A stretch of 64,000 nucleotides of DNA from Kiritimatiellia bacterium (GTDB taxonomy: Bacteria > Verrucomicrobiota > Kiritimatiellia > RFP12 > UBA1067). The stretch is taken from positions 9,832 to 73,831 of the forward strand of contig JAZLMG010000057.1 of assembly GCA_045598585.1 (NCBI GenBank). The letters are read 5' to 3'. Within the stretch, counting starts at the first letter, position 1, and each line of letters starts with the position of its first letter. The translations under genes were made by a program, and so were the position numbers. This document shows, piece by piece, positions 1 through 64,000 of the stretch. Under the pieces are notes generated by a model. That model did no database searches. It was not told where the DNA came from and was given only the letters and a program-made list of their open reading frames with translations.

Positions 1-2
1 TT

Positions 3-227
3 CTCAACGATGTTAAGACTGCTGCCGACGAAATCCTCGAGGATTACCTCGAAGAAGCAACGAAGGAAGTAGATCTCGCGACGCTCTTGAAGGAAATTCC
101 CGAAGGCGGCAAGGAGATCTCCATTGAGGGTTATCCGATGGCGACGATCAAGCTCGTTCCGGCGACGCTTGGCGAAGGTGTGACGACTTCGGCCAATCTC
201 TTCCAGCTCTCGATCGAGCTCAAGTAA
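3..227 (+). CDS. C-terminal fragment of a gene starting left of the window (hypothetical protein)
   Basis: Frame 3 is open from the window edge to TAA at 225-227 (...GYPMATIKLVPATLGEGVTTSANLFQLSIELK*). No family recognised. Confidence 0.4.
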   Translation, partial: LNDVKTAADEILEDYLEEATKEVDLATLLKEIPEGGKEISIEGYPMATIKLVPATLGEGVTTSANLFQLSIELK

Positions 228-250
228 GAGAAATTAGGTTTAGTCCTATA

Positions 251-292
251 CGATACGCGGTGGTTCGAAAGGATCGCCGCGTATTGTTTTTA
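251..292 (+). terminator. Rho-independent terminator after the partial upstream gene
   Basis: Stem ATACGCGG (253-260) pairs with CCGCGTAT (277-284) around a 16-nt loop, followed by TGTTTTTA. Confidence 0.5.
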
Positions 293-315
293 GCGTTAAA
301 AGAAGATGATTCCGC

Positions 316-344
316 TTGCTTTTTGGCGGGAAAAAGAGTATAAT
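316..344 (+). promoter_or_regulatory. sigma70-type promoter for the guaB-lepB-STK-ilvA unit
   Basis: TTGCTT (316-321), 17 nt, then TATAAT (339-344). The upstream GGGAAAAAGAG resembles the recurring GGAAATATGATATAAT element. An AAGGAG Shine-Dalgarno sits 7 nt before ATG at 384. Confidence 0.45.
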
Positions 345-383
345 ATATAAGGCAAAAGGGCATAACATGCCAAAGGAGCAAGA

Positions 384-1880
384 ATGAATAAGTACATGGA
401 TGATTTTATGGGGGCTTTCCCGTTCGAGGGCCTCACGTATGATGACGTTACGTTGGTGACGCAGTATGCTGACTTTTTGCCTGATGACACTTCGCTCGAG
501 ACCAAGTTCACCGCTCGTACGAAGATGAAAATTCCTTTTATGTCTGCGGCGATGGACACGGTAACCGAAGCTCCGATGGCAATCGCCATGGCGCTCGCCG
601 GCGGTATCGGCTGCATTCATAAGAACCTCGAAGAAGACGATCAGGCGAAGGAAGTCGCGAAGGTCAAGGGTTATCTTAACGGCCTTATCGACGCGCCCGT
701 TTGCTTCCACGAAAACGACGACATTTCCTTCCTCCGCTCCGAGAAGCGTCGCATGGGTCTTAAGTTCAACGGCTTCCCCGTCCTCGACGATCAGGATCGC
801 CTCGTCGGTATGATTACCTCGTCCGATATGCGCTTCGCGCCGATGGAAGCGAAGAAATTGAAGGATGTCATGCAGCCCTCGCCCATCACCGCAGCGCCCG
901 GCACCGATCTCAAGACCGCCTATGATCTTATGCGCGAAGCGAAGGTCGGTAAGCTCCCCTTGATCGACAAGGAAGGCCACGTCGTCGGTCTCTACAGCTT
1001 TACGGATGTTCAGCGTCTCGCCGAAAATCAGCACCCGACCTACAACTGCGATGACAAGTTCCGTCTTCGCGTTTGCGCTTCGGTCTCGGGCGGCAAGGGC
1101 GATATCTCGCGCCTCGAGAAGCTCGCGGCTGCCGGCGTCGACGCGGTTGTCGTCGACTCTGCCCACGGTCACTCGAAAGGCATCATGGACATGACGAAGT
1201 ACATCGTCAACAACTTCCCGAAGATCGATGTCATCGCCGGCAACATCGCGACGGGCGAAGCCGCTAAGGCACTCGCCGACTGCGGCGCGCATGCGGTTAA
1301 GGTCGGTATCGGCCCCGGTTCGATTTGCACGACCCGCGTCGTCTGCGGCGTCGGTATTCCTCAGCTCACCGCCGTCTACAATGCCGCGAAGGCGCTTCGC
1401 GGTTCGGGCGTTGCGGTCATCGCCGATGGTGGTATCAAGCTCTCGGGCGACGTTCCGAAGGCGCTTGCTGCGGGTGCCGACTCGGTCATGCTCGGCTCGG
1501 TTCTCGCCGGTACCGAAGAGTCCCCTGGTGAGAAGATCTACGCGAACGGTCGTAAGTATGTCGTTTATCGCGGCATGGGTTCGATGGCCGCGCTCAAGAA
1601 CGGCAAGGGTTCGCGTGCTCGCTACTTCCAGGACAACGAGTCGGAGGATGATCTCGTTCCTCAGGGTATCGAAGGTATGGTTCCGTATTCGGGTCACGTC
1701 AAGTCGATCATGACTCAGTTCTGCGGCGGTCTTCGTGCCTCGCTCGGTTACTGCGGCTCGAAGACGATCGAAGAGCTTCAGGAGAAGGGTAAGTTCTATC
1801 GCGTCACGACGAACGGCCTTAAGGAAGCTCGTCCGCACGATATCACCATCACCAAGGAAGCTCCTAACTACCGCGCCTAA
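384..1880 (+). CDS. guaB: IMP dehydrogenase
   Basis: 498 aa. IMPDH catalytic barrel with GGIGCIH and tandem CBS domains. Full-length match to the family. Confidence 0.95.
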
Positions 1881-2639
1881 GTGAAGAAGTTCGCCCAAGA
1901 ATGGCTCGACACGTTGGTCGTCGCGATTTCGGTCGCGATGGCCTTTCGTGCTTATTTCTACGAGCCGTTCAATATCCCGACGGGCTCGATGCAGGATACT
2001 TTGTGGGGGTATCATACGGTCGAAGGGGAGAAGATGACCGCGTGGGACATCTTCCCCGTTTCGATTCTCAAGTGGGCCTATACGGGCGAAACTCATGTCG
2101 ACATCGAGGCCGATCGTAGCGGTATGGCGAGAGTGACGCCGCGTAATGACGGCTTCGCCAATATTTCGATCGGCTCCTCAACCAAGATTCATAAACTCCC
2201 GACCGATGCCGCAAAGAATTTGGTCGGCAAGTATTTTACGAAGGGCGATACGGTTTGGGAAGGGACGAAGGCGACGGGAGATTTCATCTTCGTCAATCGC
2301 TGGAAATGGAACTTCCGTAAGCCGCGCGTCGGGGACGTCATGATTTTCTCGACGACCGGCATTAAGGGCCTCGCGCAAGGAACTCACTACATCAAGCGCA
2401 TGAAGGCGACGCCCGGAATGACGTATGAGCTCGAGCATCTCCCGACGGGACCTGACGGAAGTGTAATCGAAGAGCTTCCGAGCGTCGTTACGATGGGCGA
2501 AGACGAATATTTCGCCTGCGGAGACAATTTCAACAACAGTTTTGACAGTCGTTATTGGGGCCCGGTCCCCGGGCGTCTCTTGCGCGGCACCGCAAGCGTC
2601 GTCTTTTGGCCTTTTAACAAGTGGAGGGTGGTAAAATGA
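1881..2639 (+). CDS. lepB: Signal peptidase I
   Basis: GTG start directly after the guaB TAA. N-terminal TM, GSMQDTL (S26 Ser box) and C-terminal GDNFNNSFDSRYWG box. Confidence 0.9.
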   Translation: MKKFAQEWLDTLVVAISVAMAFRAYFYEPFNIPTGSMQDTLWGYHTVEGEKMTAWDIFPVSILKWAYTGETHVDIEADRSGMARVTPRNDGFANISIGSSTKIHKLPTDAAKNLVGKYFTKGDTVWEGTKATGDFIFVNRWKWNFRKPRVGDVMIFSTTGIKGLAQGTHYIKRMKATPGMTYELEHLPTGPDGSVIEELPSVVTMGEDEYFACGDNFNNSFDSRYWGPVPGRLLRGTASVVFWPFNKWRVVK

Positions 2640-5020
2640 GCGAAGAATTGATTAAGGTTCCTTGCCAATTCGGTGAAACCGGTAACTTCCTTTTGGAGCG
2701 TGCGCTCGGCACGGGCGGCATGGGCGGCGTTTATTTAGGCCGCGACAAGATGCTCGATCGTCCTGTCGCCGTTAAGGTCATGCTTAAGGAATACGGCAGC
2801 GACGCTCAGTTCGTCGAGACCTTTAAGAAGGAAGCTCAGGCCGCTGCGAAACTTCTTCACCCGAATATCGCCCAGATCTACTCGTACGGTCTTTCCGACG
2901 GTATGCCCTATATCGCGATGGAACTCGCGACGGGCGGCTCCTTGGAATCGATCATGAAGAAGTCGGGCGCGGGTAAGACCGATGTGCCGCGCGTTATGAA
3001 GATCTGTCAGCAGGTCGCTCAGGCTCTCGCATGTGCCGCGGACTTCGGCCTCGTCCATGGCGACGTCAAGCCCGAGAACATCCTCCTCGATGCGAACGGC
3101 AACGCGAAGCTCGTCGACTTCGGTCTTGCCGCGATGGCGAAGAACACCGACGAAATTTGGGGTACGCCGTTCTACATTTCGCCCGAGAAAGTGAAGAAAG
3201 AGCCCGTCGACTATCGTGCCGATATGTATTCGTTGGGCGGAACTTTGTACCATGCGCTTACCGGCGTTCCTCCGTTTGATGGGAAGGACACGACCGCTGT
3301 CGTTAAGGCGCGCTTCCTTGCCGAAGCGAAAAAGCCCTCGGACGTTCGTCCCGGCCTCTCGCCCCAGATCGACGCGCTCGTCATGAAGATGCTCGCGTTC
3401 AACAAGGAAGATCGCTTCCCGAGCTTTGAAGCGCTTATCGAAGAATTCAAGCAGGTCATGACGACGGGCCTTACCTCGACTCAGAAGGTCGAAGCTTCGA
3501 AGACCGGCGCTGTCGCCGATTCTACTGCGGCTCAAGCGGCCAAGCCTGCCGCAGGTGGCAAGAAGATCATCATGAAAAAGAAGCCCGGCGCGAAAGATGC
3601 CGCGACCGATCCCGAGAAGAAGGAGGGTGAAGTCAATCCCGAAGCGAAGAGCGAAGGGGAGGGCGAGGAAGACGAAGGCGGCAATATCGGTCTTAAGATT
3701 GCCGCGGTTGTCGGCGGCGTAATCGGCATTATCTTGCTCGTCGTCGGAGGACTTTTCTGGTACAAGGCGGCGGAAAAAGCCGCCGAAGAGCGCGCTTATC
3801 AACAGCAGATCGTTAATGGCATCGCCGAAGCGAAAAGCGCTATCAACGCTACTGCCGAAGTCGCCGAGAAGTTCGTAACGGGTCAGGTTCAGCGTCTTGC
3901 CGATGAGGCGATCGAGTCGGCGAAAAAGCTTTCGCCCGAATTCGAAAAGCTCGCGCCCAAGTTTGCCGCGGAAATGGATCCCGGTGAAAACGGCCAGAAG
4001 AAGATGTCCGAAAACGCTCCGCAGCCCGTGAAGGATATGCGCGACCTTTGGGACCGTGCCTATCAGTGCAAGAAGGCCGCCAATAAGCTCGCTGAAGATG
4101 CGAAGGCGATTGCGGCTATTCGTGACGAAGCTCAGAAAATCGACGGAACGACCGAAGAAGATATGCGTAAGCTCGGCGAAATGTCGCGCGATGCCAATGA
4201 TAAGTACGAGGCGATTAAGAGCTCGAAGGAAACTCAGCTCATCACGAAGGAACTCGGCTTCATCAATCAGCGCGGTCCGCGTCTCTTGAAGAGTTCGGCA
4301 GAAACCATGCGTGTCGAAGCTTTGAAGGCCGCCCGTGAAGCTAAGAAGGAAGCCGAAAAGAAGGCGAAGGCCGAGAAGGAAGCCGCTGCCGAAGCCGCCA
4401 AGAAGGCGGAGATCGAAGCGGAAATCTCGGCCGTCAAGGAAAAGTTCCAGGCCCTCGCTTCCGATGGTCGCATTTTCAAGCAACTCGATTGGAAGAGTGC
4501 TATCCGTCAGCTCGAGACCATCAAGGCCGACTTCAAGCATCCTGAATCCGAACAGGCCGCCGATCTTGAAATCGGCAAGGTTAACGTCATGAAGTCTGTC
4601 CAGGATATCTTCATCGCCAACTTGAAGGGCTATAAGTTCGCCAAGTCGAAGCTCAAAAATCACACCATCGTGACGATTGACGAGAAGGATATCGTCCTTG
4701 CAAAGCCCGATGGTGGTCAGATGAAGCTTACTTGGCCGAAGTTCTATCAGGGCTATCATGGTAACCTCAACGAAATCATCATTCAGTATATCGAGAAGGG
4801 TCGCCAAAACTGCAATCCGAAACTTAATTTGAAGCAGTGGTCTGATGGTATGATGGGCGCGGCAATGACGCTTCGTCTCATCTGCAATGATGACCCCGCG
4901 GCAGCTTCGCGCGGTGATTCCATGGCCAAGGAAGTCGGCAAGAAGTTCCCCGATTTGATCGGCAAGCTTAAAGCTTATTTCCCCGATCTCGAATTTGAAG
5001 GTGGCGAAGAAGAAGAATGA
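2636..5020 (+). CDS. Membrane-anchored Hanks-type Ser/Thr protein kinase with large C-terminal coiled-coil domain of unknown function
   Basis: ATG at 2636 overlaps the lepB TGA (AATGA) and has a GGAGGGTGG Shine-Dalgarno. Gly loop GTGGMGGVY, VAVK, catalytic loop HGDVKPEN (non-RD), DFG and SPE. One TM helix (IGLKIAAVVGGVIGIILLVVGGLFWY). The C-terminal ~420 aa are a Lys/Ala/Glu-rich coiled coil. Confidence 0.85.
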   Translation: MSEELIKVPCQFGETGNFLLERALGTGGMGGVYLGRDKMLDRPVAVKVMLKEYGSDAQFVETFKKEAQAAAKLLHPNIAQIYSYGLSDGMPYIAMELATGGSLESIMKKSGAGKTDVPRVMKICQQVAQALACAADFGLVHGDVKPENILLDANGNAKLVDFGLAAMAKNTDEIWGTPFYISPEKVKKEPVDYRADMYSLGGTLYHALTGVPPFDGKDTTAVVKARFLAEAKKPSDVRPGLSPQIDALVMKMLAFNKEDRFPSFEALIEEFKQVMTTGLTSTQKVEASKTGAVADSTAAQAAKPAAGGKKIIMKKKPGAKDAATDPEKKEGEVNPEAKSEGEGEEDEGGNIGLKIAAVVGGVIGIILLVVGGLFWYKAAEKAAEERAYQQQIVNGIAEAKSAINATAEVAEKFVTGQVQRLADEAIESAKKLSPEFEKLAPKFAAEMDPGENGQKKMSENAPQPVKDMRDLWDRAYQCKKAANKLAEDAKAIAAIRDEAQKIDGTTEEDMRKLGEMSRDANDKYEAIKSSKETQLITKELGFINQRGPRLLKSSAETMRVEALKAAREAKKEAEKKAKAEKEAAAEAAKKAEIEAEISAVKEKFQALASDGRIFKQLDWKSAIRQLETIKADFKHPESEQAADLEIGKVNVMKSVQDIFIANLKGYKFAKSKLKNHTIVTIDEKDIVLAKPDGGQMKLTWPKFYQGYHGNLNEIIIQYIEKGRQNCNPKLNLKQWSDGMMGAAMTLRLICNDDPAAASRGDSMAKEVGKKFPDLIGKLKAYFPDLEFEGGEEEE

Positions 5021-6525
5021 GCGAAATAAATTATCTTCAGAAGATTCTGACCTCGACCGTCTACGATGTGGCGGTCGAGACTCCTCTTGAGGAGGCGAAA
5101 CAGCTTTCCAAGAAGTACGGCTGTCGCTTTTTGCTTAAGCGCGAAGACCTCCAACCCGTGCACTCCTTTAAAATCCGCGGCGCTTATAATAAGATGTCGC
5201 AGCTTTCGAAGGAGGAGCTCGATAGGGGCGTCATTTGCGCCTCGGCCGGAAACCATGCCCAAGGCGTCGCGCTTTCGGCACAGAAGCTCGGCGTGAAAGC
5301 GACCATCGTCATGCCTGTTACGACGCCTGAGATCAAAACCTCGGCCGTTAAGTCATATGGCGCGGAGATCGTCTTACACGGTGACTCTTATTCCGATACT
5401 TACGAAGAGCTTCATCGTCAGATCGAAGAGTACGGTTATACCTACATCGCGCCTTTCGATGATCCCGAGGTTATCGCGGGTCAAGGTACGGTCGGTAAGG
5501 AAATCCTCAACCAGGCGGGACGCAAATTGACCGCCGTATTCGTGCCGATCGGGGGCGGCGGTCTTGCTGCCGGTGTCGCCGTTTACGTAAAGAGCGTCAA
5601 TCCTGCCATTAAGGTTTACGGCGTCGAGCCGGATGATTCCGATTGTATGGATCGTTCGATCAAGGCCGGGAAACGCGTCACGCTCGCGAATCCGAGTCTT
5701 TTCGCCGATGGCGTTTGCGTGAAAGAGCCGGGCGTCGAGACATTCCGCCTTTGTCAGAAGTATTTGGACGGCATCGTTCGCGTTTCCACTTCGGAAACTT
5801 GCGCGGCGATTAAGGATGTCTTTGAAGCGACTCGTGCGATTTGTGAACCGGCCGGTGCTCTCGCGCTCGCAGCCGCGAAGAAGATCGCGAAGGAAGGGGA
5901 GACGTACGCCTGTATAATCTCCGGCGCGAACATGAATTTCGACCGCATTCGCTTCGTTTCGGAAGAAACCGAAATCGGCGAAGAGCGTGAAGCTATTTTC
6001 GAAGTTCGCATTCCCGAGAAGCCCGGTGCCTTCAAGGGCTTTATCGAGATGATCGGCAAGCGTTCGATTACCGAATTCAATTACCGCTATTCAGACTCCG
6101 ATCATGCACACATCTTCGTCGGCATGAGCGTAAAGAGTCCCGCCGAACGAGAAGGGCTCAAGAAGCTCTTTGAAGAAGCGGGGTATCGCGCTACCGACTT
6201 AACCGAAGATTCGATTGCCAAAGAGCATATTCGTCACATGGTGGGCGGGCATACGCATGGTGTTGAAGACGAAGTCGTCATGAGCTTCGAGTTCCCGGAA
6301 AAGCCCGGCGCGCTTATGAACTTCTTGACCGTAATTGCCGGCCGCTTTAATATTACCTTATTCCATTATCGCAACCATGGTGCCGATCATGGAAGGGTGC
6401 TCTGCGGTTTCCAGGTGAAAGAAAGCGACCGCGGTGAATTCACCGCGGCCTTGGAACGAATCGGATATCAGTATACCGATGAAACCATGAATCCCGCTTA
6501 TCGTTACTTCTTGGGTAATCGATAA
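5017..6525 (+). CDS. ilvA: Biosynthetic threonine dehydratase
   Basis: 502 aa. PLP-fold SFKIRGA lysine motif plus two C-terminal ACT-like regulatory domains. ATG overlaps the kinase TGA (ATGA). Confidence 0.9.
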   Translation: MSEINYLQKILTSTVYDVAVETPLEEAKQLSKKYGCRFLLKREDLQPVHSFKIRGAYNKMSQLSKEELDRGVICASAGNHAQGVALSAQKLGVKATIVMPVTTPEIKTSAVKSYGAEIVLHGDSYSDTYEELHRQIEEYGYTYIAPFDDPEVIAGQGTVGKEILNQAGRKLTAVFVPIGGGGLAAGVAVYVKSVNPAIKVYGVEPDDSDCMDRSIKAGKRVTLANPSLFADGVCVKEPGVETFRLCQKYLDGIVRVSTSETCAAIKDVFEATRAICEPAGALALAAAKKIAKEGETYACIISGANMNFDRIRFVSEETEIGEEREAIFEVRIPEKPGAFKGFIEMIGKRSITEFNYRYSDSDHAHIFVGMSVKSPAEREGLKKLFEEAGYRATDLTEDSIAKEHIRHMVGGHTHGVEDEVVMSFEFPEKPGALMNFLTVIAGRFNITLFHYRNHGADHGRVLCGFQVKESDRGEFTAALERIGYQYTDETMNPAYRYFLGNR

Positions 6526-6537
6526 GCGAGAAGGGTT

Positions 6538-7476
6538 TTATTCTTTAGGAATCAGCCAATTGGCACCGGAGTCGACGGGGATTGAATAATCCTCGTCGTC
6601 TTCGTTATAATAGTCTTCAAGCTCGTCATCGTCCGTTTCGATATCCTCGATATCGTCATCCTCGGTATCGAGCATATCCTCGAGTTCGTCATCATCAACC
6701 TCGATATCTTCAACGACTTCGAGAATCTGCGGACGTTTTGCGGGTGGACGCTTTACGGCCTTAGGTTGCGTCTGCGGCTTTTTGACGGCCGGTTGCTCCG
6801 CTTCGATCTGCTGCTGGATTTGCTGCTGCTCGAGACGCTGATAGTATTCAGGATAATGCTTGCGGCGATATGCCTCAAGCTCTTGCTCGCGAAGTTGCGC
6901 CTTTTGAGCGGCAATGGCTTCTTCTTGGGCCTTGAGAAGGGCAGCCGTCTTTTCTATACGCTCCTGTTGTTCCTTGAGCTTCTTCTCCATCGCGATCTGC
7001 TCGGGAGAAGGACCTTGGGGCTCCTGGACGACTGGAGCCGGCTGAGGAGGCGGCGGAGCGCTTTGAACGGCCTTTTGTTCCTGGATGAGCGTCTTAAGCG
7101 ACTCGACCATCGCAACGAGCGCCGAGTTGTCCTGAGGCGGCTGAACGACGACGGGCTGAGGCGCCGGCTGCGGTTGGACTACCTGTTGCGCCGGAACTTC
7201 GCGTTCTTTCATCGCGAAATCAATCAAACGATCATTAAGCGCCTGATTACGAAGATTAAGCGTATAGATAACGAAGCTAAGACCGCCGGCAACCGTAAAC
7301 AATATGAACATGAAAAGAATCGTCATCGCCGTCATGCGATGACGAGCTTTCGCTTGTTCCTTATCTACGTATTCCTGGAACGCTTTGAGGATAGGAAAAT
7401 CATCCATCGCGTCAGACGTGTCTCCGTAAAGACTAACGGCAGTGGTGGGCGTTTCGTTTTCGTTATCTATTTCCAT
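6538..7476 (-). CDS. Hypothetical single-pass membrane protein with Pro/Gln-rich region, coiled coil and poly-acidic C-terminal tail
   Basis: 312 aa. One TM helix (ILFMFILFTVAGGLSFVIYTL), PQPAPQP repeats, a QQ/E-rich coiled coil and a terminal DDDELED-rich tail. No known family. Confidence 0.55.
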   Translation of the reverse strand: MEIDNENETPTTAVSLYGDTSDAMDDFPILKAFQEYVDKEQAKARHRMTAMTILFMFILFTVAGGLSFVIYTLNLRNQALNDRLIDFAMKEREVPAQQVVQPQPAPQPVVVQPPQDNSALVAMVESLKTLIQEQKAVQSAPPPPQPAPVVQEPQGPSPEQIAMEKKLKEQQERIEKTAALLKAQEEAIAAQKAQLREQELEAYRRKHYPEYYQRLEQQQIQQQIEAEQPAVKKPQTQPKAVKRPPAKRPQILEVVEDIEVDDDELEDMLDTEDDDIEDIETDDDELEDYYNEDDEDYSIPVDSGANWLIPKE

Positions 7477-7522
7477 ATAACTCCTAGTTTACATAACGGG
7501 CGTTGTACGGGTTAGGTATAAA

Positions 7523-8716
7523 TCACTTTTTAAAGCTCGCCATGGCTCGTTTGAAGCCGTCGGCCGAGCGTTCGATGATCTTTTCGTCTACGGAGCAAGA
7601 CAGTCTCACATAACCCGCGAAACCGAAACCTTTACCGGTAACGACAAGGATCTTTTCTTTCAAGAGCGCATCGACGAACTGCATATCATCTTCGACGGGA
7701 CTCTTCGCAAAGAAATAAAACGCGCCCTTGGGCATCTCGAATTCGATTCCCGCGTCGCTTAAGACCTTGGCCATAAGTTTACGACGACGATCATAGATGT
7801 CGAGATCAACGGTTTCGTTAACGAGCGCTGCAGCGAGGCGTTGTCCGATAACGGGAGCATTGACGAAGCCGAGCGTACGATTGGTGAGCGTAACTGCGGC
7901 AACGAGCGTCTCCTGGTCAGGCATCGCGGGATTGGCGACAAAGTAGCCGATACGTTCACCGGCGAGCGAGAGCGTCTTCGAGAAGCTGCCGAGGACGCAC
8001 GCATACTTCGACAACGGAAGCATCGCCGGCACTTTTGCGCCGTCATAAGCGAACGCACGATAAGGTTCGTCGGAAAGAATGAAAAGGGGTCGTTCCCTTC
8101 TCTCATTCACCTTCTCGACAATTTCCGCAATCGCCTTCAAATCTTCCTCTGCGTAGATGCAGCCGGTCGGATTATTGGGCGAATTGATGATGATCGCACG
8201 AGTCTTATCGGTAATCGCCGCCTCAATCCCCTTCACATCGGGTCTGAATGTCGGAGGAATCGACGGAACCGTCTTCAAGACGCCACCGAAATGACCGCAA
8301 TAAGCGCCGTATTCAACGAAATAAGGCGCAGGAGTAAGGACTTCATCGCCGGGCTCGATAACGGCGCGGAAGAACGAAACGAGCGCTCCTGCCGCGCCGA
8401 CGGTCATGACGATATCCTTCGCCTGAACGGGCGTTTCCTGCTGTTTCGAAAGATATTCGGCCATCTTCTCACGAACGGCGGGAATACCGGCGTTCGGGCA
8501 ATAACCGAGGCCGAGCGGCTGAATCGCCGCGTCAGCGAGCTTGATAAGCTCATCCTTGACCTTCTGAGGCGGCGGGACATCGGGATTGCCGAGCGAGAAA
8601 TCGCAAACGGCATCGGCGCCGAACTCTTTCTTGAGCTCGAGCCCCTTCTCGAACATTTTGCGAATCCAGCTCGACGAAGCCATCGAGTTCTTGATCGCGG
8701 TCGTTACGGTCTGCAT
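7523..8716 (-). CDS. Class I/II PLP-dependent aminotransferase (AlaA/AspC-like)
   Basis: 397 aa. SLGNPDVPP N-terminus, NPTG and the SFSKTLSLAGERIGY lysine motif. Confidence 0.85.
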   Translation of the reverse strand: MQTVTTAIKNSMASSSWIRKMFEKGLELKKEFGADAVCDFSLGNPDVPPPQKVKDELIKLADAAIQPLGLGYCPNAGIPAVREKMAEYLSKQQETPVQAKDIVMTVGAAGALVSFFRAVIEPGDEVLTPAPYFVEYGAYCGHFGGVLKTVPSIPPTFRPDVKGIEAAITDKTRAIIINSPNNPTGCIYAEEDLKAIAEIVEKVNERRERPLFILSDEPYRAFAYDGAKVPAMLPLSKYACVLGSFSKTLSLAGERIGYFVANPAMPDQETLVAAVTLTNRTLGFVNAPVIGQRLAAALVNETVDLDIYDRRRKLMAKVLSDAGIEFEMPKGAFYFFAKSPVEDDMQFVDALLKEKILVVTGKGFGFAGYVRLSCSVDEKIIERSADGFKRAMASFKK

Positions 8717-8720
8717 TTTC

Positions 8721-10100
8721 TTAAGCCCTCAAATAGGCGCTGTAAGCGCGGTAGGTCTGCCAGCAGTCGTTCTTGTGGGTGATTTCCCAAGGAGCGTGCA
8801 TATTCCACATCGGCGTACCCATATCGAGAACCTTCATGCCGAAGCGCGACATATACTGCGCGATGGTGCCGCCACCACCCTTCTCCTGCTTGCCGAGTTC
8901 GGCCATCTGCCACTCGACCTTGCCTTCGTCCATGACCTTGCGGATGAACGCGACGAACTCGGGACCGCAGTCGCTCGAACCGCCCTTCGACGCGCCACCC
9001 GTGTACTTGGACGCGGCGACGCCCTTGCCGAGCTTCGCGGCATTTCCGGTCGAGTCAAGCGATTCGAAGTGAGGATCGGACGCGGCAGTTACGTCGGCGG
9101 AGAGCATCGAGCTTTTTTCGAGCGCGCGGCGAACCATGATATCACGAGCGTTCTTTTCCTGGCGTTCGATAAGTTCCGCGACAGTGTTTTCGAAGAACGA
9201 GCTCTGCATACCGGTCGAACCGACGGAGCCGATTTCTTCCTTGTCGCACATCAAAATCGACGCGGTCTGTTCGGGGACTTGATCCGCGGCATCGAGGAGC
9301 GCCTGGAGACCCGCGAACGAACAGACGCGGTCATCGTGACCATAGCCGCCGATGAGCATGCGGTCGAAGCCGACTTCCTTAGGGAGACCCGCAGGAACCA
9401 TTTCGAGTTCGGCGGAGAGGAAGTCCTCTTCTTCGAGATCGTATTCCTTCTTGAGGAAATCGAGGAACGACTTCTTCAAGGGAGAAACTTTCTTCTTCTC
9501 GTCCTTATCCTTCTTCGCCTTCTTATCCTCTTCCCCTTCGCTGATCCAAGCGACGACATCGAGATCTTCCGCCGGGAAGAACTTGTCGCGCGTCTCCTTC
9601 GCCTGATCATAACCGAGGTGCGGAAGAATATCGGTGATCATAAAGACAGGATCGCCTTCCTTATCGCCGACGGCAATGTCGACCTGCGTGCCGTCTTTCT
9701 TGACGACCGATCCGTAAAGCGCCAAGGGAAGCGTAAGCCACTGATACTTCTTGATGCCACCATACATGTGGCAATCGAAGAAGATGACGCCGCTATGTTC
9801 GTAAAGCGGAATCGGCTTCAAGTCGAGACGCGGCGCATCGGTATGACCGCCGACGACCTTAAGACCGACTTCGCTGATCGGCTTTTTGCCGATAACAGCG
9901 GCCATAATCGTGCGGCCTTCATAACCGCGATAAACCTTATCTCCGGCCTTCAAAGTTTTGAAAGCCGAGATCTCTTTAAATCCCTTTGCCTTGAGAAGAC
10001 GCTCGCTTTCGGAGTAGCTGCGGCGTTCGGTCTTGGCAATACCCAAGTAGCGCATGTATTCTGCGCAATACTTATCCATCGGCATATAAGAAGTTTTCAT
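8721..10100 (-). CDS. M18-family aminopeptidase (aspartyl aminopeptidase-like)
   Basis: HTDAPRLDLKP and GGYGHDDRVCSFAGLQALLDA motifs. Start chosen at MKTSY (M54 of the ORF) because a promoter element sits 5 nt upstream. Contains a Lys/Asp-rich insert (KKAKKDKDEKKK). Confidence 0.75.
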   Translation of the reverse strand: MKTSYMPMDKYCAEYMRYLGIAKTERRSYSESERLLKAKGFKEISAFKTLKAGDKVYRGYEGRTIMAAVIGKKPISEVGLKVVGGHTDAPRLDLKPIPLYEHSGVIFFDCHMYGGIKKYQWLTLPLALYGSVVKKDGTQVDIAVGDKEGDPVFMITDILPHLGYDQAKETRDKFFPAEDLDVVAWISEGEEDKKAKKDKDEKKKVSPLKKSFLDFLKKEYDLEEEDFLSAELEMVPAGLPKEVGFDRMLIGGYGHDDRVCSFAGLQALLDAADQVPEQTASILMCDKEEIGSVGSTGMQSSFFENTVAELIERQEKNARDIMVRRALEKSSMLSADVTAASDPHFESLDSTGNAAKLGKGVAASKYTGGASKGGSSDCGPEFVAFIRKVMDEGKVEWQMAELGKQEKGGGGTIAQYMSRFGMKVLDMGTPMWNMHAPWEITHKNDCWQTYRAYSAYLRA

Positions 10101-10105
10101 ACCTA

Positions 10106-10123
10106 GTATTATATCATATTTCC
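10106..10123 (-). promoter_or_regulatory. Conserved extended -10 promoter element, copy 1, upstream of the aminopeptidase gene
   Basis: Minus-strand GGAAATATGATATAATAC (TGnTATAAT). The TATAAT ends about 7 nt before ATG at 10100. Confidence 0.5.
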
Positions 10124-10158
10124 CAGTCTTATGGAACAAGGAAATCATTTTCTTGAGT

Positions 10159-10737
10159 TCAGCGGAAGCCCAAGATTTTATGTAGCTGTACCGAAAGGGA
10201 GAAGCCGTCCAATTGGGACAGAACCGATTTAGCAGTAGCGAAATCGATATCCCCCTCATGATCGCAGGGCGAGATATAAAAATCGTCCGCGGCGATTTTC
10301 GCTTTCATCTCGCGGCAGAAAGCAACAATGTCCTCGCTTTCGGCGACAATCCGAACTTCATTAGCCGAAGTAAGTTCGATTACCGAGCCACGCTTCGGAG
10401 ATGTCGCGACATAATCGACAAAGGAAAGCCAATCGGGCGCCTTCGTCCCATTCGTCTCGACCCCTATCCAGTACCCTTCTTTTTTCAAAGCCGCGACCAG
10501 TTCAGGAATGCCCTTTTGGATAGTCGGCTCTCCGCCCGTTAGAATCACGCTTTTGGGCTTGAAGCTCTTGATTTCACTTAAAAGCTCTTCGAGCGAAAGC
10601 GAAAAGCGCTTCGAGAAATCGGTATCGCACCAAGGGCACTTCAAGTTGCAACCGGCGAAGCGTACGAAGACCACAGGGCGACCGGAATTTCTTCCTTCAC
10701 CCTGCAGCGATTCGAATATTTCAACTAACGGATACAC
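10159..10737 (-). CDS. queE: 7-carboxy-7-deazaguanine synthase (radical SAM)
   Basis: 192 aa. LQGEG with a CNLKCPWCDT cysteine cluster and the QueE fold. Confidence 0.85.
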   Translation of the reverse strand: MYPLVEIFESLQGEGRNSGRPVVFVRFAGCNLKCPWCDTDFSKRFSLSLEELLSEIKSFKPKSVILTGGEPTIQKGIPELVAALKKEGYWIGVETNGTKAPDWLSFVDYVATSPKRGSVIELTSANEVRIVAESEDIVAFCREMKAKIAADDFYISPCDHEGDIDFATAKSVLSQLDGFSLSVQLHKILGFR

Positions 10738-10738
10738 G

Positions 10739-12316
10739 TTACTTCGCGGCCTTCAGGGCCTCAATTGCAAGTTCCGCAAAAGGAATCTTGTCACGCGGAT
10801 GAACATCATTCGGAGTGCCCAAGCCCGCAGCAAAAGTGTTCACGAAAATCGCACGCTTTTCTTTCGCGGCCTTTTCCTGCGCGGCGCGGTAAGGTTCCCA
10901 AGGACGATTCATCTTAGGTAAGCCCATCATGATGAAAGGAATATCCTTATCGCCGCGAAGCTCGTCGATAATCGCGAGATTCGTCTCCAGCATGTAATCA
11001 TCGGCCAAGGGAACGTCGGGACGAACGTTCGTCGTCGCGTTCGATTCGCCCTGATACCAGAGAATACCGGTCAAAGGATAGTGGGCGATACGCTTGATGC
11101 CCTCATCGTACATAAGCGAGACGGGCCACCAATACGCCTCTTCGGCCTTGCCCTTACGACGCTGATACTCGCGCTTACACCAAGCGCAAGGGAAGTCGGC
11201 ATTCTTGTCTATCGTATGGCGGTTCGTGGCAATCTTCGCAAGCGTGGGATACTTCTGCGAGCCATCGGGATTGACGGCGCACATCGTCGACTCGCGGAGG
11301 AAAGCCTCGGTCGGAGCACCGCCTGCCGCGACATAGAGAAGCACCACCGACTTTTTCGTCTCAAGCGCGCGGCGAATACCGAAGCTGACGCCGAACGCGC
11401 TGCGCTTCGTGGCGTTCTTGGAAGTGAGCTTGGTCCAGCTGTCGTCATTGAAATCCCAAAGCCAAACATCAAGCTTATCGAGCTGGGCAAGTTCCTTTTG
11501 AGCGCGAGCTTTCTCTTCGGCGCCGTAGCTGAATTCGCCCCAGCCCTTCTGCATATTCGACTGGCCCGCGATAAGCCAAAATTCGATCTTCTTGCCCTTA
11601 AGTTCTTTCGGGGGAACAACGCGCGGCTTGGCAGGTTCGGTCAAAGCTTTGAAGGTAGTTTCGGCAATGATCTTCGCACCGTCGGTGTTCGGATGAATTT
11701 TATCCGCGGCGAAAATACGGTCGCAATCAGGCATCATCGGCTTCTGCATATCGATCGTGCGAGCGTTGAAACGCTTGGCGATCGTTTCGAGATCGTCCTG
11801 CATCAAGAACGCTTCGGGCGAACGATAGAAACGCTGACCTTCGGTCAAAGTCGAAAGCTTCGTCCACATGTAGAACTTCGTTTCCGGATTGACCTTAACA
11901 TAATCGCCTAAGAGTTCCGAATAATCTTCGATGAATTGTCCGCGCTTTCTGCCGCCGACATATTCTTTGATGTATTCGCCGTTATCGTTGATGCCGAGAT
12001 TGCAAATAACGATATCGGGCTTCCACTCGAGAGCGGCCTTATGTTCCTTCATATAACGATAGCCACGCATTTCGGCGCCACGCTTGGAGTCGAGATAAAT
12101 GCCGCGACCCGAGTTGCCGAAATTGCGAACTTCATACTTCCCGGGATACTTCGCATTCAAAAGAAGCTGAAGTTGATTCGGGTAGCAAGTGTTCCCACGA
12201 TCCGGGAGACAATAGCCGAACGTGATCGAGTCGCCGATACAAGCGACTTTAACGGGATCGGCAACGGCGCTTAGCGCCAAGCCGACAAGAGCGACGAGTG
12301 CTAATGATTTTTTCAT
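10739..12316 (-). CDS. Secreted two-domain carbohydrate esterase (SGNH/GDSL hydrolase + SASA/DUF303 sialate-O-acetylesterase-like domain)
   Basis: Signal peptide MKKSLALVALVGLALSA, GDSITFG (GDSL Ser) and a second domain with GQSNMQKGWGE. AGGAGG Shine-Dalgarno. ATG overlaps the thiD TGA (ATGA). Confidence 0.7.
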   Translation of the reverse strand: MKKSLALVALVGLALSAVADPVKVACIGDSITFGYCLPDRGNTCYPNQLQLLLNAKYPGKYEVRNFGNSGRGIYLDSKRGAEMRGYRYMKEHKAALEWKPDIVICNLGINDNGEYIKEYVGGRKRGQFIEDYSELLGDYVKVNPETKFYMWTKLSTLTEGQRFYRSPEAFLMQDDLETIAKRFNARTIDMQKPMMPDCDRIFAADKIHPNTDGAKIIAETTFKALTEPAKPRVVPPKELKGKKIEFWLIAGQSNMQKGWGEFSYGAEEKARAQKELAQLDKLDVWLWDFNDDSWTKLTSKNATKRSAFGVSFGIRRALETKKSVVLLYVAAGGAPTEAFLRESTMCAVNPDGSQKYPTLAKIATNRHTIDKNADFPCAWCKREYQRRKGKAEEAYWWPVSLMYDEGIKRIAHYPLTGILWYQGESNATTNVRPDVPLADDYMLETNLAIIDELRGDKDIPFIMMGLPKMNRPWEPYRAAQEKAAKEKRAIFVNTFAAGLGTPNDVHPRDKIPFAELAIEALKAAK

Positions 12317-13065
12317 TTTAGTCCTCCTAATACACCACAATTTTCACCTACTAAATAAGAAGTCGTAATCGCTTTATGAACGAACGCTTTCGCGCCTTCA
12401 ACCGCATTGACGAGTTCATGCCCTAAAGCGAGTTCGGCGGCAAGAGCTGCCGCGAGCGTGCAGCCCGTACCATGCGTCGAAATCGGATGCTCGATCTTCG
12501 GAAGCTCGAATTCGCGGCGTTCTTTCCCGTCAAAGAGGATATCGATCATCTTCCCGTCTACGCGATGCCCGCCTTTAACGAGCACGGGAACGCCATACTT
12601 ATCATAAAGCGCCTCGGCGCTTCCTCCGAGTTCTTCGGCTTCGGGAAGATTCGGCGTTATCAAAGTAGCGAGCGGAAGAAGCTTTTCCTTGATTCGTTCA
12701 ACCGCCTCTTTCGAAACAAGTCTCGCACCACTCGTCGCGATCATCACGGGATCGATTACTTTCTTGATTTCAGGATGCTTACTTAGACGGTCAGCTACTA
12801 TATCGATAACCTCGATTTCTCCAAGCATTCCCGTCTTCAGCGCCTTGATATTGTAGACGCCCAAGACCGCATCGAGCTGAGCTGCGACGAAATCGGCAGG
12901 AACCGAGTGAATCGCGTAAACGCCGAACGGATTCTGAGCGGTGAGCGCGGCAAAAACGGTTGCACCATGAAGCTTGTAGGCGTGGAAAGCGCGAAGGTCC
13001 GCTTGGACTCCCGCATTCCCGCCCGAATCGCTTCCCGCAATCGTAAGTACCGCCGGCTCGATCAT
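12313..13065 (-). CDS. thiD: Hydroxymethylpyrimidine/phosphomethylpyrimidine kinase
   Basis: 250 aa. GSDSGGNAGVQADLRAF and the ribokinase-like fold typical of ThiD. Confidence 0.85.
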   Translation of the reverse strand: MIEPAVLTIAGSDSGGNAGVQADLRAFHAYKLHGATVFAALTAQNPFGVYAIHSVPADFVAAQLDAVLGVYNIKALKTGMLGEIEVIDIVADRLSKHPEIKKVIDPVMIATSGARLVSKEAVERIKEKLLPLATLITPNLPEAEELGGSAEALYDKYGVPVLVKGGHRVDGKMIDILFDGKERREFELPKIEHPISTHGTGCTLAAALAAELALGHELVNAVEGAKAFVHKAITTSYLVGENCGVLGGLK

Positions 13066-14369
13066 TTCCCTAACTTCTCGGCAAGTTCACGAATACGGCG
13101 CGAAGTGCGAACGGCGCAGAACTGCTTGCCGCACATCGAGCAATGATCGTCGGAGTGAGCTTCGTCGGTAAAAGCGCGCGTCTTGAGCCAACGCGCCTTC
13201 GCTTTCTCGGGATCGAGCGCACACTTGAATTGCTTATCCCAGTCGAAGTCACGACGCGCTTTCGACATTTCGTCATCGATATCGCGAGCGTGAGGAAGCC
13301 CACGTGCGATGTCGCCTGCATGCGCGGCGATCTTATACGCGATGCAACCTTGATGAACTTCTTCGCCATCGGGAAGCCCGAGGTGCTCGGCGGGAGTTAC
13401 ATAGCATAGGAGCGATGCGCCGTAGGTCGCGGCAGCGGTAGCGCCGATCGAAGAGACGATATGATCGTAACCGGGCGCGATATCGGTCGTAACCGGGCCT
13501 AAGACGTAGAAAGGAGCTTTCTTGCAAACTTCCTGCTGACGCTCCATGTTCATCTGAATCTGGTTGAAAGGAACGTGGCCGGGGCCTTCGACCATAACCT
13601 GAACGCCACGAGCGCGGCACTTTTCAACGAGTTCGCCGAGGACATCGAGTTCGCCGAATTGCGCTACATCCGAGGCGTCCGCGAGACAGCCGGGACGAAG
13701 ACCGTCGCCCAAAGAAACGGTAACGTCATGTTCGACCAAGATATCAAGGACTTGATCCCACATCACGTAAAGCGGATTTTCCTTATTATGCTCCATCATC
13801 CACTCGGCCATAATCGCACCGCCGCGCGAGACGATGCCCATGAGACGCTTCATCGCGTCGGGGATGTGCCGAAGCAACAAGCCCGCGTGCAAGGTCATGA
13901 AGTCGACGCCTTGCTCGGCCTGAGCGCGGATTACATCGAGGAGGAAGGTCGGATCCATTTCGGGGATGTCGCCTTCGAGTCGGGAAATCGTCTCGTAAAT
14001 GGGGACCGTCCCCAAGGGTTTGGGGCTCGCGTCGAGCATACCCTGGCGAATCGCCTTGATATCTTCACCGACCGAGAGATCCATTACGAAATCCGCACCC
14101 GCCTTAAGCGCGATTTCGAGCTTTTCAAGTTCATCGCCCTTCCCGGAATGAGTCATCGAACGGCCGAGATTCGCGTTGATCTTCGTCGTGAACATCCGAC
14201 CGACGCCAACCGGGTGACAGTTCTTATGATGAATATTAAGCGGGATAACCGCCTCGCCCGACGCTACCGCCGCGCGTACGGCTTCCGGCTCGAGGCCTTC
14301 GTCCGCCGCGACGATCTTCATCGCCTCGGTGATGATTCCGTTTCTTGCTGCCTGAAGTTGTGTCATCAT
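13062..14369 (-). CDS. thiC: Phosphomethylpyrimidine synthase
   Basis: ThiC radical SAM C-terminal CSMCGKQFCA. Start set at the ATGATG after an AGGGAGGG Shine-Dalgarno that follows the TAA of the upstream gene. Confidence 0.9.
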   Translation of the reverse strand: MMTQLQAARNGIITEAMKIVAADEGLEPEAVRAAVASGEAVIPLNIHHKNCHPVGVGRMFTTKINANLGRSMTHSGKGDELEKLEIALKAGADFVMDLSVGEDIKAIRQGMLDASPKPLGTVPIYETISRLEGDIPEMDPTFLLDVIRAQAEQGVDFMTLHAGLLLRHIPDAMKRLMGIVSRGGAIMAEWMMEHNKENPLYVMWDQVLDILVEHDVTVSLGDGLRPGCLADASDVAQFGELDVLGELVEKCRARGVQVMVEGPGHVPFNQIQMNMERQQEVCKKAPFYVLGPVTTDIAPGYDHIVSSIGATAAATYGASLLCYVTPAEHLGLPDGEEVHQGCIAYKIAAHAGDIARGLPHARDIDDEMSKARRDFDWDKQFKCALDPEKAKARWLKTRAFTDEAHSDDHCSMCGKQFCAVRTSRRIRELAEKLGK

Positions 14370-14377
14370 GCCCTCCC

Positions 14378-15052
14378 TTATCGCTCGAAGTTGCCGGTTT
14401 CCATGTCGTTCAGCCATTTCTGCCGCGATTCTTCATTCGGCGCGACGAGAATGCCACGATATTTGTACGGCACCCAATTGTTTGTCCAAGTCGTATCTCT
14501 GAAAGGTTCGTCGAAAAGCGCTTGATCGGGCATGATATCATCGATCGACCCCATCTTCCCGTCGGGTCCACGCGAATAGAGAATCGGATGACCGGACTCG
14601 AGGCGCTCGTAAAAATAAGGATTTCCCCAAGGATCGTTTACAATGCGCTTACAATAAGGCCCGTTCCAACCGACGACTTTCGGTGTTATGTTGGTAAGCG
14701 CCGCGAGTCCTTCTTCGGTCGAAGGATAGTCCCCGACATGAAACTTATATCGGCCTAACGCAACCGCCAAAGCATCCATCGACTTTCGCGCGTTGATTTG
14801 GGCTTTCGAGATATGGGCTTTTCCACCGCGTCCCGTAGCCGTGAGCACGAGCGAACCGAGAATCATCATTCCCATAATCATCACCAAGTAAAAGATGAAG
14901 CCACGCTTCATCTTCGGGAGACCTCCCGAGAGCATGTCTTTTTTCTTGGCGAATTCGCGACGGATTCGCTCTTTGGCGATTCGCTTCGAATCCGTTTCCT
15001 TCAGCTTCGTTTTAGCCGGGAATTTCGCCTTAAGTCTGTTGTAATCAACCAT
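14378..15052 (-). CDS. Type II secretion GspG-like pseudopilin-domain protein with non-canonical N-terminus
   Basis: DYPSTEEGLAAL and NDPWGNPYFY GspG signatures. The N-terminal helix starts MKRGFIFYLV and lacks the conserved Glu+5. The true start may be MKRGF at 14911. The longer ORF adds a 47-aa basic extension. Confidence 0.6.
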   Translation of the reverse strand: MVDYNRLKAKFPAKTKLKETDSKRIAKERIRREFAKKKDMLSGGLPKMKRGFIFYLVMIMGMMILGSLVLTATGRGGKAHISKAQINARKSMDALAVALGRYKFHVGDYPSTEEGLAALTNITPKVVGWNGPYCKRIVNDPWGNPYFYERLESGHPILYSRGPDGKMGSIDDIMPDQALFDEPFRDTTWTNNWVPYKYRGILVAPNEESRQKWLNDMETGNFER

Positions 15053-16355
15053 CGATTCGTTCCAAAATAAGTTCGTTGGTCGAAGCGGAAATCACGCTTT
15101 CGATTTTGAACGCTTTAAGCGCCTCGGCAGCGGCTTTCTCGAGCCCTTCGGGGCCCGTCGACTTCATCAATGTTGCAAGCGGCGTTCCGACCGTAACCTT
15201 ATCTCCGCGCTTCACATTAAGATCGATACCGGCCTGAGGATCGATCTTATCCCCCGCCTTCTCGCGGCCCGCGCAGAGCATAAAGGCCGCGCGAGCGATC
15301 TTCTCCGCATCGATCTCGGTCACAAACCCCGAGCGCATCGCCTGAATCGTGAACTTGAAAGGACGCTCTTTTCTCAATGCTTCAAAGCGCGAAAGATCGC
15401 CGCCCTGAGCTTCGACCATTTTGACGAACTTCTTGTACGCGGAGCCGTCGGCAAGACGAGCTCTTGCCAATGCGCGAGCTTCATCAAGCGGAATATCAAG
15501 CGAAAGCGAGACCATGAGCGACGAGAACTCCACGCAAAGAGCCGTCACCTTCTCATCGAAGCTCTTTCCGGAGAGGATTTCCAGGGCTTCCTCGACTTCA
15601 TTCGCATTACCAACCGAGCGGCCCAAAGGCGCGGACATGTCGGTTACGAGCGCGGCGGATTTGCGCCCCGCGGCTTTCGCGCCCCCGACGAGCGCTTTCG
15701 CGAGTTCCAGCGCCTCTTCTTTCGTCTTCATGAAAGTGCCCGAGCCGCATTTCACGTCGAATACGAGCGTTCCCGCGCCTTCCGCGAGCTTCTTAGAGAG
15801 AATCGACCCGACAATCAAAGGAATCGAAGCGACAGTACCCGTCACATCACGAAGCGCGTAAAGCTTCTTGTCGGCAGGAGTGATTTCGGCCGTTTGAACG
15901 GTCATCGAAACTCCCGCTTCCTTGACGACTTTTTGGAAATCCTCAAGCGAAAGCGAAGCGTTGTAGCCCGGAATCGTTTCGAGTTTATCGGCCGTGCCGC
16001 CCGTAAGGCCGAGCCCTCGTCCCGTAAGCGACGGAACCGCGACACCGCAAGCTGCAGCGAGCGGTTGAATGATAAGCGAGAGCTTGTCGCCGACGCCTCC
16101 CGTCGAGTGCTTGTCGGCGGTAATCATGTCCCAAGTAAGGCATCTACCCGAATTCTTCATCGCCTCGGTAAGATCGGCCGTTTCGCGCTCGTTCATTCCG
16201 CGGCAACAAATCGCCATCGCCATCGCTGCCATCTGATAATCCGGAATTTCTCCCGAGGTGAAGCCCTCGATGAATTCACGAATTTCAGCCGTCCCAAGCG
16301 CTTTTCCTTCGCGCTTCTTATCCAACAGCAATTTGGCGATCATGGCTTTCTCCAA
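15045..16355 (-). CDS. Pyrimidine-nucleoside (thymidine) phosphorylase
   Basis: 436 aa. HSTGGVGDK phosphate-binding motif and a two-domain Pdp/DeoA architecture. TTG start. Confidence 0.85.
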   Translation of the reverse strand: MEKAMIAKLLLDKKREGKALGTAEIREFIEGFTSGEIPDYQMAAMAMAICCRGMNERETADLTEAMKNSGRCLTWDMITADKHSTGGVGDKLSLIIQPLAAACGVAVPSLTGRGLGLTGGTADKLETIPGYNASLSLEDFQKVVKEAGVSMTVQTAEITPADKKLYALRDVTGTVASIPLIVGSILSKKLAEGAGTLVFDVKCGSGTFMKTKEEALELAKALVGGAKAAGRKSAALVTDMSAPLGRSVGNANEVEEALEILSGKSFDEKVTALCVEFSSLMVSLSLDIPLDEARALARARLADGSAYKKFVKMVEAQGGDLSRFEALRKERPFKFTIQAMRSGFVTEIDAEKIARAAFMLCAGREKAGDKIDPQAGIDLNVKRGDKVTVGTPLATLMKSTGPEGLEKAAAEALKAFKIESVISASTNELILERIDG

Positions 16356-17074
16356 TAAGACAAATATTCGATATTGCCCATTTCTTTGCCGCGAATCGGG
16401 CTCTCCTCGAGTCCGAGGAGATCGAGTTTCAAGGTTTCAGTCGCGAACTTGACGATTTTATCGCGAGCTTCCAAACGAAGCTTTTCGTCTTTAACGAGAC
16501 CTCCAGGGGCATTGCCCTTCCCGACTTCGAATTGGGGCTTGATCAAAGCGACGATTTCTCCCCCGGGTGCGAGTACGTCGTTGATCGGGGGAAGAATCAG
16601 CTCGAGAGAAATGAAAGAAACGTCAGTAACCGCCAAAGTCGGCACTTCCGGCAAATCCTCCGACTGCATATAGCGGGCATTGTAATTCTCTTTTACCCAA
16701 ACGCGCGGATCCGCTCTAAGTTTGTAAGCGAGTTGGTTGGTGCCGACATCGACCGCCATAACCATCTTGGCGCCGTTTTGCAAAAGGCAATCGGTAAAGC
16801 CGCCCGTCGAAGAGCCGACATCAAGACAAATCTTCCCTTCGGCGGAAAGCGTTTTGAACTTATCAAAGGCGCCGGCCATCTTCTCTCCGCCGCGAGACAC
16901 GAATCGAGGCGGCGCTTCGATTTCGAGAATCGCGTCGCTCTCGACTTGCTTGGAGGCCTTGAACTCGACTTGACCGTTGACTCTTACCTTCCCCTCCATA
17001 ACGAGGGCTTGGGCACGCGTACGACTTTCCGCAAGCCCCGAATCGACCAAAAGAACATCGAGTCGTTTCTTCAC
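16340..17074 (-). CDS. tlyA: TlyA-family rRNA 2'-O-methyltransferase
   Basis: N-terminal S4 domain (MKKRLDVLLVDSGLAESRTRAQALV) plus an FtsJ-like methyltransferase domain (LDVGSSTGGFTD). Confidence 0.8.
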   Translation of the reverse strand: MKKRLDVLLVDSGLAESRTRAQALVMEGKVRVNGQVEFKASKQVESDAILEIEAPPRFVSRGGEKMAGAFDKFKTLSAEGKICLDVGSSTGGFTDCLLQNGAKMVMAVDVGTNQLAYKLRADPRVWVKENYNARYMQSEDLPEVPTLAVTDVSFISLELILPPINDVLAPGGEIVALIKPQFEVGKGNAPGGLVKDEKLRLEARDKIVKFATETLKLDLLGLEESPIRGKEMGNIEYLSYWRKP

Positions 17075-18174
17075 TTTTCTTCCTTATCGAGGAAAGTCAT
17101 TTTGATGATATCCGATTTCGCGAAGCCGCGCTGAATACCCATCTTGACCTCGACCATTACCTGTTCGGAATCTGCCGAGACATAAACGCCGCGATATTTC
17201 CCATTCGGCGTCTCGATTTCCACATTCGGCGTGAAGACGCGGCGCAGAGTGACATTGGCCTTAGATGTCTTCGATTTCTGAATCTTCGGATGACGAGTCG
17301 AGTTCGCGTAGCCGTCTTTGGAGATCGTAAGAGTATGCTCGCCTTCGAGCAAGTTCTCGATCGCGAGAATCTCGCTGAAGCCCTCGCTTTCGCTTCCGAT
17401 TTCTTTCGTCGTGCCGACGACTCGCCCGTCGATACTGACTTGAGCTCCGGCAGGAAGCGTACGGACCTCAAGGCGACCCATGACATTCGAAAGACGAAAT
17501 TCTTCACTTACCGAAGCTCCGTTCCCGACCTTAATCACGCGAGATACCGGCGCATAGCCCTCGATTTCGGCGCGAACATTGTACTCCCCGCTTTCGATAC
17601 CGGTCAAGACAAGCGGTGATTTGCCGCGGAAGACATTATCGATATAAATACGGCCACCCTCGGGAAGCGTCGTCAATTGGAGCGTACCCGCCAAAGGCTG
17701 AAGCTTCAGATAGAGATTTTGAACTTCACCCGCGCCGAGCTTAAGTTCGCGCGTTTCCGGCTTGAAACCTTCGTGCTTAACGGTAACTGAAACGTAACCT
17801 TTGGCGATACCGGAAAGCGAAACGGGCGTTTTTCCGCGATCAAGGCCATTAACGATTACCGAAGCTCCCGCAGGCTCCGTCTTGATTTCAAGCGCGCCCG
17901 AATCGAGCACCAACTTCTCATTCACGACTACCGGCTCTCGACCATTGAGAAATCTTACGTCGATTCGTTTCGATTGATAGCCGTTCTTACTTAAGGTAAG
18001 ACGGTGGAGTTCGCCGATTTCAAGAATGGTGATAAGGCGAGGCGTTGCGCCGAGATTAACGCCATCTCGTGAGATTTCCGCGCCGCTGGGCTCGGAAGAA
18101 ACGAGCAAAAGGCCCGATTCCGCTTGAGCGAACAAGCAGAGCGCGGCGAAAAACAACGCTAAAAACTTCTTCAT
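17071..18174 (-). CDS. Secreted PEGA-domain repeat protein
   Basis: Signal peptide MKKFLALFFAALCLFAQA and four or five PEGA-like repeats (e.g. EPAGASVIVNG, LPEGGRIYIDN, LPAGAQVSIDG). Confidence 0.7.
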   Translation of the reverse strand: MKKFLALFFAALCLFAQAESGLLLVSSEPSGAEISRDGVNLGATPRLITILEIGELHRLTLSKNGYQSKRIDVRFLNGREPVVVNEKLVLDSGALEIKTEPAGASVIVNGLDRGKTPVSLSGIAKGYVSVTVKHEGFKPETRELKLGAGEVQNLYLKLQPLAGTLQLTTLPEGGRIYIDNVFRGKSPLVLTGIESGEYNVRAEIEGYAPVSRVIKVGNGASVSEEFRLSNVMGRLEVRTLPAGAQVSIDGRVVGTTKEIGSESEGFSEILAIENLLEGEHTLTISKDGYANSTRHPKIQKSKTSKANVTLRRVFTPNVEIETPNGKYRGVYVSADSEQVMVEVKMGIQRGFAKSDIIKMTFLDKEEK

Positions 18175-18175
18175 C

Positions 18176-19543
18176 TTATCGCGCTCCTTTGATTCGATTG
18201 GTGACGTCCAAAAGTTTACGTTCCGCCGTCTTATGACGTTCGTCTTCGGGATCGGGAATCATCTCCATCAAGAGACGAAGTTCGGTTTTCGCGTCTTCCC
18301 AATGGCTCGTATTTATCGCACGATCGGCCTTGAAAAGCTGCTCTTTATAACGCTTATTAAGCTCATCATTCGCTGTACGCAAATTCTCACGCACTTTATT
18401 GAACCACTCGGGTTTGGGGTTGATCGTGTCGAGATAGAAGATCGACTCGTTAAAGGCCTTGATCGCCATAGCGACATTGCCGAATTCCACATCTCTTTCA
18501 TCCCACTTCGATTCGCCGAGTTCATAAGCGCCGAACGAGAGCTCCAAGAGCTTTTCTTTCGGGTATTGAATCGACCAGATGCCGAGTTCATTATTGACGA
18601 AAGTCTCGAGGTTTTCTCTAAGTTCGCGAAACGCTTCCGGCTCGGGGGCGTTCTCGATATAACACTCTTTAATAAGGCCATCGATGTTGAAGCTGAGTTT
18701 GAAACTCTTAAGCTCGTTGATCGCCATCGAGCTTTCTCCCGCATATTCCTTCTCCAAGGTTTTGACGCTATCGGAAGCGAGCATGTCCGAGAGCCGTACG
18801 AGCGCCTTGTCGGCGAGCTTCGAACTCTTTCGGACATGACGATTCGCCGCGGGGACATCATCCAATTCCAAATTGATTTTGCCCGTTTCCTCGACAACGA
18901 TATGATAGCGGAAGATGCGGCTGGAATCGGCATCGATCTTCTCGTATTCAAGCGCTTTCAATTTCGAATGAGCATCAGCATCCGTGTTTGCAAGCGAGGA
19001 AATATCGGACTTTTTATCTTCAACAGGCACCATCAAAAGCGCAACTGCCGCGAGAATCATCAAGAGCGCGACGCCGAACCAAACGAAATTAAGCCATATC
19101 GGTCGCTCGGCTTTCTCCGTCTTTTCCCCGGTCTCATCGCCCGACTTCGATTCTTCCTTCTGAAGTCCAAGATCGATCTTATTGTCGATTTTCGCTTTCG
19201 ATTCGGGCTGAGGAAGCTTCATCTCAATCGGTTTCGGTTTATCGGAATCGACCACGGTCAAAGTCGTATTGCCGACTTCGATGATATCGCCGCTATTAAG
19301 CGTTTTCGTCTTCGCGCCGATCGATTCGCCGTTTACTCGCGTGCCGTTCGCACTGGCAAGATCCGTGACATTCAACTCCCCGAGCGCGGTCAATTCGAAA
19401 AGACAATGATTACGCGAAAGTTCTTCATCAGTTACATGAATATCGTTCGAAGACGAACGTCCAAGGCGCATGCCCATAGACGTCACCTTGAAGATACGTC
19501 CCTTCTCTTCGCCGGAATCAAGTCTTAAGAAAAGTTCGGTCAT
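18176..19543 (-). CDS. FHA-domain membrane protein with C-terminal domain of unknown function
   Basis: Start at MTELFL (M26 of the ORF), abutting the upstream stop. N-terminal FHA domain (GRSSSNDIHVTDEELSRNHCLF...NGTRVNG), one TM helix (WLNFVWFGVALLMILAAVALLMV) and about 250 aa of unknown domain. Confidence 0.75.
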   Translation of the reverse strand: MTELFLRLDSGEEKGRIFKVTSMGMRLGRSSSNDIHVTDEELSRNHCLFELTALGELNVTDLASANGTRVNGESIGAKTKTLNSGDIIEVGNTTLTVVDSDKPKPIEMKLPQPESKAKIDNKIDLGLQKEESKSGDETGEKTEKAERPIWLNFVWFGVALLMILAAVALLMVPVEDKKSDISSLANTDADAHSKLKALEYEKIDADSSRIFRYHIVVEETGKINLELDDVPAANRHVRKSSKLADKALVRLSDMLASDSVKTLEKEYAGESSMAINELKSFKLSFNIDGLIKECYIENAPEPEAFRELRENLETFVNNELGIWSIQYPKEKLLELSFGAYELGESKWDERDVEFGNVAMAIKAFNESIFYLDTINPKPEWFNKVRENLRTANDELNKRYKEQLFKADRAINTSHWEDAKTELRLLMEMIPDPEDERHKTAERKLLDVTNRIKGAR

Positions 19544-19545
19544 GA

Positions 19546-20346
19546 TCAAAACGCTCCTTTCATGGCCTGCAATAGTAAAGGTCCAAGCAATATGATGAAT
19601 ACTGCGGGGAAGATGCAAAGAAGCAAGGGCCCGAGCATTTTAACGGGAGCTTGCGCCGCCAAGTTTTCCGCGCGGTCAAATCTGCGCGAGTGAAGCTGTT
19701 CCGATTGAATACGAAGAATCGTACCGATGGAGACGCCGAGTTCATCGGACTGAATCAAGGAATTCGCAACCGCTTTAAGATTCTGTTCTTTGACGCGCTC
19801 GGCCATATTCTTAAGCGCATCTTTACGCGTTACGCCGATTTGGATTTCTTTCGTCATTCGAAGGAGCTCTTCGTTTAAAGGATCCATTCTGCGCGACTTG
19901 CAATTACGCTGAAGAGCGCTGATAAAGTCCATGCCCGCTTCGACCGAAAGAGTCAGAATGTCGAGAACGAACGGAAGCGACTTCATGATCGAAAGATGCC
20001 GCGCTTTGATCGAGCGATAAAGCCAAAGATCAGGGAAAATCCAACCGAGCATCAACTTAATCGCGAGATATTCTTCGGCGGAAAGCAAACCTTCGAAACC
20101 GGCCTGAATCAAAAGCGAAGAATATTTCGCACGAAGTTCACTGAAGCCCTTCCCCTTAACGAGTTTGAAGAAGTTCGGCGTGAGCGGAAGGAGTATTTTA
20201 AACAATAGCGGAATCGACCGTTCAGCTTTGCGACCATCGGCTAATGTAACGTAGGTGACCTCGGAAGCGACCGAGACCACATAGCCTATAAAGAGCGCGG
20301 CAGCAAGCGCCCAAACGGCCATCGATGCTATCGCCAAAATACTCAT
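19546..20346 (-). CDS. Type II secretion system F-family (TadC/TadB-like) inner-membrane protein
   Basis: 266 aa with a single T2SSF domain flanked by TM helices (N-terminal MSILAIASMAVWALAAALFIGYVV, C-terminal MLGPLLLCIFPAVFIILLGPLLL). Confidence 0.6.
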   Translation of the reverse strand: MSILAIASMAVWALAAALFIGYVVSVASEVTYVTLADGRKAERSIPLLFKILLPLTPNFFKLVKGKGFSELRAKYSSLLIQAGFEGLLSAEEYLAIKLMLGWIFPDLWLYRSIKARHLSIMKSLPFVLDILTLSVEAGMDFISALQRNCKSRRMDPLNEELLRMTKEIQIGVTRKDALKNMAERVKEQNLKAVANSLIQSDELGVSIGTILRIQSEQLHSRRFDRAENLAAQAPVKMLGPLLLCIFPAVFIILLGPLLLQAMKGAF

Positions 20347-20355
20347 CGTTTATTC

Positions 20356-22401
20356 TTACGTTGCGGGAGTTCCGGCACCGGCTTCGCTCAAAGGCGAGAG
20401 GACACCGCCCGACTTACCGGGCTCACCGGCATAAAGAATCATGCCTTCGGAAACACCGACCGACATCTTGCGAGGCGCTAAGTTCGCGACGAAGACGACT
20501 TCCTTGCCGATAAGCTCTTCGAGCTTCTCATAAGCGCCGCGAATACCCGAGAAGATCGTGCGTTTACCTAACGAGCCCGCATCGAGCGTGAACTTGAGGA
20601 GCTTCGAGCTCTTCGGAACGATTTCGCAAGCTTCGACCTTGCCGACGCGAAGATCGAGCTTCTCGAAATCGGGGAACGCGATCTCCGGCTTCAACGGCGG
20701 AATATTCCTTTGTTCACCTTCCCCTTCACCTTTAATCTTATTTTTGCTCGCTCTCGACTCATGCGCGACTTCGCCGGAATCGGCGGGCTTGACGGTAGCA
20801 GCCGAAATCATCGCGTCGACCTGCTTCGAGTCGATGCGCGAAGCGAGGTATTCGTAGTCGCCCATCTTCGCGTTTTCGATAGCGGTATTGATCGACTCCC
20901 AAGTCCACTCGGTTTCGCCAAAGAGCTTCATCGCCTTATCGGCGTAAGCGGGAAGGATGGGCTTCAAATAAATCGCGATAATGCGGAACGCATTAAGCGC
21001 CGCGGTAAGACTTGTGCGCGTCGCTTCGAGGTCGGTCTTGACCGTCTTCCAAGGTTCGCGCTTATCGAAATATTCATTCGCCGCGTCTGCGAGCTTGCAG
21101 ATTTCGACGACGACTTGATTGAAGCGACGATCTTCGTAGAACTTGGCGATCGTTTCCGAAGCGGCGCGGCACTTTTCAATGAGCGCCTTGCCTTCTTCGT
21201 CCATCGTCCCAAGCTGACCTTCGAGCTTCTTCTGGAGCATCTGACCGCCGCGCGAAGCGATATTCGTGATCTTGCCGACGAGATCGGAGTTGACGCGTTG
21301 GACGAAGTCGGTCAAGTTAAGATCCATATCATCGACCGTGCCGCCGAGTTTCGCCGCGTAGTAATAGCGAAGCGCATCGGCAGGAAGATTGTCGAGATAA
21401 GTGCGAGCGTTGACGAAAGTCCCTTTCGACTTCGACATCTTCTCGCCATTGACCGTTAAGAAGCCGTGGACGAAAACCTTGTTCGGGCCCTTGAAACCGA
21501 CCGTGTTGAGCATTCCCGGCCAGAAGAGGCAGTGGAAGCGGATGATATCCTTGCCGATGAAGTGATAGAGCTCTGCGGTAGGATCGTTCCAAAGATCGAA
21601 GCGACCGAAGTTCTTCAAAGAAGCGATATAGCCGATCGGGGCGTCGACCCAGACATAGAAGAACTTGTCCTTGTAGCCCGGGATTTCGAAGCCGAAGTAC
21701 GGCGCGTCACGCGAAATGCACCACCCGCGCAAGGGCTCCTTGAACCACTCAAGCAGCTTATTGGAAACGTCGCTCGTCGTATGCTCGGGAATCCACTTCT
21801 CGAGATAATCATGCTGGGGCTCGAGTTCGAAATAGAGGTGTTCGGCGTCCTTGACGACAGGCGTTCCGCCGCAAGTCGTGCAAATGGGAGAGCCAAGTTC
21901 TTCCGCGCCGTAAGTCGCGCCGCACTTGTCGCAGCTGTCGCCATACTGATTCGGAGCGCCGCACTTCGGGCAAGTCCCCTTAACGAAGCGATCGGGGAGG
22001 AACATGTGGCAATGCTCGCAATAAAGCTGAGGCGTCGTCTTCTTGGTGATCGCGCCCGACTTCTCCATCGCCTTGAAGAACTGTTCGGAGAGTTCCTTGT
22101 TCTCGGCCGAATTGGTCGAGTAGTAGTTATCGAACTTGACCTGGAAGTCGGTGAAGTCTTTCAAATGAATCGCGTGCGAACGGGCGATCAATTCTTCGGG
22201 CGTGATGCCTTCCTTGCGCGCACGAATCATGATCGGAGTTCCGTGAGTATCATCGGCGCAAATGTAAAGGCAGTCATGTCCGCGAAGCTTCTGGAAACGA
22301 ACCCAGAAGTCGGTCTGAATATATTCGACGAGGTGACCTAAATGGATATCGCCATTCGCATAAGGAAGCGCGCTCGTAACGACAATCTTTCTCTTTTCCA
22401 T
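20356..22401 (-). CDS. metG: Methionyl-tRNA synthetase with C-terminal tRNA-binding (EMAP-like) domain
   Basis: 681 aa. HLGH and KMSKS motifs, a CxxC zinc knuckle and a C-terminal OB-fold domain. Confidence 0.95.
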   Translation of the reverse strand: MEKRKIVVTSALPYANGDIHLGHLVEYIQTDFWVRFQKLRGHDCLYICADDTHGTPIMIRARKEGITPEELIARSHAIHLKDFTDFQVKFDNYYSTNSAENKELSEQFFKAMEKSGAITKKTTPQLYCEHCHMFLPDRFVKGTCPKCGAPNQYGDSCDKCGATYGAEELGSPICTTCGGTPVVKDAEHLYFELEPQHDYLEKWIPEHTTSDVSNKLLEWFKEPLRGWCISRDAPYFGFEIPGYKDKFFYVWVDAPIGYIASLKNFGRFDLWNDPTAELYHFIGKDIIRFHCLFWPGMLNTVGFKGPNKVFVHGFLTVNGEKMSKSKGTFVNARTYLDNLPADALRYYYAAKLGGTVDDMDLNLTDFVQRVNSDLVGKITNIASRGGQMLQKKLEGQLGTMDEEGKALIEKCRAASETIAKFYEDRRFNQVVVEICKLADAANEYFDKREPWKTVKTDLEATRTSLTAALNAFRIIAIYLKPILPAYADKAMKLFGETEWTWESINTAIENAKMGDYEYLASRIDSKQVDAMISAATVKPADSGEVAHESRASKNKIKGEGEGEQRNIPPLKPEIAFPDFEKLDLRVGKVEACEIVPKSSKLLKFTLDAGSLGKRTIFSGIRGAYEKLEELIGKEVVFVANLAPRKMSVGVSEGMILYAGEPGKSGGVLSPLSEAGAGTPAT

Positions 22402-22414
22402 GCTCTTCTTCTCC

Positions 22415-23194
22415 TTACCATCTTAGGCGCGTGGGAACACCGCTCTGCGCCATTTCTGCTTTAATCTCTTTAATCGTGTATTCGCCCGAGTGAATCATTC
22501 CGGCGATAATCGCCGCGTCTGCCGCGGCCTTTTGAAATACTTCTACGAGGTGAGCGGGCTTTCCCGCGCCACCCGAGGCAACGACCGGGATATCTACCGC
22601 CTCAGCGATAAGGCGAGTTATCTCGAGGTTGAAGCCCGCTTTAGTCCCATCGGCATCGACCGAGTTGACGACGATTTCTCCCGCGCCCAAATCCGCCGCT
22701 TTTTTCGCCCACTCGACAGCGTCCATGCCGGTAAATTCTCTAAAACCACGCGTCGTGATCTCATAGCCCGAAGGACACTTCTCGCTTTTGACAGGATCCA
22801 TACCGAGGACGATGCACTGACGTCCGAAAGCTTTCGCGCCTTCCGAAATGATCAACGGATTTTGGACCGCGAGTGAATTGACCGAAACTTTCTCGGCTCC
22901 CGCAAGAATGACGCGATCCATATCTGAAACCGACGAGATTCCGCCGCCCACTGCGAACGGGATACGAATCGCCCTCGCAACCGCCTCAACCATCTTGATA
23001 TCGATCGGTCGATGCTCGGCTGAGGCGGTAATATCGTAAACGACGAGTTCGTCAGCGCCACCTTCAGAGTATTTGACGGCAAGCTCCACGGGGTCACCCA
23101 ATTCGACGTTGTTCTTGAACTTTACGCCCTTGGTGACTTTCCCCCCTTTCACATCGAGGCAAGGAATGACGCGCTTCGTTAACATGTCGCCCAC
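22415..23194 (-). CDS. hisF: Imidazole glycerol phosphate synthase cyclase subunit
   Basis: [18 protein letters not shown]-terminus and the HisF TIM-barrel. Confidence 0.9.
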
Positions 23195-23727
23195 TCCTTC
23201 AAGAATTCGAGTCCCAGTCGCCCGGACTTTTCTGGATGAAATTGTGCCGCAGTCAATGTGCCGCGCTTAAGTGCCGCGGTAAACTCTACTCCCGCATAGC
23301 AGCACTCGATCGTCGTTTCGGGAATAATCGGGGCGAAATACGAGTGAACGAAATAGTAGTCCTCGCTCCACCCGATATGCGGAACTTTAACGCCCTTAAT
23401 ATTCGGGAAGCGCTTCACTTTCCCGGGGAGAATTCCGAGTGTCTTGACTCCCCCATCTTCCTCCGACTCTTCGAATAAAATCTGCATCCCGAGGCAGATT
23501 CCGAGGAACGGCTTCGTTAACGCAGCTTCCTTGATCGCATCGACTAATCCAAGCTTCTCGAGGTTCTCCATCGCGCTCTTCGCCGCCCCCACTCCGGGGA
23601 AAACGACGCGTGTAGCATTACGCACGACCTCGGGATCGCAGGTTTTCACCGTTTCAATCCCGAGGGCGTCGAACGCGAGCTTCACGCTCGTCAAATTACC
23701 GGCTTTATAGTCGACAATCGCGATCAT
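23179..23727 (-). CDS. hisH: Imidazole glycerol phosphate synthase glutamine amidotransferase subunit
   Basis: [15 protein letters not shown] and a class-I GATase with GICLGMQ catalytic Cys. Confidence 0.9.
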
Positions 23728-23732
23728 TCATC

Positions 23733-25121
23733 TTACGGAGCAACGATATTCTTCGAAGCGGCGTCACGAGCGCGGCCGTTGTAGTAGAATTCCTGTCCGG
23801 TCGCATCCATAACCGAGCGCCAAAGATCGCCTTTAAGAGGAACGGTCTGACGCTTGATCGTCGCCATGCGAATCGGAACGAGGCAGTAGCTTTCGCCGAG
23901 GTTACCGACGACGCAGTTGGTACGACCCGCCATAGCGGCATGAACGGCGCCACGTGCGAGCATGTAGCAACGAATCGCATCGGTACCGCGAGCAGGAACG
24001 GAGCGGATATTGTACGAAGGATCGAAATACTTGACCGAGCTCTTGATGCCCTTTTCCTTGAAATACTGGGTGATGCGCTTTTTAAGGAGTTCGCCGATAT
24101 CCTTTTTAAGGACGTTTCCGGACGCATCGCGCTCTGCTTCAGCGCCTTCGAAAAGTTCCTGACCCGCACCTTCGGCGACGACGACAACCGTGTGAGTCTT
24201 GCCCGCTTTGAAGCGCTCTTCGAGAGCGGCCAAGAAGCCGTTCGGGCCTTCGAGCTCGAGCTTCATTTCAGGAATAAGGCAGAAGTTGACGACCGGGTTA
24301 GCGATCGAAGCGTACGCGGCGATAAAGCCAGAGTCACGACCCATAAGCTTCACGAGGCCGATACCACCCGCCGTGCCCTTCGCTTCGACATGAGCATTAC
24401 GAATGACGTCAGAAGCGACAGCAACCGAAGTTTCAAAGCCGAACGAACGTCCGACGAAGTGAAGGTCGTTATCAATCGTCTTCGGAATGCCGACAACCGA
24501 AATCTTGAGGCCGCGCTTCTTGACTTCATCGGCGATATCTCCCGCGCAACGGAGCGAACCGTCGCCTCCGATGCAGAAGAGAACGTTGATGTTCATGCGA
24601 ACCAAAGTATCGACGATTTCGTCGGTCGGCTGCTGTCCGCGGCTCGAACCGAGAATCGTGCCGCCGAGTTCGTGAATCGTATCAACGTTATCGGGGTCGA
24701 GCATCATCGGCTCATAGCCGAACTTCGAGCTGAGACCCGCGTAGCCGTAGCGAATACCGTAGATATTCTTGACGCCGTAGTCGTAGGAAAGAATCTCGAC
24801 GAGACCCTTGATGACGTTGTTAAGACCGGGGCAAAGACCACCCGCCGTAACGATGGCGACACGCGTCCACTTAGGATCGTGGAAAATCTTCTTGGTGGGG
24901 CCGGCCTTCTCGAAGGTAGGCTCCTTATTGAACTTTTCCTTGAGTTCCTTGTAAAGTTGGGCATTCTCGGTCGAGTGAATCGCGTCACCTTCCTGAACGA
25001 ATTCATGGTGATGAACAGGCGAATCGATCTTGCATTCGCCGAGGCGATCGACGACTCCCGTATACTTTTCGGGATTGTTCAAGATGATGTCCATGAGCTG
25101 AGTAGTTGCTGCAGGTGCCAT
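23733..25121 (-). CDS. pfk: Long-type 6-phosphofructokinase (PfkA family; GGDGS motif suggests ATP-dependent, PPi not excluded)
   Basis: 462 aa. TAGGLCPGLNNVIKG and FCIGGDGSLRCAG. The long form is typical of spirochaete and PVC-type PFK/PFP. Confidence 0.85.
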   Translation of the reverse strand: MAPAATTQLMDIILNNPEKYTGVVDRLGECKIDSPVHHHEFVQEGDAIHSTENAQLYKELKEKFNKEPTFEKAGPTKKIFHDPKWTRVAIVTAGGLCPGLNNVIKGLVEILSYDYGVKNIYGIRYGYAGLSSKFGYEPMMLDPDNVDTIHELGGTILGSSRGQQPTDEIVDTLVRMNINVLFCIGGDGSLRCAGDIADEVKKRGLKISVVGIPKTIDNDLHFVGRSFGFETSVAVASDVIRNAHVEAKGTAGGIGLVKLMGRDSGFIAAYASIANPVVNFCLIPEMKLELEGPNGFLAALEERFKAGKTHTVVVVAEGAGQELFEGAEAERDASGNVLKKDIGELLKKRITQYFKEKGIKSSVKYFDPSYNIRSVPARGTDAIRCYMLARGAVHAAMAGRTNCVVGNLGESYCLVPIRMATIKRQTVPLKGDLWRSVMDATGQEFYYNGRARDAASKNIVAP

Positions 25122-25138
25122 AGTTTTACTCCTTGTGT

Positions 25139-25912
25139 TTAAGGAAAGACCGAGTTTTCTACTTCACTAACGTAAGTTGAGAAAGCATTGCGAACGATAT
25201 TAGCGAGGTCGGCATACTTCTTCGCGAAGCTGGGAGCCGATTCGTTAAGGCCCAAGAGATCGTGCATGACAAGCCACTGCGCATCGCAGACTCCACCCGC
25301 GCCGATTCCGACTGTCGTGATTTTAAGTGCCGCAGTGATTTCAGCGGCGAGTTCCGAGGGGATACATTCGAGCGTTACCGCGAAAGCTCCCGCTTCTTCG
25401 ACGGCCTTCGCGTCGCGCATGACTTGATCGGCGGCTTCGCGGGTCTTACCCTGCTTCTTGAAGCCCCCGAGTTGGTTGACGCTCTGAGGCATAAGGCCGA
25501 TGTGCGCAAGAACGGGGATTCCCGCTTCGACCATGCGCTTGATAAGGTGGCAAACTCTTTCCGTCGCGCCCTCTAACTTTACGGCGTCAGCTCCCGCCTG
25601 CATGCAAAGAACGGCATTCTTCATCGCCTCATCTTCGCCGCACTGATAGCTGCCGAAAGGCAAATCCGCGACTACCATAGCGTTCTTCGCTACGCGAGCA
25701 ACTGCCGCGGTAGCGCTCAAAGTCTCCGACATCTTAACGGGAAGCGTCGTCGAATACCCGAGCATCGTCATCCCCATCGAATCCCCGACGAGAATAATGG
25801 GAACGCCCGCCTCATCAGCGAGACGGGCGAAGGCGCTATCATACGAGGTCACGCAGCCGAGCTTTTTAACGCCCTTGGCTGCGCGAACCGTAGCTACATT
25901 CCACTTCTTCAT
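25139..25912 (-). CDS. panB: 3-methyl-2-oxobutanoate hydroxymethyltransferase
   Basis: TSYDSAFARL...LVGDSMGMTMLGYSTTLPV matches PanB. Confidence 0.9.
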   Translation of the reverse strand: MKKWNVATVRAAKGVKKLGCVTSYDSAFARLADEAGVPIILVGDSMGMTMLGYSTTLPVKMSETLSATAAVARVAKNAMVVADLPFGSYQCGEDEAMKNAVLCMQAGADAVKLEGATERVCHLIKRMVEAGIPVLAHIGLMPQSVNQLGGFKKQGKTREAADQVMRDAKAVEEAGAFAVTLECIPSELAAEITAALKITTVGIGAGGVCDAQWLVMHDLLGLNESAPSFAKKYADLANIVRNAFSTYVSEVENSVFP

Positions 25913-26766
25913 TAATAGAAGTTGCCGTAAGAACGAATCTTGGCGTAACGCGCCTTGAGGAGTTCCTCAGCGGAGAGCTTCTTGAGCTCCTTGATCGCCT
26001 TGAGAACGGCCTTCTTGACATTCGCGCAAGCGGTCTTGTGATTCTTGTGGGCGCCACCTGCAGGTTCGGCAACGACTTCGTCGATAGCACCGAGCTTGAG
26101 GAGGTCGTCGGCAGTGATCTTGAGAGCTTCCGCCGCCTGGGGAGCCATCTTGCCATCACGCCAAAGAATACCGGCGCAGCCCTCGGGCGAAATGACCGAG
26201 TAAACCGCGTTCTCCATCATAAGAATCTTATCGCCGACTGCGATAGCGAGCGCACCGCCCGAGCCGCCTTCGCCCGTGATGACGACGACGACAGGAGTCT
26301 TGAGACCCGAGAAGAACTCGAGGGACTTGGCGATAGCTTCGGCCTGACCGCGCTCTTCCGCTTCACGACCGGGGTAAGCTCCGGGAGTATCGACGAAAGT
26401 GACGATCGGGTTATGGAAGCGCTCGGCAAGCTTCGCGAGGCGCATCGCCTTACGATAGCCATCGGGATTCGCCATGCCGAAGTTCGATTCCATGTTCTCT
26501 TCAATCGTCGCGCCCTTGTTGTGTCCGAGGATGAGAACCTTTTCATCGTCGATCGTGCCGAAGCCCGCGACAAGACCGCGGTCATCATTGACGAGACGAT
26601 CACCATGAAGCTCTTCGAAGTCGGAGCAAACATTGGCGATGAAGTCGAAGATGTGAGGACGCTTGGCATCACGAGCAATTTGGACCTTATCCCAAGCGGT
26701 AAGAGTCTTCGCGGGAGCGGCCTTCTTTGCGGGCGCCTTCTTGGCGGTAGTCTTTTTAGTAGCCAT
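25912..26766 (-). CDS. accA: Acetyl-CoA carboxylase carboxyltransferase alpha subunit
   Basis: TFVDTPGAYPGREAEERGQAEAIA AccA signature. Lys/Ala-rich N-terminal tail. Confidence 0.9.
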   Translation of the reverse strand: MATKKTTAKKAPAKKAAPAKTLTAWDKVQIARDAKRPHIFDFIANVCSDFEELHGDRLVNDDRGLVAGFGTIDDEKVLILGHNKGATIEENMESNFGMANPDGYRKAMRLAKLAERFHNPIVTFVDTPGAYPGREAEERGQAEAIAKSLEFFSGLKTPVVVVITGEGGSGGALAIAVGDKILMMENAVYSVISPEGCAGILWRDGKMAPQAAEALKITADDLLKLGAIDEVVAEPAGGAHKNHKTACANVKKAVLKAIKELKKLSAEELLKARYAKIRSYGNFY

Positions 26767-26780
26767 TAGTAGATTCCTTA

Positions 26781-27608
26781 TTAGAAGCCCCAGAAGCCCA
26801 TCATCTTAGCGAGGAAGTGCTTCATATCCTTACGCTCGACGATCTTGTCGATAAAGCCGTGCTTTTCGAGATATTCCGCCGTCTGGAAGTCCGCAGGGAG
26901 CTTCTGCTTGATGGTGTTCTCGATAACGCGACGACCGGCGAAGCCGATGAGCGCCTTGGGTTCGGTGATGTTGATATCGCCGAGCATCGCAAACGAAGCG
27001 GAAACGCCGCCCGTCGTAGGATCGGTGCAAACGGCGATGTAAGGAAGACCCGCGTCTTTGAGGCGTCCGATAGCGGCGGAAGTCTTCGTCATCTGCATAA
27101 GCGAGAGAATGCCTTCGTGCATACGAGCACCGCCCGACGCGCAGAAGATGATAAGAGGACGCTTCTCAGCAATCGCCTGTTCCGCGGCGCGAGCGATTCT
27201 TTCACCCGTGCCTGTGCCGAGCGAGCCGCCCATGAAGCTGAAGTCCATAACGCCGAGCATCGCCTTGTGGCCTTCGATTTCGCAGGTGCCCATAACGATC
27301 GATTCGGTTTCGCCCGACTTCTTGATCGTCGCTTCGACTTTCGACTTGTAGTCGCCCGTCGCATCATGGAACTCGAGGTGATCGGAGTAAGAAACGGCGC
27401 GGAAGACTTCAGCGAACGTTCCCTTGTCAGCGACCTGCGCGATACGTTCGCGCGCCGAGAGACGACCGTGATAGTTGCACTTCGGGCAAATCGAATTGTT
27501 GTCCTTCCAAACGGACTTTTCGAAGTGGCTCTTGCACTTCGGGCAAACGGCCCAGAGCGCCTTAGCGGGCGGAATCTGAGCTCCTTCTTTCTTTTCAAAC
27601 CAGCTCAT
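26781..27608 (-). CDS. accD: Acetyl-CoA carboxylase carboxyltransferase beta subunit
   Basis: N-terminal C4 zinc ribbon (CPKC...CPKC) followed by the carboxyltransferase domain. Confidence 0.9.
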   Translation of the reverse strand: MSWFEKKEGAQIPPAKALWAVCPKCKSHFEKSVWKDNNSICPKCNYHGRLSARERIAQVADKGTFAEVFRAVSYSDHLEFHDATGDYKSKVEATIKKSGETESIVMGTCEIEGHKAMLGVMDFSFMGGSLGTGTGERIARAAEQAIAEKRPLIIFCASGGARMHEGILSLMQMTKTSAAIGRLKDAGLPYIAVCTDPTTGGVSASFAMLGDINITEPKALIGFAGRRVIENTIKQKLPADFQTAEYLEKHGFIDKIVERKDMKHFLAKMMGFWGF

Positions 27609-27626
27609 TCATTTACTCCTTGAGTG

Positions 27627-28178
27627 TTAGAAAGGCATGAAAACGACGCCGTAAATCGAAGCGGGCTTGCCGCCAACGGCCTTAAGCGCATGCTTGACGA
27701 CGCTGTTGTAGTAAGCCGAGTCGCCGGGCTTCAAAATCGACTTCTCGTTACCGTACGTAAGTTCGATTTCACCCGCGGTGCAGATGATAAGCTCTTCGCC
27801 TTCATGACTCGAGATGTGCTCGGCGCCATCCGCATCGAACTCGATGCGGAAAGGATCCATGTGACGATCGGGTTTGCCGAGCGCGAGCGAGTGAGAAGTA
27901 TAGCCGAACTCGTTCTTGCCATCCTCCGCCTTGATGTCTTCGGCGCGAGTGATGATCGGGTCGGGCTTATACTGGTCGTCCATAAACGTGCCGAGGCGCT
28001 GACCAAGGGCGCGCGAAATCTTCGTAAGTACGCCAAGCGCGGGAAGGACTTCGCCCTTCTCGATCGAATTGATGATCTTCTCATCGACTCCGCACTTCTG
28101 CGAAAGGTCATAGATGCTCATATCGAGCTTTTCACGATATGCGCGAATGCGCTTTCCGACATTGGCTTCTTTATCCAT
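27627..28178 (-). CDS. XRE-family HTH transcriptional regulator with C-terminal cupin domain
   Basis: 183 aa. N-terminal HTH_3 (KRIRAYREKLDMSIYDLSQKCGV) and a C-terminal cupin fold. AGGAG Shine-Dalgarno 9 nt before ATG. Confidence 0.8.
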   Translation of the reverse strand: MDKEANVGKRIRAYREKLDMSIYDLSQKCGVDEKIINSIEKGEVLPALGVLTKISRALGQRLGTFMDDQYKPDPIITRAEDIKAEDGKNEFGYTSHSLALGKPDRHMDPFRIEFDADGAEHISSHEGEELIICTAGEIELTYGNEKSILKPGDSAYYNSVVKHALKAVGGKPASIYGVVFMPF

Positions 28179-28202
28179 GTATGGTATTCTCCTATATGCT
28201 AA

Positions 28203-28220
28203 GTATTATACCATATTTCC
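28203..28220 (-). promoter_or_regulatory. Conserved extended -10 promoter element, copy 2, upstream of the XRE-cupin regulator gene
   Basis: Minus-strand GGAAATATGGTATAATAC, with TTGTAG 17 nt upstream as a -35 candidate. 25-nt leader with AGGAG Shine-Dalgarno. Confidence 0.5.
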
Positions 28221-28223
28221 CGC

Positions 28224-29165
28224 TCAACTACAAGCACTCGCGCGGTCACATAAACGCTTAAGAGCATCGGTTAGCAGCTTGATCCGTTGCTCCTCGCTCC
28301 CATCACGATACCCCTCGATATAAAACAACCTCTTTCTCCAATCTTCACCTTCGACTCCGGACTTCGACTTCTCCGGAGCCCAGGCGGGAGCGCCGTCGGT
28401 CGTGATTACCCTTTTGCCGCGCTCCAAGGCCTCGGCGACAACGAGTCCGAGATTGTCGGAAAGCGTCGGGAGACACATCACATCGCACCACTCCCAATCC
28501 GCTTCGAGTTCGGAGCCAAAGTGATTCGTGACCTCTCTTAGCTCGATTCCCTTCCCTTCCGCCTGAAGCGAGCTTACTGCCGCACGCAAATACTCGACGC
28601 CTTTCAAAGGATGAGGGCGGCCAAGATACATGACGCGGAGTCCCTTCTTCGCCAAAGCTACGGCGGACGAGTGAGTGCAAAGTGCAGAGTGCGAAGTGCT
28701 TAGTGAGGAGGAAGGCGTCGGAAGTTTGAAAAAGCGCTTGATGTCGGTAAGCTCGATTTCGGGGCAAGCGGGGCCGAGATAAGCGCGGCACCACTCGGCC
28801 TCAGCTTCGCAAGTCGCGACTAAGAGATCCGCCCTTCTCAAGGCCCAACGCTCGATCGGGCCGACGAGTCGCTTCTTCCAGCCGTGATATGCGAGGCGGA
28901 TGGGGTCGTAGCAACACTCCGGCATCCACTTGATAACAGGTTTGGGCCGTTTGAGAAGTCGTAGATATGCGATCGAGAGCCAAATTCGCCAATACCAACC
29001 GCAATGACACCAAAGCTCGTCGGCCTCACGTAGCTCGCGGAAACTGATCTTGCTCGCGATGCGCGCTTCGTGGCCCGCGGCAATTTGTTCGCCCATGATC
29101 ATGCGAGCGATGTTAGCCGCCCCATTGTTCGGCTCCAGCCCCCAACTTAGATGCAAAATTTTCAT
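28224..29165 (-). CDS. Glycosyltransferase (GT4/GT1-like)
   Basis: 313 aa. C-terminal EALERGKRVITTDG nucleotide-sugar-binding motif. Contains a Ser/Thr/His low-complexity linker encoded by imperfect heptamer repeats. Confidence 0.6.
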   Translation of the reverse strand: MKILHLSWGLEPNNGAANIARMIMGEQIAAGHEARIASKISFRELREADELWCHCGWYWRIWLSIAYLRLLKRPKPVIKWMPECCYDPIRLAYHGWKKRLVGPIERWALRRADLLVATCEAEAEWCRAYLGPACPEIELTDIKRFFKLPTPSSSLSTSHSALCTHSSAVALAKKGLRVMYLGRPHPLKGVEYLRAAVSSLQAEGKGIELREVTNHFGSELEADWEWCDVMCLPTLSDNLGLVVAEALERGKRVITTDGAPAWAPEKSKSGVEGEDWRKRLFYIEGYRDGSEEQRIKLLTDALKRLCDRASACS

Positions 29166-30352
29166 TGCTCAGCTATTCCTTCCAACAATTCGAACATCTG
29201 ATCGAGCGTGTCGATATCATGGACGCCTTCGCGCTTGGGATAGATTATGAGCGGTACTTTCCATACTGAAGGCGAATTGTTGTCGCGCCAGGAGTTCGAA
29301 TCAGGTGATTCGCCATGATCGCTTACGTAGACAAGCGTCGTATTCTCAGGGATCACCTTTTTGAGTGATCCAAGCACTGAATCTGTGTACAAGATGGAAC
29401 GATCGTAGGCATCGAAATCCTCCGGCGACTTGAACCATGGAGGGACACGATGTTCGGGCGGATAGTGGCTACCACAAAGTTGCACGAAAATAATGAAAGG
29501 TCGACCGTCATACATCACCATCTCGCGACGTATGTAGTCAACCATCTCTTCGTCCGGCGAGACCCAACTTTCATTGGTATAAATACGCGTCTCACAAGCC
29601 CCAAAGACAAGATGCTCGACACCACAATACCTACCCCACTTCGGTTGACCTCCAATAAAAATCGGGCGATACCCCTTCTTACGAAAAGACACGGCCGAAG
29701 TTTCCTTGGCCTTTCCGGGTGCTGCGGCACTTGCGCGAGTAAACATCATACGAATCGAGCGAACGGTATCCGGATAATTCGGTCTCACAGGGCCTAAAAT
29801 CGTCATCTCCGTTTTCAAAGCATCGAGATTCGGAGTCGTCGGCTTTTCATACCCATAAAGCGACATTCTATCGGTGGTCATGCTCTCTCCGATAACGACC
29901 ACCAAATTCGGATTCTCTTTATCGGCGCGCACTTCACCTTCCTCTCCATCCCAATTCCCGGCTTCGATTAGTTCGGCATATTGAATCGTACCTCTAATCG
30001 TGTCGTATATGAGGTACATAGGCGGCCAAGTGAATTTGCAAACCATAATTCGCAAGGCGACATACGCGACAAAAGCCAAAACATAACCCCCAAAAACCCA
30101 CTTTCTGGCCATAAAAGAGAGCATCAAGATCCCAGCGACCAAAAAGGCAAATGCCGTAAAGGCATAAGTAATCTGCGTCCCGTAGAGACTGAAGAATTCC
30201 GACATTTCCTTCCAACTACTCGCAGCAATTATCAGAAACCAATCGCCATCGATGCGCATATTGAAAGTAAGCCCGGCGAAAAGCTCGATGACTTCAACAA
30301 AAGCGCACCAGCAAACCACTAATGCCAAGAGTGTCCTAAAAACTTTCTTCAT
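29162..30352 (-). CDS. Sulfatase-family membrane protein (phosphoethanolamine-transferase/EptA-like, short form)
   Basis: About 3 N-terminal TM helices, then an alkaline-phosphatase/sulfatase core (VVVIGESMTTDRMSLYGY, YVSDHGE). 396 aa, shorter than canonical EptA. Confidence 0.7.
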   Translation of the reverse strand: MKKVFRTLLALVVCWCAFVEVIELFAGLTFNMRIDGDWFLIIAASSWKEMSEFFSLYGTQITYAFTAFAFLVAGILMLSFMARKWVFGGYVLAFVAYVALRIMVCKFTWPPMYLIYDTIRGTIQYAELIEAGNWDGEEGEVRADKENPNLVVVIGESMTTDRMSLYGYEKPTTPNLDALKTEMTILGPVRPNYPDTVRSIRMMFTRASAAAPGKAKETSAVSFRKKGYRPIFIGGQPKWGRYCGVEHLVFGACETRIYTNESWVSPDEEMVDYIRREMVMYDGRPFIIFVQLCGSHYPPEHRVPPWFKSPEDFDAYDRSILYTDSVLGSLKKVIPENTTLVYVSDHGESPDSNSWRDNNSPSVWKVPLIIYPKREGVHDIDTLDQMFELLEGIAEQ

Positions 30353-31329
30353 ACGCGATTTAAGATTCCAAATAGTGTTCTCGCCTGAGTTACAGGAGAA
30401 ATAAGCGATTTTGCCGCGTCAATGTTGGCCGCATACTTCGAATAGTTCGCCTTGACCTCGAGAAGCGCCGCGCGTAAAGAAGCGGCGGAATCGAAAACGA
30501 GGCCGCAATTTGTAGTGCGCACGATTTTCTCCGCGCCCATCCCACGACTTACGAGCACGACAGCACCCGCATTTATGGCGTCGTTGACTCTGACCCCCCA
30601 AGGCTCGTCTTCGCCCGCACTGATGACGATGTCCGCTTCAAGATAGGAGGACTTGACCTCTTCCTCGCTTAAGAAATTCGGCATCTTAAGCTCGAATCCC
30701 TCGAGCCCTTCGAGCGCCTTTAGAATTGTCTTTTCGCCGCGTCCCGCACGTCCGAGAGTCGCAGGCGCGAAAACTTTGTGAGGAAGTTTCGGCTCGCGCG
30801 CGGCGCCTTCGACGAGAGGAGCGGGGAAATAACCGAAGGAGTGGATCTTCTCTTCCGGCCAGCCGATCAATCTCGCACGCGCACACATGTCGCCCGAAAA
30901 ATCAATAAAGCCGTCAACCTTGTTTATGACGTCTTTAACGATGAGCTTGAGGGCCGTACGAAGATAAATCGGCCAAAGGTAGCGCTTGAAGCCGGAAAGC
31001 GCGTTCCACGGCTCTTCGCTGATGATGAAAACCTTATCTCCGCGCGCTTTCGCTTCGAGGGCGACGTGGCGCATAGTGGGAGAGACTTGATAAGCGGCGA
31101 CAAGATGAGTCGCGCCGCAAGTTTCCTTTAAGATAGCGTCGGCACGCGGCAGATTTTCGCCGAGAATCTCAAAATCAAGCGCGGTGAATTCCTTTTCATC
31201 GACGCCTTGGGCTCGGCGATATGCGGGAACGCCTTCGAGCGCGACGAGGCGAACCGGCGCAAGGCGCGAGAGCTCCGTGTAGAGCGCGTAAGTGCTGCGG
31301 CAAAGCGAATGGGCCCAGATTACGATCAT
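30349..31329 (-). CDS. Glycosyltransferase (GT-B fold, family uncertain)
   Basis: 326 aa. C-terminal EADIVISAGEDEPWGVRVNDAINAGAVVL resembles the GT1/GT4 donor-binding region. Lies in a glycan gene cluster. Confidence 0.5.
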   Translation of the reverse strand: MIVIWAHSLCRSTYALYTELSRLAPVRLVALEGVPAYRRAQGVDEKEFTALDFEILGENLPRADAILKETCGATHLVAAYQVSPTMRHVALEAKARGDKVFIISEEPWNALSGFKRYLWPIYLRTALKLIVKDVINKVDGFIDFSGDMCARARLIGWPEEKIHSFGYFPAPLVEGAAREPKLPHKVFAPATLGRAGRGEKTILKALEGLEGFELKMPNFLSEEEVKSSYLEADIVISAGEDEPWGVRVNDAINAGAVVLVSRGMGAEKIVRTTNCGLVFDSAASLRAALLEVKANYSKYAANIDAAKSLISPVTQARTLFGILNRV

Positions 31330-32052
31330 TTACCACCCAGCCTTTCCGTCCAAGAGCGCATCGATCGCCGCGCCCACGATTCGCCGCGCCTTCCACCAAA
31401 GCCGCCTACTAAAACGCGTTTCTTTCGAGACGTCATAGCGAGTGCCGAGATTCGAAACAAATTCGGTTTCTTGTTGCGAAGAGATAGGCGGATTAACGCG
31501 AAAAAGCTCGATCCAACCCTTGTGCTGATAATAGCCCCACCAATCAAGCGGCACGCGAATCGGCGTTTGCTTTTCAAGGAGCATCGAAGCCGCTTCTCGC
31601 CCGATTACATACGCTTCGGAACAATGGTCCCATTCGGTTCGTTCGATTTTGATGAAAGCTTCGTCCTGCGACATCTTACCTATTCGGCCCCGCTTCGACT
31701 CTCGATGATCCGCTAAAAGAACGATAGCTCTCGGATTAGAAGCTACAAATGAAGCCGCTTTATCAACAACGATTTCGAAACCGTCTGCCAGCAGCGCATC
31801 GTCCTCAAAAATCGCCGCGCACAATTCGTTCGTCGTAAGAAAGCGTCGCCACGCTTCTTTGTGGCTCTCGGCGCAACCGAGCTCGCCTTCTACTCGCGGC
31901 CTCAAGACGGCACACCACCAACGAAACGCGCTCACATCGCCGGTAGTCTTCGCCGAGATTCGCTCGAAAGTGCCTAGCTGCGACTTCTGAAAATCAAGCC
32001 GCTCAGTATCTTTATCGAGATTGATGACATATTTTACCATGCCAGCACCCAA
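31330..32052 (-). CDS. Glycosyltransferase family 25 (LPS biosynthesis, Lic2B/LgtB-like)
   Basis: MVKYVINLDKDTERL N-terminus is diagnostic of GT25. Confidence 0.7.
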   Translation of the reverse strand: MGAGMVKYVINLDKDTERLDFQKSQLGTFERISAKTTGDVSAFRWWCAVLRPRVEGELGCAESHKEAWRRFLTTNELCAAIFEDDALLADGFEIVVDKAASFVASNPRAIVLLADHRESKRGRIGKMSQDEAFIKIERTEWDHCSEAYVIGREAASMLLEKQTPIRVPLDWWGYYQHKGWIELFRVNPPISSQQETEFVSNLGTRYDVSKETRFSRRLWWKARRIVGAAIDALLDGKAGW

Positions 32053-32867
32053 AAGAATTTAATCGTCCATTTTAGACGGTATTTAGCAGAGAGCCCCCGT
32101 CCAAGCATAAGCTCCTTAAGCGCAGGTAAAAGCGCGGCAACAAGCGCCTTTCGAGCGATACGACGAAGCTCAACATCAGTGCGATGGAGGATATTATTCC
32201 AAGTCCAATAGGCACCGATAGCTGCCGCGAGGGCCGCTTCGCCCTTGTGATTTTTCGGAGCTTCCAGAAAGCGCCGACGACGAATATCGAACATAGTCAA
32301 ATCGTTTTCTCGTACCTTCGAATCGATCAAACTGCCCTTGCTATGATGATAAAGATAAAGCTTTTGACAAAGATAAACAAGACTCTTCGCTCGTTCCAAA
32401 ACTCGCGGTAATAGAAGATAGTCTTCAGCTATGCGAACTTCTTCATCAAACAAAAGACCATCCCAAAGCGAGCGATGAGTTACATAAAGCCACAAGGCGG
32501 AGGGTCTCGCCATATCTCGCATAACGTCGCGTCTTAGGTCCTCGATTGTCGCCGTCTTTACATTCCAACTCGATTCGTTGGCATAATCCCACCCCACAAG
32601 CTCCGCGTCAAAAGTTATGACATCAGGATTAGAAGTTGAGATGGTTGCGAGAATCTTTTCGAGCCACTCGTCAGCGACTTCGTCATCACTATCAACCCAC
32701 GCGATATAGTCGCCCTGCGCTTTCCGTAATCCCTCGTTCCTCGCCTTGCCGACCGAGGAAACGCCTTTGACAACAACTATCTCAACATCATTGTGCCCGA
32801 AAACGACTCTCGTAAGCGATTCAGGGACAATTCCTTCCAAGCTCGGCACTATGATGCTTAATTTCAT
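32034..32867 (-). CDS. Glycosyltransferase family 2
   Basis: MKLSIIVPS and the AWVDSDDEV DxD-type motif in a GT-A fold. Confidence 0.75.
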   Translation of the reverse strand: MKLSIIVPSLEGIVPESLTRVVFGHNDVEIVVVKGVSSVGKARNEGLRKAQGDYIAWVDSDDEVADEWLEKILATISTSNPDVITFDAELVGWDYANESSWNVKTATIEDLRRDVMRDMARPSALWLYVTHRSLWDGLLFDEEVRIAEDYLLLPRVLERAKSLVYLCQKLYLYHHSKGSLIDSKVRENDLTMFDIRRRRFLEAPKNHKGEAALAAAIGAYWTWNNILHRTDVELRRIARKALVAALLPALKELMLGRGLSAKYRLKWTIKFFWVLAW

Positions 32868-32888
32868 TTAAGGCCGAAAAAACGAAGT

Positions 32889-34529
32889 TTACAGGCCGTT
32901 TTGGCGGGCGATGAGAGCTTCGCCGCCATACAGCTTGCGGAGCTTCGGCTTTTCGATCTTGCCCGTGGGATTACGCGGAACAGGCGCGAAGATGACTTTG
33001 CGAGGACGCTTGTAGCGCGGCAAATCGAGACAGAAATCGTTGAACTCCGATTCAGTAAGTATCATCCCTTCCTTCACCTCCACAATCGCCGCAGCAATTT
33101 CGCCAAGACGAGCATCGGGAAGCCCGATTACCGCAACATCCTTGATCGCGTTGTTGGCACGAAGGAAGTCTTCAATCTGAACAGGATAAAGGTTTTCGCC
33201 GCCCGTAATGATCACGTCTTTCGCGCGGTCGACAAGATAAATGAATCCGTCGCGCTCTTCGGCCATGTCGCCCGTTAAGAGCCAACCATCCGGCTTCAAG
33301 ATTTCGGCCGTCGCCTGAGGATTCTTGTAATATTCACGCATGACGCCGGGGCCCTTGATCGCAAGTTCGCCGACTTCGCCCGGTGCGACTTCTTCCATCG
33401 ACTGACCCTTCACGATCTTCGTTTCCCAGCCGAAACCGGCCTTGCCGATAGCGCCGACGTGATCGATGTTCTCGACGCCGAGGTGAACGGCACCGGGGCC
33501 CGTCGATTCGCTAAGCCCGTAGTTCGTATCATAATCGTGATGCGGGAAAACTTCTTTCCAACGCTTGATCAAGGACGGCGGAACGGGCTGAGCGCCGATA
33601 TGCATAAGACGCCACTGTGAAAGCGTGTAATCATCGAGCTTCACTTCGCCGCGGTCGATCGCATCGAGAATGTCCTGAGCCCAAGGAACGAGAAGCCAAA
33701 CGATCGAGCAGCGCTCTTCGGAAACGGCTCTGAGAATCCACTCGGGCTTCACACCCTTCAATAAGACCGCCTTCGCGCCGACGAGCAAAGAGCCGAACCA
33801 GTGCATCTTCGCGCCCGTATGATACAAGGGCGGAATGCAAAGGAAGATATCGTCCTTAGTCTGGCCATGGTGAGCTTGTTCAACTTTGGCCGAATGAAGG
33901 AGGCAGTGGTGTTGCAAGACGATCGCCTTCGGGAAGCCGGTCGTACCCGAGGAGAAGTAAATCGCGGCATCATCGTCCGTCTTCATTTCGACGACGGGCT
34001 TCGAGGACGAAGCGTAATCAACGAGCTTTTGGTAACTCAAAGCGAAAGTCGGACAATCATCCCCGACATAAGCGAGCATCTTCACCTTCGGAATGCGCGT
34101 AACGATTTGCTCGACGCGGCCCACGAACTCGGGCCCGAAAACAAGGCCTTCGCAATCGGCCAAGTCAAGGCAGTACTTGATTTCATCGGCCGTATAGCGG
34201 AAGTTCATCGGAACGGCCATGCAGCCCGCTTTCAAGATGCCGAAATAGACGGGAAGCCATTCGAGGCAATTCATAAGAAGAATCGCGATTTTGTCGCCCT
34301 TCTTGTAACCGCGCGCCAAAAGAAGATTCGCGAACTTGTTCGCCTTCTCATCGAACTTCGCCCAAGTCATCTTCGAATAGAACTTGTCGACGGGAGAAGA
34401 CTCGATAAGCGAATATTCGCGCCAAGTAGTGCGCTTCGCATCGAGCTCCTGAGGATTGATTTCGACGAGAGCGATGTTGTTAGGACGTTCGACCGCCCAC
34501 TGTTCCAAAAGTTCGCAAATGGTTTCCAT
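32889..34529 (-). CDS. AMP-dependent acyl-CoA synthetase/ligase (FadD-like)
   Basis: Start at METICELL (M22 of the ORF), overlapping the aroE-aroK TAA (TAATG). AMP-binding motif IYFSSGTTGFPKA, YGLSE and GWLLTGD. Confidence 0.8.
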   Translation of the reverse strand: METICELLEQWAVERPNNIALVEINPQELDAKRTTWREYSLIESSPVDKFYSKMTWAKFDEKANKFANLLLARGYKKGDKIAILLMNCLEWLPVYFGILKAGCMAVPMNFRYTADEIKYCLDLADCEGLVFGPEFVGRVEQIVTRIPKVKMLAYVGDDCPTFALSYQKLVDYASSSKPVVEMKTDDDAAIYFSSGTTGFPKAIVLQHHCLLHSAKVEQAHHGQTKDDIFLCIPPLYHTGAKMHWFGSLLVGAKAVLLKGVKPEWILRAVSEERCSIVWLLVPWAQDILDAIDRGEVKLDDYTLSQWRLMHIGAQPVPPSLIKRWKEVFPHHDYDTNYGLSESTGPGAVHLGVENIDHVGAIGKAGFGWETKIVKGQSMEEVAPGEVGELAIKGPGVMREYYKNPQATAEILKPDGWLLTGDMAEERDGFIYLVDRAKDVIITGGENLYPVQIEDFLRANNAIKDVAVIGLPDARLGEIAAAIVEVKEGMILTESEFNDFCLDLPRYKRPRKVIFAPVPRNPTGKIEKPKLRKLYGGEALIARQNGL

Positions 34530-35686
34530 TAGAGCTTCTCCATCATGGTTTTGAAAGTGACTTTTTCGGTGAAAGATTGATAATGATCCCAACGCGCGGC
34601 AAGGAGCGCATCCATCTTCGCCTTCGCCCCGCCTTTGAGTAAGGGACGCGCCGCCTCCAAGGCCGCTGCACGCGCGACAAGGTCTTCTTTCGTCGCGTCG
34701 ATATAGATTATGCGCCCGGTCGCTTCGGCAACGCGACGATTCTCGTCTCTCAGGAGCGTCCCGCCGCCCAAAGAAACGACCTTATTCCCGGTCTTGGAAA
34801 TATCGAAAAGCGTCGCCGCTTCGAAATCACGGAAATACTTTTCACCCTTCTCGGCGAAAATGGTCGGAATAGATGTCCCTTCGCGCTTTTCGATTTCTTC
34901 ATCTAGGTCGATGAATTCGACGCCGCGCTTTTCGGCGTACTTCTTCCCCAAGGTCGACTTGCCCGAGCCGGGAGCGCCGTAGAAGTAGAGATTCGCATTC
35001 ATGTAAGCGGAGGCCTTTTTCGCCTGCTCGACAAGCATGAGCCATCCACCGACCGCTATTTTTCCACGCTTCTTGGCATCGGCCAAAAGCATGGTCTCTT
35101 CGGGATTGTAGATCAAATCAATTACCGCTTCGGCCTTCGGAAACGATTCCATCGAAACGGGAGCGAAATCGACTTTCGGAAACATTCCGACGGGAGTACC
35201 GTTCACGACGAGCGCGGCATCTTGATGACGAGAAAGATTCGTATAGTTATCCTCGCCAGAGCGGGAAATGTTGACGACGGGATCGGCGCCGAGTTCACGA
35301 AGGACTACCGCGGCAGTTGTCGCCGCGCCACCCGAGCCGAGAACGACGCACTTCTTACCCTTAACGTCGACTCCCGTTTTCTCGACGAGGCAAGCGAACC
35401 CGTAGGCGTCGGTATTGTCCCCGAAGAGCTTCCCATCAAGCCCTTTCACGACGACATTGCAGTTCCCGAGTTTTTTGGCAATCGGAGAAACGGCATCGCA
35501 AAGCGAGAAAGCTTTTCTTTTATAAGGAATCGTCACATTGATCGCGTCGTAATCCCCATTTTTAAGGAAGCTTTCCACTTCTTCGGGAGTTTTTTCAATA
35601 AGCTTATATTCGTAAGAACCGAGCCCCGCATGAATTTCGGGGGAGCGGCTATGTCCGAGCTTTTCGCCTAAAAGTCCGCACTTCAT
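34529..35686 (-). CDS. aroE/aroK: Bifunctional shikimate dehydrogenase / shikimate kinase fusion
   Basis: N-terminal AroE (GEKLGHSRSPEIH, NTDAYG, GSGGAATTAAV). C-terminal P-loop shikimate kinase (YFYGAPGSGKSTLGKKYAEK). 385 aa in total. Confidence 0.8.
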   Translation of the reverse strand: MKCGLLGEKLGHSRSPEIHAGLGSYEYKLIEKTPEEVESFLKNGDYDAINVTIPYKRKAFSLCDAVSPIAKKLGNCNVVVKGLDGKLFGDNTDAYGFACLVEKTGVDVKGKKCVVLGSGGAATTAAVVLRELGADPVVNISRSGEDNYTNLSRHQDAALVVNGTPVGMFPKVDFAPVSMESFPKAEAVIDLIYNPEETMLLADAKKRGKIAVGGWLMLVEQAKKASAYMNANLYFYGAPGSGKSTLGKKYAEKRGVEFIDLDEEIEKREGTSIPTIFAEKGEKYFRDFEAATLFDISKTGNKVVSLGGGTLLRDENRRVAEATGRIIYIDATKEDLVARAAALEAARPLLKGGAKAKMDALLAARWDHYQSFTEKVTFKTMMEKL

Positions 35687-36459
35687 TTCGAGAGCTCTTT
35701 AATGCGCTTGCCTTCTTTCAAAAGCGCCTTTAAAGTTTCGGAGTCGGACGAATCGATAGCGCGCTTAAAAGTTGTAAGTCGCTCGATCAAACGCCCGAGG
35801 ACAATCGAGAGATCGTCCTTATTGGAGAGAAAAAGATCGTTCCAAATATCGGCTTCGACAACGGCGACTCGCGTCATGTCCTGGAAAGAACCTGCGGAAA
35901 AACCCATGTGACCGGTCGCAATCGGATCTTGGACATAAGCGGACGAAACGACGTGAGCAAGCTGGCTCGTATAAGCGATCATCTCGTCGTGATGTTGAGG
36001 CGTCGTGACGACCACGCGAGCAAAACCGATCGAGAGCATAAGCGATTTAAGTTCCTCGACTTTCTCCGAAGGCGTCCACTCGTAAGGCGTCAAAATCATC
36101 GACGCGCCCTTGTAAAGCTTCGCATCGCTCATCGCATAGCCGCAGCGCTCTTTACCGGCCATCGGGTGACCGCCGATATAAGTCCAGTTAGCGCGCTTAG
36201 CCGTTTCTTCAAGCTCAGAGAGAACGACGCGCTTAACGCCCGCAACATCGGTAATCAACGCGCCGGGCTTGAAGTCCGCAGCATGTTCCCTAATCCAAGG
36301 CGCGACCATTAAAGGCGGAAGCGCGACGATGATAAGATCGCACGAGCTGATTAAAGAAGCGTCGGCACCTTTAAGATTAAGCGCCCGGTCGCCTCTTTCG
36401 ATAAAGGCCTTTTCGAAGGAGCCGCCGATAAGTCCGAGACCACGAATGCCGACGATCAT
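35683..36459 (-). CDS. tyrA: Prephenate dehydrogenase
   Basis: Start at MIVGIRGLGLIGGSF (M32 of the ORF); ATGA overlap with the aroC stop. Rossmann GxGxxG and the TyrA fold. Confidence 0.75.
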   Translation of the reverse strand: MIVGIRGLGLIGGSFEKAFIERGDRALNLKGADASLISSCDLIIVALPPLMVAPWIREHAADFKPGALITDVAGVKRVVLSELEETAKRANWTYIGGHPMAGKERCGYAMSDAKLYKGASMILTPYEWTPSEKVEELKSLMLSIGFARVVVTTPQHHDEMIAYTSQLAHVVSSAYVQDPIATGHMGFSAGSFQDMTRVAVVEADIWNDLFLSNKDDLSIVLGRLIERLTTFKRAIDSSDSETLKALLKEGKRIKELSK

Positions 36460-37442
36460 ATCGCCTGTTCCTTCCGGCGTTCGAGATAGGCATCGAGAAT
36501 CGCAACCGCTGCCGCCGCTTCGACGACAGGAACGGCGCGCAAAGCGATACAAGGATCGTGACGACCTTTGATAGAGAGCGTCGCGTCTTCCATTTTCGTT
36601 AAATCGACGGAAGCTTGGTCTTTGAAAATCGAGGGAGTGGGCTTAATGGCAACACGGAAAACAATCGGCGCGCCCGTCGTAATGCCGCCCAAGATTCCAC
36701 CCGCATTGTTGGTAACGGGCTTAACCTTCCCGTCAACCATACGATAAGGATCGTTATTCTCCGAGCCCTTCATCGAGGCAACCTTGAAGCCCGCACCGAA
36801 CTCGAGACCTTTGACGGCGGGAATGCCGAAAACGACTTGGGCAATGCGGTTTTCCATGCCGAGGAACATGGGGTTTCCAAGTCCCGCAGGGCAGCCGACA
36901 ACCTCACATTCGATAAGCCCACCGACGGAATCACCTTCGGCTTTCGCCTTAAGAATCGTTTCCTTATCAACATTCGCTTTCGCCGAAATCGTTATCCCGA
37001 GGCGCTTCAAAAGCTGAATCGCTATACCGCCCACGATGCACAAAGGCGCGGTCAACCGACCCGAGAAATGACCGCCGCCCGCACGATCTTGAAAGCCCCC
37101 GAATTTAACTTCGGCGGGATAATCGGCGTGGCCGGGACGCGGCAAAATCGCGAGATTGCCGTAGTCCTGAGAACGGGTATTCGTGTTGCGGATAATCGCG
37201 GCGATTGGAGAGCCGGTAGTAAAGCCATTCTTTAGCCCACTCAAGAATTCGGGCTGATCAGGTTCTTTACGGGAAGTCGAAGTCTCGTCTCGCCCGGGAG
37301 CGCGGCGCTCCAAGAACGCTTGAAGTTCGTCGAGGTCGATTCTTGAGCCCGCAGGGAGGCCTTCGATATTGACCCCGATTGCTGCGGAGTGAGACTCGCC
37401 GAAAATCGAGAAGCGAAGATTCTGACCGAAAGAGCTGCTCAT
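36456..37442 (-). CDS. aroC: Chorismate synthase
   Basis: Start at MSSSFGQNLRFSIFGESHS (M12 of the ORF); ATGA overlap with the aroA stop. Conserved AroC motifs throughout. Confidence 0.85.
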   Translation of the reverse strand: MSSSFGQNLRFSIFGESHSAAIGVNIEGLPAGSRIDLDELQAFLERRAPGRDETSTSRKEPDQPEFLSGLKNGFTTGSPIAAIIRNTNTRSQDYGNLAILPRPGHADYPAEVKFGGFQDRAGGGHFSGRLTAPLCIVGGIAIQLLKRLGITISAKANVDKETILKAKAEGDSVGGLIECEVVGCPAGLGNPMFLGMENRIAQVVFGIPAVKGLEFGAGFKVASMKGSENNDPYRMVDGKVKPVTNNAGGILGGITTGAPIVFRVAIKPTPSIFKDQASVDLTKMEDATLSIKGRHDPCIALRAVPVVEAAAAVAILDAYLERRKEQAI

Positions 37443-38491
37443 CGAATTACCTCCAAACTGTCGAAATCCTTCCAAAAGCCGGGATAGGACTTGTTGACGA
37501 CTTGATCATCATCGACAATCACGGGTCCAGTCGAACCGGTAGCCAAAACCGCCGCGCTCATCGCGATTCGATGATCGTTGCATGTCATGACTTTGCCGCC
37601 CGAAAGCGAGGTCTTACCTCGAACAATCAGCGTATCGCCCTCGATTCGCGCGTCGCCTCCTACCGCGTTAACCATCGCGCAAGTCGACTCGAGGCGGTCG
37701 CTTTCTTTGATCCTGAGACGTGCACAATTGACAAAACGCGTTTCACCGGGCGTGAAAGCGGCATGTGCGGCAAGAGCGGGAATCAGATCGGGAACAGGAC
37801 CCGCATCAACTTCGCGTTCGTTCAAGAGCTTAAAAACGGCTCGATCGCCCTGAGAAGACGAATAGTCTACACCTTCGATATTAACGCCCATCGCAAGGAA
37901 GAACGCGGCCTGAGACCAGTCGCCTTCAACCTCGCGGCCGCCTTCGATGGAATACTTTTGGCCACCCTTGATCTTCCAACCAAGTCTCGTGCGCTCGACT
38001 TCGATATGAGCGGCCTTTAGCATATTCTCGGTTAAAGTCACGTAAGCAGCCGACTGAAGGCCGCCCTCAATCTGAATTTCGGAGTCCCAATCGGCCATAG
38101 GAAGCGCCATCAAAAGCCCGGAAACGAACTGGGAAGAGACATTCCCCGGGATGATGTACAAGCTCTTCTTCTCGAAAGGCATCGTCGGACGCTCGGCTAG
38201 TCGCCCTTCACACTTAAACGCACCTTTCGCGCCGAGGACTCCCGCTATCGGAGTCAAGAAACGTAAAGTCGAGCCCGACTCGCCACACGGCCAAACGCTC
38301 TCGCCTAAACGCATCGCTTCCAGACACGCGTAAGTAGCAGTCGTATCTTTCGAAGGCCCGTAAATTTTCGGCTGAGGGACACCGCTCAAAAAGGCCGCGA
38401 TGATTTCACGATGAGCAACCGACTTCGAAGACGGCACCCTAATCGTGCCGCGGCGCTTACCGGGAAGAATGATTCGCTCGTTAGCGGCCAT
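37439..38491 (-). CDS. aroA: 3-phosphoshikimate 1-carboxyvinyltransferase (EPSP synthase), unusually short (350 aa)
   Basis: VPSSKSVAHR (LPGSKS-type), NVSSQF, DHRIAM and ESDRL motifs. About 80 aa shorter than typical AroA. Confidence 0.8.
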   Translation of the reverse strand: MAANERIILPGKRRGTIRVPSSKSVAHREIIAAFLSGVPQPKIYGPSKDTTATYACLEAMRLGESVWPCGESGSTLRFLTPIAGVLGAKGAFKCEGRLAERPTMPFEKKSLYIIPGNVSSQFVSGLLMALPMADWDSEIQIEGGLQSAAYVTLTENMLKAAHIEVERTRLGWKIKGGQKYSIEGGREVEGDWSQAAFFLAMGVNIEGVDYSSSQGDRAVFKLLNEREVDAGPVPDLIPALAAHAAFTPGETRFVNCARLRIKESDRLESTCAMVNAVGGDARIEGDTLIVRGKTSLSGGKVMTCNDHRIAMSAAVLATGSTGPVIVDDDQVVNKSYPGFWKDFDSLEVIR

Positions 38492-39536
38492 TGTCGATCA
38501 TCTCCTCGACTTTTTCAAGCGGAGTCTTTTGAGTTACACATTTGCCGATTTCAATAGGAAGAACGAAATCGATCGAGCCGGCGGCAACCTTCTTGTCTCC
38601 CATAATCGCATCGGCCATAGCCCCCGTAAAGAGGAGCGACGTCGGATCATAGCCCATCGCAGCAACGAGCGCGACGATACGCTCGCAATCATTCTCGGAA
38701 AGAAGACCGAGTTGGCGGGAAGAGCGCGCGGCAAAAGCGATGCCGGTCGAAATCGCATGACCGTGAGTCACATTGAAGTCGGAAAGCTTTTCGATCGCAT
38801 GACCGAACGTGTGACCGAGATTAAGAAGCTTTCTGACGCCCCCCTCCTTCTCGTCGATATTCACAATATCGCGCTTCATGCCGATGCACTTGGAAATCTC
38901 GACTTCGCCGATTTTGCGCTTCGGATAGCTTTCGAGAACCGAGAAGAGATCCTTATCGCCGAGAATCGCGTACTTAAGAACTTCGCCCATACCATCCTTA
39001 ATCCAAATATCGGGCAGAGTCTCAAGATAACTTACATCGCAGAAAACGGCGCGGGGCTGATGGAACGCGCCGACCAAGTTCTTACCCGAAGGAAGATCGA
39101 CACCCGTCTTACCTCCGACGGACGAATCGACCATCGCGAGAAGCGAAGTCGGAATCTGGATAAAGTCGATCCCGCGCATGAAAGTCGCCGCGGCAAAACC
39201 GGTCAAGTCCCCGGTAACGCCGCCCCCCAGCGCAACGAGCACATCCGTGCGAGCGAGGCGTTTTTCGGCGAGGAAATTGATGAGCGACGAATAGGTCGCA
39301 AGCGTCTTCGATTTTTCTCCCGCTTCGAAAGTGAAAAGCGAAGTTTCAAGATTAACGCCACGAAGCTCGCTTAAGACCTTTTCCGCGTGGAGAGGCGCGA
39401 CATTAGAGTCGCTGACTAAGACCACCTTACGAGCTTTCGTCAAGGTAGTCTTTATGAACATCGCAGCCTTATTCGCCGCGCCATAATCGACGACGACTTC
39501 GTAAGGGACTCCGGTTTCGACTTTAATGCGCGTCAT
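38481..39536 (-). CDS. aroB: 3-dehydroquinate synthase
   Basis: GGGVTGDLTGFAA and metal-binding HGH motifs of the DHQS fold. Confidence 0.9.
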   Translation of the reverse strand: MTRIKVETGVPYEVVVDYGAANKAAMFIKTTLTKARKVVLVSDSNVAPLHAEKVLSELRGVNLETSLFTFEAGEKSKTLATYSSLINFLAEKRLARTDVLVALGGGVTGDLTGFAAATFMRGIDFIQIPTSLLAMVDSSVGGKTGVDLPSGKNLVGAFHQPRAVFCDVSYLETLPDIWIKDGMGEVLKYAILGDKDLFSVLESYPKRKIGEVEISKCIGMKRDIVNIDEKEGGVRKLLNLGHTFGHAIEKLSDFNVTHGHAISTGIAFAARSSRQLGLLSENDCERIVALVAAMGYDPTSLLFTGAMADAIMGDKKVAAGSIDFVLPIEIGKCVTQKTPLEKVEEMIDNGR

Positions 39537-39545
39537 ATTTTTCAG

Positions 39546-40688
39546 TTATCTTTCAGCGTAAGCGCCGAGGAAGGTGAAGTGTTCGACGTTCGGATCGTTC
39601 GTGAAGCCCGCGATAAGCTTGATTACGCGCTTATCGGTCGGGAGCGCCTCAAAATCAAAGATGAAGCGGAATTCGAAGTCGGACCCGGGAACAGGACGCG
39701 ACTCGAGTTTCGTGAGGTTTACTCCGACCGCGGCAAACTTTACGAGAACATCGGACAAAGCACCGGGGCGATGCGACAAGCTCATCATCATCGAGAACTT
39801 ATGAGCATCGGGATAAATCTCGGCCTTCTTGGAAATGCAGATAAAGCGAGTATAGTTATTCTCGATATCGGCGATATCTTCGGCAATCACTTCAAGACCG
39901 TAGAGTTCAGCGCATTCACGCGAGCAAATGACCGCGGCATCCTTACGACCCGAGTGAGCGAGGGCTTTCGCGGCAGCCGCCGTATTGGTCGAGGGAGTCG
40001 CGCGGATTCCCGCATGATCGCGGAGGAAGTTCGAACACTGGGCAAGCGCATGCGGGTGAGACATGATTTCCTTCACATCCGCGAGCTTGACGCCGGGAGC
40101 GGCGAGAAGGACATGGCGAATACGAAGCTTCAAGGCCTTCACGATACGGAAGTTGTGCTTCGCCATCAAATCGTAGACGGCGGTTACACTGCCCGCAGTC
40201 GAATTCTCGACGGGAAGAACGCCATAATCGCACATCCCCTTTTCGACCGCAGCAAAAACGTCATCAAAGTTCTTGAAGTAGAAAATCGTCGGGAAGTTGA
40301 CGATACGGCAAGCGGCCTGCTGAGCATAAGCGCCTTCGACACCCGTACAAGCAACGACCGCCTTCGAAGGAAAGCCGTTCTTACCGGCTTCAAGGGCGGC
40401 AGTCACCGAGGGCTCGAAACTATCGAGGGCGAGTTCGGAGCGCTGACGACCACGAGAAATCGCCATCATCGTCGTAAAGAGAAGACGAGCTTCGTTCTCA
40501 AGATCGTGGCCGACACGCGTCGCTACCTTCGAGAGAATCTCGCGTTCACGTGCGGGATCGGTAACGGGAGCGCCGGACTCTTTCTTCGCGGCGGCGACCT
40601 TCGAGGCCGCTTCCATGCGACGAACGAAGAGCTCGACCATTTGGGAGTCGATCTCGTCGATAGTCTTGCGGATATCGGAAAGTTCCAT
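39546..40688 (-). CDS. pheA: Bifunctional chorismate mutase / prephenate dehydratase
   Basis: N-terminal CM_2 helix bundle, central PDT domain (ESRP motif) and C-terminal ACT domain. Confidence 0.85.
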   Translation of the reverse strand: MELSDIRKTIDEIDSQMVELFVRRMEAASKVAAAKKESGAPVTDPAREREILSKVATRVGHDLENEARLLFTTMMAISRGRQRSELALDSFEPSVTAALEAGKNGFPSKAVVACTGVEGAYAQQAACRIVNFPTIFYFKNFDDVFAAVEKGMCDYGVLPVENSTAGSVTAVYDLMAKHNFRIVKALKLRIRHVLLAAPGVKLADVKEIMSHPHALAQCSNFLRDHAGIRATPSTNTAAAAKALAHSGRKDAAVICSRECAELYGLEVIAEDIADIENNYTRFICISKKAEIYPDAHKFSMMMSLSHRPGALSDVLVKFAAVGVNLTKLESRPVPGSDFEFRFIFDFEALPTDKRVIKLIAGFTNDPNVEHFTFLGAYAER

Positions 40689-40704
40689 TTCTCTTTTTCG
40701 CTCC

Positions 40705-41718
40705 TTACTTACCCTGCCAAGCGTGAGGACGAATCGCCATGACGCGCTTCATCGTATCATCGAAGACTTCGGGAGTCTGGGACTGAACACCATCGCAAAG
40801 CGCGTGAGGCGGATCGTTGTGGACTTCGATGATAAGCGCATCGGCGCCCATCGCAGTCGCACCCATCGCGCAAGGTTCGACGAGGTGAGCGTAACCGGTC
40901 GAATGCGAAGGATCGATGACGATGGGGAGGTGAGAAAGACGCTTCAAAACGGGGATAACCGTCAAGTCAATCGTGTTGCGGGTAGCCGTTTCGAACGTAC
41001 GAATGCCGCGCTCGCAAAGCATGACGTTCGGATTACCGGAGGCCATGATGTATTCGGCGCTCATGAGGAGTTCCTGCAAGGTCGCCGACATGCCGCGTTT
41101 AAGAAGGATCGGCTTCTTGGTCATCGCGCCGACTTCCTTCAAAAGATCGAAGTTCTGCATATTGCGAGCACCGATCTGGATAACGTCGACATCGTTGAAC
41201 AAGGGAAGGTGCTCGATCGCCATAAGCTCCGTAACGATCGGAAGCCCCGTTTCCTTCTTCGCTTCAAGGAGGATATCAAGGCCCTGCTTGCCGAGACCCT
41301 GGAAAGAATAGGGCGAAGTGCGCGGCTTGAAGGCGCCACCACGAAGCATCGTCGCACCCGAGGCCTTAACCGACTTCGCGATACCGATCATCTGGTCAAT
41401 CGATTCGACCGAGCAAGGACCCGCGATAACCTGGAAATTACCTCCGCCGATCTTGACGCCGGAGCAATCGATAACGGAATCCATCGGGTGGAACTTGCGG
41501 TTCGCGGCCTTGTAGGGCTCCTGAATTCGCTGAACGCGCTCGACGACGCTAAGCGCCTGCACGAGGCCGATATCCATCTTCGCGACATCGCCGACGCAAC
41601 CGATAACCGTTTCACGTTCACCCGCGCTCACATTCGGGGTGATATGACGGGCCTTGAGCCAAGAGAGGAGACTCTCGACCTGAGACTTTTCGGCATCCTT
41701 CTTAAGTATGATGATCAT
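40705..41718 (-). CDS. 3-deoxy-7-phosphoheptulonate (DAHP) synthase, type I-beta with N-terminal regulatory domain
   Basis: 337 aa. KDO8PS-like TIM barrel (GPCSVES, LLKRGMSAT) preceded by a ~70 aa ferredoxin-like N-terminal domain, as in Thermotoga-type DAHPS. Confidence 0.85.
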   Translation of the reverse strand: MIIILKKDAEKSQVESLLSWLKARHITPNVSAGERETVIGCVGDVAKMDIGLVQALSVVERVQRIQEPYKAANRKFHPMDSVIDCSGVKIGGGNFQVIAGPCSVESIDQMIGIAKSVKASGATMLRGGAFKPRTSPYSFQGLGKQGLDILLEAKKETGLPIVTELMAIEHLPLFNDVDVIQIGARNMQNFDLLKEVGAMTKKPILLKRGMSATLQELLMSAEYIMASGNPNVMLCERGIRTFETATRNTIDLTVIPVLKRLSHLPIVIDPSHSTGYAHLVEPCAMGATAMGADALIIEVHNDPPHALCDGVQSQTPEVFDDTMKRVMAIRPHAWQGK

Positions 41719-41729
41719 TCTTATTTTCC

Positions 41730-42854
41730 TTATCTATCTTTAAATACTCTTTCAACTCGATTTCCGAGCGAACAAATTATGTCGTAGGCATGAGTGCCCT
41801 TCAAGGCGGCCCAATCGTCTGGCGTGATCGAATCGGAGCCGCACTTTCCGAAACAAATGACTTCATCGCCCGCCTTGACGTTCTCGACCTCGGAAACATC
41901 GACCGTCGTATAGTCCATCGAGATTCGTCCGATGATCTTGCAACGCTTCCCGCCGATGAAGACATGACCACGATTGGTGAGCGCCAAAGGAAGCCCATCG
42001 GCATAGCCCGCCGAAATCGTCGCGACTTTCGTCTCTTTATTAAGACACCAAGTACGCCCATATCCGAGCGTCGTACCCGCAGGAAGCGTGCGGACTTGAG
42101 CGACGCGCGTCTTAAGCGTCAAAACCGGCGCTACCTTCAAAGCTCTACGGCCATTGGGATCGAAAGAGCCGTGAAGATTGATACCCGTACGCACCATATT
42201 GAACGGCGCTTTGAACGCTTCGGGGAAGTTGTTGATCGCATCAGAGGCGGCAATATGAAGCTTCTTGAACTCGAGCCCCTCCGCCTTAAGTTCGGCGACA
42301 AGCGACTTGAAGAACTTGATTTGCGACTTGGTGAACGGGTCTTTAGGATCGTAGGCCATCGGGCAATGCGAAAAGACGCCTTCAAGCTCGAGATTCGGAA
42401 GATTCTTCGCTTCGAGCGCTACACGCTTCAAATCTTTCGCTAAAATGCCGAGCCGCCCCATTCCGGAATCGACCTTAAGCTGAACTTTCGTGACCTTCTT
42501 CCACTTGAGCGAATACTTCGAAATGAGCGCGGCAGTTTCGAGGTCGGTAATCGGAAGAATAACCCCCTTCTTAACCATCTCCTCGATCTCATCAGGAAGA
42601 ATCGAAGAGAGGATTTGGATTTCGGCATCTTTCGGGAGAACCTTTCCGATCTCAAGCGCTTCAAAGGGCTCGGCTACGCCGAACTGACGCGCGCCCGCCT
42701 CGTAAAGCGCCTTCGCATAAGCGGCGACACCCAAGCCATACGCATTCGCCTTCAAAACGGCAAGCACCTTCAAAGGCGAGACATGGGAGGCGATCTTGTG
42801 ATAATTCTTCACAAGCGCTTCCAAATCGATCTCTACTTCTACGCGATGCTTCAT
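41730..42854 (-). CDS. alr: Alanine racemase
   Basis: Start at MKHRVEVEIDLEAL (M65 of the ORF; the longer ORF would overlap the TetR gene). PLP-lysine motif AVLKANAYGLG. Confidence 0.85.
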   Translation of the reverse strand: MKHRVEVEIDLEALVKNYHKIASHVSPLKVLAVLKANAYGLGVAAYAKALYEAGARQFGVAEPFEALEIGKVLPKDAEIQILSSILPDEIEEMVKKGVILPITDLETAALISKYSLKWKKVTKVQLKVDSGMGRLGILAKDLKRVALEAKNLPNLELEGVFSHCPMAYDPKDPFTKSQIKFFKSLVAELKAEGLEFKKLHIAASDAINNFPEAFKAPFNMVRTGINLHGSFDPNGRRALKVAPVLTLKTRVAQVRTLPAGTTLGYGRTWCLNKETKVATISAGYADGLPLALTNRGHVFIGGKRCKIIGRISMDYTTVDVSEVENVKAGDEVICFGKCGSDSITPDDWAALKGTHAYDIICSLGNRVERVFKDR

Positions 42855-42858
42855 TTTC

Positions 42859-43455
42859 TTAAATCTTAACGGCCTGTATCGCGCGGCGAAAACGGATCTT
42901 CGCGGCTTCCGGATCTTTCTCGACCCCGAGACGCATACGAAACGCGGCGGATTCCATAATCGAGTAAAGGACATCGGCCGTGTTGACCGCATCAAGCGAG
43001 GATTTGCATTCCCCGTTTTTGATCGCTTCGTCGATAAGTTCGGCAAAAGTGACGCGGAGTTTACCCGTAAACATCTCGATTCGCTCGGTCATATCGTGAC
43101 CCGAGTTCACCATCGCGAAGACATAATCGCAAACTGCCGCGAAAAACTCTTTTCGCTCATGGAAAGTCTCGGCAACAATCGTGCAAATCTTGTCGATTCG
43201 TTCGGTCGCAGGCGCGGGGCTATGCTTGATCTCACGAATTCGCTCCCCGAGGCCCTCGGTAAGCTCTTTAATCGCGGCATCGAAAATGTCGCGCTTCGTC
43301 GTGAAATAACGATAAAGAACCGTACGTGCAACGCCGGTAGCTTCGGCGATTTCACGGAACGAGACTTTCGAAAAGCCGATTTGAGCAAAGAGGCGCATCG
43401 CCTTCATGACGACCATGCGCTTGCGCTCGGAATGATCTATCGTGGTTTTGGCCAT
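42859..43455 (-). CDS. TetR/AcrR-family transcriptional regulator
   Basis: N-terminal TetR HTH (FSKVSFREIAEATGVARTVLYRYF). Confidence 0.8.
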   Translation of the reverse strand: MAKTTIDHSERKRMVVMKAMRLFAQIGFSKVSFREIAEATGVARTVLYRYFTTKRDIFDAAIKELTEGLGERIREIKHSPAPATERIDKICTIVAETFHERKEFFAAVCDYVFAMVNSGHDMTERIEMFTGKLRVTFAELIDEAIKNGECKSSLDAVNTADVLYSIMESAAFRMRLGVEKDPEAAKIRFRRAIQAVKI

Positions 43456-43456
43456 T

Positions 43457-43879
43457 TTATTTCACCAAATATTCGATAGCTTCCGAGTAAGAATTAAAGC
43501 CCTTACCCGAGAAAGTCTTTTCGGCGACCATGCCGACATAAGAAACGCGGCGGAATTCTTCGCGATTCTTCGGCTCGGTCAAATGAACTTCGATAACGCG
43601 CGCTTTAACGGCCTTGATCGCGTCAAGAATCGCAACGGAAGTGTGAGTATAGGCGGCGGCATTAAGAACGATAGCGTCGAAAACGCCGCGAGACTCTTGA
43701 ATCCAATCGACGAGGACGCCCTCGTGATTGGTCTGACGGCATTCGACCTCCGCTCCGACCTTGTCAGCCGTCTCTTTAAGAAACGCCTTAAGGTCGGCAT
43801 AGGTACCCTTGCCGTATAAGTCCGGCTCACGAAGCCCGAGAAGATTCAGGTTCGGTCCGTTCAGTACAAGAATTTTCAT
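43457..43879 (-). CDS. aroQ: Type II 3-dehydroquinate dehydratase
   Basis: MKILVLNGPNLNLLGLREPDLYG and the DHquinase II fold. AAGGAAG Shine-Dalgarno. Confidence 0.9.
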   Translation of the reverse strand: MKILVLNGPNLNLLGLREPDLYGKGTYADLKAFLKETADKVGAEVECRQTNHEGVLVDWIQESRGVFDAIVLNAAAYTHTSVAILDAIKAVKARVIEVHLTEPKNREEFRRVSYVGMVAEKTFSGKGFNSYSEAIEYLVK

Positions 43880-43901
43880 CTGTTATAACTTCCTTAACTT
43901 T

Positions 43902-43919
43902 GTATTATATCATATTTCC
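43902..43919 (-). promoter_or_regulatory. Conserved extended -10 promoter element, copy 3, for aroQ, overlapping the leuB stop codon
   Basis: Minus-strand GGAAATATGATATAATAC. The leuB codons GAA-ATA-TGA (E-I-stop) are part of the element. 22-nt leader to the aroQ ATG. Confidence 0.5.
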
Positions 43920-44962
43920 GCCGAGATTGCATTACCGATCTCACTTGTAGAAACATTTCCTCCCAAATCGGCAGTGCGCAAACCGCGCTCCAAAACACGC
44001 TGAACCGCACTCTCGATCGCCTCCGCTTCCTTGGAAAGCGAGAAGCTGTAGCGGAGCATCATCGCTACGGACAGTATCGTCGCAATCGGGTTCGCAATGC
44101 CCTTTCCGGCGATATCGGGAGCGGAGCCGTGAATCGGCTCGTACATCCCAAAGCCGTCGAGACGCAAGGACGCGGAAGGAAGCATGCCGATAGAACCCGT
44201 GATTTGCGAGGCCTCATCGGAGAGAATATCACCGAACATATTCTCGGTTAAGAGGACGTCGAACTTTTGCGGAGCACGCACTAGTTGCATCGCGGCATTG
44301 TCGACATACATATGCTCAAGCGAGACTGAAGGATAATCCAAGGCGACTTTATTAACGATTTCTCGCCATAAACGGCTAGTTTCGAGCACATTTGCTTTAT
44401 CGACGCTCGTCACCTTTTTGCCGCGCTTCATCGCCGCTTCGAACGCCATCTTGGCGATTCGTTCGATTTCGGGTATCGAGTAGGCCATGATGTCTGTTGC
44501 GCTCTGGCCATCCGCCGCACGCTTGTGTTCGCCGAAATAAACGCCGCCTGTAAGTTCGCGGACAACAAGGATGTCGAGACCTTCGCCGATAATCTCGCTC
44601 TTTAGGGGCGAGGCATCTTTTAAGGTCGGCCACACTGTTGCAGGGCGAAGATTGCAGAAAAGTCCGAGACCGGAGCGAAGTCCGAGGAGCGCCTTTTCGG
44701 GGCGCTTGGGACCGGGGAGCGCATCATATTTAGGTCCGCCGACAGCACCTAAAAGGACTGCATCGGCTTTTTTACAAGTCTCGAGCGTTTCCATCGGCAA
44801 ACACTCTCCCGCGGTATCGTAGGCCGCTCCGCCCACCAAGCGCTCTTCGATCACGAACTCATGACCGAACTTGGTTTCGACTTTCTTAAGAACTTTCAAG
44901 GCCTCGGAAACGATCTCGGGACCGATTCCATCGCCCGCAACTACCGCAATCGTCTTTTTCAT
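43910..44962 (-). CDS. leuB: 3-isopropylmalate dehydrogenase
   Basis: [17 protein letters not shown] and the isocitrate/IPMDH fold. Confidence 0.95.
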
Positions 44963-45450
44963 TTCTTAAGTCCTTTCATATAAGAAGCGAGACCTCCCGC
45001 TTTGATAAGATCCTGCATGAACGGAGGAAACGGCTCGGCCTCGAAAGTCGCACCGCTCGTCTTGTCGATGATCTTGCCCGTATCGAAATCGACTTCGACT
45101 TCATCTCCCGCCTTTATCGCTTCGGCCGCTTCAGGGCACTCGAGAATCGGAAGCGCGATATTAAGCGCGTTACGATAGAAGATGCGAGCGAAGGACGCGG
45201 CGATAACGCAGGCGATGCCGCAGGTCTTGATCGCGAGAGGCGCGTGTTCGCGCGAAGATCCGCAACCGAAGTTCTTTCCGGCAATCATGATTTCGCCTTC
45301 TTGCACTTTAGAAGCGAAAGAAGTATCGATATCTTCCATGCAATGCTTCGCCAATTCCTTCGCATCAGGTGTATTCAAATATCGTGCGGGAATGATGACG
45401 TCGGTGTCGACGTTGTCGCCGTATTTCCAGGTTTTTCCAAGTGCTTTCAT
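44959..45450 (-). CDS. leuD: 3-isopropylmalate dehydratase small subunit
   Basis: 163 aa LeuD swivel domain ([15 protein letters not shown]). ATGA overlap with leuB. Confidence 0.9.
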
Positions 45451-45493
45451 AATTAGTTTTGAAGTTAGAAGTTAAAGTGTAAAGTGATGGAGA

Positions 45494-46753
45494 TTAGTCT
45501 TGTGGAGCAACTATCTTACCCGCAAGGGCTGAAGCTGCCGCAACAGCGGGTGATGCAAGATAGATTTCAGATTCGACGTGGCCCATGCGACCGACGAAGT
45601 TACGATTGGTGGTAGTAACCGCTTTTTCTCCTTTCGCCAAGATTCCCATATAACCCCCTAAACAAGGCCCGCAAGTTGGAGTCGAAACAACGCACCCCGC
45701 TTCGGCGAAGATTTTAAGATACCCCTTCTCCATCGCCTCGAGCCAAATCTTTTGAGTGGCAGGAATAACGATGCAACGAACCGATTCGGGAACCTTCTTC
45801 CCCTTCATCACTTCCGCGGCAATCGCGAGATCGGAATTGCGCCCGTTGGTGCAGCTGCCGATGACGACCTGGTCGATCTTGATTTCGTCGATTTCGTCGA
45901 TCGTGTGCGTATTCTCGGGTAAATGCGGGAAAGCGACCGTCGGCTTTAAGCTCGCCAAATCGATTTCAATCGTCTCGCGATACTCGGCATTCGCATCTGC
46001 CGCGTAAACGACAGGTTCTTTCGCGCCATGCGCTTTCAAGTATTCACGGCACTTATCATCGACAGGGAAAATGCCGTTTTTCGCCCCGGCCTCAATCGCC
46101 ATATTGGCAATCGTGAAACGGTCGTCCATCGAAAGCGCAGCGACTCCATCGCCCGTAAACTCCAAGCTTTCGTATCGAGCGCCATCGACTCCGATCTTGC
46201 CGATCAAGTGAAGAATGACGTCCTTGCCGCCGACATATTTCTTCGGCGCGCCTTTAAGAACGACCTTGATTGCGGAAGGAACCTTGAACCACGTCATGCC
46301 AGTCGCCATTCCCGAAGCCATATCGGTCGAGCCGATGCCGGTCGAAAAGGCGCCGAGAGCACCATAAGTGCAGGTATGCGAATCGGCGCCGATCACGAGA
46401 TCGCCCGCAGTAACCAGACCCTTCTCGGGCAAGAGCGCATGCTCAACGCCGCAATCATGACCGACTTCAAAATAGTTCTTGATTTCGTGTGCGCGCGCGA
46501 ACTCGCGCATGCACTTACACTGCGTCGCTGCCTTGATGTCTTTATTCGGAGTGAAGTGATCGGGTACGAGCGCGATCTTTTCTTTATGAAAGACCGTCTC
46601 ACGACCGAACTTCGGAAATTCGCCGATAGCTACGGGAGTCGTGATATCGTTTCCGAGCACGAGGTCGAGTTTCGCCATAATGAGCTCGCCTGCATGTACT
46701 TCCGACTTTCCGGCATGCGCGGCGAGAATCTTTTGTGTCATTGTCATAGCCAT
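45494..46753 (-). CDS. leuC: 3-isopropylmalate dehydratase large subunit
   Basis: [13 protein letters not shown] and aconitase-family Fe-S ligands ([14 protein letters not shown]). Confidence 0.9.
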
Positions 46754-46765
46754 AAGTTTATCTCC

Positions 46766-48373
46766 TTATTTGTCGGTGTGACCGCCACCTAACATATCAC
46801 CTTCGAAAGAATGTTGGTAAGTCGACGCTGCTCCCGTCGAGAGTGCCGCCTTACTGCCAGCAAGCATATTGTTGACAGCGGAAAGCGCTGCAAGAATCGA
46901 GCCCTCGACAATGTCGGTCGAGACGCCTCTTCCTCGGTAAGTTCCCGTAGAATCGCTGATGATGACCTTAACTTCTCCAAGCGCGTCGCGATGTTCGGTA
47001 ACCGCCTGAATCTGATAGTCGTCCAAGCTGAAAGGATGTTTGATCAACTTTTCGATCGCGCGAATCGAAGCGAAGACGGGGCCTGTACCGATCGCGACTT
47101 CTTGGAACGTTTCCTCTCCAAGTCGCAAGGTAATCGAAGCGGTCGAGGTCATCTTGTTGCCGCTATTGACGACAAAGCTCTCGAGCTGATAGGACTTTTC
47201 GGGATCAAGCGCGGCAGAAATGCCCTTCGCTTCGACGAGTGCAACTAAATCGCGGTCGGAAATATCTTTTTTCAAATCCGCGAGACGCATGAACTCGGCA
47301 AAAAGCTGAGTGATTTTCTTCTCGCTCAAAGTCGTATATCCGAGCGCTTTAAGACGATCCTCAAAAGCGTGCTGGCCGGAGTGCTTGCCGAGCACGAGAT
47401 CCTGCTTCTTAGCACCTACTGATTCGGGAGTCATAATCTCATACGTCTCAGCGTTATTGAGTACGCCATGCTGATGAATCCCCGACTCATGCGCAAAAGC
47501 ATTCTTACCGACAATCGCCTTCGAAGGAAAGAGCTTAACACCGGTTATCGAAGAAAGAAGCCGCGCCGTCCGTCCGATTTCCTCTGTCTTGATATTATAG
47601 GAAAGATGATAGAAGTCTTTGCGGGTGCGAAGTCCCATCACGATTTCTTCCAACGCGGCATTACCGGCTCTTTCTCCGATACCGCAAATGGTGCATTCGA
47701 CCTGACGCGCTCCGGCCATCACGCCTGCGAGAGTATTCGCAACCGCGAGACCGAGATCATCATGAACATGCATCGAGATTGTCGCTTTGTCGATATTGGG
47801 GACTCTCGTCTTCACGTTTCGAACCATCGCCGCGATTTCTTCGGGAGTCGCATAGCCGACAGTATCAGGAAGATTGATGATTGTCGCGCCCGAATCAATC
47901 GCCGTTTCGACAGCTTTGGCAAGGAAGTCAGGATCGGTGCGTGAAGCGTCTTCGGCGGAGAACTCGATTTCAGGGCATTTGTTACGGGCGTATGCGACCA
48001 TCGACTTGATTTGCTCAAGCGCACGATCACGCGTCATTTTGAGCTTATACTGGAGATGCAAATCGCTCGTCGCGAGGAAGGTATGAATTCGCTTCTTGGC
48101 CGCGCTCTTGATCGCTTCGGCGGCTGCATCGATATCTTTTTCGAGCGCACGAGACAACGAACAAACCGTCGAGGCCTTGATCGCGTCCGCAATTTTCTTT
48201 ACGCTCTCGAAGTCGCCGGGCGAAGCTATGGCGAAACCCGCTTCAATGACATCGACCCCGAGCGCCTCAAGTTGCAAGGCCATTCGAAGCTTTTCTTCTT
48301 GAGTCATCGAATAACCAGGGGCTTGTTCACCGTCCCTTAAGGTCGTATCGAAGAACTTTACCGTTTCATTCAT
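46766..48373 (-). CDS. leuA: 2-isopropylmalate synthase
   Basis: FDTTLRDGEQAPG N-terminus, HMGL-like barrel and C-terminal LeuA dimerisation/regulatory domain. GGAGGG Shine-Dalgarno. Confidence 0.95.
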   Translation of the reverse strand: MNETVKFFDTTLRDGEQAPGYSMTQEEKLRMALQLEALGVDVIEAGFAIASPGDFESVKKIADAIKASTVCSLSRALEKDIDAAAEAIKSAAKKRIHTFLATSDLHLQYKLKMTRDRALEQIKSMVAYARNKCPEIEFSAEDASRTDPDFLAKAVETAIDSGATIINLPDTVGYATPEEIAAMVRNVKTRVPNIDKATISMHVHDDLGLAVANTLAGVMAGARQVECTICGIGERAGNAALEEIVMGLRTRKDFYHLSYNIKTEEIGRTARLLSSITGVKLFPSKAIVGKNAFAHESGIHQHGVLNNAETYEIMTPESVGAKKQDLVLGKHSGQHAFEDRLKALGYTTLSEKKITQLFAEFMRLADLKKDISDRDLVALVEAKGISAALDPEKSYQLESFVVNSGNKMTSTASITLRLGEETFQEVAIGTGPVFASIRAIEKLIKHPFSLDDYQIQAVTEHRDALGEVKVIISDSTGTYRGRGVSTDIVEGSILAALSAVNNMLAGSKAALSTGAASTYQHSFEGDMLGGGHTDK

Positions 48374-48407
48374 ATTTGACTTCCCTCCAGTATTGATAAA
48401 AGAAATC

Positions 48408-48434
48408 GGCCTCGCCTTTTTAAGGGGCGGGGCC
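48408..48434 (-). terminator. Candidate attenuator terminator in the leuA leader
   Basis: Minus-strand GGCCCCGCC, loop CCTTAAAAA, then GGCGAGGCC (9-bp GC stem with one mismatch), followed by GATTTCTTTTAT about 60 nt upstream of the leuA ATG. Confidence 0.55.
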
Positions 48435-48464
48435 GAATTTTAAGCGTTCTCTTTTTTGCTTCGC

Positions 48465-48533
48465 TTAAAGGCGTCCCGCCCCGCTCGTAAGGAGAAGGTT
48501 AAGGAGGCCAAGAAGAAGAAGCGAATTATTCAA
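48465..48533 (-). CDS. Candidate leucine-rich leader peptide (22 aa, TTG start) of a leu operon attenuator
   Basis: TTG AAT AAT TCG CTT CTT CTT CTT GGC CTC CTT AAC CTT CTC CTT ACG AGC GGG GCG GGA CGC CTT TAA encodes (M)NNSLLLLGLLNLLLTSGAGRL with 10 Leu codons. GAAGG Shine-Dalgarno 8 nt upstream. The last codons overlap the anti-terminator segment GGGGCGGG. Confidence 0.45.
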   Translation of the reverse strand: MNNSLLLLGLLNLLLTSGAGRL

Positions 48534-48554
48534 GCTAAACGCCTTCAGTAAAAA

Positions 48555-48965
48555 TTACCAACGGGATTCACGACGGGGACCACGATCGCCGAAATCACGA
48601 TCGCCACCGAAGCCACCACGATCACCACCGCGGAAACCACCACGGGGGCCACCGAAGCCACGACCACCGCCGAAGCCGCCACGACCACCGCGGAAACCAC
48701 CACGATCGCCACGCTCTTCACGGGGCTTGGGCTGCGACTCATTGACACGGACCGTACGGCCGTCAATTTCATGTCCGTTCAGCGCGTCAATCGCGGCCTG
48801 CGCCTGAGTGGCGTCGGGCATCGTGACGAAGCCGAATCCTTTGCTGCGACCGGTCATGCGATCGGTGACAACGCGAACGGCGGTAACTTCGCCGAAAGCG
48901 GCGAAAGCCGCCTTGAGACCATCGTCGGTCGTCGCGTAAGCGAGGTTACCAACATAGATTTCCAT
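48555..48965 (-). CDS. RRM-domain RNA-binding protein with Gly/Arg-rich (RGG) tail
   Basis: RNP-2 IYVGNL and RNP-1 KGFGFVTM, then GGFRGGRGGFGGGRGFGG repeats. Confidence 0.85.
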   Translation of the reverse strand: MEIYVGNLAYATTDDGLKAAFAAFGEVTAVRVVTDRMTGRSKGFGFVTMPDATQAQAAIDALNGHEIDGRTVRVNESQPKPREERGDRGGFRGGRGGFGGGRGFGGPRGGFRGGDRGGFGGDRDFGDRGPRRESRW

Positions 48966-49037
48966 CTGACTTTTCCTTCTGTTCTTTTCTGTTCTTTAGC
49001 ATCCGATAGACACTCGCCTACCATCAACTAATTGAAA

Positions 49038-49056
49038 ATATTTTATCAATTTTCCC
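49038..49056 (-). promoter_or_regulatory. Degenerate copy 4 of the conserved promoter element, upstream of the RRM gene
   Basis: Minus-strand GGGAAAATTGATAAAATAT (14 of 18 positions match; -10 TAAAAT). About 70 nt upstream of the RRM ATG. A CCCTTG/CAAGGG hairpin abuts it. Confidence 0.3.
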
Positions 49057-49087
49057 TTGCTCTCGTCAAGGGGAGAATTCAACTTTC

Positions 49088-49573
49088 TTACGCGCTCCTC
49101 ATCATCGCCTTTTCGGGGCAGGTGTAAGGATCCGTATGTTTCGTGCAGTTAATGCAGCCCGTATAGAGCTTGTGCATAATCTGAGTTTTCGGGATTTCCT
49201 TAAAGCCGAGTGCGGCGAAGAACTCCGGCGTAAAGGTCAAAACCACGATTTCCTTTGGATGAATAACCTTCACGCGCGAGGCAACGGCCTCGACCAAGAG
49301 TTTCCCGACTCCTCGACCTCTAAACGCGCTCTTCACCGCAAGCGACTGAAGCTCGACCGTAGCATTCTCCGGCGAGCCGATTTCAGGATGAACCTGATAT
49401 GTCGCAATACCGACCATTTCTCCTTCCATTTCGGCGATGAGGAAACGATCGATGTTCTCGACGATATTGCCCATCGAGCGCGGCACCAAGCGATCCTTAT
49501 TAAGATCGATTATCGCAAAGATCTTTTCAGCGTCTTTTAGCGCCGCAGCTCGAATGGTTGCAGTTTCGTTCAT
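49088..49573 (-). CDS. GNAT-family N-acetyltransferase
   Basis: 161 aa. Acetyl-CoA-binding RGRGVGKLL motif. C-terminal Cys cluster CINCTKHTDPYTCPE. Confidence 0.75.
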   Translation of the reverse strand: MNETATIRAAALKDAEKIFAIIDLNKDRLVPRSMGNIVENIDRFLIAEMEGEMVGIATYQVHPEIGSPENATVELQSLAVKSAFRGRGVGKLLVEAVASRVKVIHPKEIVVLTFTPEFFAALGFKEIPKTQIMHKLYTGCINCTKHTDPYTCPEKAMMRSA

Positions 49574-50764
49574 TTAGATAAGGTGTCCCATTTTCTCTTT
49601 CTTAGTCGAAAGATACTTGTGATCGTGGCTGTTCGCCGGAATTACGATCGGAACTCGCTCGGTGATTTCGATCCCGTAGCCATCGAGCCCCGCAATCTTG
49701 CAAGGATTATTCGTCATAAGGCGAACCTTGTTGATTCCGAGATCGACGAGCATCTGGGCGCCTTCACCATAGTCGCGAAGATCGGGCGCAAAGCCGAGAG
49801 CGACATTCGCTTCGACCGTGTCGAGGCCTTCTTCTTGCTTGCGATACGCATGAAGCTTATTGGCGAGACCGATGCCGCGACCTTCCTGACGCATATAGAG
49901 CACCGCACCGCGACCTTCCTTCTCGATCATCTCCATCGCCGTATGAAGCTGAGGACCGCAGTCACAACGCTCCGAGCCGAGAACATCGCCCGTAAAGCAT
50001 TCGGAGTGAACGCGCACGAGGACACTCTCGCCATCATCGACCTTACCTTTGATAAGCGCAAGATGTTCAAGTCCAGTTACGCGGCTACGATACATCTTAA
50101 GGCGGAAATGACCATGATCAGTCGGGAGATCGACTTCTTCGACAGCTTCGACAAGCTTATCGTTCTTGCGACGATACGCGATTAAGTCCGCGATTGACAT
50201 AAGCTTAAGGCCATGCTTCTTCTTGAACTCGACTACATCGTCAAGACGAGCCATATTGCCATCGTCTTTCATGATTTCGCAGCAAAGCCCGACTTCCTTA
50301 AGTCCCGCAAGACGGCAAAGGTCGACCGTCGCTTCGGTGTGACCAGCGCGCTTAAGGACGCCACCTTCGCGCGCCTCCAAGGGGAACATGTGCCCAGGGC
50401 GACGGAAGTCTTCGGGTTTAACGCTTTCTTCGACCGTCTTCAGCGCCGTCATCGAACGCTCTGCGGCAGAAATGCCGGTCGTCGTTTGAACGCCGTCAAT
50501 AGAAACCGTGAAAGCGGTCTGATGATTGTCGGTATTTTGGTGAACCATCTGCGGGAGATCGAGTTTACGGCAATACTCACGCGACATGGGCATACAGATA
50601 AGCCCCTTCGCATAAGTCGCCATAAAGTTCACATTCGCGGTAGTCGCGAATTCCGCCGCGCAGATGCAGTCGCCTTCGTTTTCGCGGTCTTCGTCATCGG
50701 TAACGAGAATCACCTCGCCCCTACGGAGCGCCGCCAAACAATCTTCTACAGAATCGAAAATCAT
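49574..50764 (-). CDS. ribBA: Bifunctional 3,4-dihydroxy-2-butanone-4-phosphate synthase / GTP cyclohydrolase II
   Basis: Start at MIFDSVEDCLAAL (M23 of the ORF). N-terminal DHBP synthase (DDEDRENEGD) and C-terminal GCH-II (CxCGxxxxC zinc motif). Confidence 0.9.
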   Translation of the reverse strand: MIFDSVEDCLAALRRGEVILVTDDEDRENEGDCICAAEFATTANVNFMATYAKGLICMPMSREYCRKLDLPQMVHQNTDNHQTAFTVSIDGVQTTTGISAAERSMTALKTVEESVKPEDFRRPGHMFPLEAREGGVLKRAGHTEATVDLCRLAGLKEVGLCCEIMKDDGNMARLDDVVEFKKKHGLKLMSIADLIAYRRKNDKLVEAVEEVDLPTDHGHFRLKMYRSRVTGLEHLALIKGKVDDGESVLVRVHSECFTGDVLGSERCDCGPQLHTAMEMIEKEGRGAVLYMRQEGRGIGLANKLHAYRKQEEGLDTVEANVALGFAPDLRDYGEGAQMLVDLGINKVRLMTNNPCKIAGLDGYGIEITERVPIVIPANSHDHKYLSTKKEKMGHLI

Positions 50765-50766
50765 GA

Positions 50767-51378
50767 TTACGAACCGGGATGGACAGGATGACCGCCCGCC
50801 TTGCACATCGGGCACTCTTCGGCGGTCCAAGTCTCGGGCGTCATCTGCATAAGCGAGAACATCGGAATATCACCGAACGTGACCTTGCCGGACGAACGAT
50901 CGACAAGAAGAACAACCGCCGCGACTTCGCAGCCCGCCGCCTTGACGAGGTCGATAGTTTCCTGTACGCGCCCTCCCTTCGTGACGACATCCTCAGCGAC
51001 GACATAACGTTCACCGGGATTAAGCTTGAAGCGGCGCATCGCTAGAATCGTGTTGGGCTTACCCGTAGCATCGACACCATCGCCCTGAACTTTCTCGGCG
51101 AAGACACACTTCGTATCGAACGCACGAGCGACTTCGTGACCGACGAGAATGCCGCCGACCGCAGGCGAGATAACGCCATCGATCTTGCCGATATCGCAGC
51201 CCGCTTTCATCTTCTCGACAACCGCGTCACAAAGCTTCGCGGCGATACGCGGATAACGAAGAACGTTCGCGCACTGGAAATAGCGGTTCGAGTGGAGCTT
51301 CGATCGGAGTTCGAAGTGGCCCTCCAAGAGCGCGTCCGTGGACTTAAAAGCCTCTAAAACTTCATCCTGAGTCATCAT
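50767..51378 (-). CDS. pyrE: Phosphoribosyltransferase, probable orotate phosphoribosyltransferase
   Basis: 203 aa type-I PRTase with PRPP-binding loop VVAEDVVTKGGRV. Assignment to OPRTase is by overall similarity. Confidence 0.65.
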   Translation of the reverse strand: MMTQDEVLEAFKSTDALLEGHFELRSKLHSNRYFQCANVLRYPRIAAKLCDAVVEKMKAGCDIGKIDGVISPAVGGILVGHEVARAFDTKCVFAEKVQGDGVDATGKPNTILAMRRFKLNPGERYVVAEDVVTKGGRVQETIDLVKAAGCEVAAVVLLVDRSSGKVTFGDIPMFSLMQMTPETWTAEECPMCKAGGHPVHPGS

Positions 51379-51390
51379 TGTTTTTATTCC

Positions 51391-51861
51391 TTATTTGAGT
51401 TTCAGTAAATCATTGTCCCCAAAGAACTTCTCGTTTTCAACGGGAGCCATCTTAACTTTCTTTGGCGTCTCGGCCGCAAGCGAAGGCAAAATAATCGGAA
51501 CATTGCTAAGCGTCGACGAAAAGGAGCGGGAGCTCACATGAACAATAGGATCTTCAATCGTAACGGAGGTATCAAGCTCCGGTAAATTCTCCAACGAGAG
51601 ATCGATTTCGACCCCTTTCTCGCTGAGATTCGAGGTCTGCCACGTACTACGCGCCCTACGAATAGCTTCGCGCTCTTCTTCTTCGCTTAAGAACACTAGC
51701 GAAGCAAACGACCGCGTTACTTCTTTTTTCGGAGAGAAGTTATAGCCAATGGCTTTATACGGGAAGACACTCATAATTCCAAACGGAACGAGCATCGCTG
51801 CCAAAAACGACAAGAATTCACTTCTAAGAGAGCGTTCAGGTTTTGTGAAAGCAGGACTCAT
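51391..51861 (-). CDS. Hypothetical membrane-anchored protein encoded immediately after exbD (possible TonB/TolA-position partner)
   Basis: 156 aa. One TM helix (FLSFLAAMLVPFGIMSVF), an acidic SEEEEREA segment and no Pro-rich or TonB_C motifs. Start overlaps the exbD stop. Confidence 0.45.
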   Translation of the reverse strand: MSPAFTKPERSLRSEFLSFLAAMLVPFGIMSVFPYKAIGYNFSPKKEVTRSFASLVFLSEEEEREAIRRARSTWQTSNLSEKGVEIDLSLENLPELDTSVTIEDPIVHVSSRSFSSTLSNVPIILPSLAAETPKKVKMAPVENEKFFGDNDLLKLK

Positions 51862-52271
51862 TCACCGGCCTTTTCTATTCTACGCTCTGCCAAAAGCAAC
51901 TTTTCAATCCCGCTCTTCTTGGCAATTGTCGTGATTTGCATGAGCTCACCGGCGGTAACTCGCTTATCCGATAGCAGCAAAAGCGAAGGATTTGTCGCCT
52001 TTTTCGCGACTTCTTCCAGGTGCGATTGAAATTTCTCCAGTGATTCTTCGTCCGATAGCGAATATCGCGAATCATCAAAGAATACGAGCGTGTCTCTCGC
52101 GGCAGGAAAGACAATAGCAACCAAATCCGTAACGGCGCCTTCATCATTACCAAAAGACGGTAAATCAAAAAGCTGTCCTTTGGCGATAGTGAACTTTCCA
52201 CCCACCAACCACATCATCCCGAAGAGGATGATTACGGAAAGCCAAGCGGAAATGATCGACAGAGTTTTCAC
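51858..52271 (-). CDS. exbD: ExbD/TolR-family biopolymer transport protein
   Basis: 137 aa. N-terminal TM helix and periplasmic ExbD fold. Confidence 0.75.
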   Translation of the reverse strand: MKTLSIISAWLSVIILFGMMWLVGGKFTIAKGQLFDLPSFGNDEGAVTDLVAIVFPAARDTLVFFDDSRYSLSDEESLEKFQSHLEEVAKKATNPSLLLLSDKRVTAGELMQITTIAKKSGIEKLLLAERRIEKAGE

Positions 52272-52873
52272 TTCTTCGCTCCGAAGTAATTGACAATCTG
52301 TATTGCCGCAGCATCAATACCGCCGACGATACGATTCATTCGATTGCGAAGCTGTGCGGACATAACCAAAACGGGAATCATCACGCCAAGTCCCAACGCC
52401 GTAGAAACAAGAGCGGATAGCGTCGCATTCATCAAATCCGCACGCGCCACGACCTCTTGCCCCTCAACGAGCATAATCGCCTTTATAAATCCAAGTATCG
52501 TCCCAAAAAGTCCGAGAATAGGTGCAATCTCTCCGATAGTGGACAAAACCGAAAGACGTCGAGCGAGACGGCTGGATTCCGCACGCTTCTGAGAGTCGAC
52601 AGCTTCTTTCAAACTGCGTTCGGACGCCTCGCGATTACGAATCGCCGTAGCGACGATATTCGCGACCGGAGCGGACGTATCTTCACATATCGATAACGCC
52701 TCTTCGACATTGCCCTGATCAAGAATATTAGTTGCCCCGTTAACGAAATCTTGCCAGTCAATCTGGCTACGACGCAGTTCCAACAAGCGCTCAAAGTAAA
52801 CCACAACTGCCGCGATTCCCAGCGCAATCAACAACCAAAAAACCGGTTCTTTGGCGATAAGTAACGGGATCAT
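52268..52873 (-). CDS. exbB: MotA/TolQ/ExbB proton-channel family protein
   Basis: 201 aa, 3 TM helices and the conserved C-terminal TM2/TM3 region (LSTIGEIAPILGLFGTILG). Confidence 0.8.
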   Translation of the reverse strand: MIPLLIAKEPVFWLLIALGIAAVVVYFERLLELRRSQIDWQDFVNGATNILDQGNVEEALSICEDTSAPVANIVATAIRNREASERSLKEAVDSQKRAESSRLARRLSVLSTIGEIAPILGLFGTILGFIKAIMLVEGQEVVARADLMNATLSALVSTALGLGVMIPVLVMSAQLRNRMNRIVGGIDAAAIQIVNYFGAKK

Positions 52874-54855
52874 AAAAACTTACCTTTCTTCTCTAATCGT
52901 TCGATCTGCTTTTCGGCCTCTTTAGCGGAGGGAATGTCGCTCGTTACGACAAGCGTCAACACCTTGATCGCTTGCCCATCACGACCTGACGCTTCCAATT
53001 CATCAGCCATATGAAACGCAGCCCGAGAAAAAGACGCACACGCCTCATCATCGAATTTGATACCTTTCTTGATACCATCGTGATAGGCCAACAAGACATT
53101 CGCGTAATAAAGTCCCATCGCTTCATCTTTCCGCTTCATTTTCTCAAGCGTACGCGCGATCTTGTATTCGATTACGATTTTCATCGAGGAAGATAACTCC
53201 GTACCGTTGCGAATTTCTCGATATGTACTCAGCGCCTCATCATAACGAAGACCGTTATCCGCCCCCAAGGCAAATAGCGCATCGGCGCGAAGCATTTTCG
53301 CATGCAGACGCAATTCCGGCGTAGAGCCTTCAATCAACGCTACTCGTTCCAAAACGAGAACCGCCTCATCAAAACGCGCCTCCTGAATCAAAGCATCGCC
53401 TTGAGTTTCTATAGCGATAGCCAACGCAGGCGAGTTCGGATATTTGGAAATAAGTTCACTCGCATCATTAATCGCCTTCTTGTACTCGGAAGCTTTGAAA
53501 GCCGCGCGAGATGCCCACGCCATCGCATACGGAGCTTCTTCCATATTCGGAGCTTCCGCAGCATATTTAAGAAAAAGAGATTCGGCTTCCTTCCAATTGC
53601 CACGATTATAAATGCTTTTTGCCAACCATAAAAGCGCATCCGTTCTCACTTTCTCGTCACGACTTTCTTCTGATATGCGTCTTGCCAACGCTTCAGCGTC
53701 AGAATCACGTCCTTGACCATACAAGCATAGCACGCGAAAATACCCCATCTTATCGGCAAGATCATAATCCAGCTTCGCGATTTCAATAAAGATATCTTCC
53801 GCTTCTTGAAAGCGATAAGAATGAAAAGCTTCTCGGCCGGAAGATTCAAGATCGCGAATCTTCACCAACGTATTAAGGCGCTTGGCCGCCTCAGTGGCTC
53901 CATAATTCTCGGAAATACTGCGATACTTCGCCATCGCATCGGTTCCTCGTCCGGAAGATGAGAGCGCATCACCCGCCTTTAATATGGCTATCGCTTTTAC
54001 TTCAGGATCATCCGAAAGCTCTTCCACGCGATTGAAGTCCTGCACGGCTTCATTATATTTGCCAAGCTTATAATAAGCCCAACCGCGACCTTCTATAAGT
54101 TCGGCATCACCGGCCAATTTAGGCCAAATTTCCTGAGCTTCGATGTAACGCTTTAGCGCGGCGCTCCACTCTCCACGATCAAGATGCGTCTTGGCAAGTT
54201 GCAAATACGCGCTATCCGCCCCTTCCACATCCGGAGAATCTTTGACGATTTCAAGGATTTTAGCCGAAGAGGGTTTAAACAATTTAGCGTCTTTGAGATC
54301 ATTCACCGCTAATCTGAGCGCCGCTACACGCTTAATCGCCGCGCTCGCCTCGCCGGAAACGGCCATTTCACGAAAAATCTCGAGTGCCGCATTTTCCTTG
54401 TCCAACTCTAAAAGGATATGTGCCTTGATCATCTTGGAAATCGGATCTTCGGCCTTTGACTCGATCAAGAGTTCCAACGCTTCTTCTTTATGACCGAGTT
54501 TTAGTTCGATTTCGCTCTTGATTCTCGCTACAGAGCGAATATTCTCCTCATCGAGGAATTTGACATTTTTCAGCAATTCTTCGGCTTGGGAATGTTCACC
54601 TAGCTTTAATAAAGCCGTAGCTTGATACAAACGGAAGTTTTCGCCTTCGGGATAGCCCCATTCGCTCAGCTTGCTAAGAACCTCTGCCCAATTGGTTTCT
54701 TTTGCATAGCTTTCCAATACGATAAGACGAGCTTCTTCACTATCATCTGCAAGAACATTGTTGCGCGCGATTTCCCAAAGTCCATCGCGAAGCGCCGTTT
54801 TGGCGACGTCGATGTCGGCAAATAGCAGAAAGCTCGAAAGGAGCGCGAAAATCAA
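52870..54855 (-). CDS. Large tetratricopeptide-repeat (TPR) protein with N-terminal signal-like segment
   Basis: Multiple TPR units throughout. Start placed at the TTG encoding (M)IFALLSSFLLFA, with GGGAGG 6 nt upstream, overlapping the era TGA (TTGA). The longer ORF would overlap era by 57 nt. Confidence 0.65.
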   Translation of the reverse strand: MIFALLSSFLLFADIDVAKTALRDGLWEIARNNVLADDSEEARLIVLESYAKETNWAEVLSKLSEWGYPEGENFRLYQATALLKLGEHSQAEELLKNVKFLDEENIRSVARIKSEIELKLGHKEEALELLIESKAEDPISKMIKAHILLELDKENAALEIFREMAVSGEASAAIKRVAALRLAVNDLKDAKLFKPSSAKILEIVKDSPDVEGADSAYLQLAKTHLDRGEWSAALKRYIEAQEIWPKLAGDAELIEGRGWAYYKLGKYNEAVQDFNRVEELSDDPEVKAIAILKAGDALSSSGRGTDAMAKYRSISENYGATEAAKRLNTLVKIRDLESSGREAFHSYRFQEAEDIFIEIAKLDYDLADKMGYFRVLCLYGQGRDSDAEALARRISEESRDEKVRTDALLWLAKSIYNRGNWKEAESLFLKYAAEAPNMEEAPYAMAWASRAAFKASEYKKAINDASELISKYPNSPALAIAIETQGDALIQEARFDEAVLVLERVALIEGSTPELRLHAKMLRADALFALGADNGLRYDEALSTYREIRNGTELSSSMKIVIEYKIARTLEKMKRKDEAMGLYYANVLLAYHDGIKKGIKFDDEACASFSRAAFHMADELEASGRDGQAIKVLTLVVTSDIPSAKEAEKQIERLEKKGKFL

Positions 54856-55793
54856 ATCTCGCCTCCCATATAGCCCATCTCGGTGAGGAGCTTTTTGTTC
54901 TTCATCCAATTAGGTTCGACCTGAACCCAAAGTTCAAGCGCAACCTTCACGCCGAAGATATCCTTAAGCTCGCGTTCGGCACACTTACGAACGTACTTGA
55001 TCGTTTCCGCGCCCTTGCCGATTACGATCGGCTTTTGGCTCGGACGATTGACGAGAATATCGACTTCGACATCCCAGCGCCCCGAATCTTCCTTGATGTT
55101 CTTGACCAAAATCCCCATCTCGTGCGGGACTTCCTGGTGCATCTTGGCGAGGTACTTTTCGCGAATCGAGTCGGCTATCGTCATCTTCCTCGGATAGTCG
55201 GTCACGATATCTTCGTCGAAAAGCATTTCGCCTTCTTCCGCCAAATCGAACAAGGTATCGAGGACTTGATTCGCGCCGCCCTCAGTCGTCGAAATCGCCT
55301 TTACCCAAATCGGTTCGACGATCTTCTTTTCTTCCCCTTCACCATGGTTCTTTACCTGCAAAGCTTCATGCTTTGCTTCTTCCCACGCGTCGTGAAACAT
55401 CGACTCGAAAAACTGCGCTTTGTCGGCCTTGTTGAGCACGAAGACGACCTTTTCGCTGCGCTCTTTGGCGACGCGCGCCATCCAGCCCGTATCTTCCATT
55501 TGCGGAGCTGAAGCCGCATCGAAAACGACGCAAAGAATATCGGTTCCCGCGGCAGAACGGCGCGCCATGCGATTCAGGATCTTGCCGAGTTCTCCGACCG
55601 CCTTATGAAGGCCGGGAGTATCGAGGAGGACGAGCTGACCGCGCGGGTCGGCGACAATGCCGCGGATCGTATTGCGCGTCGTTTGCTCGACGGGGGATAC
55701 GATCGAGACCTTTTCGCCGACTAAGCGATTCATCAAGGTCGACTTACCCGCGTTCGTGCGTCCGACAATACCTACAATCGCAACCTTCGCCAT
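54852..55793 (-). CDS. era: GTPase Era
   Basis: G1 GRTNAGKST, G3 DTPG, G4 NKAD and a C-terminal KH domain. Confidence 0.9.
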   Translation of the reverse strand: MAKVAIVGIVGRTNAGKSTLMNRLVGEKVSIVSPVEQTTRNTIRGIVADPRGQLVLLDTPGLHKAVGELGKILNRMARRSAAGTDILCVVFDAASAPQMEDTGWMARVAKERSEKVVFVLNKADKAQFFESMFHDAWEEAKHEALQVKNHGEGEEKKIVEPIWVKAISTTEGGANQVLDTLFDLAEEGEMLFDEDIVTDYPRKMTIADSIREKYLAKMHQEVPHEMGILVKNIKEDSGRWDVEVDILVNRPSQKPIVIGKGAETIKYVRKCAERELKDIFGVKVALELWVQVEPNWMKNKKLLTEMGYMGGEI

Positions 55794-56288
55794 TTATTTC
55801 GCTTCCTTTTTCGCTTTAACCTGAATCGCGAGCCCCTTCAAATCCTCAGGGCGCACAATAGTCACGCCGTTGGGATTCTCACATATAAGCTTGCCCGGTC
55901 CCTTAACAACTATTACAGCGTTTTTCCCTTCAACCGGACGAATCTTCTTAAGCGTAATGGTGTGGTTATCCGGAATAAGCGTAACTACACCATCAATCTC
56001 AACATACGCAAGGTGATAAGGATCTTCAACATACTGCGACCAATCCGCTGTTGCACCCAATGTAGTTCTTCCGGAGAATACAATCTTCGATTGCGCATAA
56101 CGAAGCTTAATGGCCTCTGATCCCGAAAGCTTCATGGAGACATTATAAAACATCCCCGTAGCCGTTCCGAAATTCGTAAGCTGAATCGCATCGTCATTAA
56201 GAACTCCGGTATACTCATGATAATGAGTAGAAGAATCTCCAGGCGTCGGATTGAGAGAAAGAGCCGCGGCTAGAAGTAAGGCGAACAT
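55794..56288 (-). CDS. Hypothetical secreted protein
   Basis: 164 aa with a signal-peptide-like N-terminus (MFALLLAAALSL). No family recognised. Start overlaps the dapA stop (TGATG). Confidence 0.5.
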   Translation of the reverse strand: MFALLLAAALSLNPTPGDSSTHYHEYTGVLNDDAIQLTNFGTATGMFYNVSMKLSGSEAIKLRYAQSKIVFSGRTTLGATADWSQYVEDPYHLAYVEIDGVVTLIPDNHTITLKKIRPVEGKNAVIVVKGPGKLICENPNGVTIVRPEDLKGLAIQVKAKKEAK

Positions 56289-57163
56289 CAGAGGAGTCCG
56301 AGGTCCTTAAGAGTTTTGCTCATAATCTCGAGATTCTTGTCCGTCGTCTCGCAGAGAGGAAGGCGGAAGACTCGCTCAATCTTACCCTGGAGGGCGAGTG
56401 CTTCCTTGACCATAACGGGGTTCGTATCGATGAAGAGATTATGGAACAAGGGATAGAGCTTCGCATGCGCTTTACCCGCGGCCTTGAAGTCGCCCGAAAG
56501 CGCCAAGCGAATCATATCGCTCATTTCCTTCGGGATGACGTTCGAAGCGACGGAAATGACGCCTTCCGCGCCGACCGAAATCATCGGAATCGCGAGAGAG
56601 TCGTCGCCCGAGAGGACCGTAAAGTCGGGGCACATGTTCTTGATCGCCGAGACGCGCTCGACCGAGCCCGCAGCTTCCTTGATCGCGATGACGTTTTCGT
56701 GCGCGGCAAGACGCTTCACGACATCGAGCGGAATTTCCTTCCCCGCGCGGCCGGGCACATTGTAAAGAACGACGGGTAGCCCCAAATCGGCAAGCGTCGC
56801 GAAGTGACGATAAAGTCCTTCGGCGTTCGGCTTGTTGTAGTAGGGCGTAACCTGCAAGCAAGCGTCCGAGCCGCCCATCGAAATCGCTGCCTTGGTGAGG
56901 TCGATAGCTTCCTGGGTCGAGTTGGCGCCCGTACCCGCGATGATTTTGACCTTGCCTTGAGCGAACTCGATCGTCTTTTCGATGACCTTGTGATGCTCAG
57001 CGTGATCGAGAGTCGGCGACTCGCCGGTCGTACCGACGGAACAAATACCTTCAACTCCGCCCGCGACCTGTTCTTCGACGAGCGCTTTGAGTTTACCGTA
57101 ATCGACACTCCCGTCCTTCGCGAACGGAGTGACTAAAGCTGTAATCGTGCCATTAAGTTTCAT
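56288..57163 (-). CDS. dapA: 4-hydroxy-tetrahydrodipicolinate synthase
   Basis: TALVTPF N-terminus, a GSVDY-type motif and the catalytic Lys region of DapA. Confidence 0.9.
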   Translation of the reverse strand: MKLNGTITALVTPFAKDGSVDYGKLKALVEEQVAGGVEGICSVGTTGESPTLDHAEHHKVIEKTIEFAQGKVKIIAGTGANSTQEAIDLTKAAISMGGSDACLQVTPYYNKPNAEGLYRHFATLADLGLPVVLYNVPGRAGKEIPLDVVKRLAAHENVIAIKEAAGSVERVSAIKNMCPDFTVLSGDDSLAIPMISVGAEGVISVASNVIPKEMSDMIRLALSGDFKAAGKAHAKLYPLFHNLFIDTNPVMVKEALALQGKIERVFRLPLCETTDKNLEIMSKTLKDLGLL

Positions 57164-57169
57164 AACATT

Positions 57170-57188
57170 GATATTATATCATATTTCC
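57170..57188 (-). promoter_or_regulatory. Conserved extended -10 promoter element, copy 5, upstream of dapA
   Basis: Minus-strand GGAAATATGATATAATATC. The TATAAT ends about 9 nt before the dapA ATG, which would give a near-leaderless transcript. Confidence 0.5.
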
Positions 57189-57211
57189 TAGTCTCGCGGC
57201 AATATCTCGCG

Positions 57212-57469
57212 TTAATACATCTTTTCAAAGGTGCCGCTATCGACTTTCTTCAGCGTATGAAAACCGGCTCTTTTGGCGCGATAATGCAAATCGGTTTTAG
57301 AATGAGTTAAACCCGGCGCCTGAATAACTCGATATATCGGCGCACCGCATTCAGGACAAGTTGTAAGTTTATCCTCGCTTAAGCGTTGGGTGATCTCAAA
57401 CCCATCGCGGCACTTCCTACAGGAAACGTTCTTTTCCTTTGCCTCATAGACATATAGCGGCATCTTCAA
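57212..57469 (-). CDS. FmdB-family zinc-ribbon protein
   Basis: 85 aa. YEAKEKNVSCRKC...CPECG, with two CxxC pairs. Confidence 0.7.
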   Translation of the reverse strand: MKMPLYVYEAKEKNVSCRKCRDGFEITQRLSEDKLTTCPECGAPIYRVIQAPGLTHSKTDLHYRAKRAGFHTLKKVDSGTFEKMY

Positions 57470-58419
57470 GCCCTCGGATGATTGCGTAAAAATTCATCTT
57501 TCAGTCGTTCGACCGAAACATGGGTGTAAATCTGAGTAGTGGACAGAGACGCATGTCCCAGCATTTCCTGTACGCTTCGCAAATCCGCGCCTGCATCAAG
57601 AAGATGCGTCGCGAAACTGTGACGAAGTTTGTGGGGCGTGACATCACCGGGAAGCCCCGCCTCATACAAATACCGCTTCATTTGGCGCTGAACAAGCCGA
57701 GAATAGATGCGCTTGAAGTCCTTGTCGCAAATGAATACCGGCGCATCATCGATTACCAGCTCTTCATCTTTACGCTCGAGAATCTTGCGCAGCGCACGCA
57801 ATGCGCGAACCGCCGGATCGCCGAAGATTACCAATCTCGTTTTCTCACCCTTGCCGATTACGAAGGCCGTTCCTTTTTGGAGATCGATATCACCCCAGTC
57901 CAAGGAAATTATCTCGCTTAAACGGCAACCGGTCGAATAAAGCGCCTCAAAGAGCGCCGTATCACGAAAGGCGACATGTTGTCTGATCGTTCCTTCCGCA
58001 AAATCTTTAAGTGGTTGCGCTAGAAATTTATCGATATCCGTCGAGGATAATACTCGAGGAAGCTTTTTCTCTTGCTTGGGAGGGCGCAAATAGGCACTGG
58101 GATCAGTGACGAGCACTCCGTTTCGGACCAAGTAACGCAAGAACGAACGAAGCGATGCCAATTTCCTATGTACGGTAGTTGCGCTCAAGCCATCCGCAAG
58201 GAAATTCATCAAATATCGACGAATATCGACATCGGTAATAGAAGCCCAATTGAACGGGGGCTTTTTCTCCGCTCCGAATTTGAAAGTGGCGAACTGACCG
58301 AGATCTTGGAGATAATTGACCCTGGTCAATTCGCTACTCCCTCTCTCGCCGACGAGATAAGACTCGAATCGTTGTACGACCGAATCCTCGAGAAGCGATT
58401 TATTCTGGTAGAGCGTCAT
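57466..58419 (-). CDS. xerC: Tyrosine recombinase XerC/XerD family
   Basis: N-terminal SAM-like domain and C-terminal catalytic R...HxxR...Y (HKLRHSFATHLL, TQIYTHV). Confidence 0.85.
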   Translation of the reverse strand: MTLYQNKSLLEDSVVQRFESYLVGERGSSELTRVNYLQDLGQFATFKFGAEKKPPFNWASITDVDIRRYLMNFLADGLSATTVHRKLASLRSFLRYLVRNGVLVTDPSAYLRPPKQEKKLPRVLSSTDIDKFLAQPLKDFAEGTIRQHVAFRDTALFEALYSTGCRLSEIISLDWGDIDLQKGTAFVIGKGEKTRLVIFGDPAVRALRALRKILERKDEELVIDDAPVFICDKDFKRIYSRLVQRQMKRYLYEAGLPGDVTPHKLRHSFATHLLDAGADLRSVQEMLGHASLSTTQIYTHVSVERLKDEFLRNHPRA

Positions 58420-60940
58420 TGTTTTTCGCGTCGAATTCGAGCCCCAATTCCGCGATATGCTCGGCGAAATAAGGAATCTTCTCGCGATAAGCGTAAGCCA
58501 AACGTTTCAAAGCCGTTACTTGCCTAGGAGAAAGCTGTCCACGACGCGAGAATTGATCGGCAATCGATTTGAGGAAGCTCTCGTCATCATAGACGCGCTT
58601 ACCCTTCTTGGCAACAGGTCGCCAATCGGTGAAGCCCTTGAAACCATCGACTATCTTTTTCGTTGCAGGATCGTAATCGACCTTCGTAAAGCCGCCTTCG
58701 ACATATTGCTCAAGTTTCGCGCGAATTTCTTCGACATCATCGAGCGAACCAGCATTCTCGCCGACATTACGAGCAAGAATCGCGAACTGCTTCATCGACA
58801 ATCCCTTGCCGCGATCATATTGAAGCTTGAGCGATTTAAGGAAGTCATTCGTCTTAAGTCCGGGAATTCGCTCCAAGACCTCAAAGCAATACTTGCAAAG
58901 TTCATCATCGGCCTTCGGCGCGAGATTGACGCCTGCGGAAAGTCCAGCTTCTTTGAGCTTTTCGTCAAGCCCCTCGATTTGATCGGAATATGCAATCGCC
59001 ATACGAACGAGGAATTCGAGTTGGCGAGCGCTTAACGGCTTATCGCCCGATTCCGCCTGTTCCTTTACACTGTCTACAAACGCTTTGTCATCGTAGACAC
59101 GCTTGCCGATCTTTTTCGCCAGTTTCCAATTCTTGACCTCACTCAAAAGCTCGAAAACGAGGTCAAACTTTTCGCGATCCGGCGGTGGCTCGGCGGTTCC
59201 ACCCAAGTCTTTCATGAACTTGAGATAAAATTCGCTGAGCATCTGATTCATCGGCTCGCCCTCTTCCTCGACCTTATCGAGTTCCGCTTCCATCTCGGCG
59301 GTATACCCGACATTGAAAAGCGAATCCATCTTCTTTGTAAGCCAGTCCGAAACAAGAATACCGCGCTCCAAAGGAACGAGTTTCTTCTTCTCGGTTTTCG
59401 CGTAGTCACGCGCTTTCAAAGTTTCAATCGTCTGCGCATAAGTCGAAGGACGACCGACGCCGTTTTCTTCCAGCGCCTTAATAAGACTCGCTTCGCTATA
59501 ATGCGTAGGTCCCTTCGTCTTCTTTTCGTCCGAGAGCCACCTGATCGCTTCCAGCATTTCGCCGATTTCGACCTTAGGAAGATAAGCGACTTCATCGCTG
59601 TCATCGTCTTCCTCTTCCTCGCCCGCCTTTTTCTTCTTGAGCGAGAGCTTCATGACCTTCAAGAAACCCTCGAAGTCGATAGTCGTCGCGGAAGCGGTGA
59701 AGACGTATTCATGCTTAAGATGCGGTGCTTCGGCGATGATCGTAATCGTTCTTACGGTCGTCTTCGCGTCAGCCATCTGGCTCGCCAAAAAGCGTCGCCA
59801 AATAAGATCGTAAAGTTTGAGCTCTGCCGCTTCGAGATTCATCTTTGCAGGGACGTTCTCGACATGTGTCGGACGAATCGCTTCGTGCGCCTCTTGAGCT
59901 TGCACGCCCTTCTGAACTTTCGCCTTGAAGAAATTCGGCGTTTCAGGATAGAACTTAGGTCCGAACGAGGTTTCGATAAACGCTTTCGCTGCAGCTCTCG
60001 CTTGCTCGGAAATATTCACCGAGTCCGAACGCATGTAGGTAATGTGGCCGTGTTCGTACAAAGATTGCGCGAGTTTCATCGTCTTCCCGGGCGAAAAGCC
60101 GAGAACGGAGGAAGCCGCTTGCTGCAAAGTCGAAGTCGTGAACGGAGGAAGCGTGTGACGCGTCTTCGGTTGCGCCTTCAGATCGGAAACTTTTAAGGAC
60201 GCCTCCGAAAGCTCGAGAAGCATGGTGTTCGCGACTTCCGGCGTCTTGATTTCCGGCTTCTTGCCGTCAAGACGCGAGAGCTTCGCGACGAAAGTATCTT
60301 TATCACCGACCTTTTTCGCTTCGACACCCATTAAGAAGTACACCTCGGGAGTGAAGCCATCGATTTCGCGTTGACGCTCGACCAATAGTCTGAGTGCGAC
60401 CGACTGAACGCGTCCCGCCGAAAGCGAACGATTATTCGCACAGTTGATATTCTTCCAAAGAAGCGGCGAAACCTTATAGCCGACGAGACGATCGAGAATT
60501 CGGCGTGCTTGCTGAGCGTCGACACGCGGCATATCAATCTCGCGCGGCTCGGCTACGGCCTTCAGAACCGCCGACTTCGTGATTTCATTATAAGTGACGC
60601 GATGAAACGGCTTCGAACCCGCGACAGGCGAAAGGACTTCTTTCAAATGCCAAGCGATAGCTTCTCCTTCGCGGTCAGGATCGCTTGCGAGATAGATTGC
60701 ATCCGAGGACTTAACCGCCGCCTTAAGTTCGTTTACGACTTTGGTCTTGCCATCGGAAATCTCGTACTTCGGCTCGAAAGTCCAGCGATTTTGCCCCGCT
60801 TCGGTAATCTTGATCGCGCTATTCTCTTTCGGGAGATCGCGGATATGCCCGACCGAACTCTTGACGATAAAGTCCGAGCCCAAGTATTTGCCGATTGTCT
60901 TCGCCTTGGCGGGAGATTCTACGATCAGGAGATTCTTCAT
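58400..60940 (-). CDS. topA: DNA topoisomerase I with non-zinc C-terminal tandem repeat domains
   Basis: 846 aa. Toprim [16 protein letters not shown] and the catalytic Tyr region. The C-terminus lacks Cys4 ribbons and carries two copies of a ~45-aa GKRVYDD...LSxRQ...AYAY module. Confidence 0.9.
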
Positions 60941-62601
60941 TTAAGACTCGCTCCCGTCGAAGCGTTGCCGACAAATTTTGCATAACGCTCGAGCCAGCCG
61001 CCCTTGATACGCGGGCTCCAGGGCTTCGCGGCCTTTTTACGCTTAGCGATTTCGCTCTTCGAGAGGTTTGCGTTGATCGCGCGATTCGGGATATCGATGG
61101 TGATTTCATCGCCGTCTTTGATGAGCCCGATAAGGCCGCCTTCCGCAGCTTCGGGCGAGACGTGACCGACACAAGCACCATGCGTCGCGCCCGAGAATCG
61201 TCCGTCGGTAATGAGCGCTACCGACTCGCCCAAGCCCGCGCCGATGATATAGCTCGTCGGAGCGAGCATTTCCTGCATGCCGGGGCCGCCCTTCGGTCCT
61301 TCATAGCGAATGACGACGACGTGACCGGGCTTGACCTTGCCACCCAAAATACCTTCACAGGCCTCTTCCTGAGAGTCGAAGCAAATCGCCTTACCCGTGA
61401 AATTCATCATCGAAGGCGCGACGCCGCCCTTTTTGACGACACTGCCGCGCTCGGCGAGGTTACCCCAAAGAACCGCGAGACCACCATCCTTCGAATAGGG
61501 ATTATCGAGCGTGCGGATAACGTCATCATCCGTGATCTTCGCCGCCTTGATCTGCTGGCCCAAGGTCTTACCCGAGACCATGGGAGTATCAAGATGGAGA
61601 AGTTCTTTCGGAAGTCGCTTCAAAATGCCCATGATGCCGCCCGCGCGATCAAGATCTGAAACGTGATAGTGCCCGGAGGGAGCGAGCTTGCAGATATAGG
61701 GCGTACGCTTCGAAAGCTCGTTCATGCGCTCCAAGGTAAAGTCAACATAGGCTTCACGAGCAATAGCGAGCGTATGAAGAACCGTGTTCGTCGACCCGCC
61801 CATAGCCATATCGAGAGTAAGCGCGTTATCGAGCGACTCCTTCGTGACGAGTTCCTTCGGGAGCGGGCCGCCTTTCTTCGCCATCTGAACGATACGTTTC
61901 GCCGCGGCCTTCCAGAGTTCTTCGCGCTTCGGGTCGATTGCGAGAATCGAGCCGTTTCCGGGAAGCGCGAGGCCGAGCGCTTCGTAGAGGCAGTTCATCG
62001 AGTTCGCCGTGAACATACCCGAGCACGAGCCGCAGCCGGGACAAGAAGTCTCTTCGATTTTCTCGAGATCTTTCGCGGTGATCTTCCCCGCGTTTTCCGC
62101 GCCGACACCCTCGAAGACGGTGTTGAGATCGGAATCTTTCTTCGTTAGCGGATGCTTACCGGGCGCCATCGGGCCACCCGAAGCGAAAATCGTCGGGATA
62201 TTGAGGCGAAGAGCGCCGAGGAGCATTCCGGGCACGATCTTGTCGCAGTTGGGAACGCAAATCATCGCGTCGAAGCAGTGAGCACGCGCAATAGATTCGA
62301 CCGAATCGGCGATAAGTTCGCGGCTCGGGAGCGAGTACTTCATGCCCTGATGTGCCATTGCGATGCCATCGCAAACGGCTATCGTGTTGAATTCCATCGG
62401 GACGCCGCCAGCTTCGATAATGGCCTTTTTGAGAAGCTCACCTACTTTATTGAGGTGGCAGTGACCGGGGACGAAAGATTCGTACGAGTTGCAAATACCG
62501 ATGAACGGCTTCTTCATATCGGCTCTCTTCATGCCGGTCGCGAAGAAAAGCGAGCGGTGAGGAGCGCGTTCTTTACCTTTTTTGACGTTATCCGAAATCA
62601 T
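60937..62601 (-). CDS. ilvD: Dihydroxy-acid dehydratase
   Basis: Start at MISDNVKKG (M132 of the ORF) with GGAGG Shine-Dalgarno. ILVD_EDD family motifs (CDGIAMAH, Fe-S Cys). The TGA overlaps the topA ATG (ATGA). Confidence 0.9.
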
Positions 62602-62603
62602 TT

Positions 62604-63233
62604 TTACTTGGCCTCCGGCTTCTTGAAAATATAGATTTTGTTTTCGTTGCCCGCAATCAAGCGGCCGATATTGGCGCGATGCTTGTAGACGACGAACGCG
62701 GCGATTAAAGTGACGAGAATGGCTTGAGGAAGATTCGCATAGCCGGGATAACCGAGTACGGGAATCCAGATCATAATGCCGATGAAAGTCGCCGCGCCAC
62801 AGCTCCCAAGCGAGATATAGTTGGAGCAGGCGAAGAGCGCGACGAAGACGAGGAAGGTAATCCCCATAAGTCCGGGGACGAGCCCGAAAAGCATTCCCGC
62901 GCCGGTCGCGACGCCCTTGCCGCCTTTGAATTTCATATAAGGCGTAAGCATATGACCAACGGCGCAAGTTACGCCGACTACGAGCGGGAGCCAATGCGCA
63001 TTACCGAAGACGCAGGTTGCCGCGTAAGTCGGTCCGAAGCCCTTCATCATATCGAGGAAAAGTGCCAAAAAGCCCCACTTCTTGCCTACCGTGCGGAAAA
63101 CGTTGGTAGCGCCGATATTCTTTGAGCCCACGGTTCTAACGTCTACACCGCGGCACTTACCGATAATGAAACCGAAGGGAATGCCGCCGATGAGATACGC
63201 GGCGAGAAGCCAGAGAACGATTTGAGTCGTCAT
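62604..63233 (-). CDS. plsY: Glycerol-3-phosphate acyltransferase
   Basis: Start at [10 protein letters not shown] (M40 of the ORF). [13 protein letters not shown] PlsY signature. Confidence 0.85.
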
Positions 63234-64000
63234 TTTCGATGATCCTTTCCAATGAATTCCGTTTTCGCCCTCCTCGCAAGAAGCCCTCTCGCGAAGTGAA
63301 CGCCATAAGTCATATGCGTTAAGACAACTCCCAAAGCGGTAAGCACCCACGTCAGGGGGTTAATCGCAATGGTCGTCATCATTATTAGTATACCATAAAT
63401 CGCATACAAAGGCCATAGTAAAGGTAAAAGGAAAAATCCCACGACGAAAACCGTCGGGACGAAATACGAGAGCTTTAGCGAGTTAGACGGATAGTTTTTT
63501 ACGAAATAACCGCGATGAAACGCCCAACGCGAGAGCTGACGAAAGTGTGCGAGGATTGAGTCACGGCGATGATGATAGACGAGCGCCCACGGATCGTAAA
63601 CTATGCGGAAGCCCGAATCGATAATGTCTTTGCAAAGAAGCGTATCTTCGCCGAACGAATAATCGGTCCTGAAGCCGCCGATCTTTTCGAGAAGCGACTT
63701 CCTGACGAGGAGATTACACGAAGGATAATCGTCGACATCTCGCCTGACGCCGCCCGCGACATAACGATAACGAAAGCCTCCGGAGACGAAGATGTTTTCG
63801 TAAATGCGTCCGGAGATTCTGGCGAGATACTTGTCCTTCGGCGGAGTGACTCCCGGGCCTCCTACCGCGCCGATCTTCGCTTCCCCGAAATACTTTACCG
63901 CATATTCGAGCCAATGTTCCTCCGGATATGCATCGTCATCGATAAAAGCTACGATCTCCCCCTTCGCTTCTTTGATTCCTTGATTGCGCTTCTTAGCGGG
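63230..64000 (-). CDS. Glycosyltransferase family 2-like membrane protein, C-terminal part (gene continues right of window)
   Basis: Frame open to the window edge. GT-A region (GGPGV..., DYSFGEDTLLC) and C-terminal TM helices. The 70-aa ORF at 63230-63442 is its in-frame tail. Confidence 0.55.
   Translation of the reverse strand, partial: PAKKRNQGIKEAKGEIVAFIDDDAYPEEHWLEYAVKYFGEAKIGAVGGPGVTPPKDKYLARISGRIYENIFVSGGFRYRYVAGGVRRDVDDYPSCNLLVRKSLLEKIGGFRTDYSFGEDTLLCKDIIDSGFRIVYDPWALVYHHRRDSILAHFRQLSRWAFHRGYFVKNYPSNSLKLSYFVPTVFVVGFFLLPLLWPLYAIYGILIMMTTIAINPLTWVLTALGVVLTHMTYGVHFARGLLARRAKTEFIGKDHRK

Follow-up and report, generated by a model that had tools for sequence, protein, structure and literature searches.

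A putative non-RD receptor kinase with a family-specific extracytoplasmic domain, encoded directly downstream of lepB in Kiritimatiellia

Hanks-type Ser/Thr kinases are known from housekeeping operons of bacteria; examples are prkC of B. subtilis and pknB, which is located in the division cluster of actinobacteria. Both belong to the PASTA kinases PknB/PrkC/StkP (NF033483), in which an N-terminal Hanks kinase domain is followed by one transmembrane helix and an extracytoplasmic sensor. A non-RD Hanks kinase of bacteria is PknG of M. tuberculosis, a soluble protein with rubredoxin and TPR modules. In P. aeruginosa, PpkA and Fha1 constitute the threonine-phosphorylation pathway of the T6SS; PpkA possesses a vWA periplasmic domain, and its gene lies inside the T6SS cluster beside its FHA target and a phosphatase. 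Ser/Thr signalling in Kiritimatiellota appears to be essentially unstudied, and a full-text literature search found nothing relevant on this subject, on non-RD bacterial kinases or on a pairing of signal peptidase and Hanks kinase.

Here, a gene for a non-RD Hanks-type transmembrane Ser/Thr kinase of 794 aa (positions 2636-5020, plus strand; assigned by ORF, Pfam and homologue alignment) was analysed, which is located in a stretch of 64 kb of DNA, in the following called the window. The host is a gut-type Kiritimatiellia bacterium. We hold with moderate confidence that the gene product is a catalytically competent non-RD receptor kinase of a family found in Kiritimatiellia and in MAGs labelled as Lentisphaerae/Victivallales. 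Looking up the exact amino acid sequence of the kinase gave no record; a protein with 94% identity (P0001) has the same gene context.

The kinase gene is the third of four contiguous genes on the plus strand, with gaps of 0, -4 and -4 nt at the three junctions. The first gene, guaB (384-1880), encodes an IMP dehydrogenase with a CBS pair (IMPDH 8.8e-143; TIGR01302 532 bits, cutoff 481). Its stop codon TAA (1878-1880) is abutted by the GTG start codon of lepB at position 1881, which is the sole in-frame start upstream of the conserved segment EWLDTLVVAIS. lepB (1881-2639) encodes a signal peptidase I (Peptidase_S26 1e-24; TIGR02227 75.3 bits, cutoff 47), which retains the Ser36/Lys172 dyad and an intact GDNxxxSxDSRYWG box; both were invariant in 35 of 35 homologues. 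At the next junction the kinase ATG (2636) shares an ATGA with the lepB stop codon TGA (2637-2639), and a GGAGG is located 7 nt upstream of this ATG. A second ATGA joins the kinase TGA (5018-5020) to the ATG at 5017 of ilvA (5017-6525), the last gene of the unit, which varies by lineage and encodes a biosynthetic threonine ammonia-lyase (TIGR01124 743 bits, cutoff 411). Both overlaps and the GTG directly behind guaB, as described in an earlier note on this DNA, were confirmed.

Upstream of guaB, an intrinsic-terminator-like hairpin with a 17-bp stem and a U run (250-292, plus strand) was detected (dG -28.3 kcal/mol, z -5.8; 0 of 200 shuffled sequences folded as well). Judged by these features, this hairpin would end the upstream gene and insulate the guaB transcription unit. 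A promoter-like sequence, TTGCTT-17 nt-TATAAT (316-344, plus strand), was read 40 nt before the start codon (ATG) of guaB; its -35 hexamer matches at three of six positions and the site scores below the threshold of the promoter scan, and we only infer that it could be the operon promoter. Within the unit, terminator-like and promoter-like matches did not exceed the shuffle expectation. When the guaB leader and the operon were searched with Rfam for riboswitches and other known RNAs, the only result was a chance match to mir-598 (hairpin 6565-6609), which was rejected.

The close packing of these genes is not peculiar to the kinase locus. In the window, 12 of the 53 same-strand junctions are 4-nt overlaps (23% ATGA), 41 of the 53 overlap or are separated by at most 20 nt, and housekeeping genes of unrelated function are chained throughout, e.g. 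tlyA-PEGA-FHA-T2SSF-metG-hisF-hisH. Because of the first count, the ATGA coupling on both sides of the kinase gene has to be regarded as a habit of this genome, and because the genome is very compact, co-transcription with the neighbours is the default and carries little functional information. The earlier note had taken the translational locking of the kinase gene as a special feature and a Hanks kinase in a housekeeping operon as an unusual context; the former does not stand out against this packing, and the latter has precedents in pknB and prkC.

Related loci support the reading as a housekeeping operon only in part, and the four-gene order was retained to different degrees. In most relatives, 34 loci, lepB is located directly upstream of the kinase gene, 24 of them showing the ATGA overlap, and guaB is found upstream in 26. 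ilvA follows the kinase gene in only 14 of the 28 close loci; in the others the next gene encodes a class I/II aminotransferase (nine loci) or something else (five loci, in one of them an inverted aminotransferase), and clades at a greater distance have a solute symporter gene or thrC instead. ilvA is no stable member of the unit.

These data bear on the possibility that the protein is a real kinase whose gene context reflects compaction and phylogenetic inertia, with a role unrelated to the neighbours and no functional tie to guaB, lepB or ilvA. This is a possible though rather doubtful explanation. It agrees with the frequency of ATGA junctions and the chaining of unrelated genes in the window, with the replacement of ilvA in half of the close loci, with the loss of guaB in clade B, and with the absence of lepB upstream of the kinase gene in four clade-B loci and in all 14 loci of the Zn-ribbon type (clade C). 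However, the lepB-kinase adjacency outlives the replacement of both flanks: it includes clade-B loci that lack guaB and carry a different downstream gene, and the pair, usually with the same 4-nt overlap, is retained down to about 40% identity of LepB and 24-32% identity of the ectodomain.

The nature of the downstream genes could also indicate that the kinase regulates amino acid metabolism, especially that of threonine, and that the PLP enzymes encoded downstream are phosphorylated by or co-regulated with it. Beside ilvA and the aminotransferase genes, thrC (TIGR00260, 296 bits) was found downstream of the kinase gene in three clade-C loci. But these neighbours vary by clade, and in further loci a solute symporter gene, a ThiF-like gene, genes for secreted proteins or a convergent gene occupies this position; moreover, the need for a periplasmic sensor in such a function is not obvious. 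A role of the kinase in regulating amino acid metabolism is quite improbable.

A candidate partner of the kinase had been seen in a membrane protein with an FHA domain, encoded at 18176-19543 on the minus strand (PF00498 2.7e-15; one TM segment). Its translation shows the motifs GR...SRNH...NGT, which, by the known FHA consensus, we take to be the canonical pThr-binding motifs, and the protein weakly matches the TagH and YscD-type FHA models. The FHA domain is genuine, but a conserved genomic link to the kinase did not emerge. The FHA gene lies 13 kb from the kinase gene on the opposite strand, inside a run of T2SSF (T2SS-like) and PEGA genes, and FHA genes were absent within 6 kb of any other kinase locus of the HGD family. 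The protein is only a generic candidate for a phospho-Thr reader and not demonstrably part of the kinase system. A second copy of the kinase, the FHA protein or the C-terminal domain was not found in the window by tblastn, and Pfam searches of the eight window ORFs that could not be recognised by eye detected no PP2C phosphatase. LepB is an unlikely substrate of the kinase, since it possesses almost no cytoplasmic portion here.

Downstream of the kinase domain, one hydrophobic segment (residues 348-380) comprises a single TM helix at about residues 352-376 (3689-3763, plus strand), whose end carries the motif GxLxW[YF] in 119 of 120 homologues. It is followed by an Ala/Lys/Glu-rich, putatively periplasmic stalk of four long helices (3764-4408, plus strand), recognised by composition, alignment and an AlphaFold2 model, and by a C-terminal globular domain of 203 aa (CTD; 4409-5017, plus strand), delimited with the AlphaFold2 model and with profile and Foldseek searches. 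Residues 377-591 (about 215 aa) consist of 20% Ala, 14% Lys and 13% Glu, and the stalk of relatives bears a variable Ala/Pro-rich insert downstream of helix 1. Composition and the AlphaFold2 model, which shows long helices and then a globular domain, thereby agree with the description of a single TM helix and a large helical ectodomain ending in a globular domain without known function. The single TM helix is predicted to place stalk and CTD of the kinase outside the cytoplasm. The CTD was also found in proteins other than kinases that carry a signal peptide or a lipobox, and because some of its carriers are such signal-peptide proteins, an extracytoplasmic location of this domain is likely. 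The split kinase gene of locus L032, whose distal part has acquired its own signal peptide, agrees with this topology.

The predicted fold of the CTD consists of helices, a three-strand meander and five more helices (pLDDT 92.9, pTM 0.87). The structure prediction and remote-homology searches suggested in the earlier note thus led to a confident model, to which nothing could be matched: the CTD had no match in Pfam and no sequence-profile match in the PDB, Foldseek revealed no PDB match for the whole ectodomain or, at E ≤ 1e-3, for the CTD, and no BFVD match for the CTD at the same threshold. Residues 378-794 contain neither PASTA repeats nor any other Pfam domain. The CTD occurs in 144 clusters among 1.84 billion (1.84e9) cluster representatives. 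As modelled, it defines a small, taxon-restricted family of extracytoplasmic domains for which no fold relative was found. A disulfide bond between C478 and C750, a Cys pair invariant in close homologues, was considered but rejected, because these positions do not covary across the wider CTD family, where the combinations Cys/Tyr, Ser/Cys and Val/Cys all occur.

The pairing of the two genes would be explained if LepB cleaved the kinase behind its N-in/C-out TM segment and shed the ectodomain. The TM segment has the orientation of a signal anchor, stand-alone secreted CTD proteins exist, and in one related locus (L032) the kinase gene is split, the distal part encoding the ectodomain with a signal peptide of its own and a canonical AFA|K site. 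In the homologue alignment, however, the sequence behind the TM helix (WY[QK]V[AS]D...) lacks a conserved small residue at -3 and any conserved AXA-like site, and the hydrophobic segment, with about 25-30 residues, exceeds the length of a cleavable h-region. Cleavage of the kinase by LepB was rejected on these grounds and is highly improbable.

The kinase domain itself comprises residues 21-267 (2696-3436, plus strand; PF00069 8.7e-46, 156.9 bits, Pfam cutoff 31.7), and the nearest solved domains are those of PknE, PknB and PknA of M. tuberculosis (1e-46 to 1e-41). It contains the G-loop GTGGMGG, K47, E66, HGDVKPEN (141-148), DFG (161-163) and SPE (182-184), as well as a short activation loop with T171. 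In the catalytic loop HGD (141-143) replaces HRD; the Arg before the catalytic Asp is absent, and the protein does not belong to the RD kinases. HGD was found in all 52 related loci (L001-L052, from Kiritimatiellia and from MAGs labelled as Lentisphaerae/Victivallales) with one exception, HSD, and the next-best kinase loci from other phyla carry HRD. The initial description as a membrane Hanks kinase of the non-RD type with SPE in place of APE is in line with these motifs. A relation to anti-phage kinases (MADS6, BREX PglW) was dismissed, as the scores were far below the curated cutoffs. In the kinase family, a degenerate type of paralogue (P0180) without the HxD motif was also observed.

The fixation of HGD in the 52 loci argues for a conserved non-RD kinase and against a decaying pseudokinase, and the protein is probably catalytically active. 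That HGD and SPE reflect a loss of function, leaving a pseudokinase or scaffold, is the least credible explanation: the RD arginine is missing, APE is altered and P0180 exists, but the residues of catalysis (G-loop, K47, E66, D143, K145, N148, D161 of DFG and E184) are all invariant in 16 diverse homologues, Ser and Ala alternate freely at the first position of xPE, its sole varying part, and non-RD kinases are active enzymes. A lack of conservation of the catalytic residues, which the earlier note would have taken as a sign of a pseudokinase, was not observed.

For the receptor kinase that we prefer, the following is inferred. The kinase gene would share a transcript with lepB and be coupled to it in translation, guaB and ilvA being co-expressed neighbours peculiar to the lineage and not obligate partners. 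Its activity would be set by the state or the oligomerisation of the ectodomain and not by phosphorylation of the activation loop, as in other non-RD kinases, and a periplasmic signal related to the envelope or to secretion may be passed to cytoplasmic targets through Ser/Thr phosphorylation. Across the loci, the kinase domain is 69-82% identical, LepB 42-74% and the CTD region 33-54%. The kinase is among the most conserved proteins at the locus and exceeds LepB in this respect, which points to a regulator of central importance and less to a sensor with an accessory role.

A more specific proposal is that the kinase and LepB together constitute a dedicated module of Kiritimatiellia for the surveillance of secretion or of the envelope, in which the CTD on its helical stalk monitors secretory load or unprocessed preproteins, possibly touching LepB, and switches the kinase, which would retune growth-related metabolism, namely GTP and amino acid synthesis. 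We consider this unlikely. If it were true, it would represent a new class of sensory domain and a new logic by which polysaccharide degraders with heavy secretion tie protein export to Ser/Thr signalling. If the lepB pairing is functional, phospho-signalling would be linked to protein export in gut and rumen bacteria that presumably depend on the secretion of enzymes for glycan degradation; if it is not, the locus would represent another receptor kinase of the orphan type within a compact genome.

Compared to the known systems, the PASTA kinases share with the window kinase the N-terminal Hanks domain, the one TM helix, the extracytoplasmic sensor and the housekeeping operon, and in sequence only PknE comes closer to the window kinase domain than theirs do (1e-45). 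However, the window kinase reaches 285 bits with NF033483 (cutoff 450) and has no PASTA repeats, it possesses HGD instead of HRD and an activation loop shorter by about six residues, and, unlike the PASTA kinases, it lacks an adjacent PP2C phosphatase and occurs in a diderm PVC bacterium. PknE of M. tuberculosis (PDB 2h34) is the nearest solved domain (1.2e-46 over residues 15-263) and likewise a single-pass membrane kinase, but it is an RD kinase with another extracellular domain and without linkage to lepB. With PknG, the window kinase shares the absence of the Arg before the catalytic Asp, which implies a regulation independent of activation-loop phosphorylation, whereas PknG is soluble and its lineage unrelated.

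The pair PpkA-Fha1 offers a parallel: in both cases a Hanks kinase of the membrane has a periplasmic domain and could pass its signal to an FHA protein connected with a secretion apparatus. In the window, however, 13 kb separate the FHA gene from the kinase gene, and no conserved link was found. Chlamydial PknD (NF009651) is also a membrane kinase of the PVC superphylum with a similar length (about 930 aa), but the window kinase matches its model with 118 bits (cutoff 839) in the kinase region only and belongs to a different family. Hanks receptor kinases, kinases in housekeeping operons and non-RD kinases in bacteria were already known; the features of this locus without a counterpart in the searches are the family-specific CTD, for which no fold or profile match was obtained, and the pairing with lepB, on which the literature search found nothing.

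The first 6.5 kb of the window carry four contiguous ORFs on the + strand, which could be securely assigned from their family matches: guaB (384-1880; IMPDH and CBS domains; 532 bits with TIGR01302, whose cutoff is 481), lepB (GTG start at 1881, abutting the TAA of guaB; Peptidase_S26; TIGR02227, 75 bits against 47), the kinase gene (2636-5020; Pkinase, 8.7e-46) and ilvA (5017-6525; PALP and two Thr_dehydrat_C domains; 743 bits with TIGR01124, cutoff 411). The TGA of lepB and the ATG of the kinase share ATGA, with GGAGG located 7 nt 5' of this ATG, and the TGA of the kinase is overlapped by the ATG of ilvA. ATG 2636 was taken as the kinase start rather than GTG 2621, because all homologues open with MSE(E/Q)LI. 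A terminator-like hairpin upstream of guaB (250-292; 17-bp stem and U run; dG -28.3, z -5.8) closes the preceding gene, and a promoter-like TTGCTT-17-TATAAT element (316-344), read from the sequence and below the threshold of the promoter scan, stands before guaB. With these two signals the four genes look like one insulated, presumably co-transcribed unit, in which an Rfam search found no element. A hairpin at 6565-6609 (+), 48 nt beyond the ilvA stop and within the 3'-terminal part of convergent orf312, could terminate this unit; its match to mir-598 (28.5 bits, gathering score 69) was sub-threshold and rejected as chance. Two very long antisense ORFs, opposite guaB/lepB (246-2096, -, 616 aa) and opposite the kinase (2735-4807, -, 690 aa), are apparent shadow ORFs, given how strongly the sense frames match families.

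The earlier note had described ATGA at both kinase junctions and the lepB GTG directly after guaB, which the sequence bears out, and had read them as translational locking. The overlaps exist, but they are the default of this genome and not special: 4-nt overlaps occur at 12 of the 53 same-strand junctions in the window, 41 of the 53 overlap or are spaced by ≤20 nt, and unrelated housekeeping genes elsewhere in the window are chained likewise. Compaction together with inertia is the main rival explanation for the gene context of the kinase.

The exact kinase protein had no record in a look-up. Its top matches were kinases of 765-930 aa, mostly from ENA, JGI and Logan assemblies; the few with a named source were "Kiritimatiellae bacterium". 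The search match P0001 (94% identity) shows the context of the window, with lepB-kinase-ilvA, convergent orf312, an aminotransferase and an M18 peptidase. A scan of GTDB species representatives yielded 80 loci (L-numbers), of which the related ones were split by similarity and N-terminal sequence into clade A (L001-L026, L030, L042; kinase-domain identity to the window 69-82%), clade B (L027-L038; 56-65%) and clade C (L039-L052; 47-56%, with an extra N-terminal Zn-ribbon, marked by CxxC, preceding the kinase domain). From L053 onwards, the loci encode ordinary HRD kinases of other phyla. Some records with the Kiritimatiellia-type guaB-lepB-kinase locus bear the titles Alistipes onderdonkii, Faecalibacterium sp. 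CAG:74, Azospirillum sp. 51_20, Lachnospira hominis and Lachnospiraceae (L007, L012, L013, L014 and L035) and are probably mislabelled MAG bins.

lepB lies directly upstream of the kinase at 34 loci (28/28 in clade A, 6 in clade B), and the Ser36/Lys172 dyad of LepB is invariant. The ATGA overlap is retained in 24 of these 34; eight have a gap of 24-78 nt, for L037 no start could be assigned, and L016 carries a 1.2-kb insertion. lepB does not adjoin the kinase at four clade-B loci and at all clade-C loci. guaB precedes lepB at 26 clade-A loci and at none of clade B, and ilvA follows the kinase at only 14 loci. Judged by these counts, the stable core consists of lepB and the kinase; guaB was added to it in clade A, and ilvA forms a variable tail. 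At nine loci the kinase is followed by a class I/II aminotransferase gene homologous to 7523-8716 of the window, where it is inverted; other downstream neighbours are a ThiF-like gene, secreted proteins, a Na/solute symporter or a convergent gene. The block of this aminotransferase (NF005305, 533 bits) and orf312, a Pro/Gln/acid-rich TM protein without family match, occupies 6538-8716 (-) in the window; in eight relatives it follows the kinase directly and in the same orientation. Its inversion, with ilvA in between, indicates a local rearrangement. Often the gene after the kinase encodes a PLP enzyme of amino-acid metabolism, namely ilvA, the aminotransferase (clade A) or threonine synthase (thrC, directly after the kinase in L039-L041 of clade C). 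This recurrence would favor a role of the kinase in regulating threonine or amino-acid metabolism, which is regarded as a minor rival.

The kinase protein has a single hydrophobic segment (348-380). In another minor rival reading LepB would shed the ectodomain, but an AXA-like site was not found after the TM helix. The AlphaFold2 model of residues 378-794 (16-sequence alignment; pLDDT 90.4, pTM 0.57) consists of four helices (61, 38, 22 and 79 residues) and, after them, a compact domain, in agreement with the large helical ectodomain and globular end expected before. In relatives, helix 1 is followed by a variable insert, rich in Ala and Pro and up to ~150 aa long; it is almost missing in the window protein. 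The C-terminal domain (CTD, last 203 residues) modelled alone gave pLDDT 92.9 and pTM 0.87, with three helices, a three-strand meander and more helices. Neither Pfam nor a PDB sequence-profile search gave a match for it, Foldseek with the ectodomain or CTD found nothing in the PDB at E≤1e-3 (best TM 0.29), and none was found for the CTD in BFVD. This is evidence for an uncharacterised domain, as had been supposed.

Of 1.84 billion cluster representatives, only 144 matched the CTD profile. In most of them the match is the C-terminus of an HGD kinase, the Zn-ribbon type included; several others are not kinases and bear a signal peptide or lipobox. In L032 (4534-7659), the kinase gene is naturally split inside a low-complexity Lys/Asp-rich linker, and the distal ORF (497 aa) has acquired its own canonical signal peptide (…SAFA↓K) before the remaining ectodomain. 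These predicted export signals and the split show the CTD as an autonomous module outside the cytoplasm. Among the profile matches, P0151, P0163, P0198, P0203 and P0244 have the CTD but no kinase. They include putative lipoproteins or secreted proteins and ~460-aa proteins with the CTD placed N-terminally; in P0244 it is fused to Sel1 repeats, and in P0163 a DnaJ-type CXXCXGXG region lies beside it. A disulfide between two cysteines invariant in close homologues was rejected, because the positions do not covary in the wider CTD family.

That the protein is a pseudokinase, another minor rival, is improbable, since the non-RD state is a fixed family trait with intact catalytic apparatus: the G-loop, K47, E66, H141-G142-D143, K145, N148, D161-F162-G163, T171, T177 and E184 are invariant in 16 diverse full-length homologues, and HGD occurs in all clade A-C loci but one (HSD), whereas the next-best loci have HRD. 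The non-RD assignment of the earlier note is thereby confirmed, and the missing conservation of catalytic residues that, according to the note, would point to a pseudokinase was not seen; SPE and APE interchange freely among the loci. One family member, P0180, has a kinase domain without the HxD motif. With identities to the window of 69-82%, the kinase domain is far more conserved than LepB (42-74%) or the C-terminal region (33-54%). A near-invariant V-x-[TS]-[TS]-G-L motif directly after the kinase domain (3455-3472, residues 274-279) and a conserved acidic patch, EEEEEGG, directly before the TM helix could be candidate autophosphorylation or docking sites.

The FHA protein (18176-19543, -), suggested before as a partner, has a genuine FHA domain (2.7e-15) and one TM segment; its closest families are the YscD, GltG and TagH-type FHA modules of envelope machines. 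Its gene is flanked by those of a T2SS-F-like protein and a four-PEGA lipoprotein, within a minus-strand run of tightly packed genes 13 kb from the kinase, and no FHA gene occurs within 6 kb of kinase-family members elsewhere. It is a legitimate generic candidate, but nothing more. The genes of the FHA, T2SS-F-like and four-PEGA proteins and that of a T2SS-G pseudopilin are isolated T2SS/type IV pilus-like genes scattered among housekeeping genes (14378-15052, -; 17071-20346, -), with no ATPase or secretin nearby. A tblastn search of the window gave no second copy of the kinase, FHA or CTD, and Pfam revealed no PP2C phosphatase in those ORFs whose identity was not apparent by eye.

The architecture of the kinase, its conservation, topology and linkage are shown by these data, and the reading with the best support is that of an active receptor kinase, non-RD and single-pass. 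It would be expressed with signal peptidase I (LepB), translationally coupled to it, and would be regulated via its periplasmic stalk and CTD instead of activation-loop phosphorylation, the putative signal being an envelope or secretion-related state that is reported to cytoplasmic targets as presumptive substrates. What makes the kinase moderately interesting is its conserved pairing with lepB and its periplasmic domain, taxon-restricted and without a match; the operon overlaps together with the non-RD state would not suffice. Neither Kiritimatiellota kinases nor a lepB-kinase pairing turned up in full-text literature searches.

Genes of PknB-, PrkC- and StkP-type receptor kinases are located in housekeeping operons. 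The nearest solved domains are those of PknE, PknB, PknA and StkP; compared to PknB of M. tuberculosis, the activation segment is ~6 residues shorter, and a Thr (Ser in clade B) is kept at the position of the second phospho-threonine. No NCBIfam cutoff was reached (PASTA kinase 285/450, chlamydial PknD 118/839, MADS6 135/460). The kinase would work like these receptor kinases, but it stands outside the PknB, PrkC and StkP families, since PASTA repeats and the RD arginine are absent and its scores stay under their cutoffs.

Follow-up and report, generated by a model that had tools for sequence, protein, structure and literature searches.

The stretch of DNA analyzed here (64,000 nt, referred to as the window) has a GC content of about 53% and carries an array of minus-strand genes that runs from 6.5 kb to the window end, spanning more than 57 kb. 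Its host is most likely an uncultured gut or rumen Kiritimatiellae-type bacterium, judging from the identity of the window proteins to those of the Kiritimatiellae MAG RGIG6845 (L036, 63%) and the MAG H07617 (L029, 81%). A search of the whole window for a short sequence, GGAAATATGRTATAATA, returned four exact matches, all on the minus strand, and two degenerate copies with three mismatches each. These sites, regarded as candidate promoters of the genes that follow them (gene names in the neighborhood were confirmed by Pfam), are given below together with one start codon:

316..346, plus strand: guaB promoter, PWM score 15.8 bits; degenerate copy GGAAAAAGAGTATAATA at 329-345
10098-10100, minus strand: start codon (ATG) of the M18 aminopeptidase gene, 7 nt past its TATAAT
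10106..10123, minus strand: M18 aminopeptidase promoter, exact motif, PWM score 31.9 bits; 17-mer at 10107-10123
28203..28220, minus strand: XRE-HTH/cupin regulator promoter, exact motif in its G variant (TGG), PWM score 32.3 bits; 17-mer at 28204-28220
43902..43919, minus strand: aroQ promoter, exact motif, PWM score 31.9 bits; 17-mer at 43903-43919
49038..49069, minus strand: RRM-protein gene promoter, degenerate, PWM score 18.6 bits; copy GGAAAATTGATAAAATA at 49039-49055
57171..57188, minus strand: dapA promoter, exact motif, PWM score 33.4 bits; 17-mer at 57172-57188

The original prediction described a recurrent, nearly invariant element with a degenerate copy before the RRM gene and a related sequence before guaB, and all of this was borne out. 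Against the four exact and two degenerate copies, 100 dinucleotide-preserving shuffles of the window gave a mean of 0.15 and a maximum of 1 match to GGAAATATGRTATAATA with up to three mismatches, so that the proposed comparison with shuffled controls, run on the window, reveals enrichment. The looser pattern GGAAA-N5-TANNNT matches the window at exactly the same six sites (shuffle mean 1.8; none of 100 reached six). Only 15 TATAAT hexamers occur in the window, and the five that are intergenic are exactly the motif sites, the RRM copy having TAAAAT instead. All six sites are intergenic and lie in the same orientation as the next gene. The distance from the last T of the hexamer to the ATG is 7 nt for the M18 peptidase, 26 for the XRE-cupin gene, 24 for aroQ, and 9 for dapA, while the RRM copy is about 72 nt upstream of its gene and the guaB hexamer 39 nt upstream of the guaB ATG; the distances first given were correct within 1-2 nt.

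Laid out as a promoter, the motif comprises GGAAA (-22 to -18), T-17, A-16, TG (-15/-14), TATAAT (-12 to -7), and A-6. In the M18 aminopeptidase copy these parts fall at 10123-10119 (GGAAA), 10118-10117 (T-17/A-16), 10116-10115 (TG), and 10113-10108 (TATAAT), with a weak -35 (2-3 of 6, as read from the sequence) and no Shine-Dalgarno site upstream of the ATG; the start codon fits the Pfam M18 domain (from residue 22) and the N-terminus of the 80% identical L172 orthologue. The dapA copy likewise lacks a Shine-Dalgarno site (TATAAT 57178-57173; ATG 57163-57161, 9 nt past the hexamer) and has a weak -35, TTGCCG, at 57202-57197 with an 18-nt spacer. The XRE-HTH/cupin promoter (TATAAT 28210-28205, ATG 28178) lies within a 45-nt gap behind a glycosyltransferase gene, and has a predicted leader of ~20 nt with the Shine-Dalgarno sequence AGGAG; its product has HTH_3 and Cupin_2 domains. 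Upstream of aroQ (TATAAT 43909-43904, ATG 43879, predicted leader ~18 nt with AAGGAAG), the leuB stop codon TGA (43912-43910) falls within the motif and consists of the extended -10 TG and the next A; aroQ and leuB encode DHquinase_II and Iso_dh domains, respectively. Three of the four exact copies have only a weak -35 or none. The RRM promoter has a full -35, TTGACG (49069-49064), preceded by CCCC, an 18-nt spacer with GGAAAATTG, TAAAAT (49045-49040), and a predicted leader of ~65 nt; the CCCC-TTGAC module is also present upstream in the relatives L036, L108, L030, and L003. The guaB promoter combines a -35, TTGCTT (316-321), with a 17-nt spacer containing GGAAAAAGAG and, without TG, TATAAT at 339-344; its ATG is at 384.

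These elements are probably, at a rough probability of 0.8, promoters of the extended -10 class, recognized in a Kiritimatiellae-type (PVC) bacterium by its housekeeping RNA polymerase holoenzyme of the sigma70 family. From established sigma70 biology, sigma region 2 would contact TATAAT and sigma region 3.0 the TG, aided by T-17/A-16 as a TRTG-type '-16 region,' the -35 hexamer would be largely dispensable, and transcription would start ~7 nt downstream of the hexamer. Four unrelated genes would share an identical 17-mer because promoters stay near consensus in this moderately GC-rich lineage.

Related genomes point the same way. Across 185,579 species, ~18 of the 117 exact 17-mer matches listed are in high-GC MAGs, several of which have 2-3 copies per genome; the high-GC MAGs among these matches are labeled Kiritimatiellae/Kiritimatiellia or Verrucomicrobia, except for three that are oddly labeled and have the same promoter style. 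Of the exact matches listed from elsewhere, most are promoter-like sites that occur singly in Firmicutes. In the Kiritimatiellae MAGs L003, L081, and L108, the 17-mer stands 18-22 nt before tRNA-Leu/Thr/Glu/His operons, and in a Poribacteria genome it stands 16 nt before a tRNA-Leu gene. In a motif-independent sample of 80 related contigs selected by DapA (705 kb, GC 62%), TGNTATAAT was found in 113 distinct contexts, versus about 4 expected from composition (~28-fold), and TG is present at 67% of the 168 TATAAT hexamers, while the -35 in the clade is barely better than shuffled upstream sequence. The guaB orthologue promoter has the exact 17-mer in L161 and TTTGATATAAT in L186, at a similar distance from the ATG. 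The motif, whose presence in related genomes had been left to be sought, is thus found there before tRNA operons and enriched in the DapA-selected contigs, and these results, together with the start-codon spacing described below, agree with the proposal that extended -10 promoters mark the starts of transcription units.

Comparison with relatives also bears on whether the copies could be what remains of a small repeated or mobile element (of REP or MITE type, or a promoter cassette that recombination has spread), or AT-rich sequence recurring by chance. Four identical 17-mers in 47 kb and near-identical modules of ~40 nt in the MAGs H07613 and H07617 would suit such an origin. However, the orthologous dapA and guaB promoters of diverged genomes hold their position and vary at -22 to -16, which argues for a site under selection rather than a transposed copy. 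An alignment of the six window sites with 55 nt on either side has GGAAA and TA.AATA as its only invariant columns, and the flanks, as originally held, are unrelated, in this case immediately beyond 17-18 nt and with no terminal repeats. Since, in addition, every copy is oriented and positioned relative to a downstream start codon and none of the 100 shuffles reached the observed count, a mobile or chance origin is extremely improbable.

The position of the motif relative to start codons, when examined in the DapA-selected sample, has a sharp peak. Start codons (counted where they open an ORF of at least 80 codons) lie 6-11 nt past the hexamer at 60 of the 113 TGNTATAAT sites (53%; commonest distance 7 nt), versus 6.6% of random positions, and 53 of these 60 are ATG. 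Where the start codon is more distant, 23 of 29 scorable sites have a Shine-Dalgarno-like sequence. Among 74 distinct regions upstream of dapA orthologues, 31 have TATA[AC]T 5-12 nt from the ATG; a Shine-Dalgarno-like sequence occurs in 1 of these 31 versus 24 of the 43 without a close -10. In L029 the nucleoside phosphorylase gene follows the motif and is predicted to be leaderless, but in the window it is within an operon and has GGAGA, while the M18 peptidase gene of L172 has GGAGG and no promoter. Orthologues of all three genes have either a close promoter or a Shine-Dalgarno sequence, rarely both. These data suggest that the M18 peptidase and dapA mRNAs of the window are probably leaderless or nearly so, a point missing from the original prediction. 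As its ATG lies 7 nt past the hexamer, the M18 mRNA is predicted to be leaderless, with the ATG at, or at most 1 nt from, the transcription start; it would begin at the A of AUG. The 9-nt distance at dapA would leave 0-3 nt of leader at most. Translation of both mRNAs would proceed without a Shine-Dalgarno site, whereas the XRE-cupin, aroQ, RRM, and guaB mRNAs would have leaders with one.

The missing Shine-Dalgarno sites of the peptidase and dapA genes could also be explained at the RNA level, if the motif acted in read-through RNA as a weak Shine-Dalgarno sequence plus two-codon mini-ORF (GGAAAU-AUG-AUA-UAA) that allows reinitiation at the downstream gene, or as an RNA processing site. An in-frame ATG-RTA-TAA can be read in the motif, the clade-wide A or T at -16 would give ATG or TTG, and motif-bearing read-through RNA probably exists, given that no terminators were recognized before the sites in the 43-58 kb scanned. 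This explanation is nonetheless very unlikely. The same 17-mer stands before untranslated tRNA operons; T-7 and A-6 are outside the mini-ORF, yet are equally conserved; ATG...TAA follows automatically from W at -16 and TGnTATAAT; GGA at 3 nt from the AUG is poorly spaced for a Shine-Dalgarno sequence; in two of the four exact copies, the downstream gene has a proper Shine-Dalgarno sequence of its own; and a search of Rfam found no RNA family.

The upstream GGAAA differs from the rest of the motif in its conservation. It is invariant in six of six window sites, tighter than any known polymerase requirement, but in the clade-wide logo G reaches just 44% at -22 and 38% at -21, with W-rich positions from -19 to -16 (A or T at -16). 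Sigma70 recognition alone is therefore an insufficient explanation. As far as sequence comparison goes, GGAAA is a genome-specific spacer preference that is weakly conserved clade-wide, and its mechanism is conjectural. The claim that GGAAATA exceeds the needs of sigma70 thus stands for GGAAA and fails for TA at -17/-16, which belongs to the known TRTG '-16 region'; a lineage-specific upstream extension is upheld, with its GGAAA part specific to this genome rather than shared across the clade. Among the roles suggested for GGAAATA, a discriminator (-6 to -1) and an UP element (upstream of -35) are ruled out by its location at -22 to -16, within the spacer, and a lineage-specific polymerase or sigma preference fits best. 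Most plausibly, and as conjecture, the polymerase itself would sense GGAAA, by DNA shape or by contact, through either the beta' zipper (at the position of the 'Z-element') or sigma region 3 at its N-terminal end. GGAAA match and -35 quality display no trade-off (Spearman 0.02), and hence there is no support for GGAAA replacing the -35.

The tightness of GGAAA in the window relative to the clade-wide logo would also be expected of a dedicated regulator's operator or an alternative sigma promoter, in which case the four genes would form a regulon and a GGAAATA half-site overlapping an ordinary -10 would contact the regulator. One copy precedes the XRE-HTH/cupin regulator gene, possibly for self-regulation, ATATGATAT reads as a 9-bp palindrome, and the ~40-nt modules shared by H07613 and H07617 would fit as well. 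However, the G variant ATATGGTAT destroys the palindrome, the motif register to the -10 is constant, and the genes are functionally unrelated (a peptidase, a regulator, aroQ, dapA, guaB, an RRM protein, and tRNA operons in relatives). TGnTATAAT is a hallmark of housekeeping (group 1) sigma factors, and GGAAAT lies only 4 nt from the -10, where no sigma factor could use it as a -35. In the same MAGs, gAAATATGr is also found at promoters outside the search selection, so the sequence behaves as a general promoter consensus, and a dedicated regulator or alternative sigma factor is unlikely.

As housekeeping promoters, the sites would probably act within the array as internal promoters, supplementing read-through transcription rather than bounding closed operons. 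All array gaps of at least 45 nt have the motif except two, namely 7477-7522, which contains only a Shine-Dalgarno site, and the gap between the RRM gene and leuA. No intrinsic terminators were recognized before the promoters in a scan of 43-58 kb, which makes read-through likely, whereas the RRM gene is separated from leuA by a terminator-like hairpin, which weakens the proposed 'RRM-leu' unit. The suggested partition into operons thus holds only as an approximation.

Like extended -10 (TGnTATAAT) sigma70 promoters, the motif has TG one base 5' of a perfect TATAAT, and a weak or absent -35 accompanies it both in most exact copies and across the clade. T-17 and the purine A-16 give TATG, in line with the Gram-positive TRTG '-16 region' motif reportedly described in B. 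subtilis by Voskuil and Chambliss. Consensus adherence is far tighter in this lineage than in E. coli or Bacillus promoters. Relative to the extended -10 class as described (PMC3173786), conservation here adds GGAAA upstream and A-6 (usually T-5) downstream. A literature search found no promoter description for the PVC/Kiritimatiellae lineage; the near-consensus promoter would be useful for annotating Kiritimatiellae-type genomes, yet it represents a known promoter class in a lineage-specific form.

Chlamydia, also of the PVC group, has sigma66 promoters with an A/T-rich spacer, to which the W-rich positions -19 to -16 of this clade may be compared. This spacer is said to matter for the cognate sigma66 polymerase (Tan et al. 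in 1998). Chlamydial promoters are not known to be of the extended -10 type or close to consensus. Just upstream of the -10, the chlamydial spacer contains 12% C and 17% G (PMC2743672), but that genome is AT-rich, so the contrast to background is weaker. The link is an analogy.

The beta' zipper of core RNA polymerase senses a spacer element located between -22 and -18, which can stand in for the -35 (Yuzenkova et al. 2011, PMC3173786). This Z-element occupies the same promoter positions as GGAAA and is reported to work with a strong -10 in place of a -35, which suits those promoters here that have no good -35. An AAATT located 4 bp before the -10 is given as Z-like in that work (PMC3173786), and the motif has AAAT at -20 to -17. 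On the other hand, Z-elements such as AACCT and AACAT have a 'loose' consensus and effects below 2-fold (PMC3173786), whereas GGAAA differs in sequence and is invariant here.

In Akkermansia muciniphila (Verrucomicrobia), Cappable-seq identified -35 and TATAAT-like motifs, and 10% of the transcription starts were leaderless (PMC4782308); those starts are experimental, while leaderless status here is predicted from spacing alone. The leaderless promoters of Actinobacteria and Deinococcus (PMC3160421, PMC3898074) and of Akkermansia (PMC4782308) share with those described here a -10 ~7 nt before the AUG, the lack of a Shine-Dalgarno sequence, and a strong AUG preference, and here too they account for a sizable fraction of promoters (53% of the TGNTATAAT sites in the DapA-selected contigs). 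In contrast, the -10 of leaderless promoters is a loose TAnnnT in high-GC Actinobacteria and Deinococcus (PMC3160421), whereas the full TGnTATAAT is retained here.

The element repeated in the window is, with a probability of roughly 80%, an extended -10 promoter of the housekeeping polymerase. Its 17-mer, GGAAATATGRTATAATA, has four exact copies and two copies with three mismatches, all located by sequence match:

10107-10123, minus strand: exact copy, before the M18 aminopeptidase gene
28204-28220, minus strand: exact copy, before the XRE-cupin (XRE) gene
43903-43919, minus strand: exact copy, before aroQ
57172-57188, minus strand: exact copy, before dapA
49039-49055, minus strand: three-mismatch copy, before the RRM gene
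329-345, plus strand: three-mismatch copy, before guaB

At the three-mismatch stringency, dinucleotide-preserving shuffles gave 0.15 matches, with a maximum of one. The looser pattern GGAAA-N5-TANNNT matches the window six times, at these same six sites (shuffle mean 1.8; none of 100 shuffles reached six). The window, at about 53% GC, contains 15 TATAAT hexamers, and the five intergenic ones are motif sites. The original prediction of four minus-strand copies and a degenerate one before the RRM gene thus held, and Pfam agrees with the gene names that it used, both for the served genes (M18 aminopeptidase, HTH_3 plus cupin, type II dehydroquinase, RRM, IMPDH) and for their upstream neighbors (radical-SAM of the queE-like type, glycosyltransferase, leuB, zinc-ribbon and GNAT genes). 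The absence of a mobile repeat, also predicted, was borne out by alignment of the six regions, in which only GGAAA and TA.AATA are invariant; as the flanks are otherwise unrelated, the sites are not copies of a longer repeat. Given these flanks, the shuffles and the orientation of every copy toward the next start codon, an interspersed element (REP, MITE) or chance is hardly credible as the source of the motif. Scans of the window for tRNA genes and Rfam families found neither, and the motif therefore does not belong to a known RNA.

All six sites lie between genes, on the strand of the gene that follows. Counted from the inferred +1, the hexamer at -12 to -7 is a perfect TATAAT at five of the six and TAAAAT in the RRM copy, while the TG at -15/-14 occurs in all four exact copies and in that of the RRM gene. 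The guaB promoter, where a related sequence had been noted, has TATAAT with AG in place of TG. The extended -10 core is thus confirmed in the four exact copies, which also carry TATG (T-17, a purine at -16, and TG), the TRTG "-16 region"; TATG with TATAAT is the Gram-positive TRTG/-10 consensus. Against the -35 hexamer, the dapA copy matches at 4 of 6 positions, and the peptidase, XRE and aroQ copies, as read from the sequence, at 2-3. The promoters would be largely -35-independent and would act as internal promoters. At aroQ, coding end and promoter overlap, with the leuB stop codon TGA (43910-43912, minus strand) supplying the TG of the extended -10 and the A that follows. A further match to the position weight matrix, CGATTTATGGTATACTAA (63385-63402, minus strand; TATACT; 11.5 bits), lies about 150 nt upstream of plsY, inside a glycosyltransferase gene according to the gene calls of L118. 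With a score near the shuffle maximum, it was treated as not significant; it may be either a chance match or a promoter internal to the gene.

A sample chosen independently of the motif, 80 metagenome contigs encoding DapA at 74-85% identity (705 kb, 62% GC), served as a stand-in for a genome-wide count in the source organism; an identical DapA is encoded by one 14-kb Logan contig only. Among 168 distinct TATAAT contexts in these relatives, 113 have TG at -15/-14, against about 6% expected from composition. In terms of TGNTATAAT, this amounts to 113 sites where composition predicts about 4, a roughly 28-fold excess and about one site per 6 kb. Counting a start codon when it opens an ORF of at least 80 codons, 60 of the 113 sites are followed by one 6-11 nt after the hexamer, as compared with 6.6% of random positions. 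The commonest distance among these 60 is 7 nt, and the codon is ATG in 53 of them. With 7 nt between hexamer and start codon, the A of the AUG falls on the usual transcription start of sigma70 promoters, so that about half of these promoters appear, from this spacing, to give leaderless mRNAs. At the sites with a more distant start, a Shine-Dalgarno-like sequence is present in 23 of the 29 that could be scored. Enrichment and positioning relative to start codons in related genomes, which the original prediction had called for, are therefore both as a promoter would have them.

Within the window, the leaderless spacing of 6-11 nt is found at the peptidase (7 nt) and dapA (9 nt), both of which start with ATG and lack a GGAG-like sequence between the -10 and the ATG; the distances are longer at XRE (26 nt), aroQ (24 nt), guaB (39 nt) and RRM (about 72 nt). 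The peptidase mRNA would then start at its own AUG, and that of dapA would carry 0-3 nt of leader. Leaders of about 20 nt, with AGGAG and AAGGAAG, respectively, would precede XRE-cupin and aroQ. In MAG H07617 (L029, 5490-5600), two consensus promoters stand back to back in opposite directions, each with an ATG 6-7 nt after TATAAT; both divergent genes would be leaderless by their spacing and would have a control region of about 90 bp in common.

The same gene can be found with and without a close promoter. Orthologous regions upstream of dapA (74 distinct ones) and two further genes compare as follows:

dapA with TATA[AC]T 5-12 nt from the ATG: 31 of 74 regions, with a Shine-Dalgarno-like sequence in 1 of the 31
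dapA without a close promoter: 9 regions with a -10 at 25-33 nt plus a Shine-Dalgarno sequence, 15 with a Shine-Dalgarno sequence alone, and 19 with neither
Nucleoside phosphorylase, window 15045-16342: operon-internal with GGAGA upstream; the orthologue in MAG H07617 starts 6 nt after AGAATATGGTATAAT
M18 peptidase: in the window, ATG 7 nt after the hexamer; in the orthologue of a related contig (L172), unchanged N-terminus, GGAGG, and no promoter

This either/or relation between a close promoter and a Shine-Dalgarno sequence is the pattern to be expected of a promoter whose transcripts begin on or close to the start codon. The peptidase orthologue was found only in L172, in a different gene context, and so backs the start codon and provides no promoter footprint. 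A promoter near the queE-like gene of a rumen Kiritimatiellae MAG (L036) was rejected as the orthologue of the peptidase promoter, as its neighbor gene is different. The position of the guaB promoter is kept in two relatives; in one of them, the exact 17-mer stands in place of the window's degenerate GGAAAAAGAGTATAATA. The M18 aminopeptidase gene and dapA, which each have an exact 17-mer in the window although 46 kb separate them there, are neighbors in L172 (102-2344), with the peptidase gene immediately before a dapA that has a close promoter of its own. The leuC-leuD gap of the window (45451-45493, minus strand) gives leuD a G-free leader without a Shine-Dalgarno sequence (ctccatcactttacactttaacttctaacttcaaaactaatt), and in another relative (L121, 7848-7922) a comparable repeat without G (ctttcaac) stands before dapA. 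These leaders may reflect translation initiation without Shine-Dalgarno sequences in this lineage.

An exact scan for the 17-mer, with one genome per species and no genome-wide counts, returned at least 117 loci. Among the matches listed, most are single promoter-like sites in low-GC Firmicutes, as would be expected from the Gram-positive consensus, TATG plus TATAAT. About 18 of the listed loci belong to high-GC (0.54-0.66) MAGs, several of them with two or three matches; these are labeled Kiritimatiellae/Kiritimatiellia or Verrucomicrobia, or are H07613, H07617 and L030, three MAGs with odd labels and the same promoter style. TATAAT hexamers in the high-GC MAG loci that had not been selected by the scan share the upstream part (GAAAATATGG, CAGAATATGG, CGAAATATGC, GGGAATATGA). 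Many of the high-GC MAG sites have a CCCCC-TTGACA-like -35 module at 17-18 nt spacing, as does the RRM copy in the window (ccccTTGACG). Protein identity to the window is 63% over two adjacent genes in L036 and 81% for one protein in H07617; judged by such identity, the source is probably an uncultured relative of the gut or rumen Kiritimatiellae, in the PVC group. The Firmicutes labels "Anaerovoracaceae bacterium H07613" (L009, L023, L028) and "uncultured Clostridium sp." (L030) look doubtful; these loci are 56-62% GC and have a PVC-style promoter, CCCCC/GGGGG-TTGA...GGAAATATGG, like that of H07617. Near-identical modules of about 40 nt (GGGGGGTTGAnnGTTGGGCGGAAATATGGTATAATATGCGGCG) precede different genes in H07613/H07617 (L009 6327, L023 3150, L028 3397, L082 7482). 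Such a module is far longer than the polymerase should need, and could be a promoter cassette or include an added regulator site.

In three Kiritimatiellae MAGs (L003, L081, L108), the 17-mer lies 18-22 nt before the first tRNA of Leu/Thr, Thr/His and Leu/Glu operons, and in a Poribacteria genome (L058) it lies 16 nt before a tRNA-Leu gene. As tRNA genes are untranslated, an action of the motif on translation is ruled out. A signal at the RNA level, such as a mini-ORF (AUG-RUA-UAA) or a processing site, is very improbable, being contradicted by these operons as well as by the conservation of T-7 and A-6. A dedicated regulator or an alternative sigma factor would account for the tightness of GGAAA; it is nonetheless unlikely, as it fits poorly with the TGnTATAAT core, the fixed register, the unrelated targets and the tRNA operons. 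An operator of a transcription-factor regulon was rejected on the register to the -10 and the unrelated targets, and also because the G variant is not a full palindrome. A regulator site is accordingly an unlikely role for GGAAATA. Nor is it a discriminator or an UP-like element, the other roles proposed for it, since it occupies -22 to -16, between those zones. UP elements are A/T-rich, lie at about -40 to -60 and bind the alpha C-terminal domains, and nothing is conserved there; the discriminator spans -6 to -1, downstream of the -10, where conservation is limited to A-6 and, usually, T-5.

All genes from 6538 to 64000 of the window are on one strand (minus), over more than 57 kb. The original prediction placed the elements exactly where a 42-kb same-strand array needs internal promoters, and the motif does occur in every gap of at least 45 nt in the minus-strand array except two, namely 7477-7522, which has a Shine-Dalgarno site only, and the 181-nt RRM-leuA gap. 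Weaker promoters that depart from this consensus may also lie within the array. The proposed partition into operons holds only approximately. In the 43-58 kb stretch, no intrinsic terminators were found at the gaps before the internal promoters, and terminator-like sites were at chance level (17, compared with 19.5 in shuffled sequence). Transcription is therefore likely to read through from the genes upstream, leaving the units unsealed; this lineage may end its transcripts by means other than intrinsic hairpins. The RRM-leuA gap (48376-48556, minus strand) has a GC-rich hairpin, GGCCCCGCC...GGCGAGGCC, followed by a U-run, AUUUCUUUU, just before the leuA Shine-Dalgarno sequence. Its fold has an MFE of -56.5 kcal/mol (z = -2.05), and it contains no promoter motif and matches no Rfam family. 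The hairpin may act as a terminator or as an attenuator of the leucine type, and the proposed "RRM-leu" unit may thus be interrupted or attenuated at this gap.

The level of conservation differs between the window and the clade, that is, the DapA-selected contigs. The logo of the 113 clade sites has W at -19, -18 and -16, T-17 (84%), TG, G or A at -13, and TATAAT, followed by A-6 (68%) and T-5 (54%). At -16 the bases are T (54%) and A (35%), so that the purine rule is relaxed to W. G reaches only 44% at -22 and 38% at -21; GGAAA is therefore not clade-wide, and what is common to the clade is ATATG, a TRTG-like -16 region. In the window, GGAAA is invariant at all six sites, even at the one without TG and the one without a perfect -10. 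Likeness over -22 to -16 is higher within contigs than between them (3.26 versus 2.83 identities of 7; permutation p = 0.0035), a difference that a few duplicated sequences may inflate, and the preference varies by contig, with AAATA in some and TTTT in others. The clade's -35 is barely above shuffled upstream sequence.

Gut and rumen Kiritimatiellae are, to our knowledge, almost entirely uncultured, with unmapped transcription starts, and a literature search returned no description of their promoters. The consensus is sharp enough to predict, by sequence, transcription-unit starts and true start codons in Kiritimatiellae MAGs, including those of leaderless genes, which gene callers that lean on Shine-Dalgarno sites tend to mis-start. 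Its practical use lies in the annotation of uncultured PVC genomes, and strong promoter parts would be ready-made should the group become tractable. In addition, a GGAAA whose flavor varies by genome at the position of a known spacer element offers a cheap test of whether spacer contacts can turn sequence-specific and replace the -35.

The class of signal, an extended -10 with a -16 region and leaderless promoters, is well known, and the genome-specific GGAAA is its one unexplained feature. In Akkermansia (Verrucomicrobia), -35 and TATAAT-like motifs and 10% leaderless transcription starts were found by Cappable-seq (PMC4782308), and the spacers of chlamydial sigma66 promoters are A/T-rich (PMC2743672). 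GGAAA sits exactly at -22 to -18, the positions of the Z-element, a spacer element sensed by the beta' zipper that, with a strong -10, can replace the -35 (PMC3173786). The known Z-elements are AACCT/AACAT; the GGAAA of the window differs from them in sequence, and compensation for the -35 was not found, as the DapA-selected clade sites display no trade-off between GGAAA match and -35 quality. Conjecturally, GGAAA is a polymerase contact or a DNA-shape element. It is possible, though doubtful, that it is a true sequence-specific, strong natural contact of the Z type, which has taken over the role of the -35 in this PVC lineage and co-evolved with the polymerase genome by genome. Either the beta' zipper or the N-terminal end of sigma region 3 would then read GGAAA, with an A-tract (GGAAATA) preferred in some genomes and a T-tract (GATTTT) in others. 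If this were true, these Kiritimatiellae would be the first group with a natural promoter system of the "-10/TG/Z" type whose Z consensus is sharply defined.

Follow-up and report, generated by a model that had tools for sequence, protein, structure and literature searches.

A predicted leucine leader-peptide attenuator upstream of leuABCD in a Kiritimatiellia bacterium

How might leucine biosynthesis be controlled in Kiritimatiellota, a mostly uncultured phylum of gut and sediment bacteria in which, to our knowledge, essentially no gene regulation has been characterised? A short spacer in the window (the whole stretch of 64,000 nucleotides that was analysed, from a gut Kiritimatiellia bacterium) raises this question. 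The stop codon of an RRM gene at 48555 and the ATG of leuA at 48373 delimit this 181-nt spacer (Table 1); by Pfam, its neighbors are an RRM_1 protein upstream, and LeuA, LeuC, LeuD, and LeuB downstream. The first-pass annotation, made from the letters alone, proposed that the minus strand of the spacer holds the three parts of an attenuator (a short Leu-rich ORF, a G-rich segment, and a terminator hairpin), and we found all three at that place. Given this Leu-rich ORF and a switchable terminator before the leu operon, both here and in relatives, the operon is most likely tuned by ribosome-stalling attenuation: we consider it likely that the leader is a ribosome-mediated (leader-peptide) transcription attenuator that would tune leuABCD to the supply of charged tRNA-Leu, and leuA is the first gene under its predicted control.

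Table 1. Features of the leader and of the leu operon (positions in the window).
Feature	Position	Strand	Description and evidence
Leader spacer	48374-48554	-	bounded by RRM gene stop and leuA ATG
SD-like motif	48542..48546	-	GAAGG, 8 nt before TTG; overlaps the 5′ box GAAGGCGTTTAGC (48546-48534); sequence
Leader ORF	48465..48533	-	TTG 48533 to TAA 48467-48465; 22 codons + TAA; encodes (M)NNSLLLLGLLNLLLTSGAGRL
Putative control codons	48489..48521	-	9 Leu within codons 5-15: CTT x4, GGC, CTC, CTT, AAC, CTT, CTC, CTT
Segment 1	48492..48509	-	pyrimidine-rich GGCCUCCUUAACCUUCUC; candidate partner of segment 2 (anti-antiterminator); -15.3 kcal/mol, z = -1.2
Segment 2	48470..48486	-	G-rich GAGCGGGGCGGGACGCC, leader codons 17-22; core GGGGCGGG, 48482-48475, codons 18-20
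Inner hairpin	48439..48469	-	UUUAAGCG (48469-48462, holds leader stop codon) with CGCUUAAA (48446-48439); -5.7 kcal/mol alone; stacks within antiterminator
Segment 3	48424..48436	-	UCGGCCCCGCCCC; terminator 5′ arm and also segment 2 partner; sequence, duplex energies, folds
Terminator hairpin	48406..48436	-	UCGGCC-C-CGCC, loop CCUUAAAAA, GGCG-A-GGCCGA; 27-nt core -13.4 kcal/mol, z = -2.7
U tract	48396..48405	-	UUUCUUUUAU, directly 3′ of hairpin; sequence
leuA with SD	46766..48388	-	SD GGAGGG (48388-48383), ATG 48373; HMGL-like 1e-96, LeuA_dimer, HCS_D2
leuC, leuD, leuB	43910..46753	-	46753-45494, 45450-44959, 44962-43910; Aconitase, Aconitase_C, Iso_dh

The leucine-rich reading frame and its locus

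The short ORF is as the first-pass annotation described it: it starts at TTG behind a GAAGG motif, and 10 of its 22 codons are Leu codons, with codons 5-8 forming a run of four CTT. Every Leu codon is CTT or CTC, and they fall into three clusters. A six-frame survey of the window gave 405 ORFs 18-40 aa long; the leader ORF exceeds all the others both in number of Leu codons and in proportion of Leu (45%; mean, 8%), and its Leu content has a binomial probability of 6e-6 given 9.2% Leu in the window's genes. CTT (35%) and CTC (34%) are the commonest Leu codons of the genome, not rare ones. A close relative (L161, 96% identical; loci are given L numbers here) encodes the same leader peptide with one synonymous change. 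Another ORF in the +1 frame (MASLTFSLRAGRDAFKRSKKENA in the window) was rejected; it starts with a TTG that lacks an SD, varies from 13 to 50 aa in length, and crosses the terminator in relatives.

The leader ORF starts only 21 nt downstream of the RRM stop codon. No promoter of the leader's own was found in the window: the sole promoter-like candidate close to the leader scores no better than chance and has its -10 within the leader ORF. The RRM gene is itself preceded by a promoter-like site (49069-49040), and its transcripts probably end at the leader hairpin when the hairpin forms. The 64-kb window leaves little space between genes, and a second gap that could hold a leader (a further candidate attenuator) was not found in it; the 302-nt gap before dapA is occupied by an 83-aa ORF.

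Alternative folds and a predicted ribosome switch

The GC-rich hairpin with a U tract, proposed earlier as an intrinsic terminator, is present at 48436-48396. Its arms GGCCCCGCC (48434-48426) and GGCGAGGCC (48416-48408) are extended by two more pairs to UCGGCC.../...GGCCGA (48436-48406), and the U tract UUUCUUUU follows. The hairpin begins 61 nt and ends 33 nt upstream of the leuA ATG, so that the earlier figure of about 60 nt before leuA applies to its 5′ end and not to its 3′ end. A simple terminator scan did not detect this hairpin; we attribute the miss to its loop of 9 nt and its C.A mismatch within the stem, both of which break the rules of the scan.

Segment 2 is located 3-15 nt before the leader stop codon, within the footprint of a terminating ribosome, and its core GGGGCGGG has an exact complement, CCCGCCCC, at 48431-48424. 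The 8 G:C pairs proposed at first pass are therefore available, but the antiterminator is larger than had been thought, since it also includes GCC:GGC and the inner 8-bp hairpin bearing the leader stop codon. The complete structure (48486-48421) has a predicted energy of -29.6 kcal/mol (z = -3.9), and none of 200 dinucleotide shuffles was equally stable. Segment 2 and the terminator 5′ arm form a duplex of -24.9 kcal/mol; the average is -16.3 for dinucleotide shuffles of segment 2 (p = 0.008) and -10.4 for 42-nt stretches taken elsewhere in the same 16 kb, of which a fraction of 0.0018 do equally well. The antiterminator and the terminator both use the terminator 5′ arm and are mutually exclusive; folded separately, the two conformations are thermodynamically sound (-29.6 and -13.4 kcal/mol, respectively), in line with the original proposal.

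Pairing of segment 1 with segment 2 as an anti-antiterminator is plausible in the window, where the predicted hairpin is no more stable than its shuffles (Table 1); a similar hairpin is predicted in L002, L003, L004, and L007. The fold of the whole 181-nt spacer is only mildly unusual (z = -1.86). Together, the segment 1:2 hairpin, the inner hairpin, and the terminator amount to about -34 kcal/mol against -29.6 for the antiterminator, so free RNA would favor the terminator state; once segment 1 is masked, the antiterminator competes with the terminator and inner hairpin only (about -19 kcal/mol), and would win.

We also masked the RNA in silico as a ribosome would, and predicted the terminator occupancy for each codon in the A site. 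In the window, the occupancy is 0.00-0.02 with the A site at Leu 5-10 and 0.01 at Leu 14, intermediate (0.23-0.57) at codons 11-13, 0.99 from Leu 15 to Gly 20, and 0.91-0.98 at codons 21-22 and the stop codon; free RNA gives 0.66. The same switch is predicted in L161, L005, L162, and L166, and a more restricted or partial one in L003, L009, L168, and L169. In full-length equilibrium folds, the very stable terminators of L004, L007, L164, L172, L173, and L174 form at any ribosome position, and L002 is nearly alike (its terminator is released at codons 9-10 only); a kinetic argument is needed for these cases.

The mechanism suggested by these folds is as follows. A ribosome would translate the 22-codon ORF while RNA polymerase transcribes the leader, and the tRNA-Leu sensed would be one reading CUU and CUC. 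When leucine is scarce, the ribosome would stall on Leu codons 5-14 (48521-48492), located in segment 1, leaving segment 2 (GGGGCGGG...GCC) free to pair with segment 3 (GGC-CCCGCCCC) once the latter is made; this pairing and the inner stop-codon hairpin would build the antiterminator, block the terminator, and let the polymerase enter leuA. When leucine is plentiful, the ribosome would reach the last codons and the UAA, cover segment 2, and open the inner hairpin; segment 3 would then pair with segment 4, and transcription would end at the U tract (48405-48398). If the leader is not translated, segment 1 would pair with segment 2 and the terminator would form again. The sequence parts, their energies, their geometry, and their conservation in relatives are shown here; that translation is coupled to transcription, that transcripts end at the U tract, and that leucine sets the outcome is what we infer.

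Conservation in relatives and competing explanations

A Leu-rich upstream ORF and a terminator before leuA, expected in relatives if the first-pass annotation was right, were found in 15 diverged Kiritimatiellia-type lineages (LeuA 67-77% identical to that of the window; relatives with 96-99% identity were also included): each has an ORF of 21-34 codons with 3-10 Leu codons, and a hairpin with a U-tract terminator directly before leuA. The leader starts are ATG, GTG, or TTG, and most are preceded by a purine-rich SD-like motif, which is absent or weak in L168, L174, and L004. Most relatives show a visible extended -10 promoter. The genes upstream of the leader vary among relatives and are often on the opposite strand, indicating that the element belongs to leuA and not to the RRM gene; the latter, considered as a partner of the element, was rejected, since it lies upstream only in the window, L001, and L161.

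In the 15 lineages, 24% of the leader residues are Leu, and in the codons 21-48 nt before the leader stop the share is 43% (65/150), against a genome average of 9.2%; no other residue exceeds 12%. Each lineage has 2-7 Leu codons in that stretch (those of the window are located 24-54 nt before the stop). In 14 of the 15 lineages the cluster ends with a Leu codon 21-30 nt ahead of the stop, and in L173 this distance is 12 nt. Segment 2 is found no more than about 27 nt upstream of the leader stop, except in L173 and L174, where it is just downstream (+2 to +13), and the terminator arm begins 29-47 nt past the leader stop in the 15 lineages. Across lineages, the leader keeps its geometry while its sequence changes. 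Leu enrichment is absent in five lineages (L002, L007, L008, the L004 group, and L162), which have 3-4 Leu codons and keep the ORF and the terminator.

The terminator hairpin is the best conserved part of the element: it is kept in all 20 aligned relatives, four of its 11 pairs show double compensatory changes, and a U-rich tail follows it in every relative. In L168 (UCCGCGG/CCGCGGA) and L173 (UCUGCGG/CCGCAGA), segments 2 and 3 are quite different in sequence yet remain complementary. We judged the antiterminator in relatives by duplex energies for each lineage, compared with shuffles and genomic background. Segment 2:3 complementarity exceeds that expected from composition in 8 of the 15 lineages (p <= 0.011 in the window, L002, L009, L162, and L169; p <= 0.05 in L166, L168, and L173); in the L004 group and in L174 it does not do so significantly (p = 0.50 and p = 0.38, respectively). 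Covariation at the level of the alignment (MAFFT, RNAalifold) recovered the terminator and not the antiterminator. The segment 2:3 register slides between lineages, both strands being rich in G-runs or C-runs. A cross-lineage duplex matrix was not diagnostic; G-rich segments pair with any C-rich arm. At the position of the inner hairpin, L002, L004, and L007 have a hairpin of different sequence (UGAAC/GUUCA). The 5′ box is conserved in relatives (ACGCGCCGUUUU); in the L004 group it forms a strong alternative helix with the terminator base (-18.6 kcal/mol, p = 0.004), but such pairing was rejected as a general feature, since no lineage other than the L004 group and L169 shows it at a significant level.

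An nhmmer profile of the leaders gave E = 1e-12 to 1e-42 for the aligned members, scores that are not independent because these members built the profile. The leader element is missing from L082 and L084 (LeuA 71% identical), and from L170, L171, and L175, in which leuA sits inside an ilvN-ilvC-leuA operon.

Could the RNA switch be real and its sensor something other than a Leu-stalled ribosome, such as a protein, a small ligand, or leader translation per se? The Leu codons would then be largely a by-product of a pyrimidine-rich strand that pairs with the G-rich strand, as in the proposal for the actinobacterial LEU element. Several observations agree with this: many relatives conserve CCTTGGCCTTACGG at the nucleotide level, third codon positions included; no more than 3-4 Leu codons are present in five lineages; the +1 frame is Leu-rich too (65 vs 100 in frame); the conserved 5′ box has no role in the classical model; and there is a precedent in S. 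coelicolor (PMC1262725). Also counting against a Leu-stalled ribosome are the use of CTT and CTC, which are common in the genome, the TTG start, the failure to find a leader promoter in the window, and the 21-nt distance to the RRM stop; the pyrimidine strand may be partly selected for pairing and not coding. However, in every lineage it is the open frame, from its start to the stop at segment 2, that reads the pyrimidine run as Leu, with an SD-like motif before most starts, whereas starts and stops are inconsistent in the other frames; and the stretch with 43% Leu coincides with the positions at which a stalled ribosome would leave segment 2 free. In an overall reading of the alignment, moreover, the strongly conserved columns are mostly in the paired segments, the Leu run, and the U tract; a conserved unpaired pocket for a ligand is not evident, and no Rfam family matched. 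We therefore regard a sensor other than the Leu-stalled ribosome as unlikely.

Control could instead be mainly translational, with the U tract and its 3′ flank (GAUUUCUUUU) pairing with the leuA SD (GGAGGGAAGUC), and the hairpin mainly a structural or stability element. This pairing does occur in the minimum-energy fold of the spacer (-8.0 kcal/mol alone, z = -2.4), and a similar one is predicted in L002 and L161; but a U-rich tail can hardly avoid pairing with a purine-rich SD, the energy is small, and the pairing is inconsistent across relatives, whereas the hairpin and U tract carry all the sequence features of an intrinsic terminator and are the part best conserved. We consider it quite improbable that this is the main control; at most it would be an added layer. 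That nothing here is regulatory, with the hairpin serving just to terminate the RRM gene and the Leu-rich ORF arising by chance from a pyrimidine-rich spacer, is to us hardly credible. In the window, L001, and L161, 21 nt separate the end of the RRM gene from the ORF, with no other terminator between them, and in the window the promoter-like site lies upstream of that gene; yet the ORF and terminator precede leuA also where the upstream gene is unrelated or divergent and a promoter lies directly before the leader, the Leu enrichment, antiterminator, and geometry are all beyond chance, and the leaders of the relatives are related by nhmmer (with the profile built from the same members).

Leucine-responsive attenuation by a stalled ribosome thus remains the preferred reading for the window, and some of the family may have departed from it. 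The lineages with three Leu codons, and the L004 group without segment 2:3 complementarity, have kept the ORF, geometry, terminator, and 5′ box, so the switch could be rewired there. The new input could be translation initiation, the overall translation rate, or a factor binding the 5′ box; the result would be a natural series from a codon-specific to a codon-independent attenuator. We consider such rewiring in part of the clade unlikely.

Comparison with known leader systems

Searches for known families gave no match to the leader. A cmscan of 48000-49000 against Rfam at E <= 10 gave no Leu_leader (RF00512); the best leader-type scores, Phe_leader (18 bits, E = 4) and Thr_leader (15 bits, E = 6.9), are far below gathering, and at gathering thresholds no RNA family covered the leader in a scan of the whole window. 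No riboswitch, T-box, or other regulatory family matched the leader in 13 relatives. Rfam scans otherwise gave only the T-box positive controls and one tRNA. Ten leader peptides matched no Pfam or NCBIfam family at E <= 10.

The first-pass annotation had recognized the architecture of the enterobacterial leuL attenuator (RF00512). The logic is indeed the same: a short ORF with a Leu run, four-segment switching, an intrinsic terminator just before leuA, and a leuABCD operon. In sequence and structure, in contrast, the two are not homologous (no RF00512 match at E <= 10, and no peptide-family match). E. coli leuL has 28 residues with four consecutive Leu, and its control codons are the rare CUA; the window leader has 22 residues with 10 Leu in three clusters, a TTG start, and the common CUU/CUC codons, and its antiterminator encloses a hairpin carrying the stop codon. 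Leaders before alphaproteobacterial leuA genes (L016, L054, L079, L080, L119, L150, and others), which precede the closest proteobacterial LeuA homologues (50-55% identity), also have a Leu-rich short ORF followed by GC-rich alternative hairpins. Their peptides end differently (...GRLSRP, ...LRLRCP, or ...LLLICP), however, their RNA segments differ, they lie farther from leuA (120-160 nt), and the profile of Kiritimatiellia leaders matched none of them among 175 loci.

Among Firmicutes, the Lactococcus leu leader is Rfam RF01743. This leader and that of the S. aureus ilv-leu operon are unrelated to the window leader in sequence, with no Rfam match, and they control a combined ilv-leu operon (together with CodY in S. 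aureus), while the window leader would act on leuABCD alone. The Leu-rich attenuator peptide of the S. aureus ilv-leu operon follows the same logic outside Proteobacteria (PMC5794164). In the actinobacterial LEU element, a pseudoknot has a base stem formed by the Leu run and the leuA SD, there is no terminator, and classical attenuation was judged unlikely; Leu-codon mutations in the S. coelicolor leuA leader did not behave as classical attenuation predicts (PMC1262725). The window leader differs in having a clear intrinsic terminator and an antiterminator, and in its minimum-energy fold the partner of the Leu run is segment 2 and not the leuA SD. Leu T-boxes (RF00230) perform the same task, namely read-through of a terminator before leuA at low charged tRNA-Leu, but sense uncharged tRNA directly in a leader of about 220 nt without an ORF; they precede the Firmicutes-like LeuA homologues L011, L012, L014, and L085, and no T-box matched in the window or the 13 relatives, compared with 106 bits in the positive controls L011 and L085.

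The first-pass annotation had also considered such a leader unusual in a non-proteobacterial genome. It is less so than supposed, since reports or predictions of leader-peptide attenuators exist for Actinobacteria and Firmicutes (PMC1262725, PMC2965389, PMC5794164); the phylum is new, as we found no earlier report in the literature of one in Kiritimatiellota (PVC group). The novelty lies in this phylum and not in the mechanism, which is known: the leader would extend classical leader-peptide attenuation to Kiritimatiellota and leaves the concept of how attenuation works unchanged. In these MAGs, the leader ORF and the premature terminator could be marked in annotation, and the ratio of leader reads to leuA reads could serve as a ready-made marker of leucine limitation in gut metatranscriptomes. 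The leader matches no family in Rfam, Pfam, or NCBIfam and none of the alphaproteobacterial leuA leaders compared here. The four-segment logic was probably invented independently in it, which supports a repeated origin of such attenuators. Compared with the systems above, the Kiritimatiellia leader is, as far as its sequence tells, probably a classical leucine attenuator in mechanism and an independent, previously undescribed family by descent, not a homologue of leuL.

A leucine-rich leader between the RRM gene and leuA

The 181-nt spacer separating a gene for an RRM_1-domain protein from leuA had been proposed, in the first-pass annotation, to carry a leuL-like leucine attenuator; its Shine-Dalgarno (SD) motif, Leu-rich ORF of 22 codons, complementary segments and terminator are all present as described, which confirms the observation (see table). 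The GAAGG motif lies 8 nt from the leader TTG, and the ten Leu codons of the ORF are each CTT or CTC, the major Leu codons of the host genome. We refer to the pyrimidine-rich Leu-codon strand as segment 1, the G-rich strand near the ORF end as segment 2, and the terminator 5′ arm, which is also the partner of segment 2, as segment 3.

Features of the leu leader, the leu operon and their surroundings in the window
Feature	Position	Strand	Basis
RRM_1-domain protein gene	48965-48555 (stop TAA 48557-48555)	minus	Pfam
Promoter-like site, TG-extended -10, near RRM gene	49069-49040	minus	
Conserved 5′ box, window version GAAGGCGTTTAGC	48534-48546	minus	
SD-like GAAGG of leader ORF	48546-48542	minus	sequence
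Leader ORF (M)NNSLLLLGLLNLLLTSGAGRL, 22 codons	TTG 48533 to TAA 48467-48465	minus	ORF listing
Leu-codon strand of segment 1:2 hairpin	48509-48492		
Antiterminator stretch	48486-48421		
G-rich segment GGGGCGGG	48482-48475	minus	sequence
Exact complement of GGGGCGGG, CCCGCCCC	48431-48424	minus	sequence
Terminator hairpin UCGGCC-C-CGCC / GGCG-A-GGCCGA	48436-48406	minus	sequence
U tract UUUCUUUUAU, directly 3′ of hairpin	48405-48396	minus	sequence
U tract GAUUUCUUUU with leuA SD GGAGGGAAGUC	48378-48407	minus	predicted pairing
leuA	48373-46766, ATG at 48373	minus	Pfam HMGL-like 1e-96, HCS_D2, LeuA_dimer
leuC	46753-45494	minus	Pfam
leuD	45450-44959	minus	Pfam
leuB	44962-43910	minus	Pfam
aroQ	43457-43879	minus	
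Chorismate synthase gene	36456-37475	minus	
Shikimate dehydrogenase/shikimate kinase fusion	34529-35686	minus	
dapA	56288-57163		
83-aa ORF	57212-57463	minus	
Integrase-family gene	57466-58419		

The window's six frames contain 405 ORFs of 18-40 codons, of which the leader ORF ranks first in both Leu count and Leu fraction (45%, against a mean of 8%); set against a Leu content of 9.2% in the 42 long ORFs of the window, its binomial P is 6e-6. The terminator core has a folding energy of -13.4 kcal/mol (z = -2.7), and the predicted antiterminator is a 19-bp interrupted helix (-29.6 kcal/mol, z = -3.9; matched by 0 of 200 dinucleotide shuffles), composed of the pairing between segments 2 and 3, GCC:GGC, and an inner hairpin (UUUAAGCG/CGCUUAAA) within which the leader stop codon sits. 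Pairing of the ORF end with the terminator 5′ arm reaches -24.9 kcal/mol (versus a dinucleotide-shuffle mean of -16.3, p = 0.008), and just 0.18% of the other 42-nt windows across 16 kb of surrounding sequence do as well; the segment 1:2 hairpin (-15.3 kcal/mol) is unremarkable given its composition (z = -1.2).

The genes of the window are very closely spaced, and nearly all are read from the minus strand. aroQ adjoins the end of leuB, and the chorismate synthase gene and the shikimate dehydrogenase/shikimate kinase fusion are further members of the aromatic pathway dispersed in the neighborhood of the leu operon. The 83-aa ORF between the integrase-family gene and dapA has two CxxC pairs (MPLYVYEAKEKNVSCRKCRDGFEITQRLSEDKLTTCPECGAP...) and, judged by its sequence, looks like a small zinc-ribbon protein.

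Distribution and conservation in relatives

We collected leuA loci (L001 to L175) from a genome collection, metagenomes, and contigs bearing genes for twelve diverse LeuA homologues. A LeuA 99% identical to that of the window is encoded on contig JAKSOZ010000021.1, from a horse-faeces MAG of Kiritimatiellia, which are part of the PVC-group phylum Kiritimatiellota. A conserved Leu-rich upstream ORF with a terminator before leuA, named in the first-pass annotation as a check of its reading, was found directly 5′ of leuA in fifteen distinct lineages: the window with L001 and L161; L002/L010; L007/L008; L003; L004/L006/L013/L081 (the L004 group); and L005, L009, L162, L164, L166, L168, L169, L172, L173, and L174. 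Their LeuA proteins share 67-77% identity with that of the window, apart from its two near-identical relatives. In each arrangement an ORF of 21-34 codons, initiated by ATG, GTG or TTG, precedes a GC-rich hairpin and its U tract; SD-like motifs precede the leader start in most lineages, though not all, and most relatives have an extended -10 promoter (e.g., TGATAAAAT, TGGTAGAAT) just 5′ of the leader. The upstream neighbor in most relatives has no relation to the RRM gene and often points the other way, indicating that the element travels with leuA and not with the RRM gene.

Leader peptides contain eight Leu residues in L166 (MNFGFRLLGLLSLLLLGSGTGVFCQ) and L009 (MNSNFLCNGLLLLALTKRGARLLV), seven in L164 (MSTKFYLTNLLLGLTLSSAGRALVF), L003 (MNLMLSLTLALNLGLTVRGGVACA), and L168 (MKNQTSHTALLLGLLLLTRRNISAV), and three in L002 (MNAMFEFTRLFTLGLTVWGGISRT). 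Across the 15 lineages, Leu makes up 24% of leader residues and 65 of 150 (43%) in the ten codons spanning 21-48 nt 5′ of the stop; no other residue exceeds 12%, and every lineage has two to seven Leu codons in that span. Distances in the leader are conserved, sequences are not: in 14 of the 15 lineages the Leu cluster ends with a codon 21-30 nt from the stop (12 nt in L173), the terminator-pairing segment lies within about 27 nt 5′ of the stop (just 3′, at +2 to +13, in L173 and L174), and the terminator arm starts 29-47 nt after the stop. L168 (UCCGCGG:CCGCGGA) and L173 (UCUGCGG:CCGCAGA) retain complementarity with entirely different sequences. Complementarity of segments 2 and 3 goes beyond composition at p ≤ 0.011 in the window, L002, L009, L162, and L169, and at p ≤ 0.05 in L166, L168, and L173; p is 0.05-0.13 in L005, L172, L007, L164, and L003, and no excess is seen in the L004 group (p = 0.50) or L174 (p = 0.38). 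The RNAalifold consensus of 20 aligned leaders is the terminator, with double compensatory changes in four of 11 pairs.

Leu is not enriched in five lineages (L002, L007, L008, the L004 group, and L162), with three to four Leu codons each. Since trpL functions with two control codons, three well-placed ones may suffice in these lineages; alternatively, they reflect drift. Pairing may also have had a part in shaping the pyrimidine run; many Leu codons occur in the +1 frame of the leaders too, yet its starts and stops are inconsistent. No leader of this type precedes the Kiritimatiellia-like or related leuA genes of L082 and L084 (LeuA 71% identical in both), L170, L171, and L175, so the attenuator is not universal in the clade. 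In L084, leuA follows the end of an ACT-domain-like gene, and in L170, L171, and L175 it belongs to an operon in which ilvN and ilvC come before it and a second HMGL-like gene after it. Two records that bear other names, L006 (Clostridium sp. CAG:138) and L013 (Limosilactobacillus gorillae), have Kiritimatiellia-type leuA and leaders nearly identical to those of L004 and L081; these contigs were probably mis-binned or mislabelled in their source assemblies.

Predicted switch and additional roles of the leader

We moved a ribosome mask (27 nt forced single-stranded, A-site -15 to +11) along the leader by codon. Predicted terminator occupancy in the window was 0.00-0.02 with the A site at Leu 5 to Leu 10, 0.23-0.57 at codons 11-13, 0.01 at Leu 14, 0.99 from Leu 15 to Gly 20, 0.91-0.98 at codons 21-22 and the stop codon, and 0.66 in free RNA without a ribosome; we infer the ribosome-driven step from these values, because the folding is at equilibrium whereas real attenuation is kinetic. 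Energy sums agree: in free RNA, the segment 1:2 hairpin with the inner hairpin and terminator (about -34 kcal/mol) is favored over the antiterminator (-29.6), which is in turn favored over terminator plus inner hairpin (about -19 kcal/mol) once segment 1 is covered. A ribosome stalled at the Leu codons would thus cover segment 1, favoring the antiterminator and turning the terminator off, and one reaching the stop codon, where it covers 48482-48475 exactly, would mask segment 2 and let the terminator form. In full-length equilibrium folds, the very stable terminators of L004, L007, L164, L172, L173, and L174 form at every ribosome position, and that of L002 is released at codons 9-10 only. Overall, the attenuator interpretation is supported, and the most likely mechanism, predicted with fairly high confidence, is ribosome-mediated transcription attenuation sensing charged tRNA-Leu.

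The hairpin may serve a second purpose in the window lineage. A gap of 21 nt, free of any terminator, separates the RRM stop from the leader start, and no promoter of the leader's own was identified in this lineage; transcripts from the promoter-like site near the RRM gene probably run into the attenuator, so that the hairpin may double as the RRM gene terminator. Only the window, L001, and L161 have the RRM gene (136 aa, RGG/GGF-rich tail) 5′ of the leader. The leader transcripts begin with a conserved 5′ box, ACGCGCCGTTTT (ACGCG(C/G)CGTTTT), which is found just 3′ of the -10 boxes in L002-L013, L164, and L168, and overlaps the leader SD in the window. It has no role within the classical attenuation model; strong pairing with the terminator base is confined to the L004 group (-18.6 kcal/mol, p = 0.004) and L169 (p = 0.012), and does not extend to the window. 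The U tract is predicted to pair with the leuA SD (-8.0 kcal/mol, z = -2.4), similarly in L002 and L161; this might contribute a translational layer of control or be no more than trivial pairing of U with purines.

Comparison with known leaders

Leader-peptide attenuation was long held to be limited to Proteobacteria and Actinobacteria and was later found in Firmicutes (PMC2965389). In S. aureus, ilv-leu is under the control of a Leu-rich attenuator peptide (PMC5794164). The actinobacterial LEU element is a Leu-codon leader 5′ of leuA without a terminator, and mutating its Leu codons in S. coelicolor gave non-classical behavior (PMC1262725); codon runs by themselves are thus no proof of mechanism. 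Our full-text literature search, covering Kiritimatiellia, Verrucomicrobia, Akkermansia, and Planctomycetes, found no report of such attenuation in the PVC group, though an earlier prediction may exist. An attenuator in this phylum is conceptually no surprise, and is of use for annotation and for reading leucine limitation from gut metatranscriptomes.

The whole window holds no tRNA and, at gathering score, no Rfam family. At E ≤ 10 the leader region gave only noise (Phe_leader, 18 bits, where gathering requires 55; Thr_leader, 15 bits) and no match to Leu_leader. Rfam matched none of thirteen relatives, while positive-control T-boxes were recovered in L011 and L085 (RF00230, 106 bits), and ten leader peptides had no match in Pfam or NCBIfam. 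T-box leaders (GGTGGTACCGCG) precede the Firmicutes-like leuA of L011, L012, L014, and L085 (LeuA 52-57% identity), so different sensors precede closely related leuA genes. Alphaproteobacterial loci (L016, L054, L079, L080, L119, L150, and others) have their own Leu-rich leader ORFs about 120-210 nt 5′ of leuA, presumably proteobacterial leuA attenuators, but these differ in their RNA segments, end in ...GRLSRP, ...LRLRCP or ...LLLICP, and are followed by CCCCUGA...UAGGGG-type hairpins; an nhmmer profile of the Kiritimatiellia leaders did not match them. The proposed leuL-like architecture therefore holds for the working logic and not for family membership: the element would act like leuL, belongs to neither leuL nor another described family, and apparently represents a new family that is independent of the others, although regulators of this kind are very well known.
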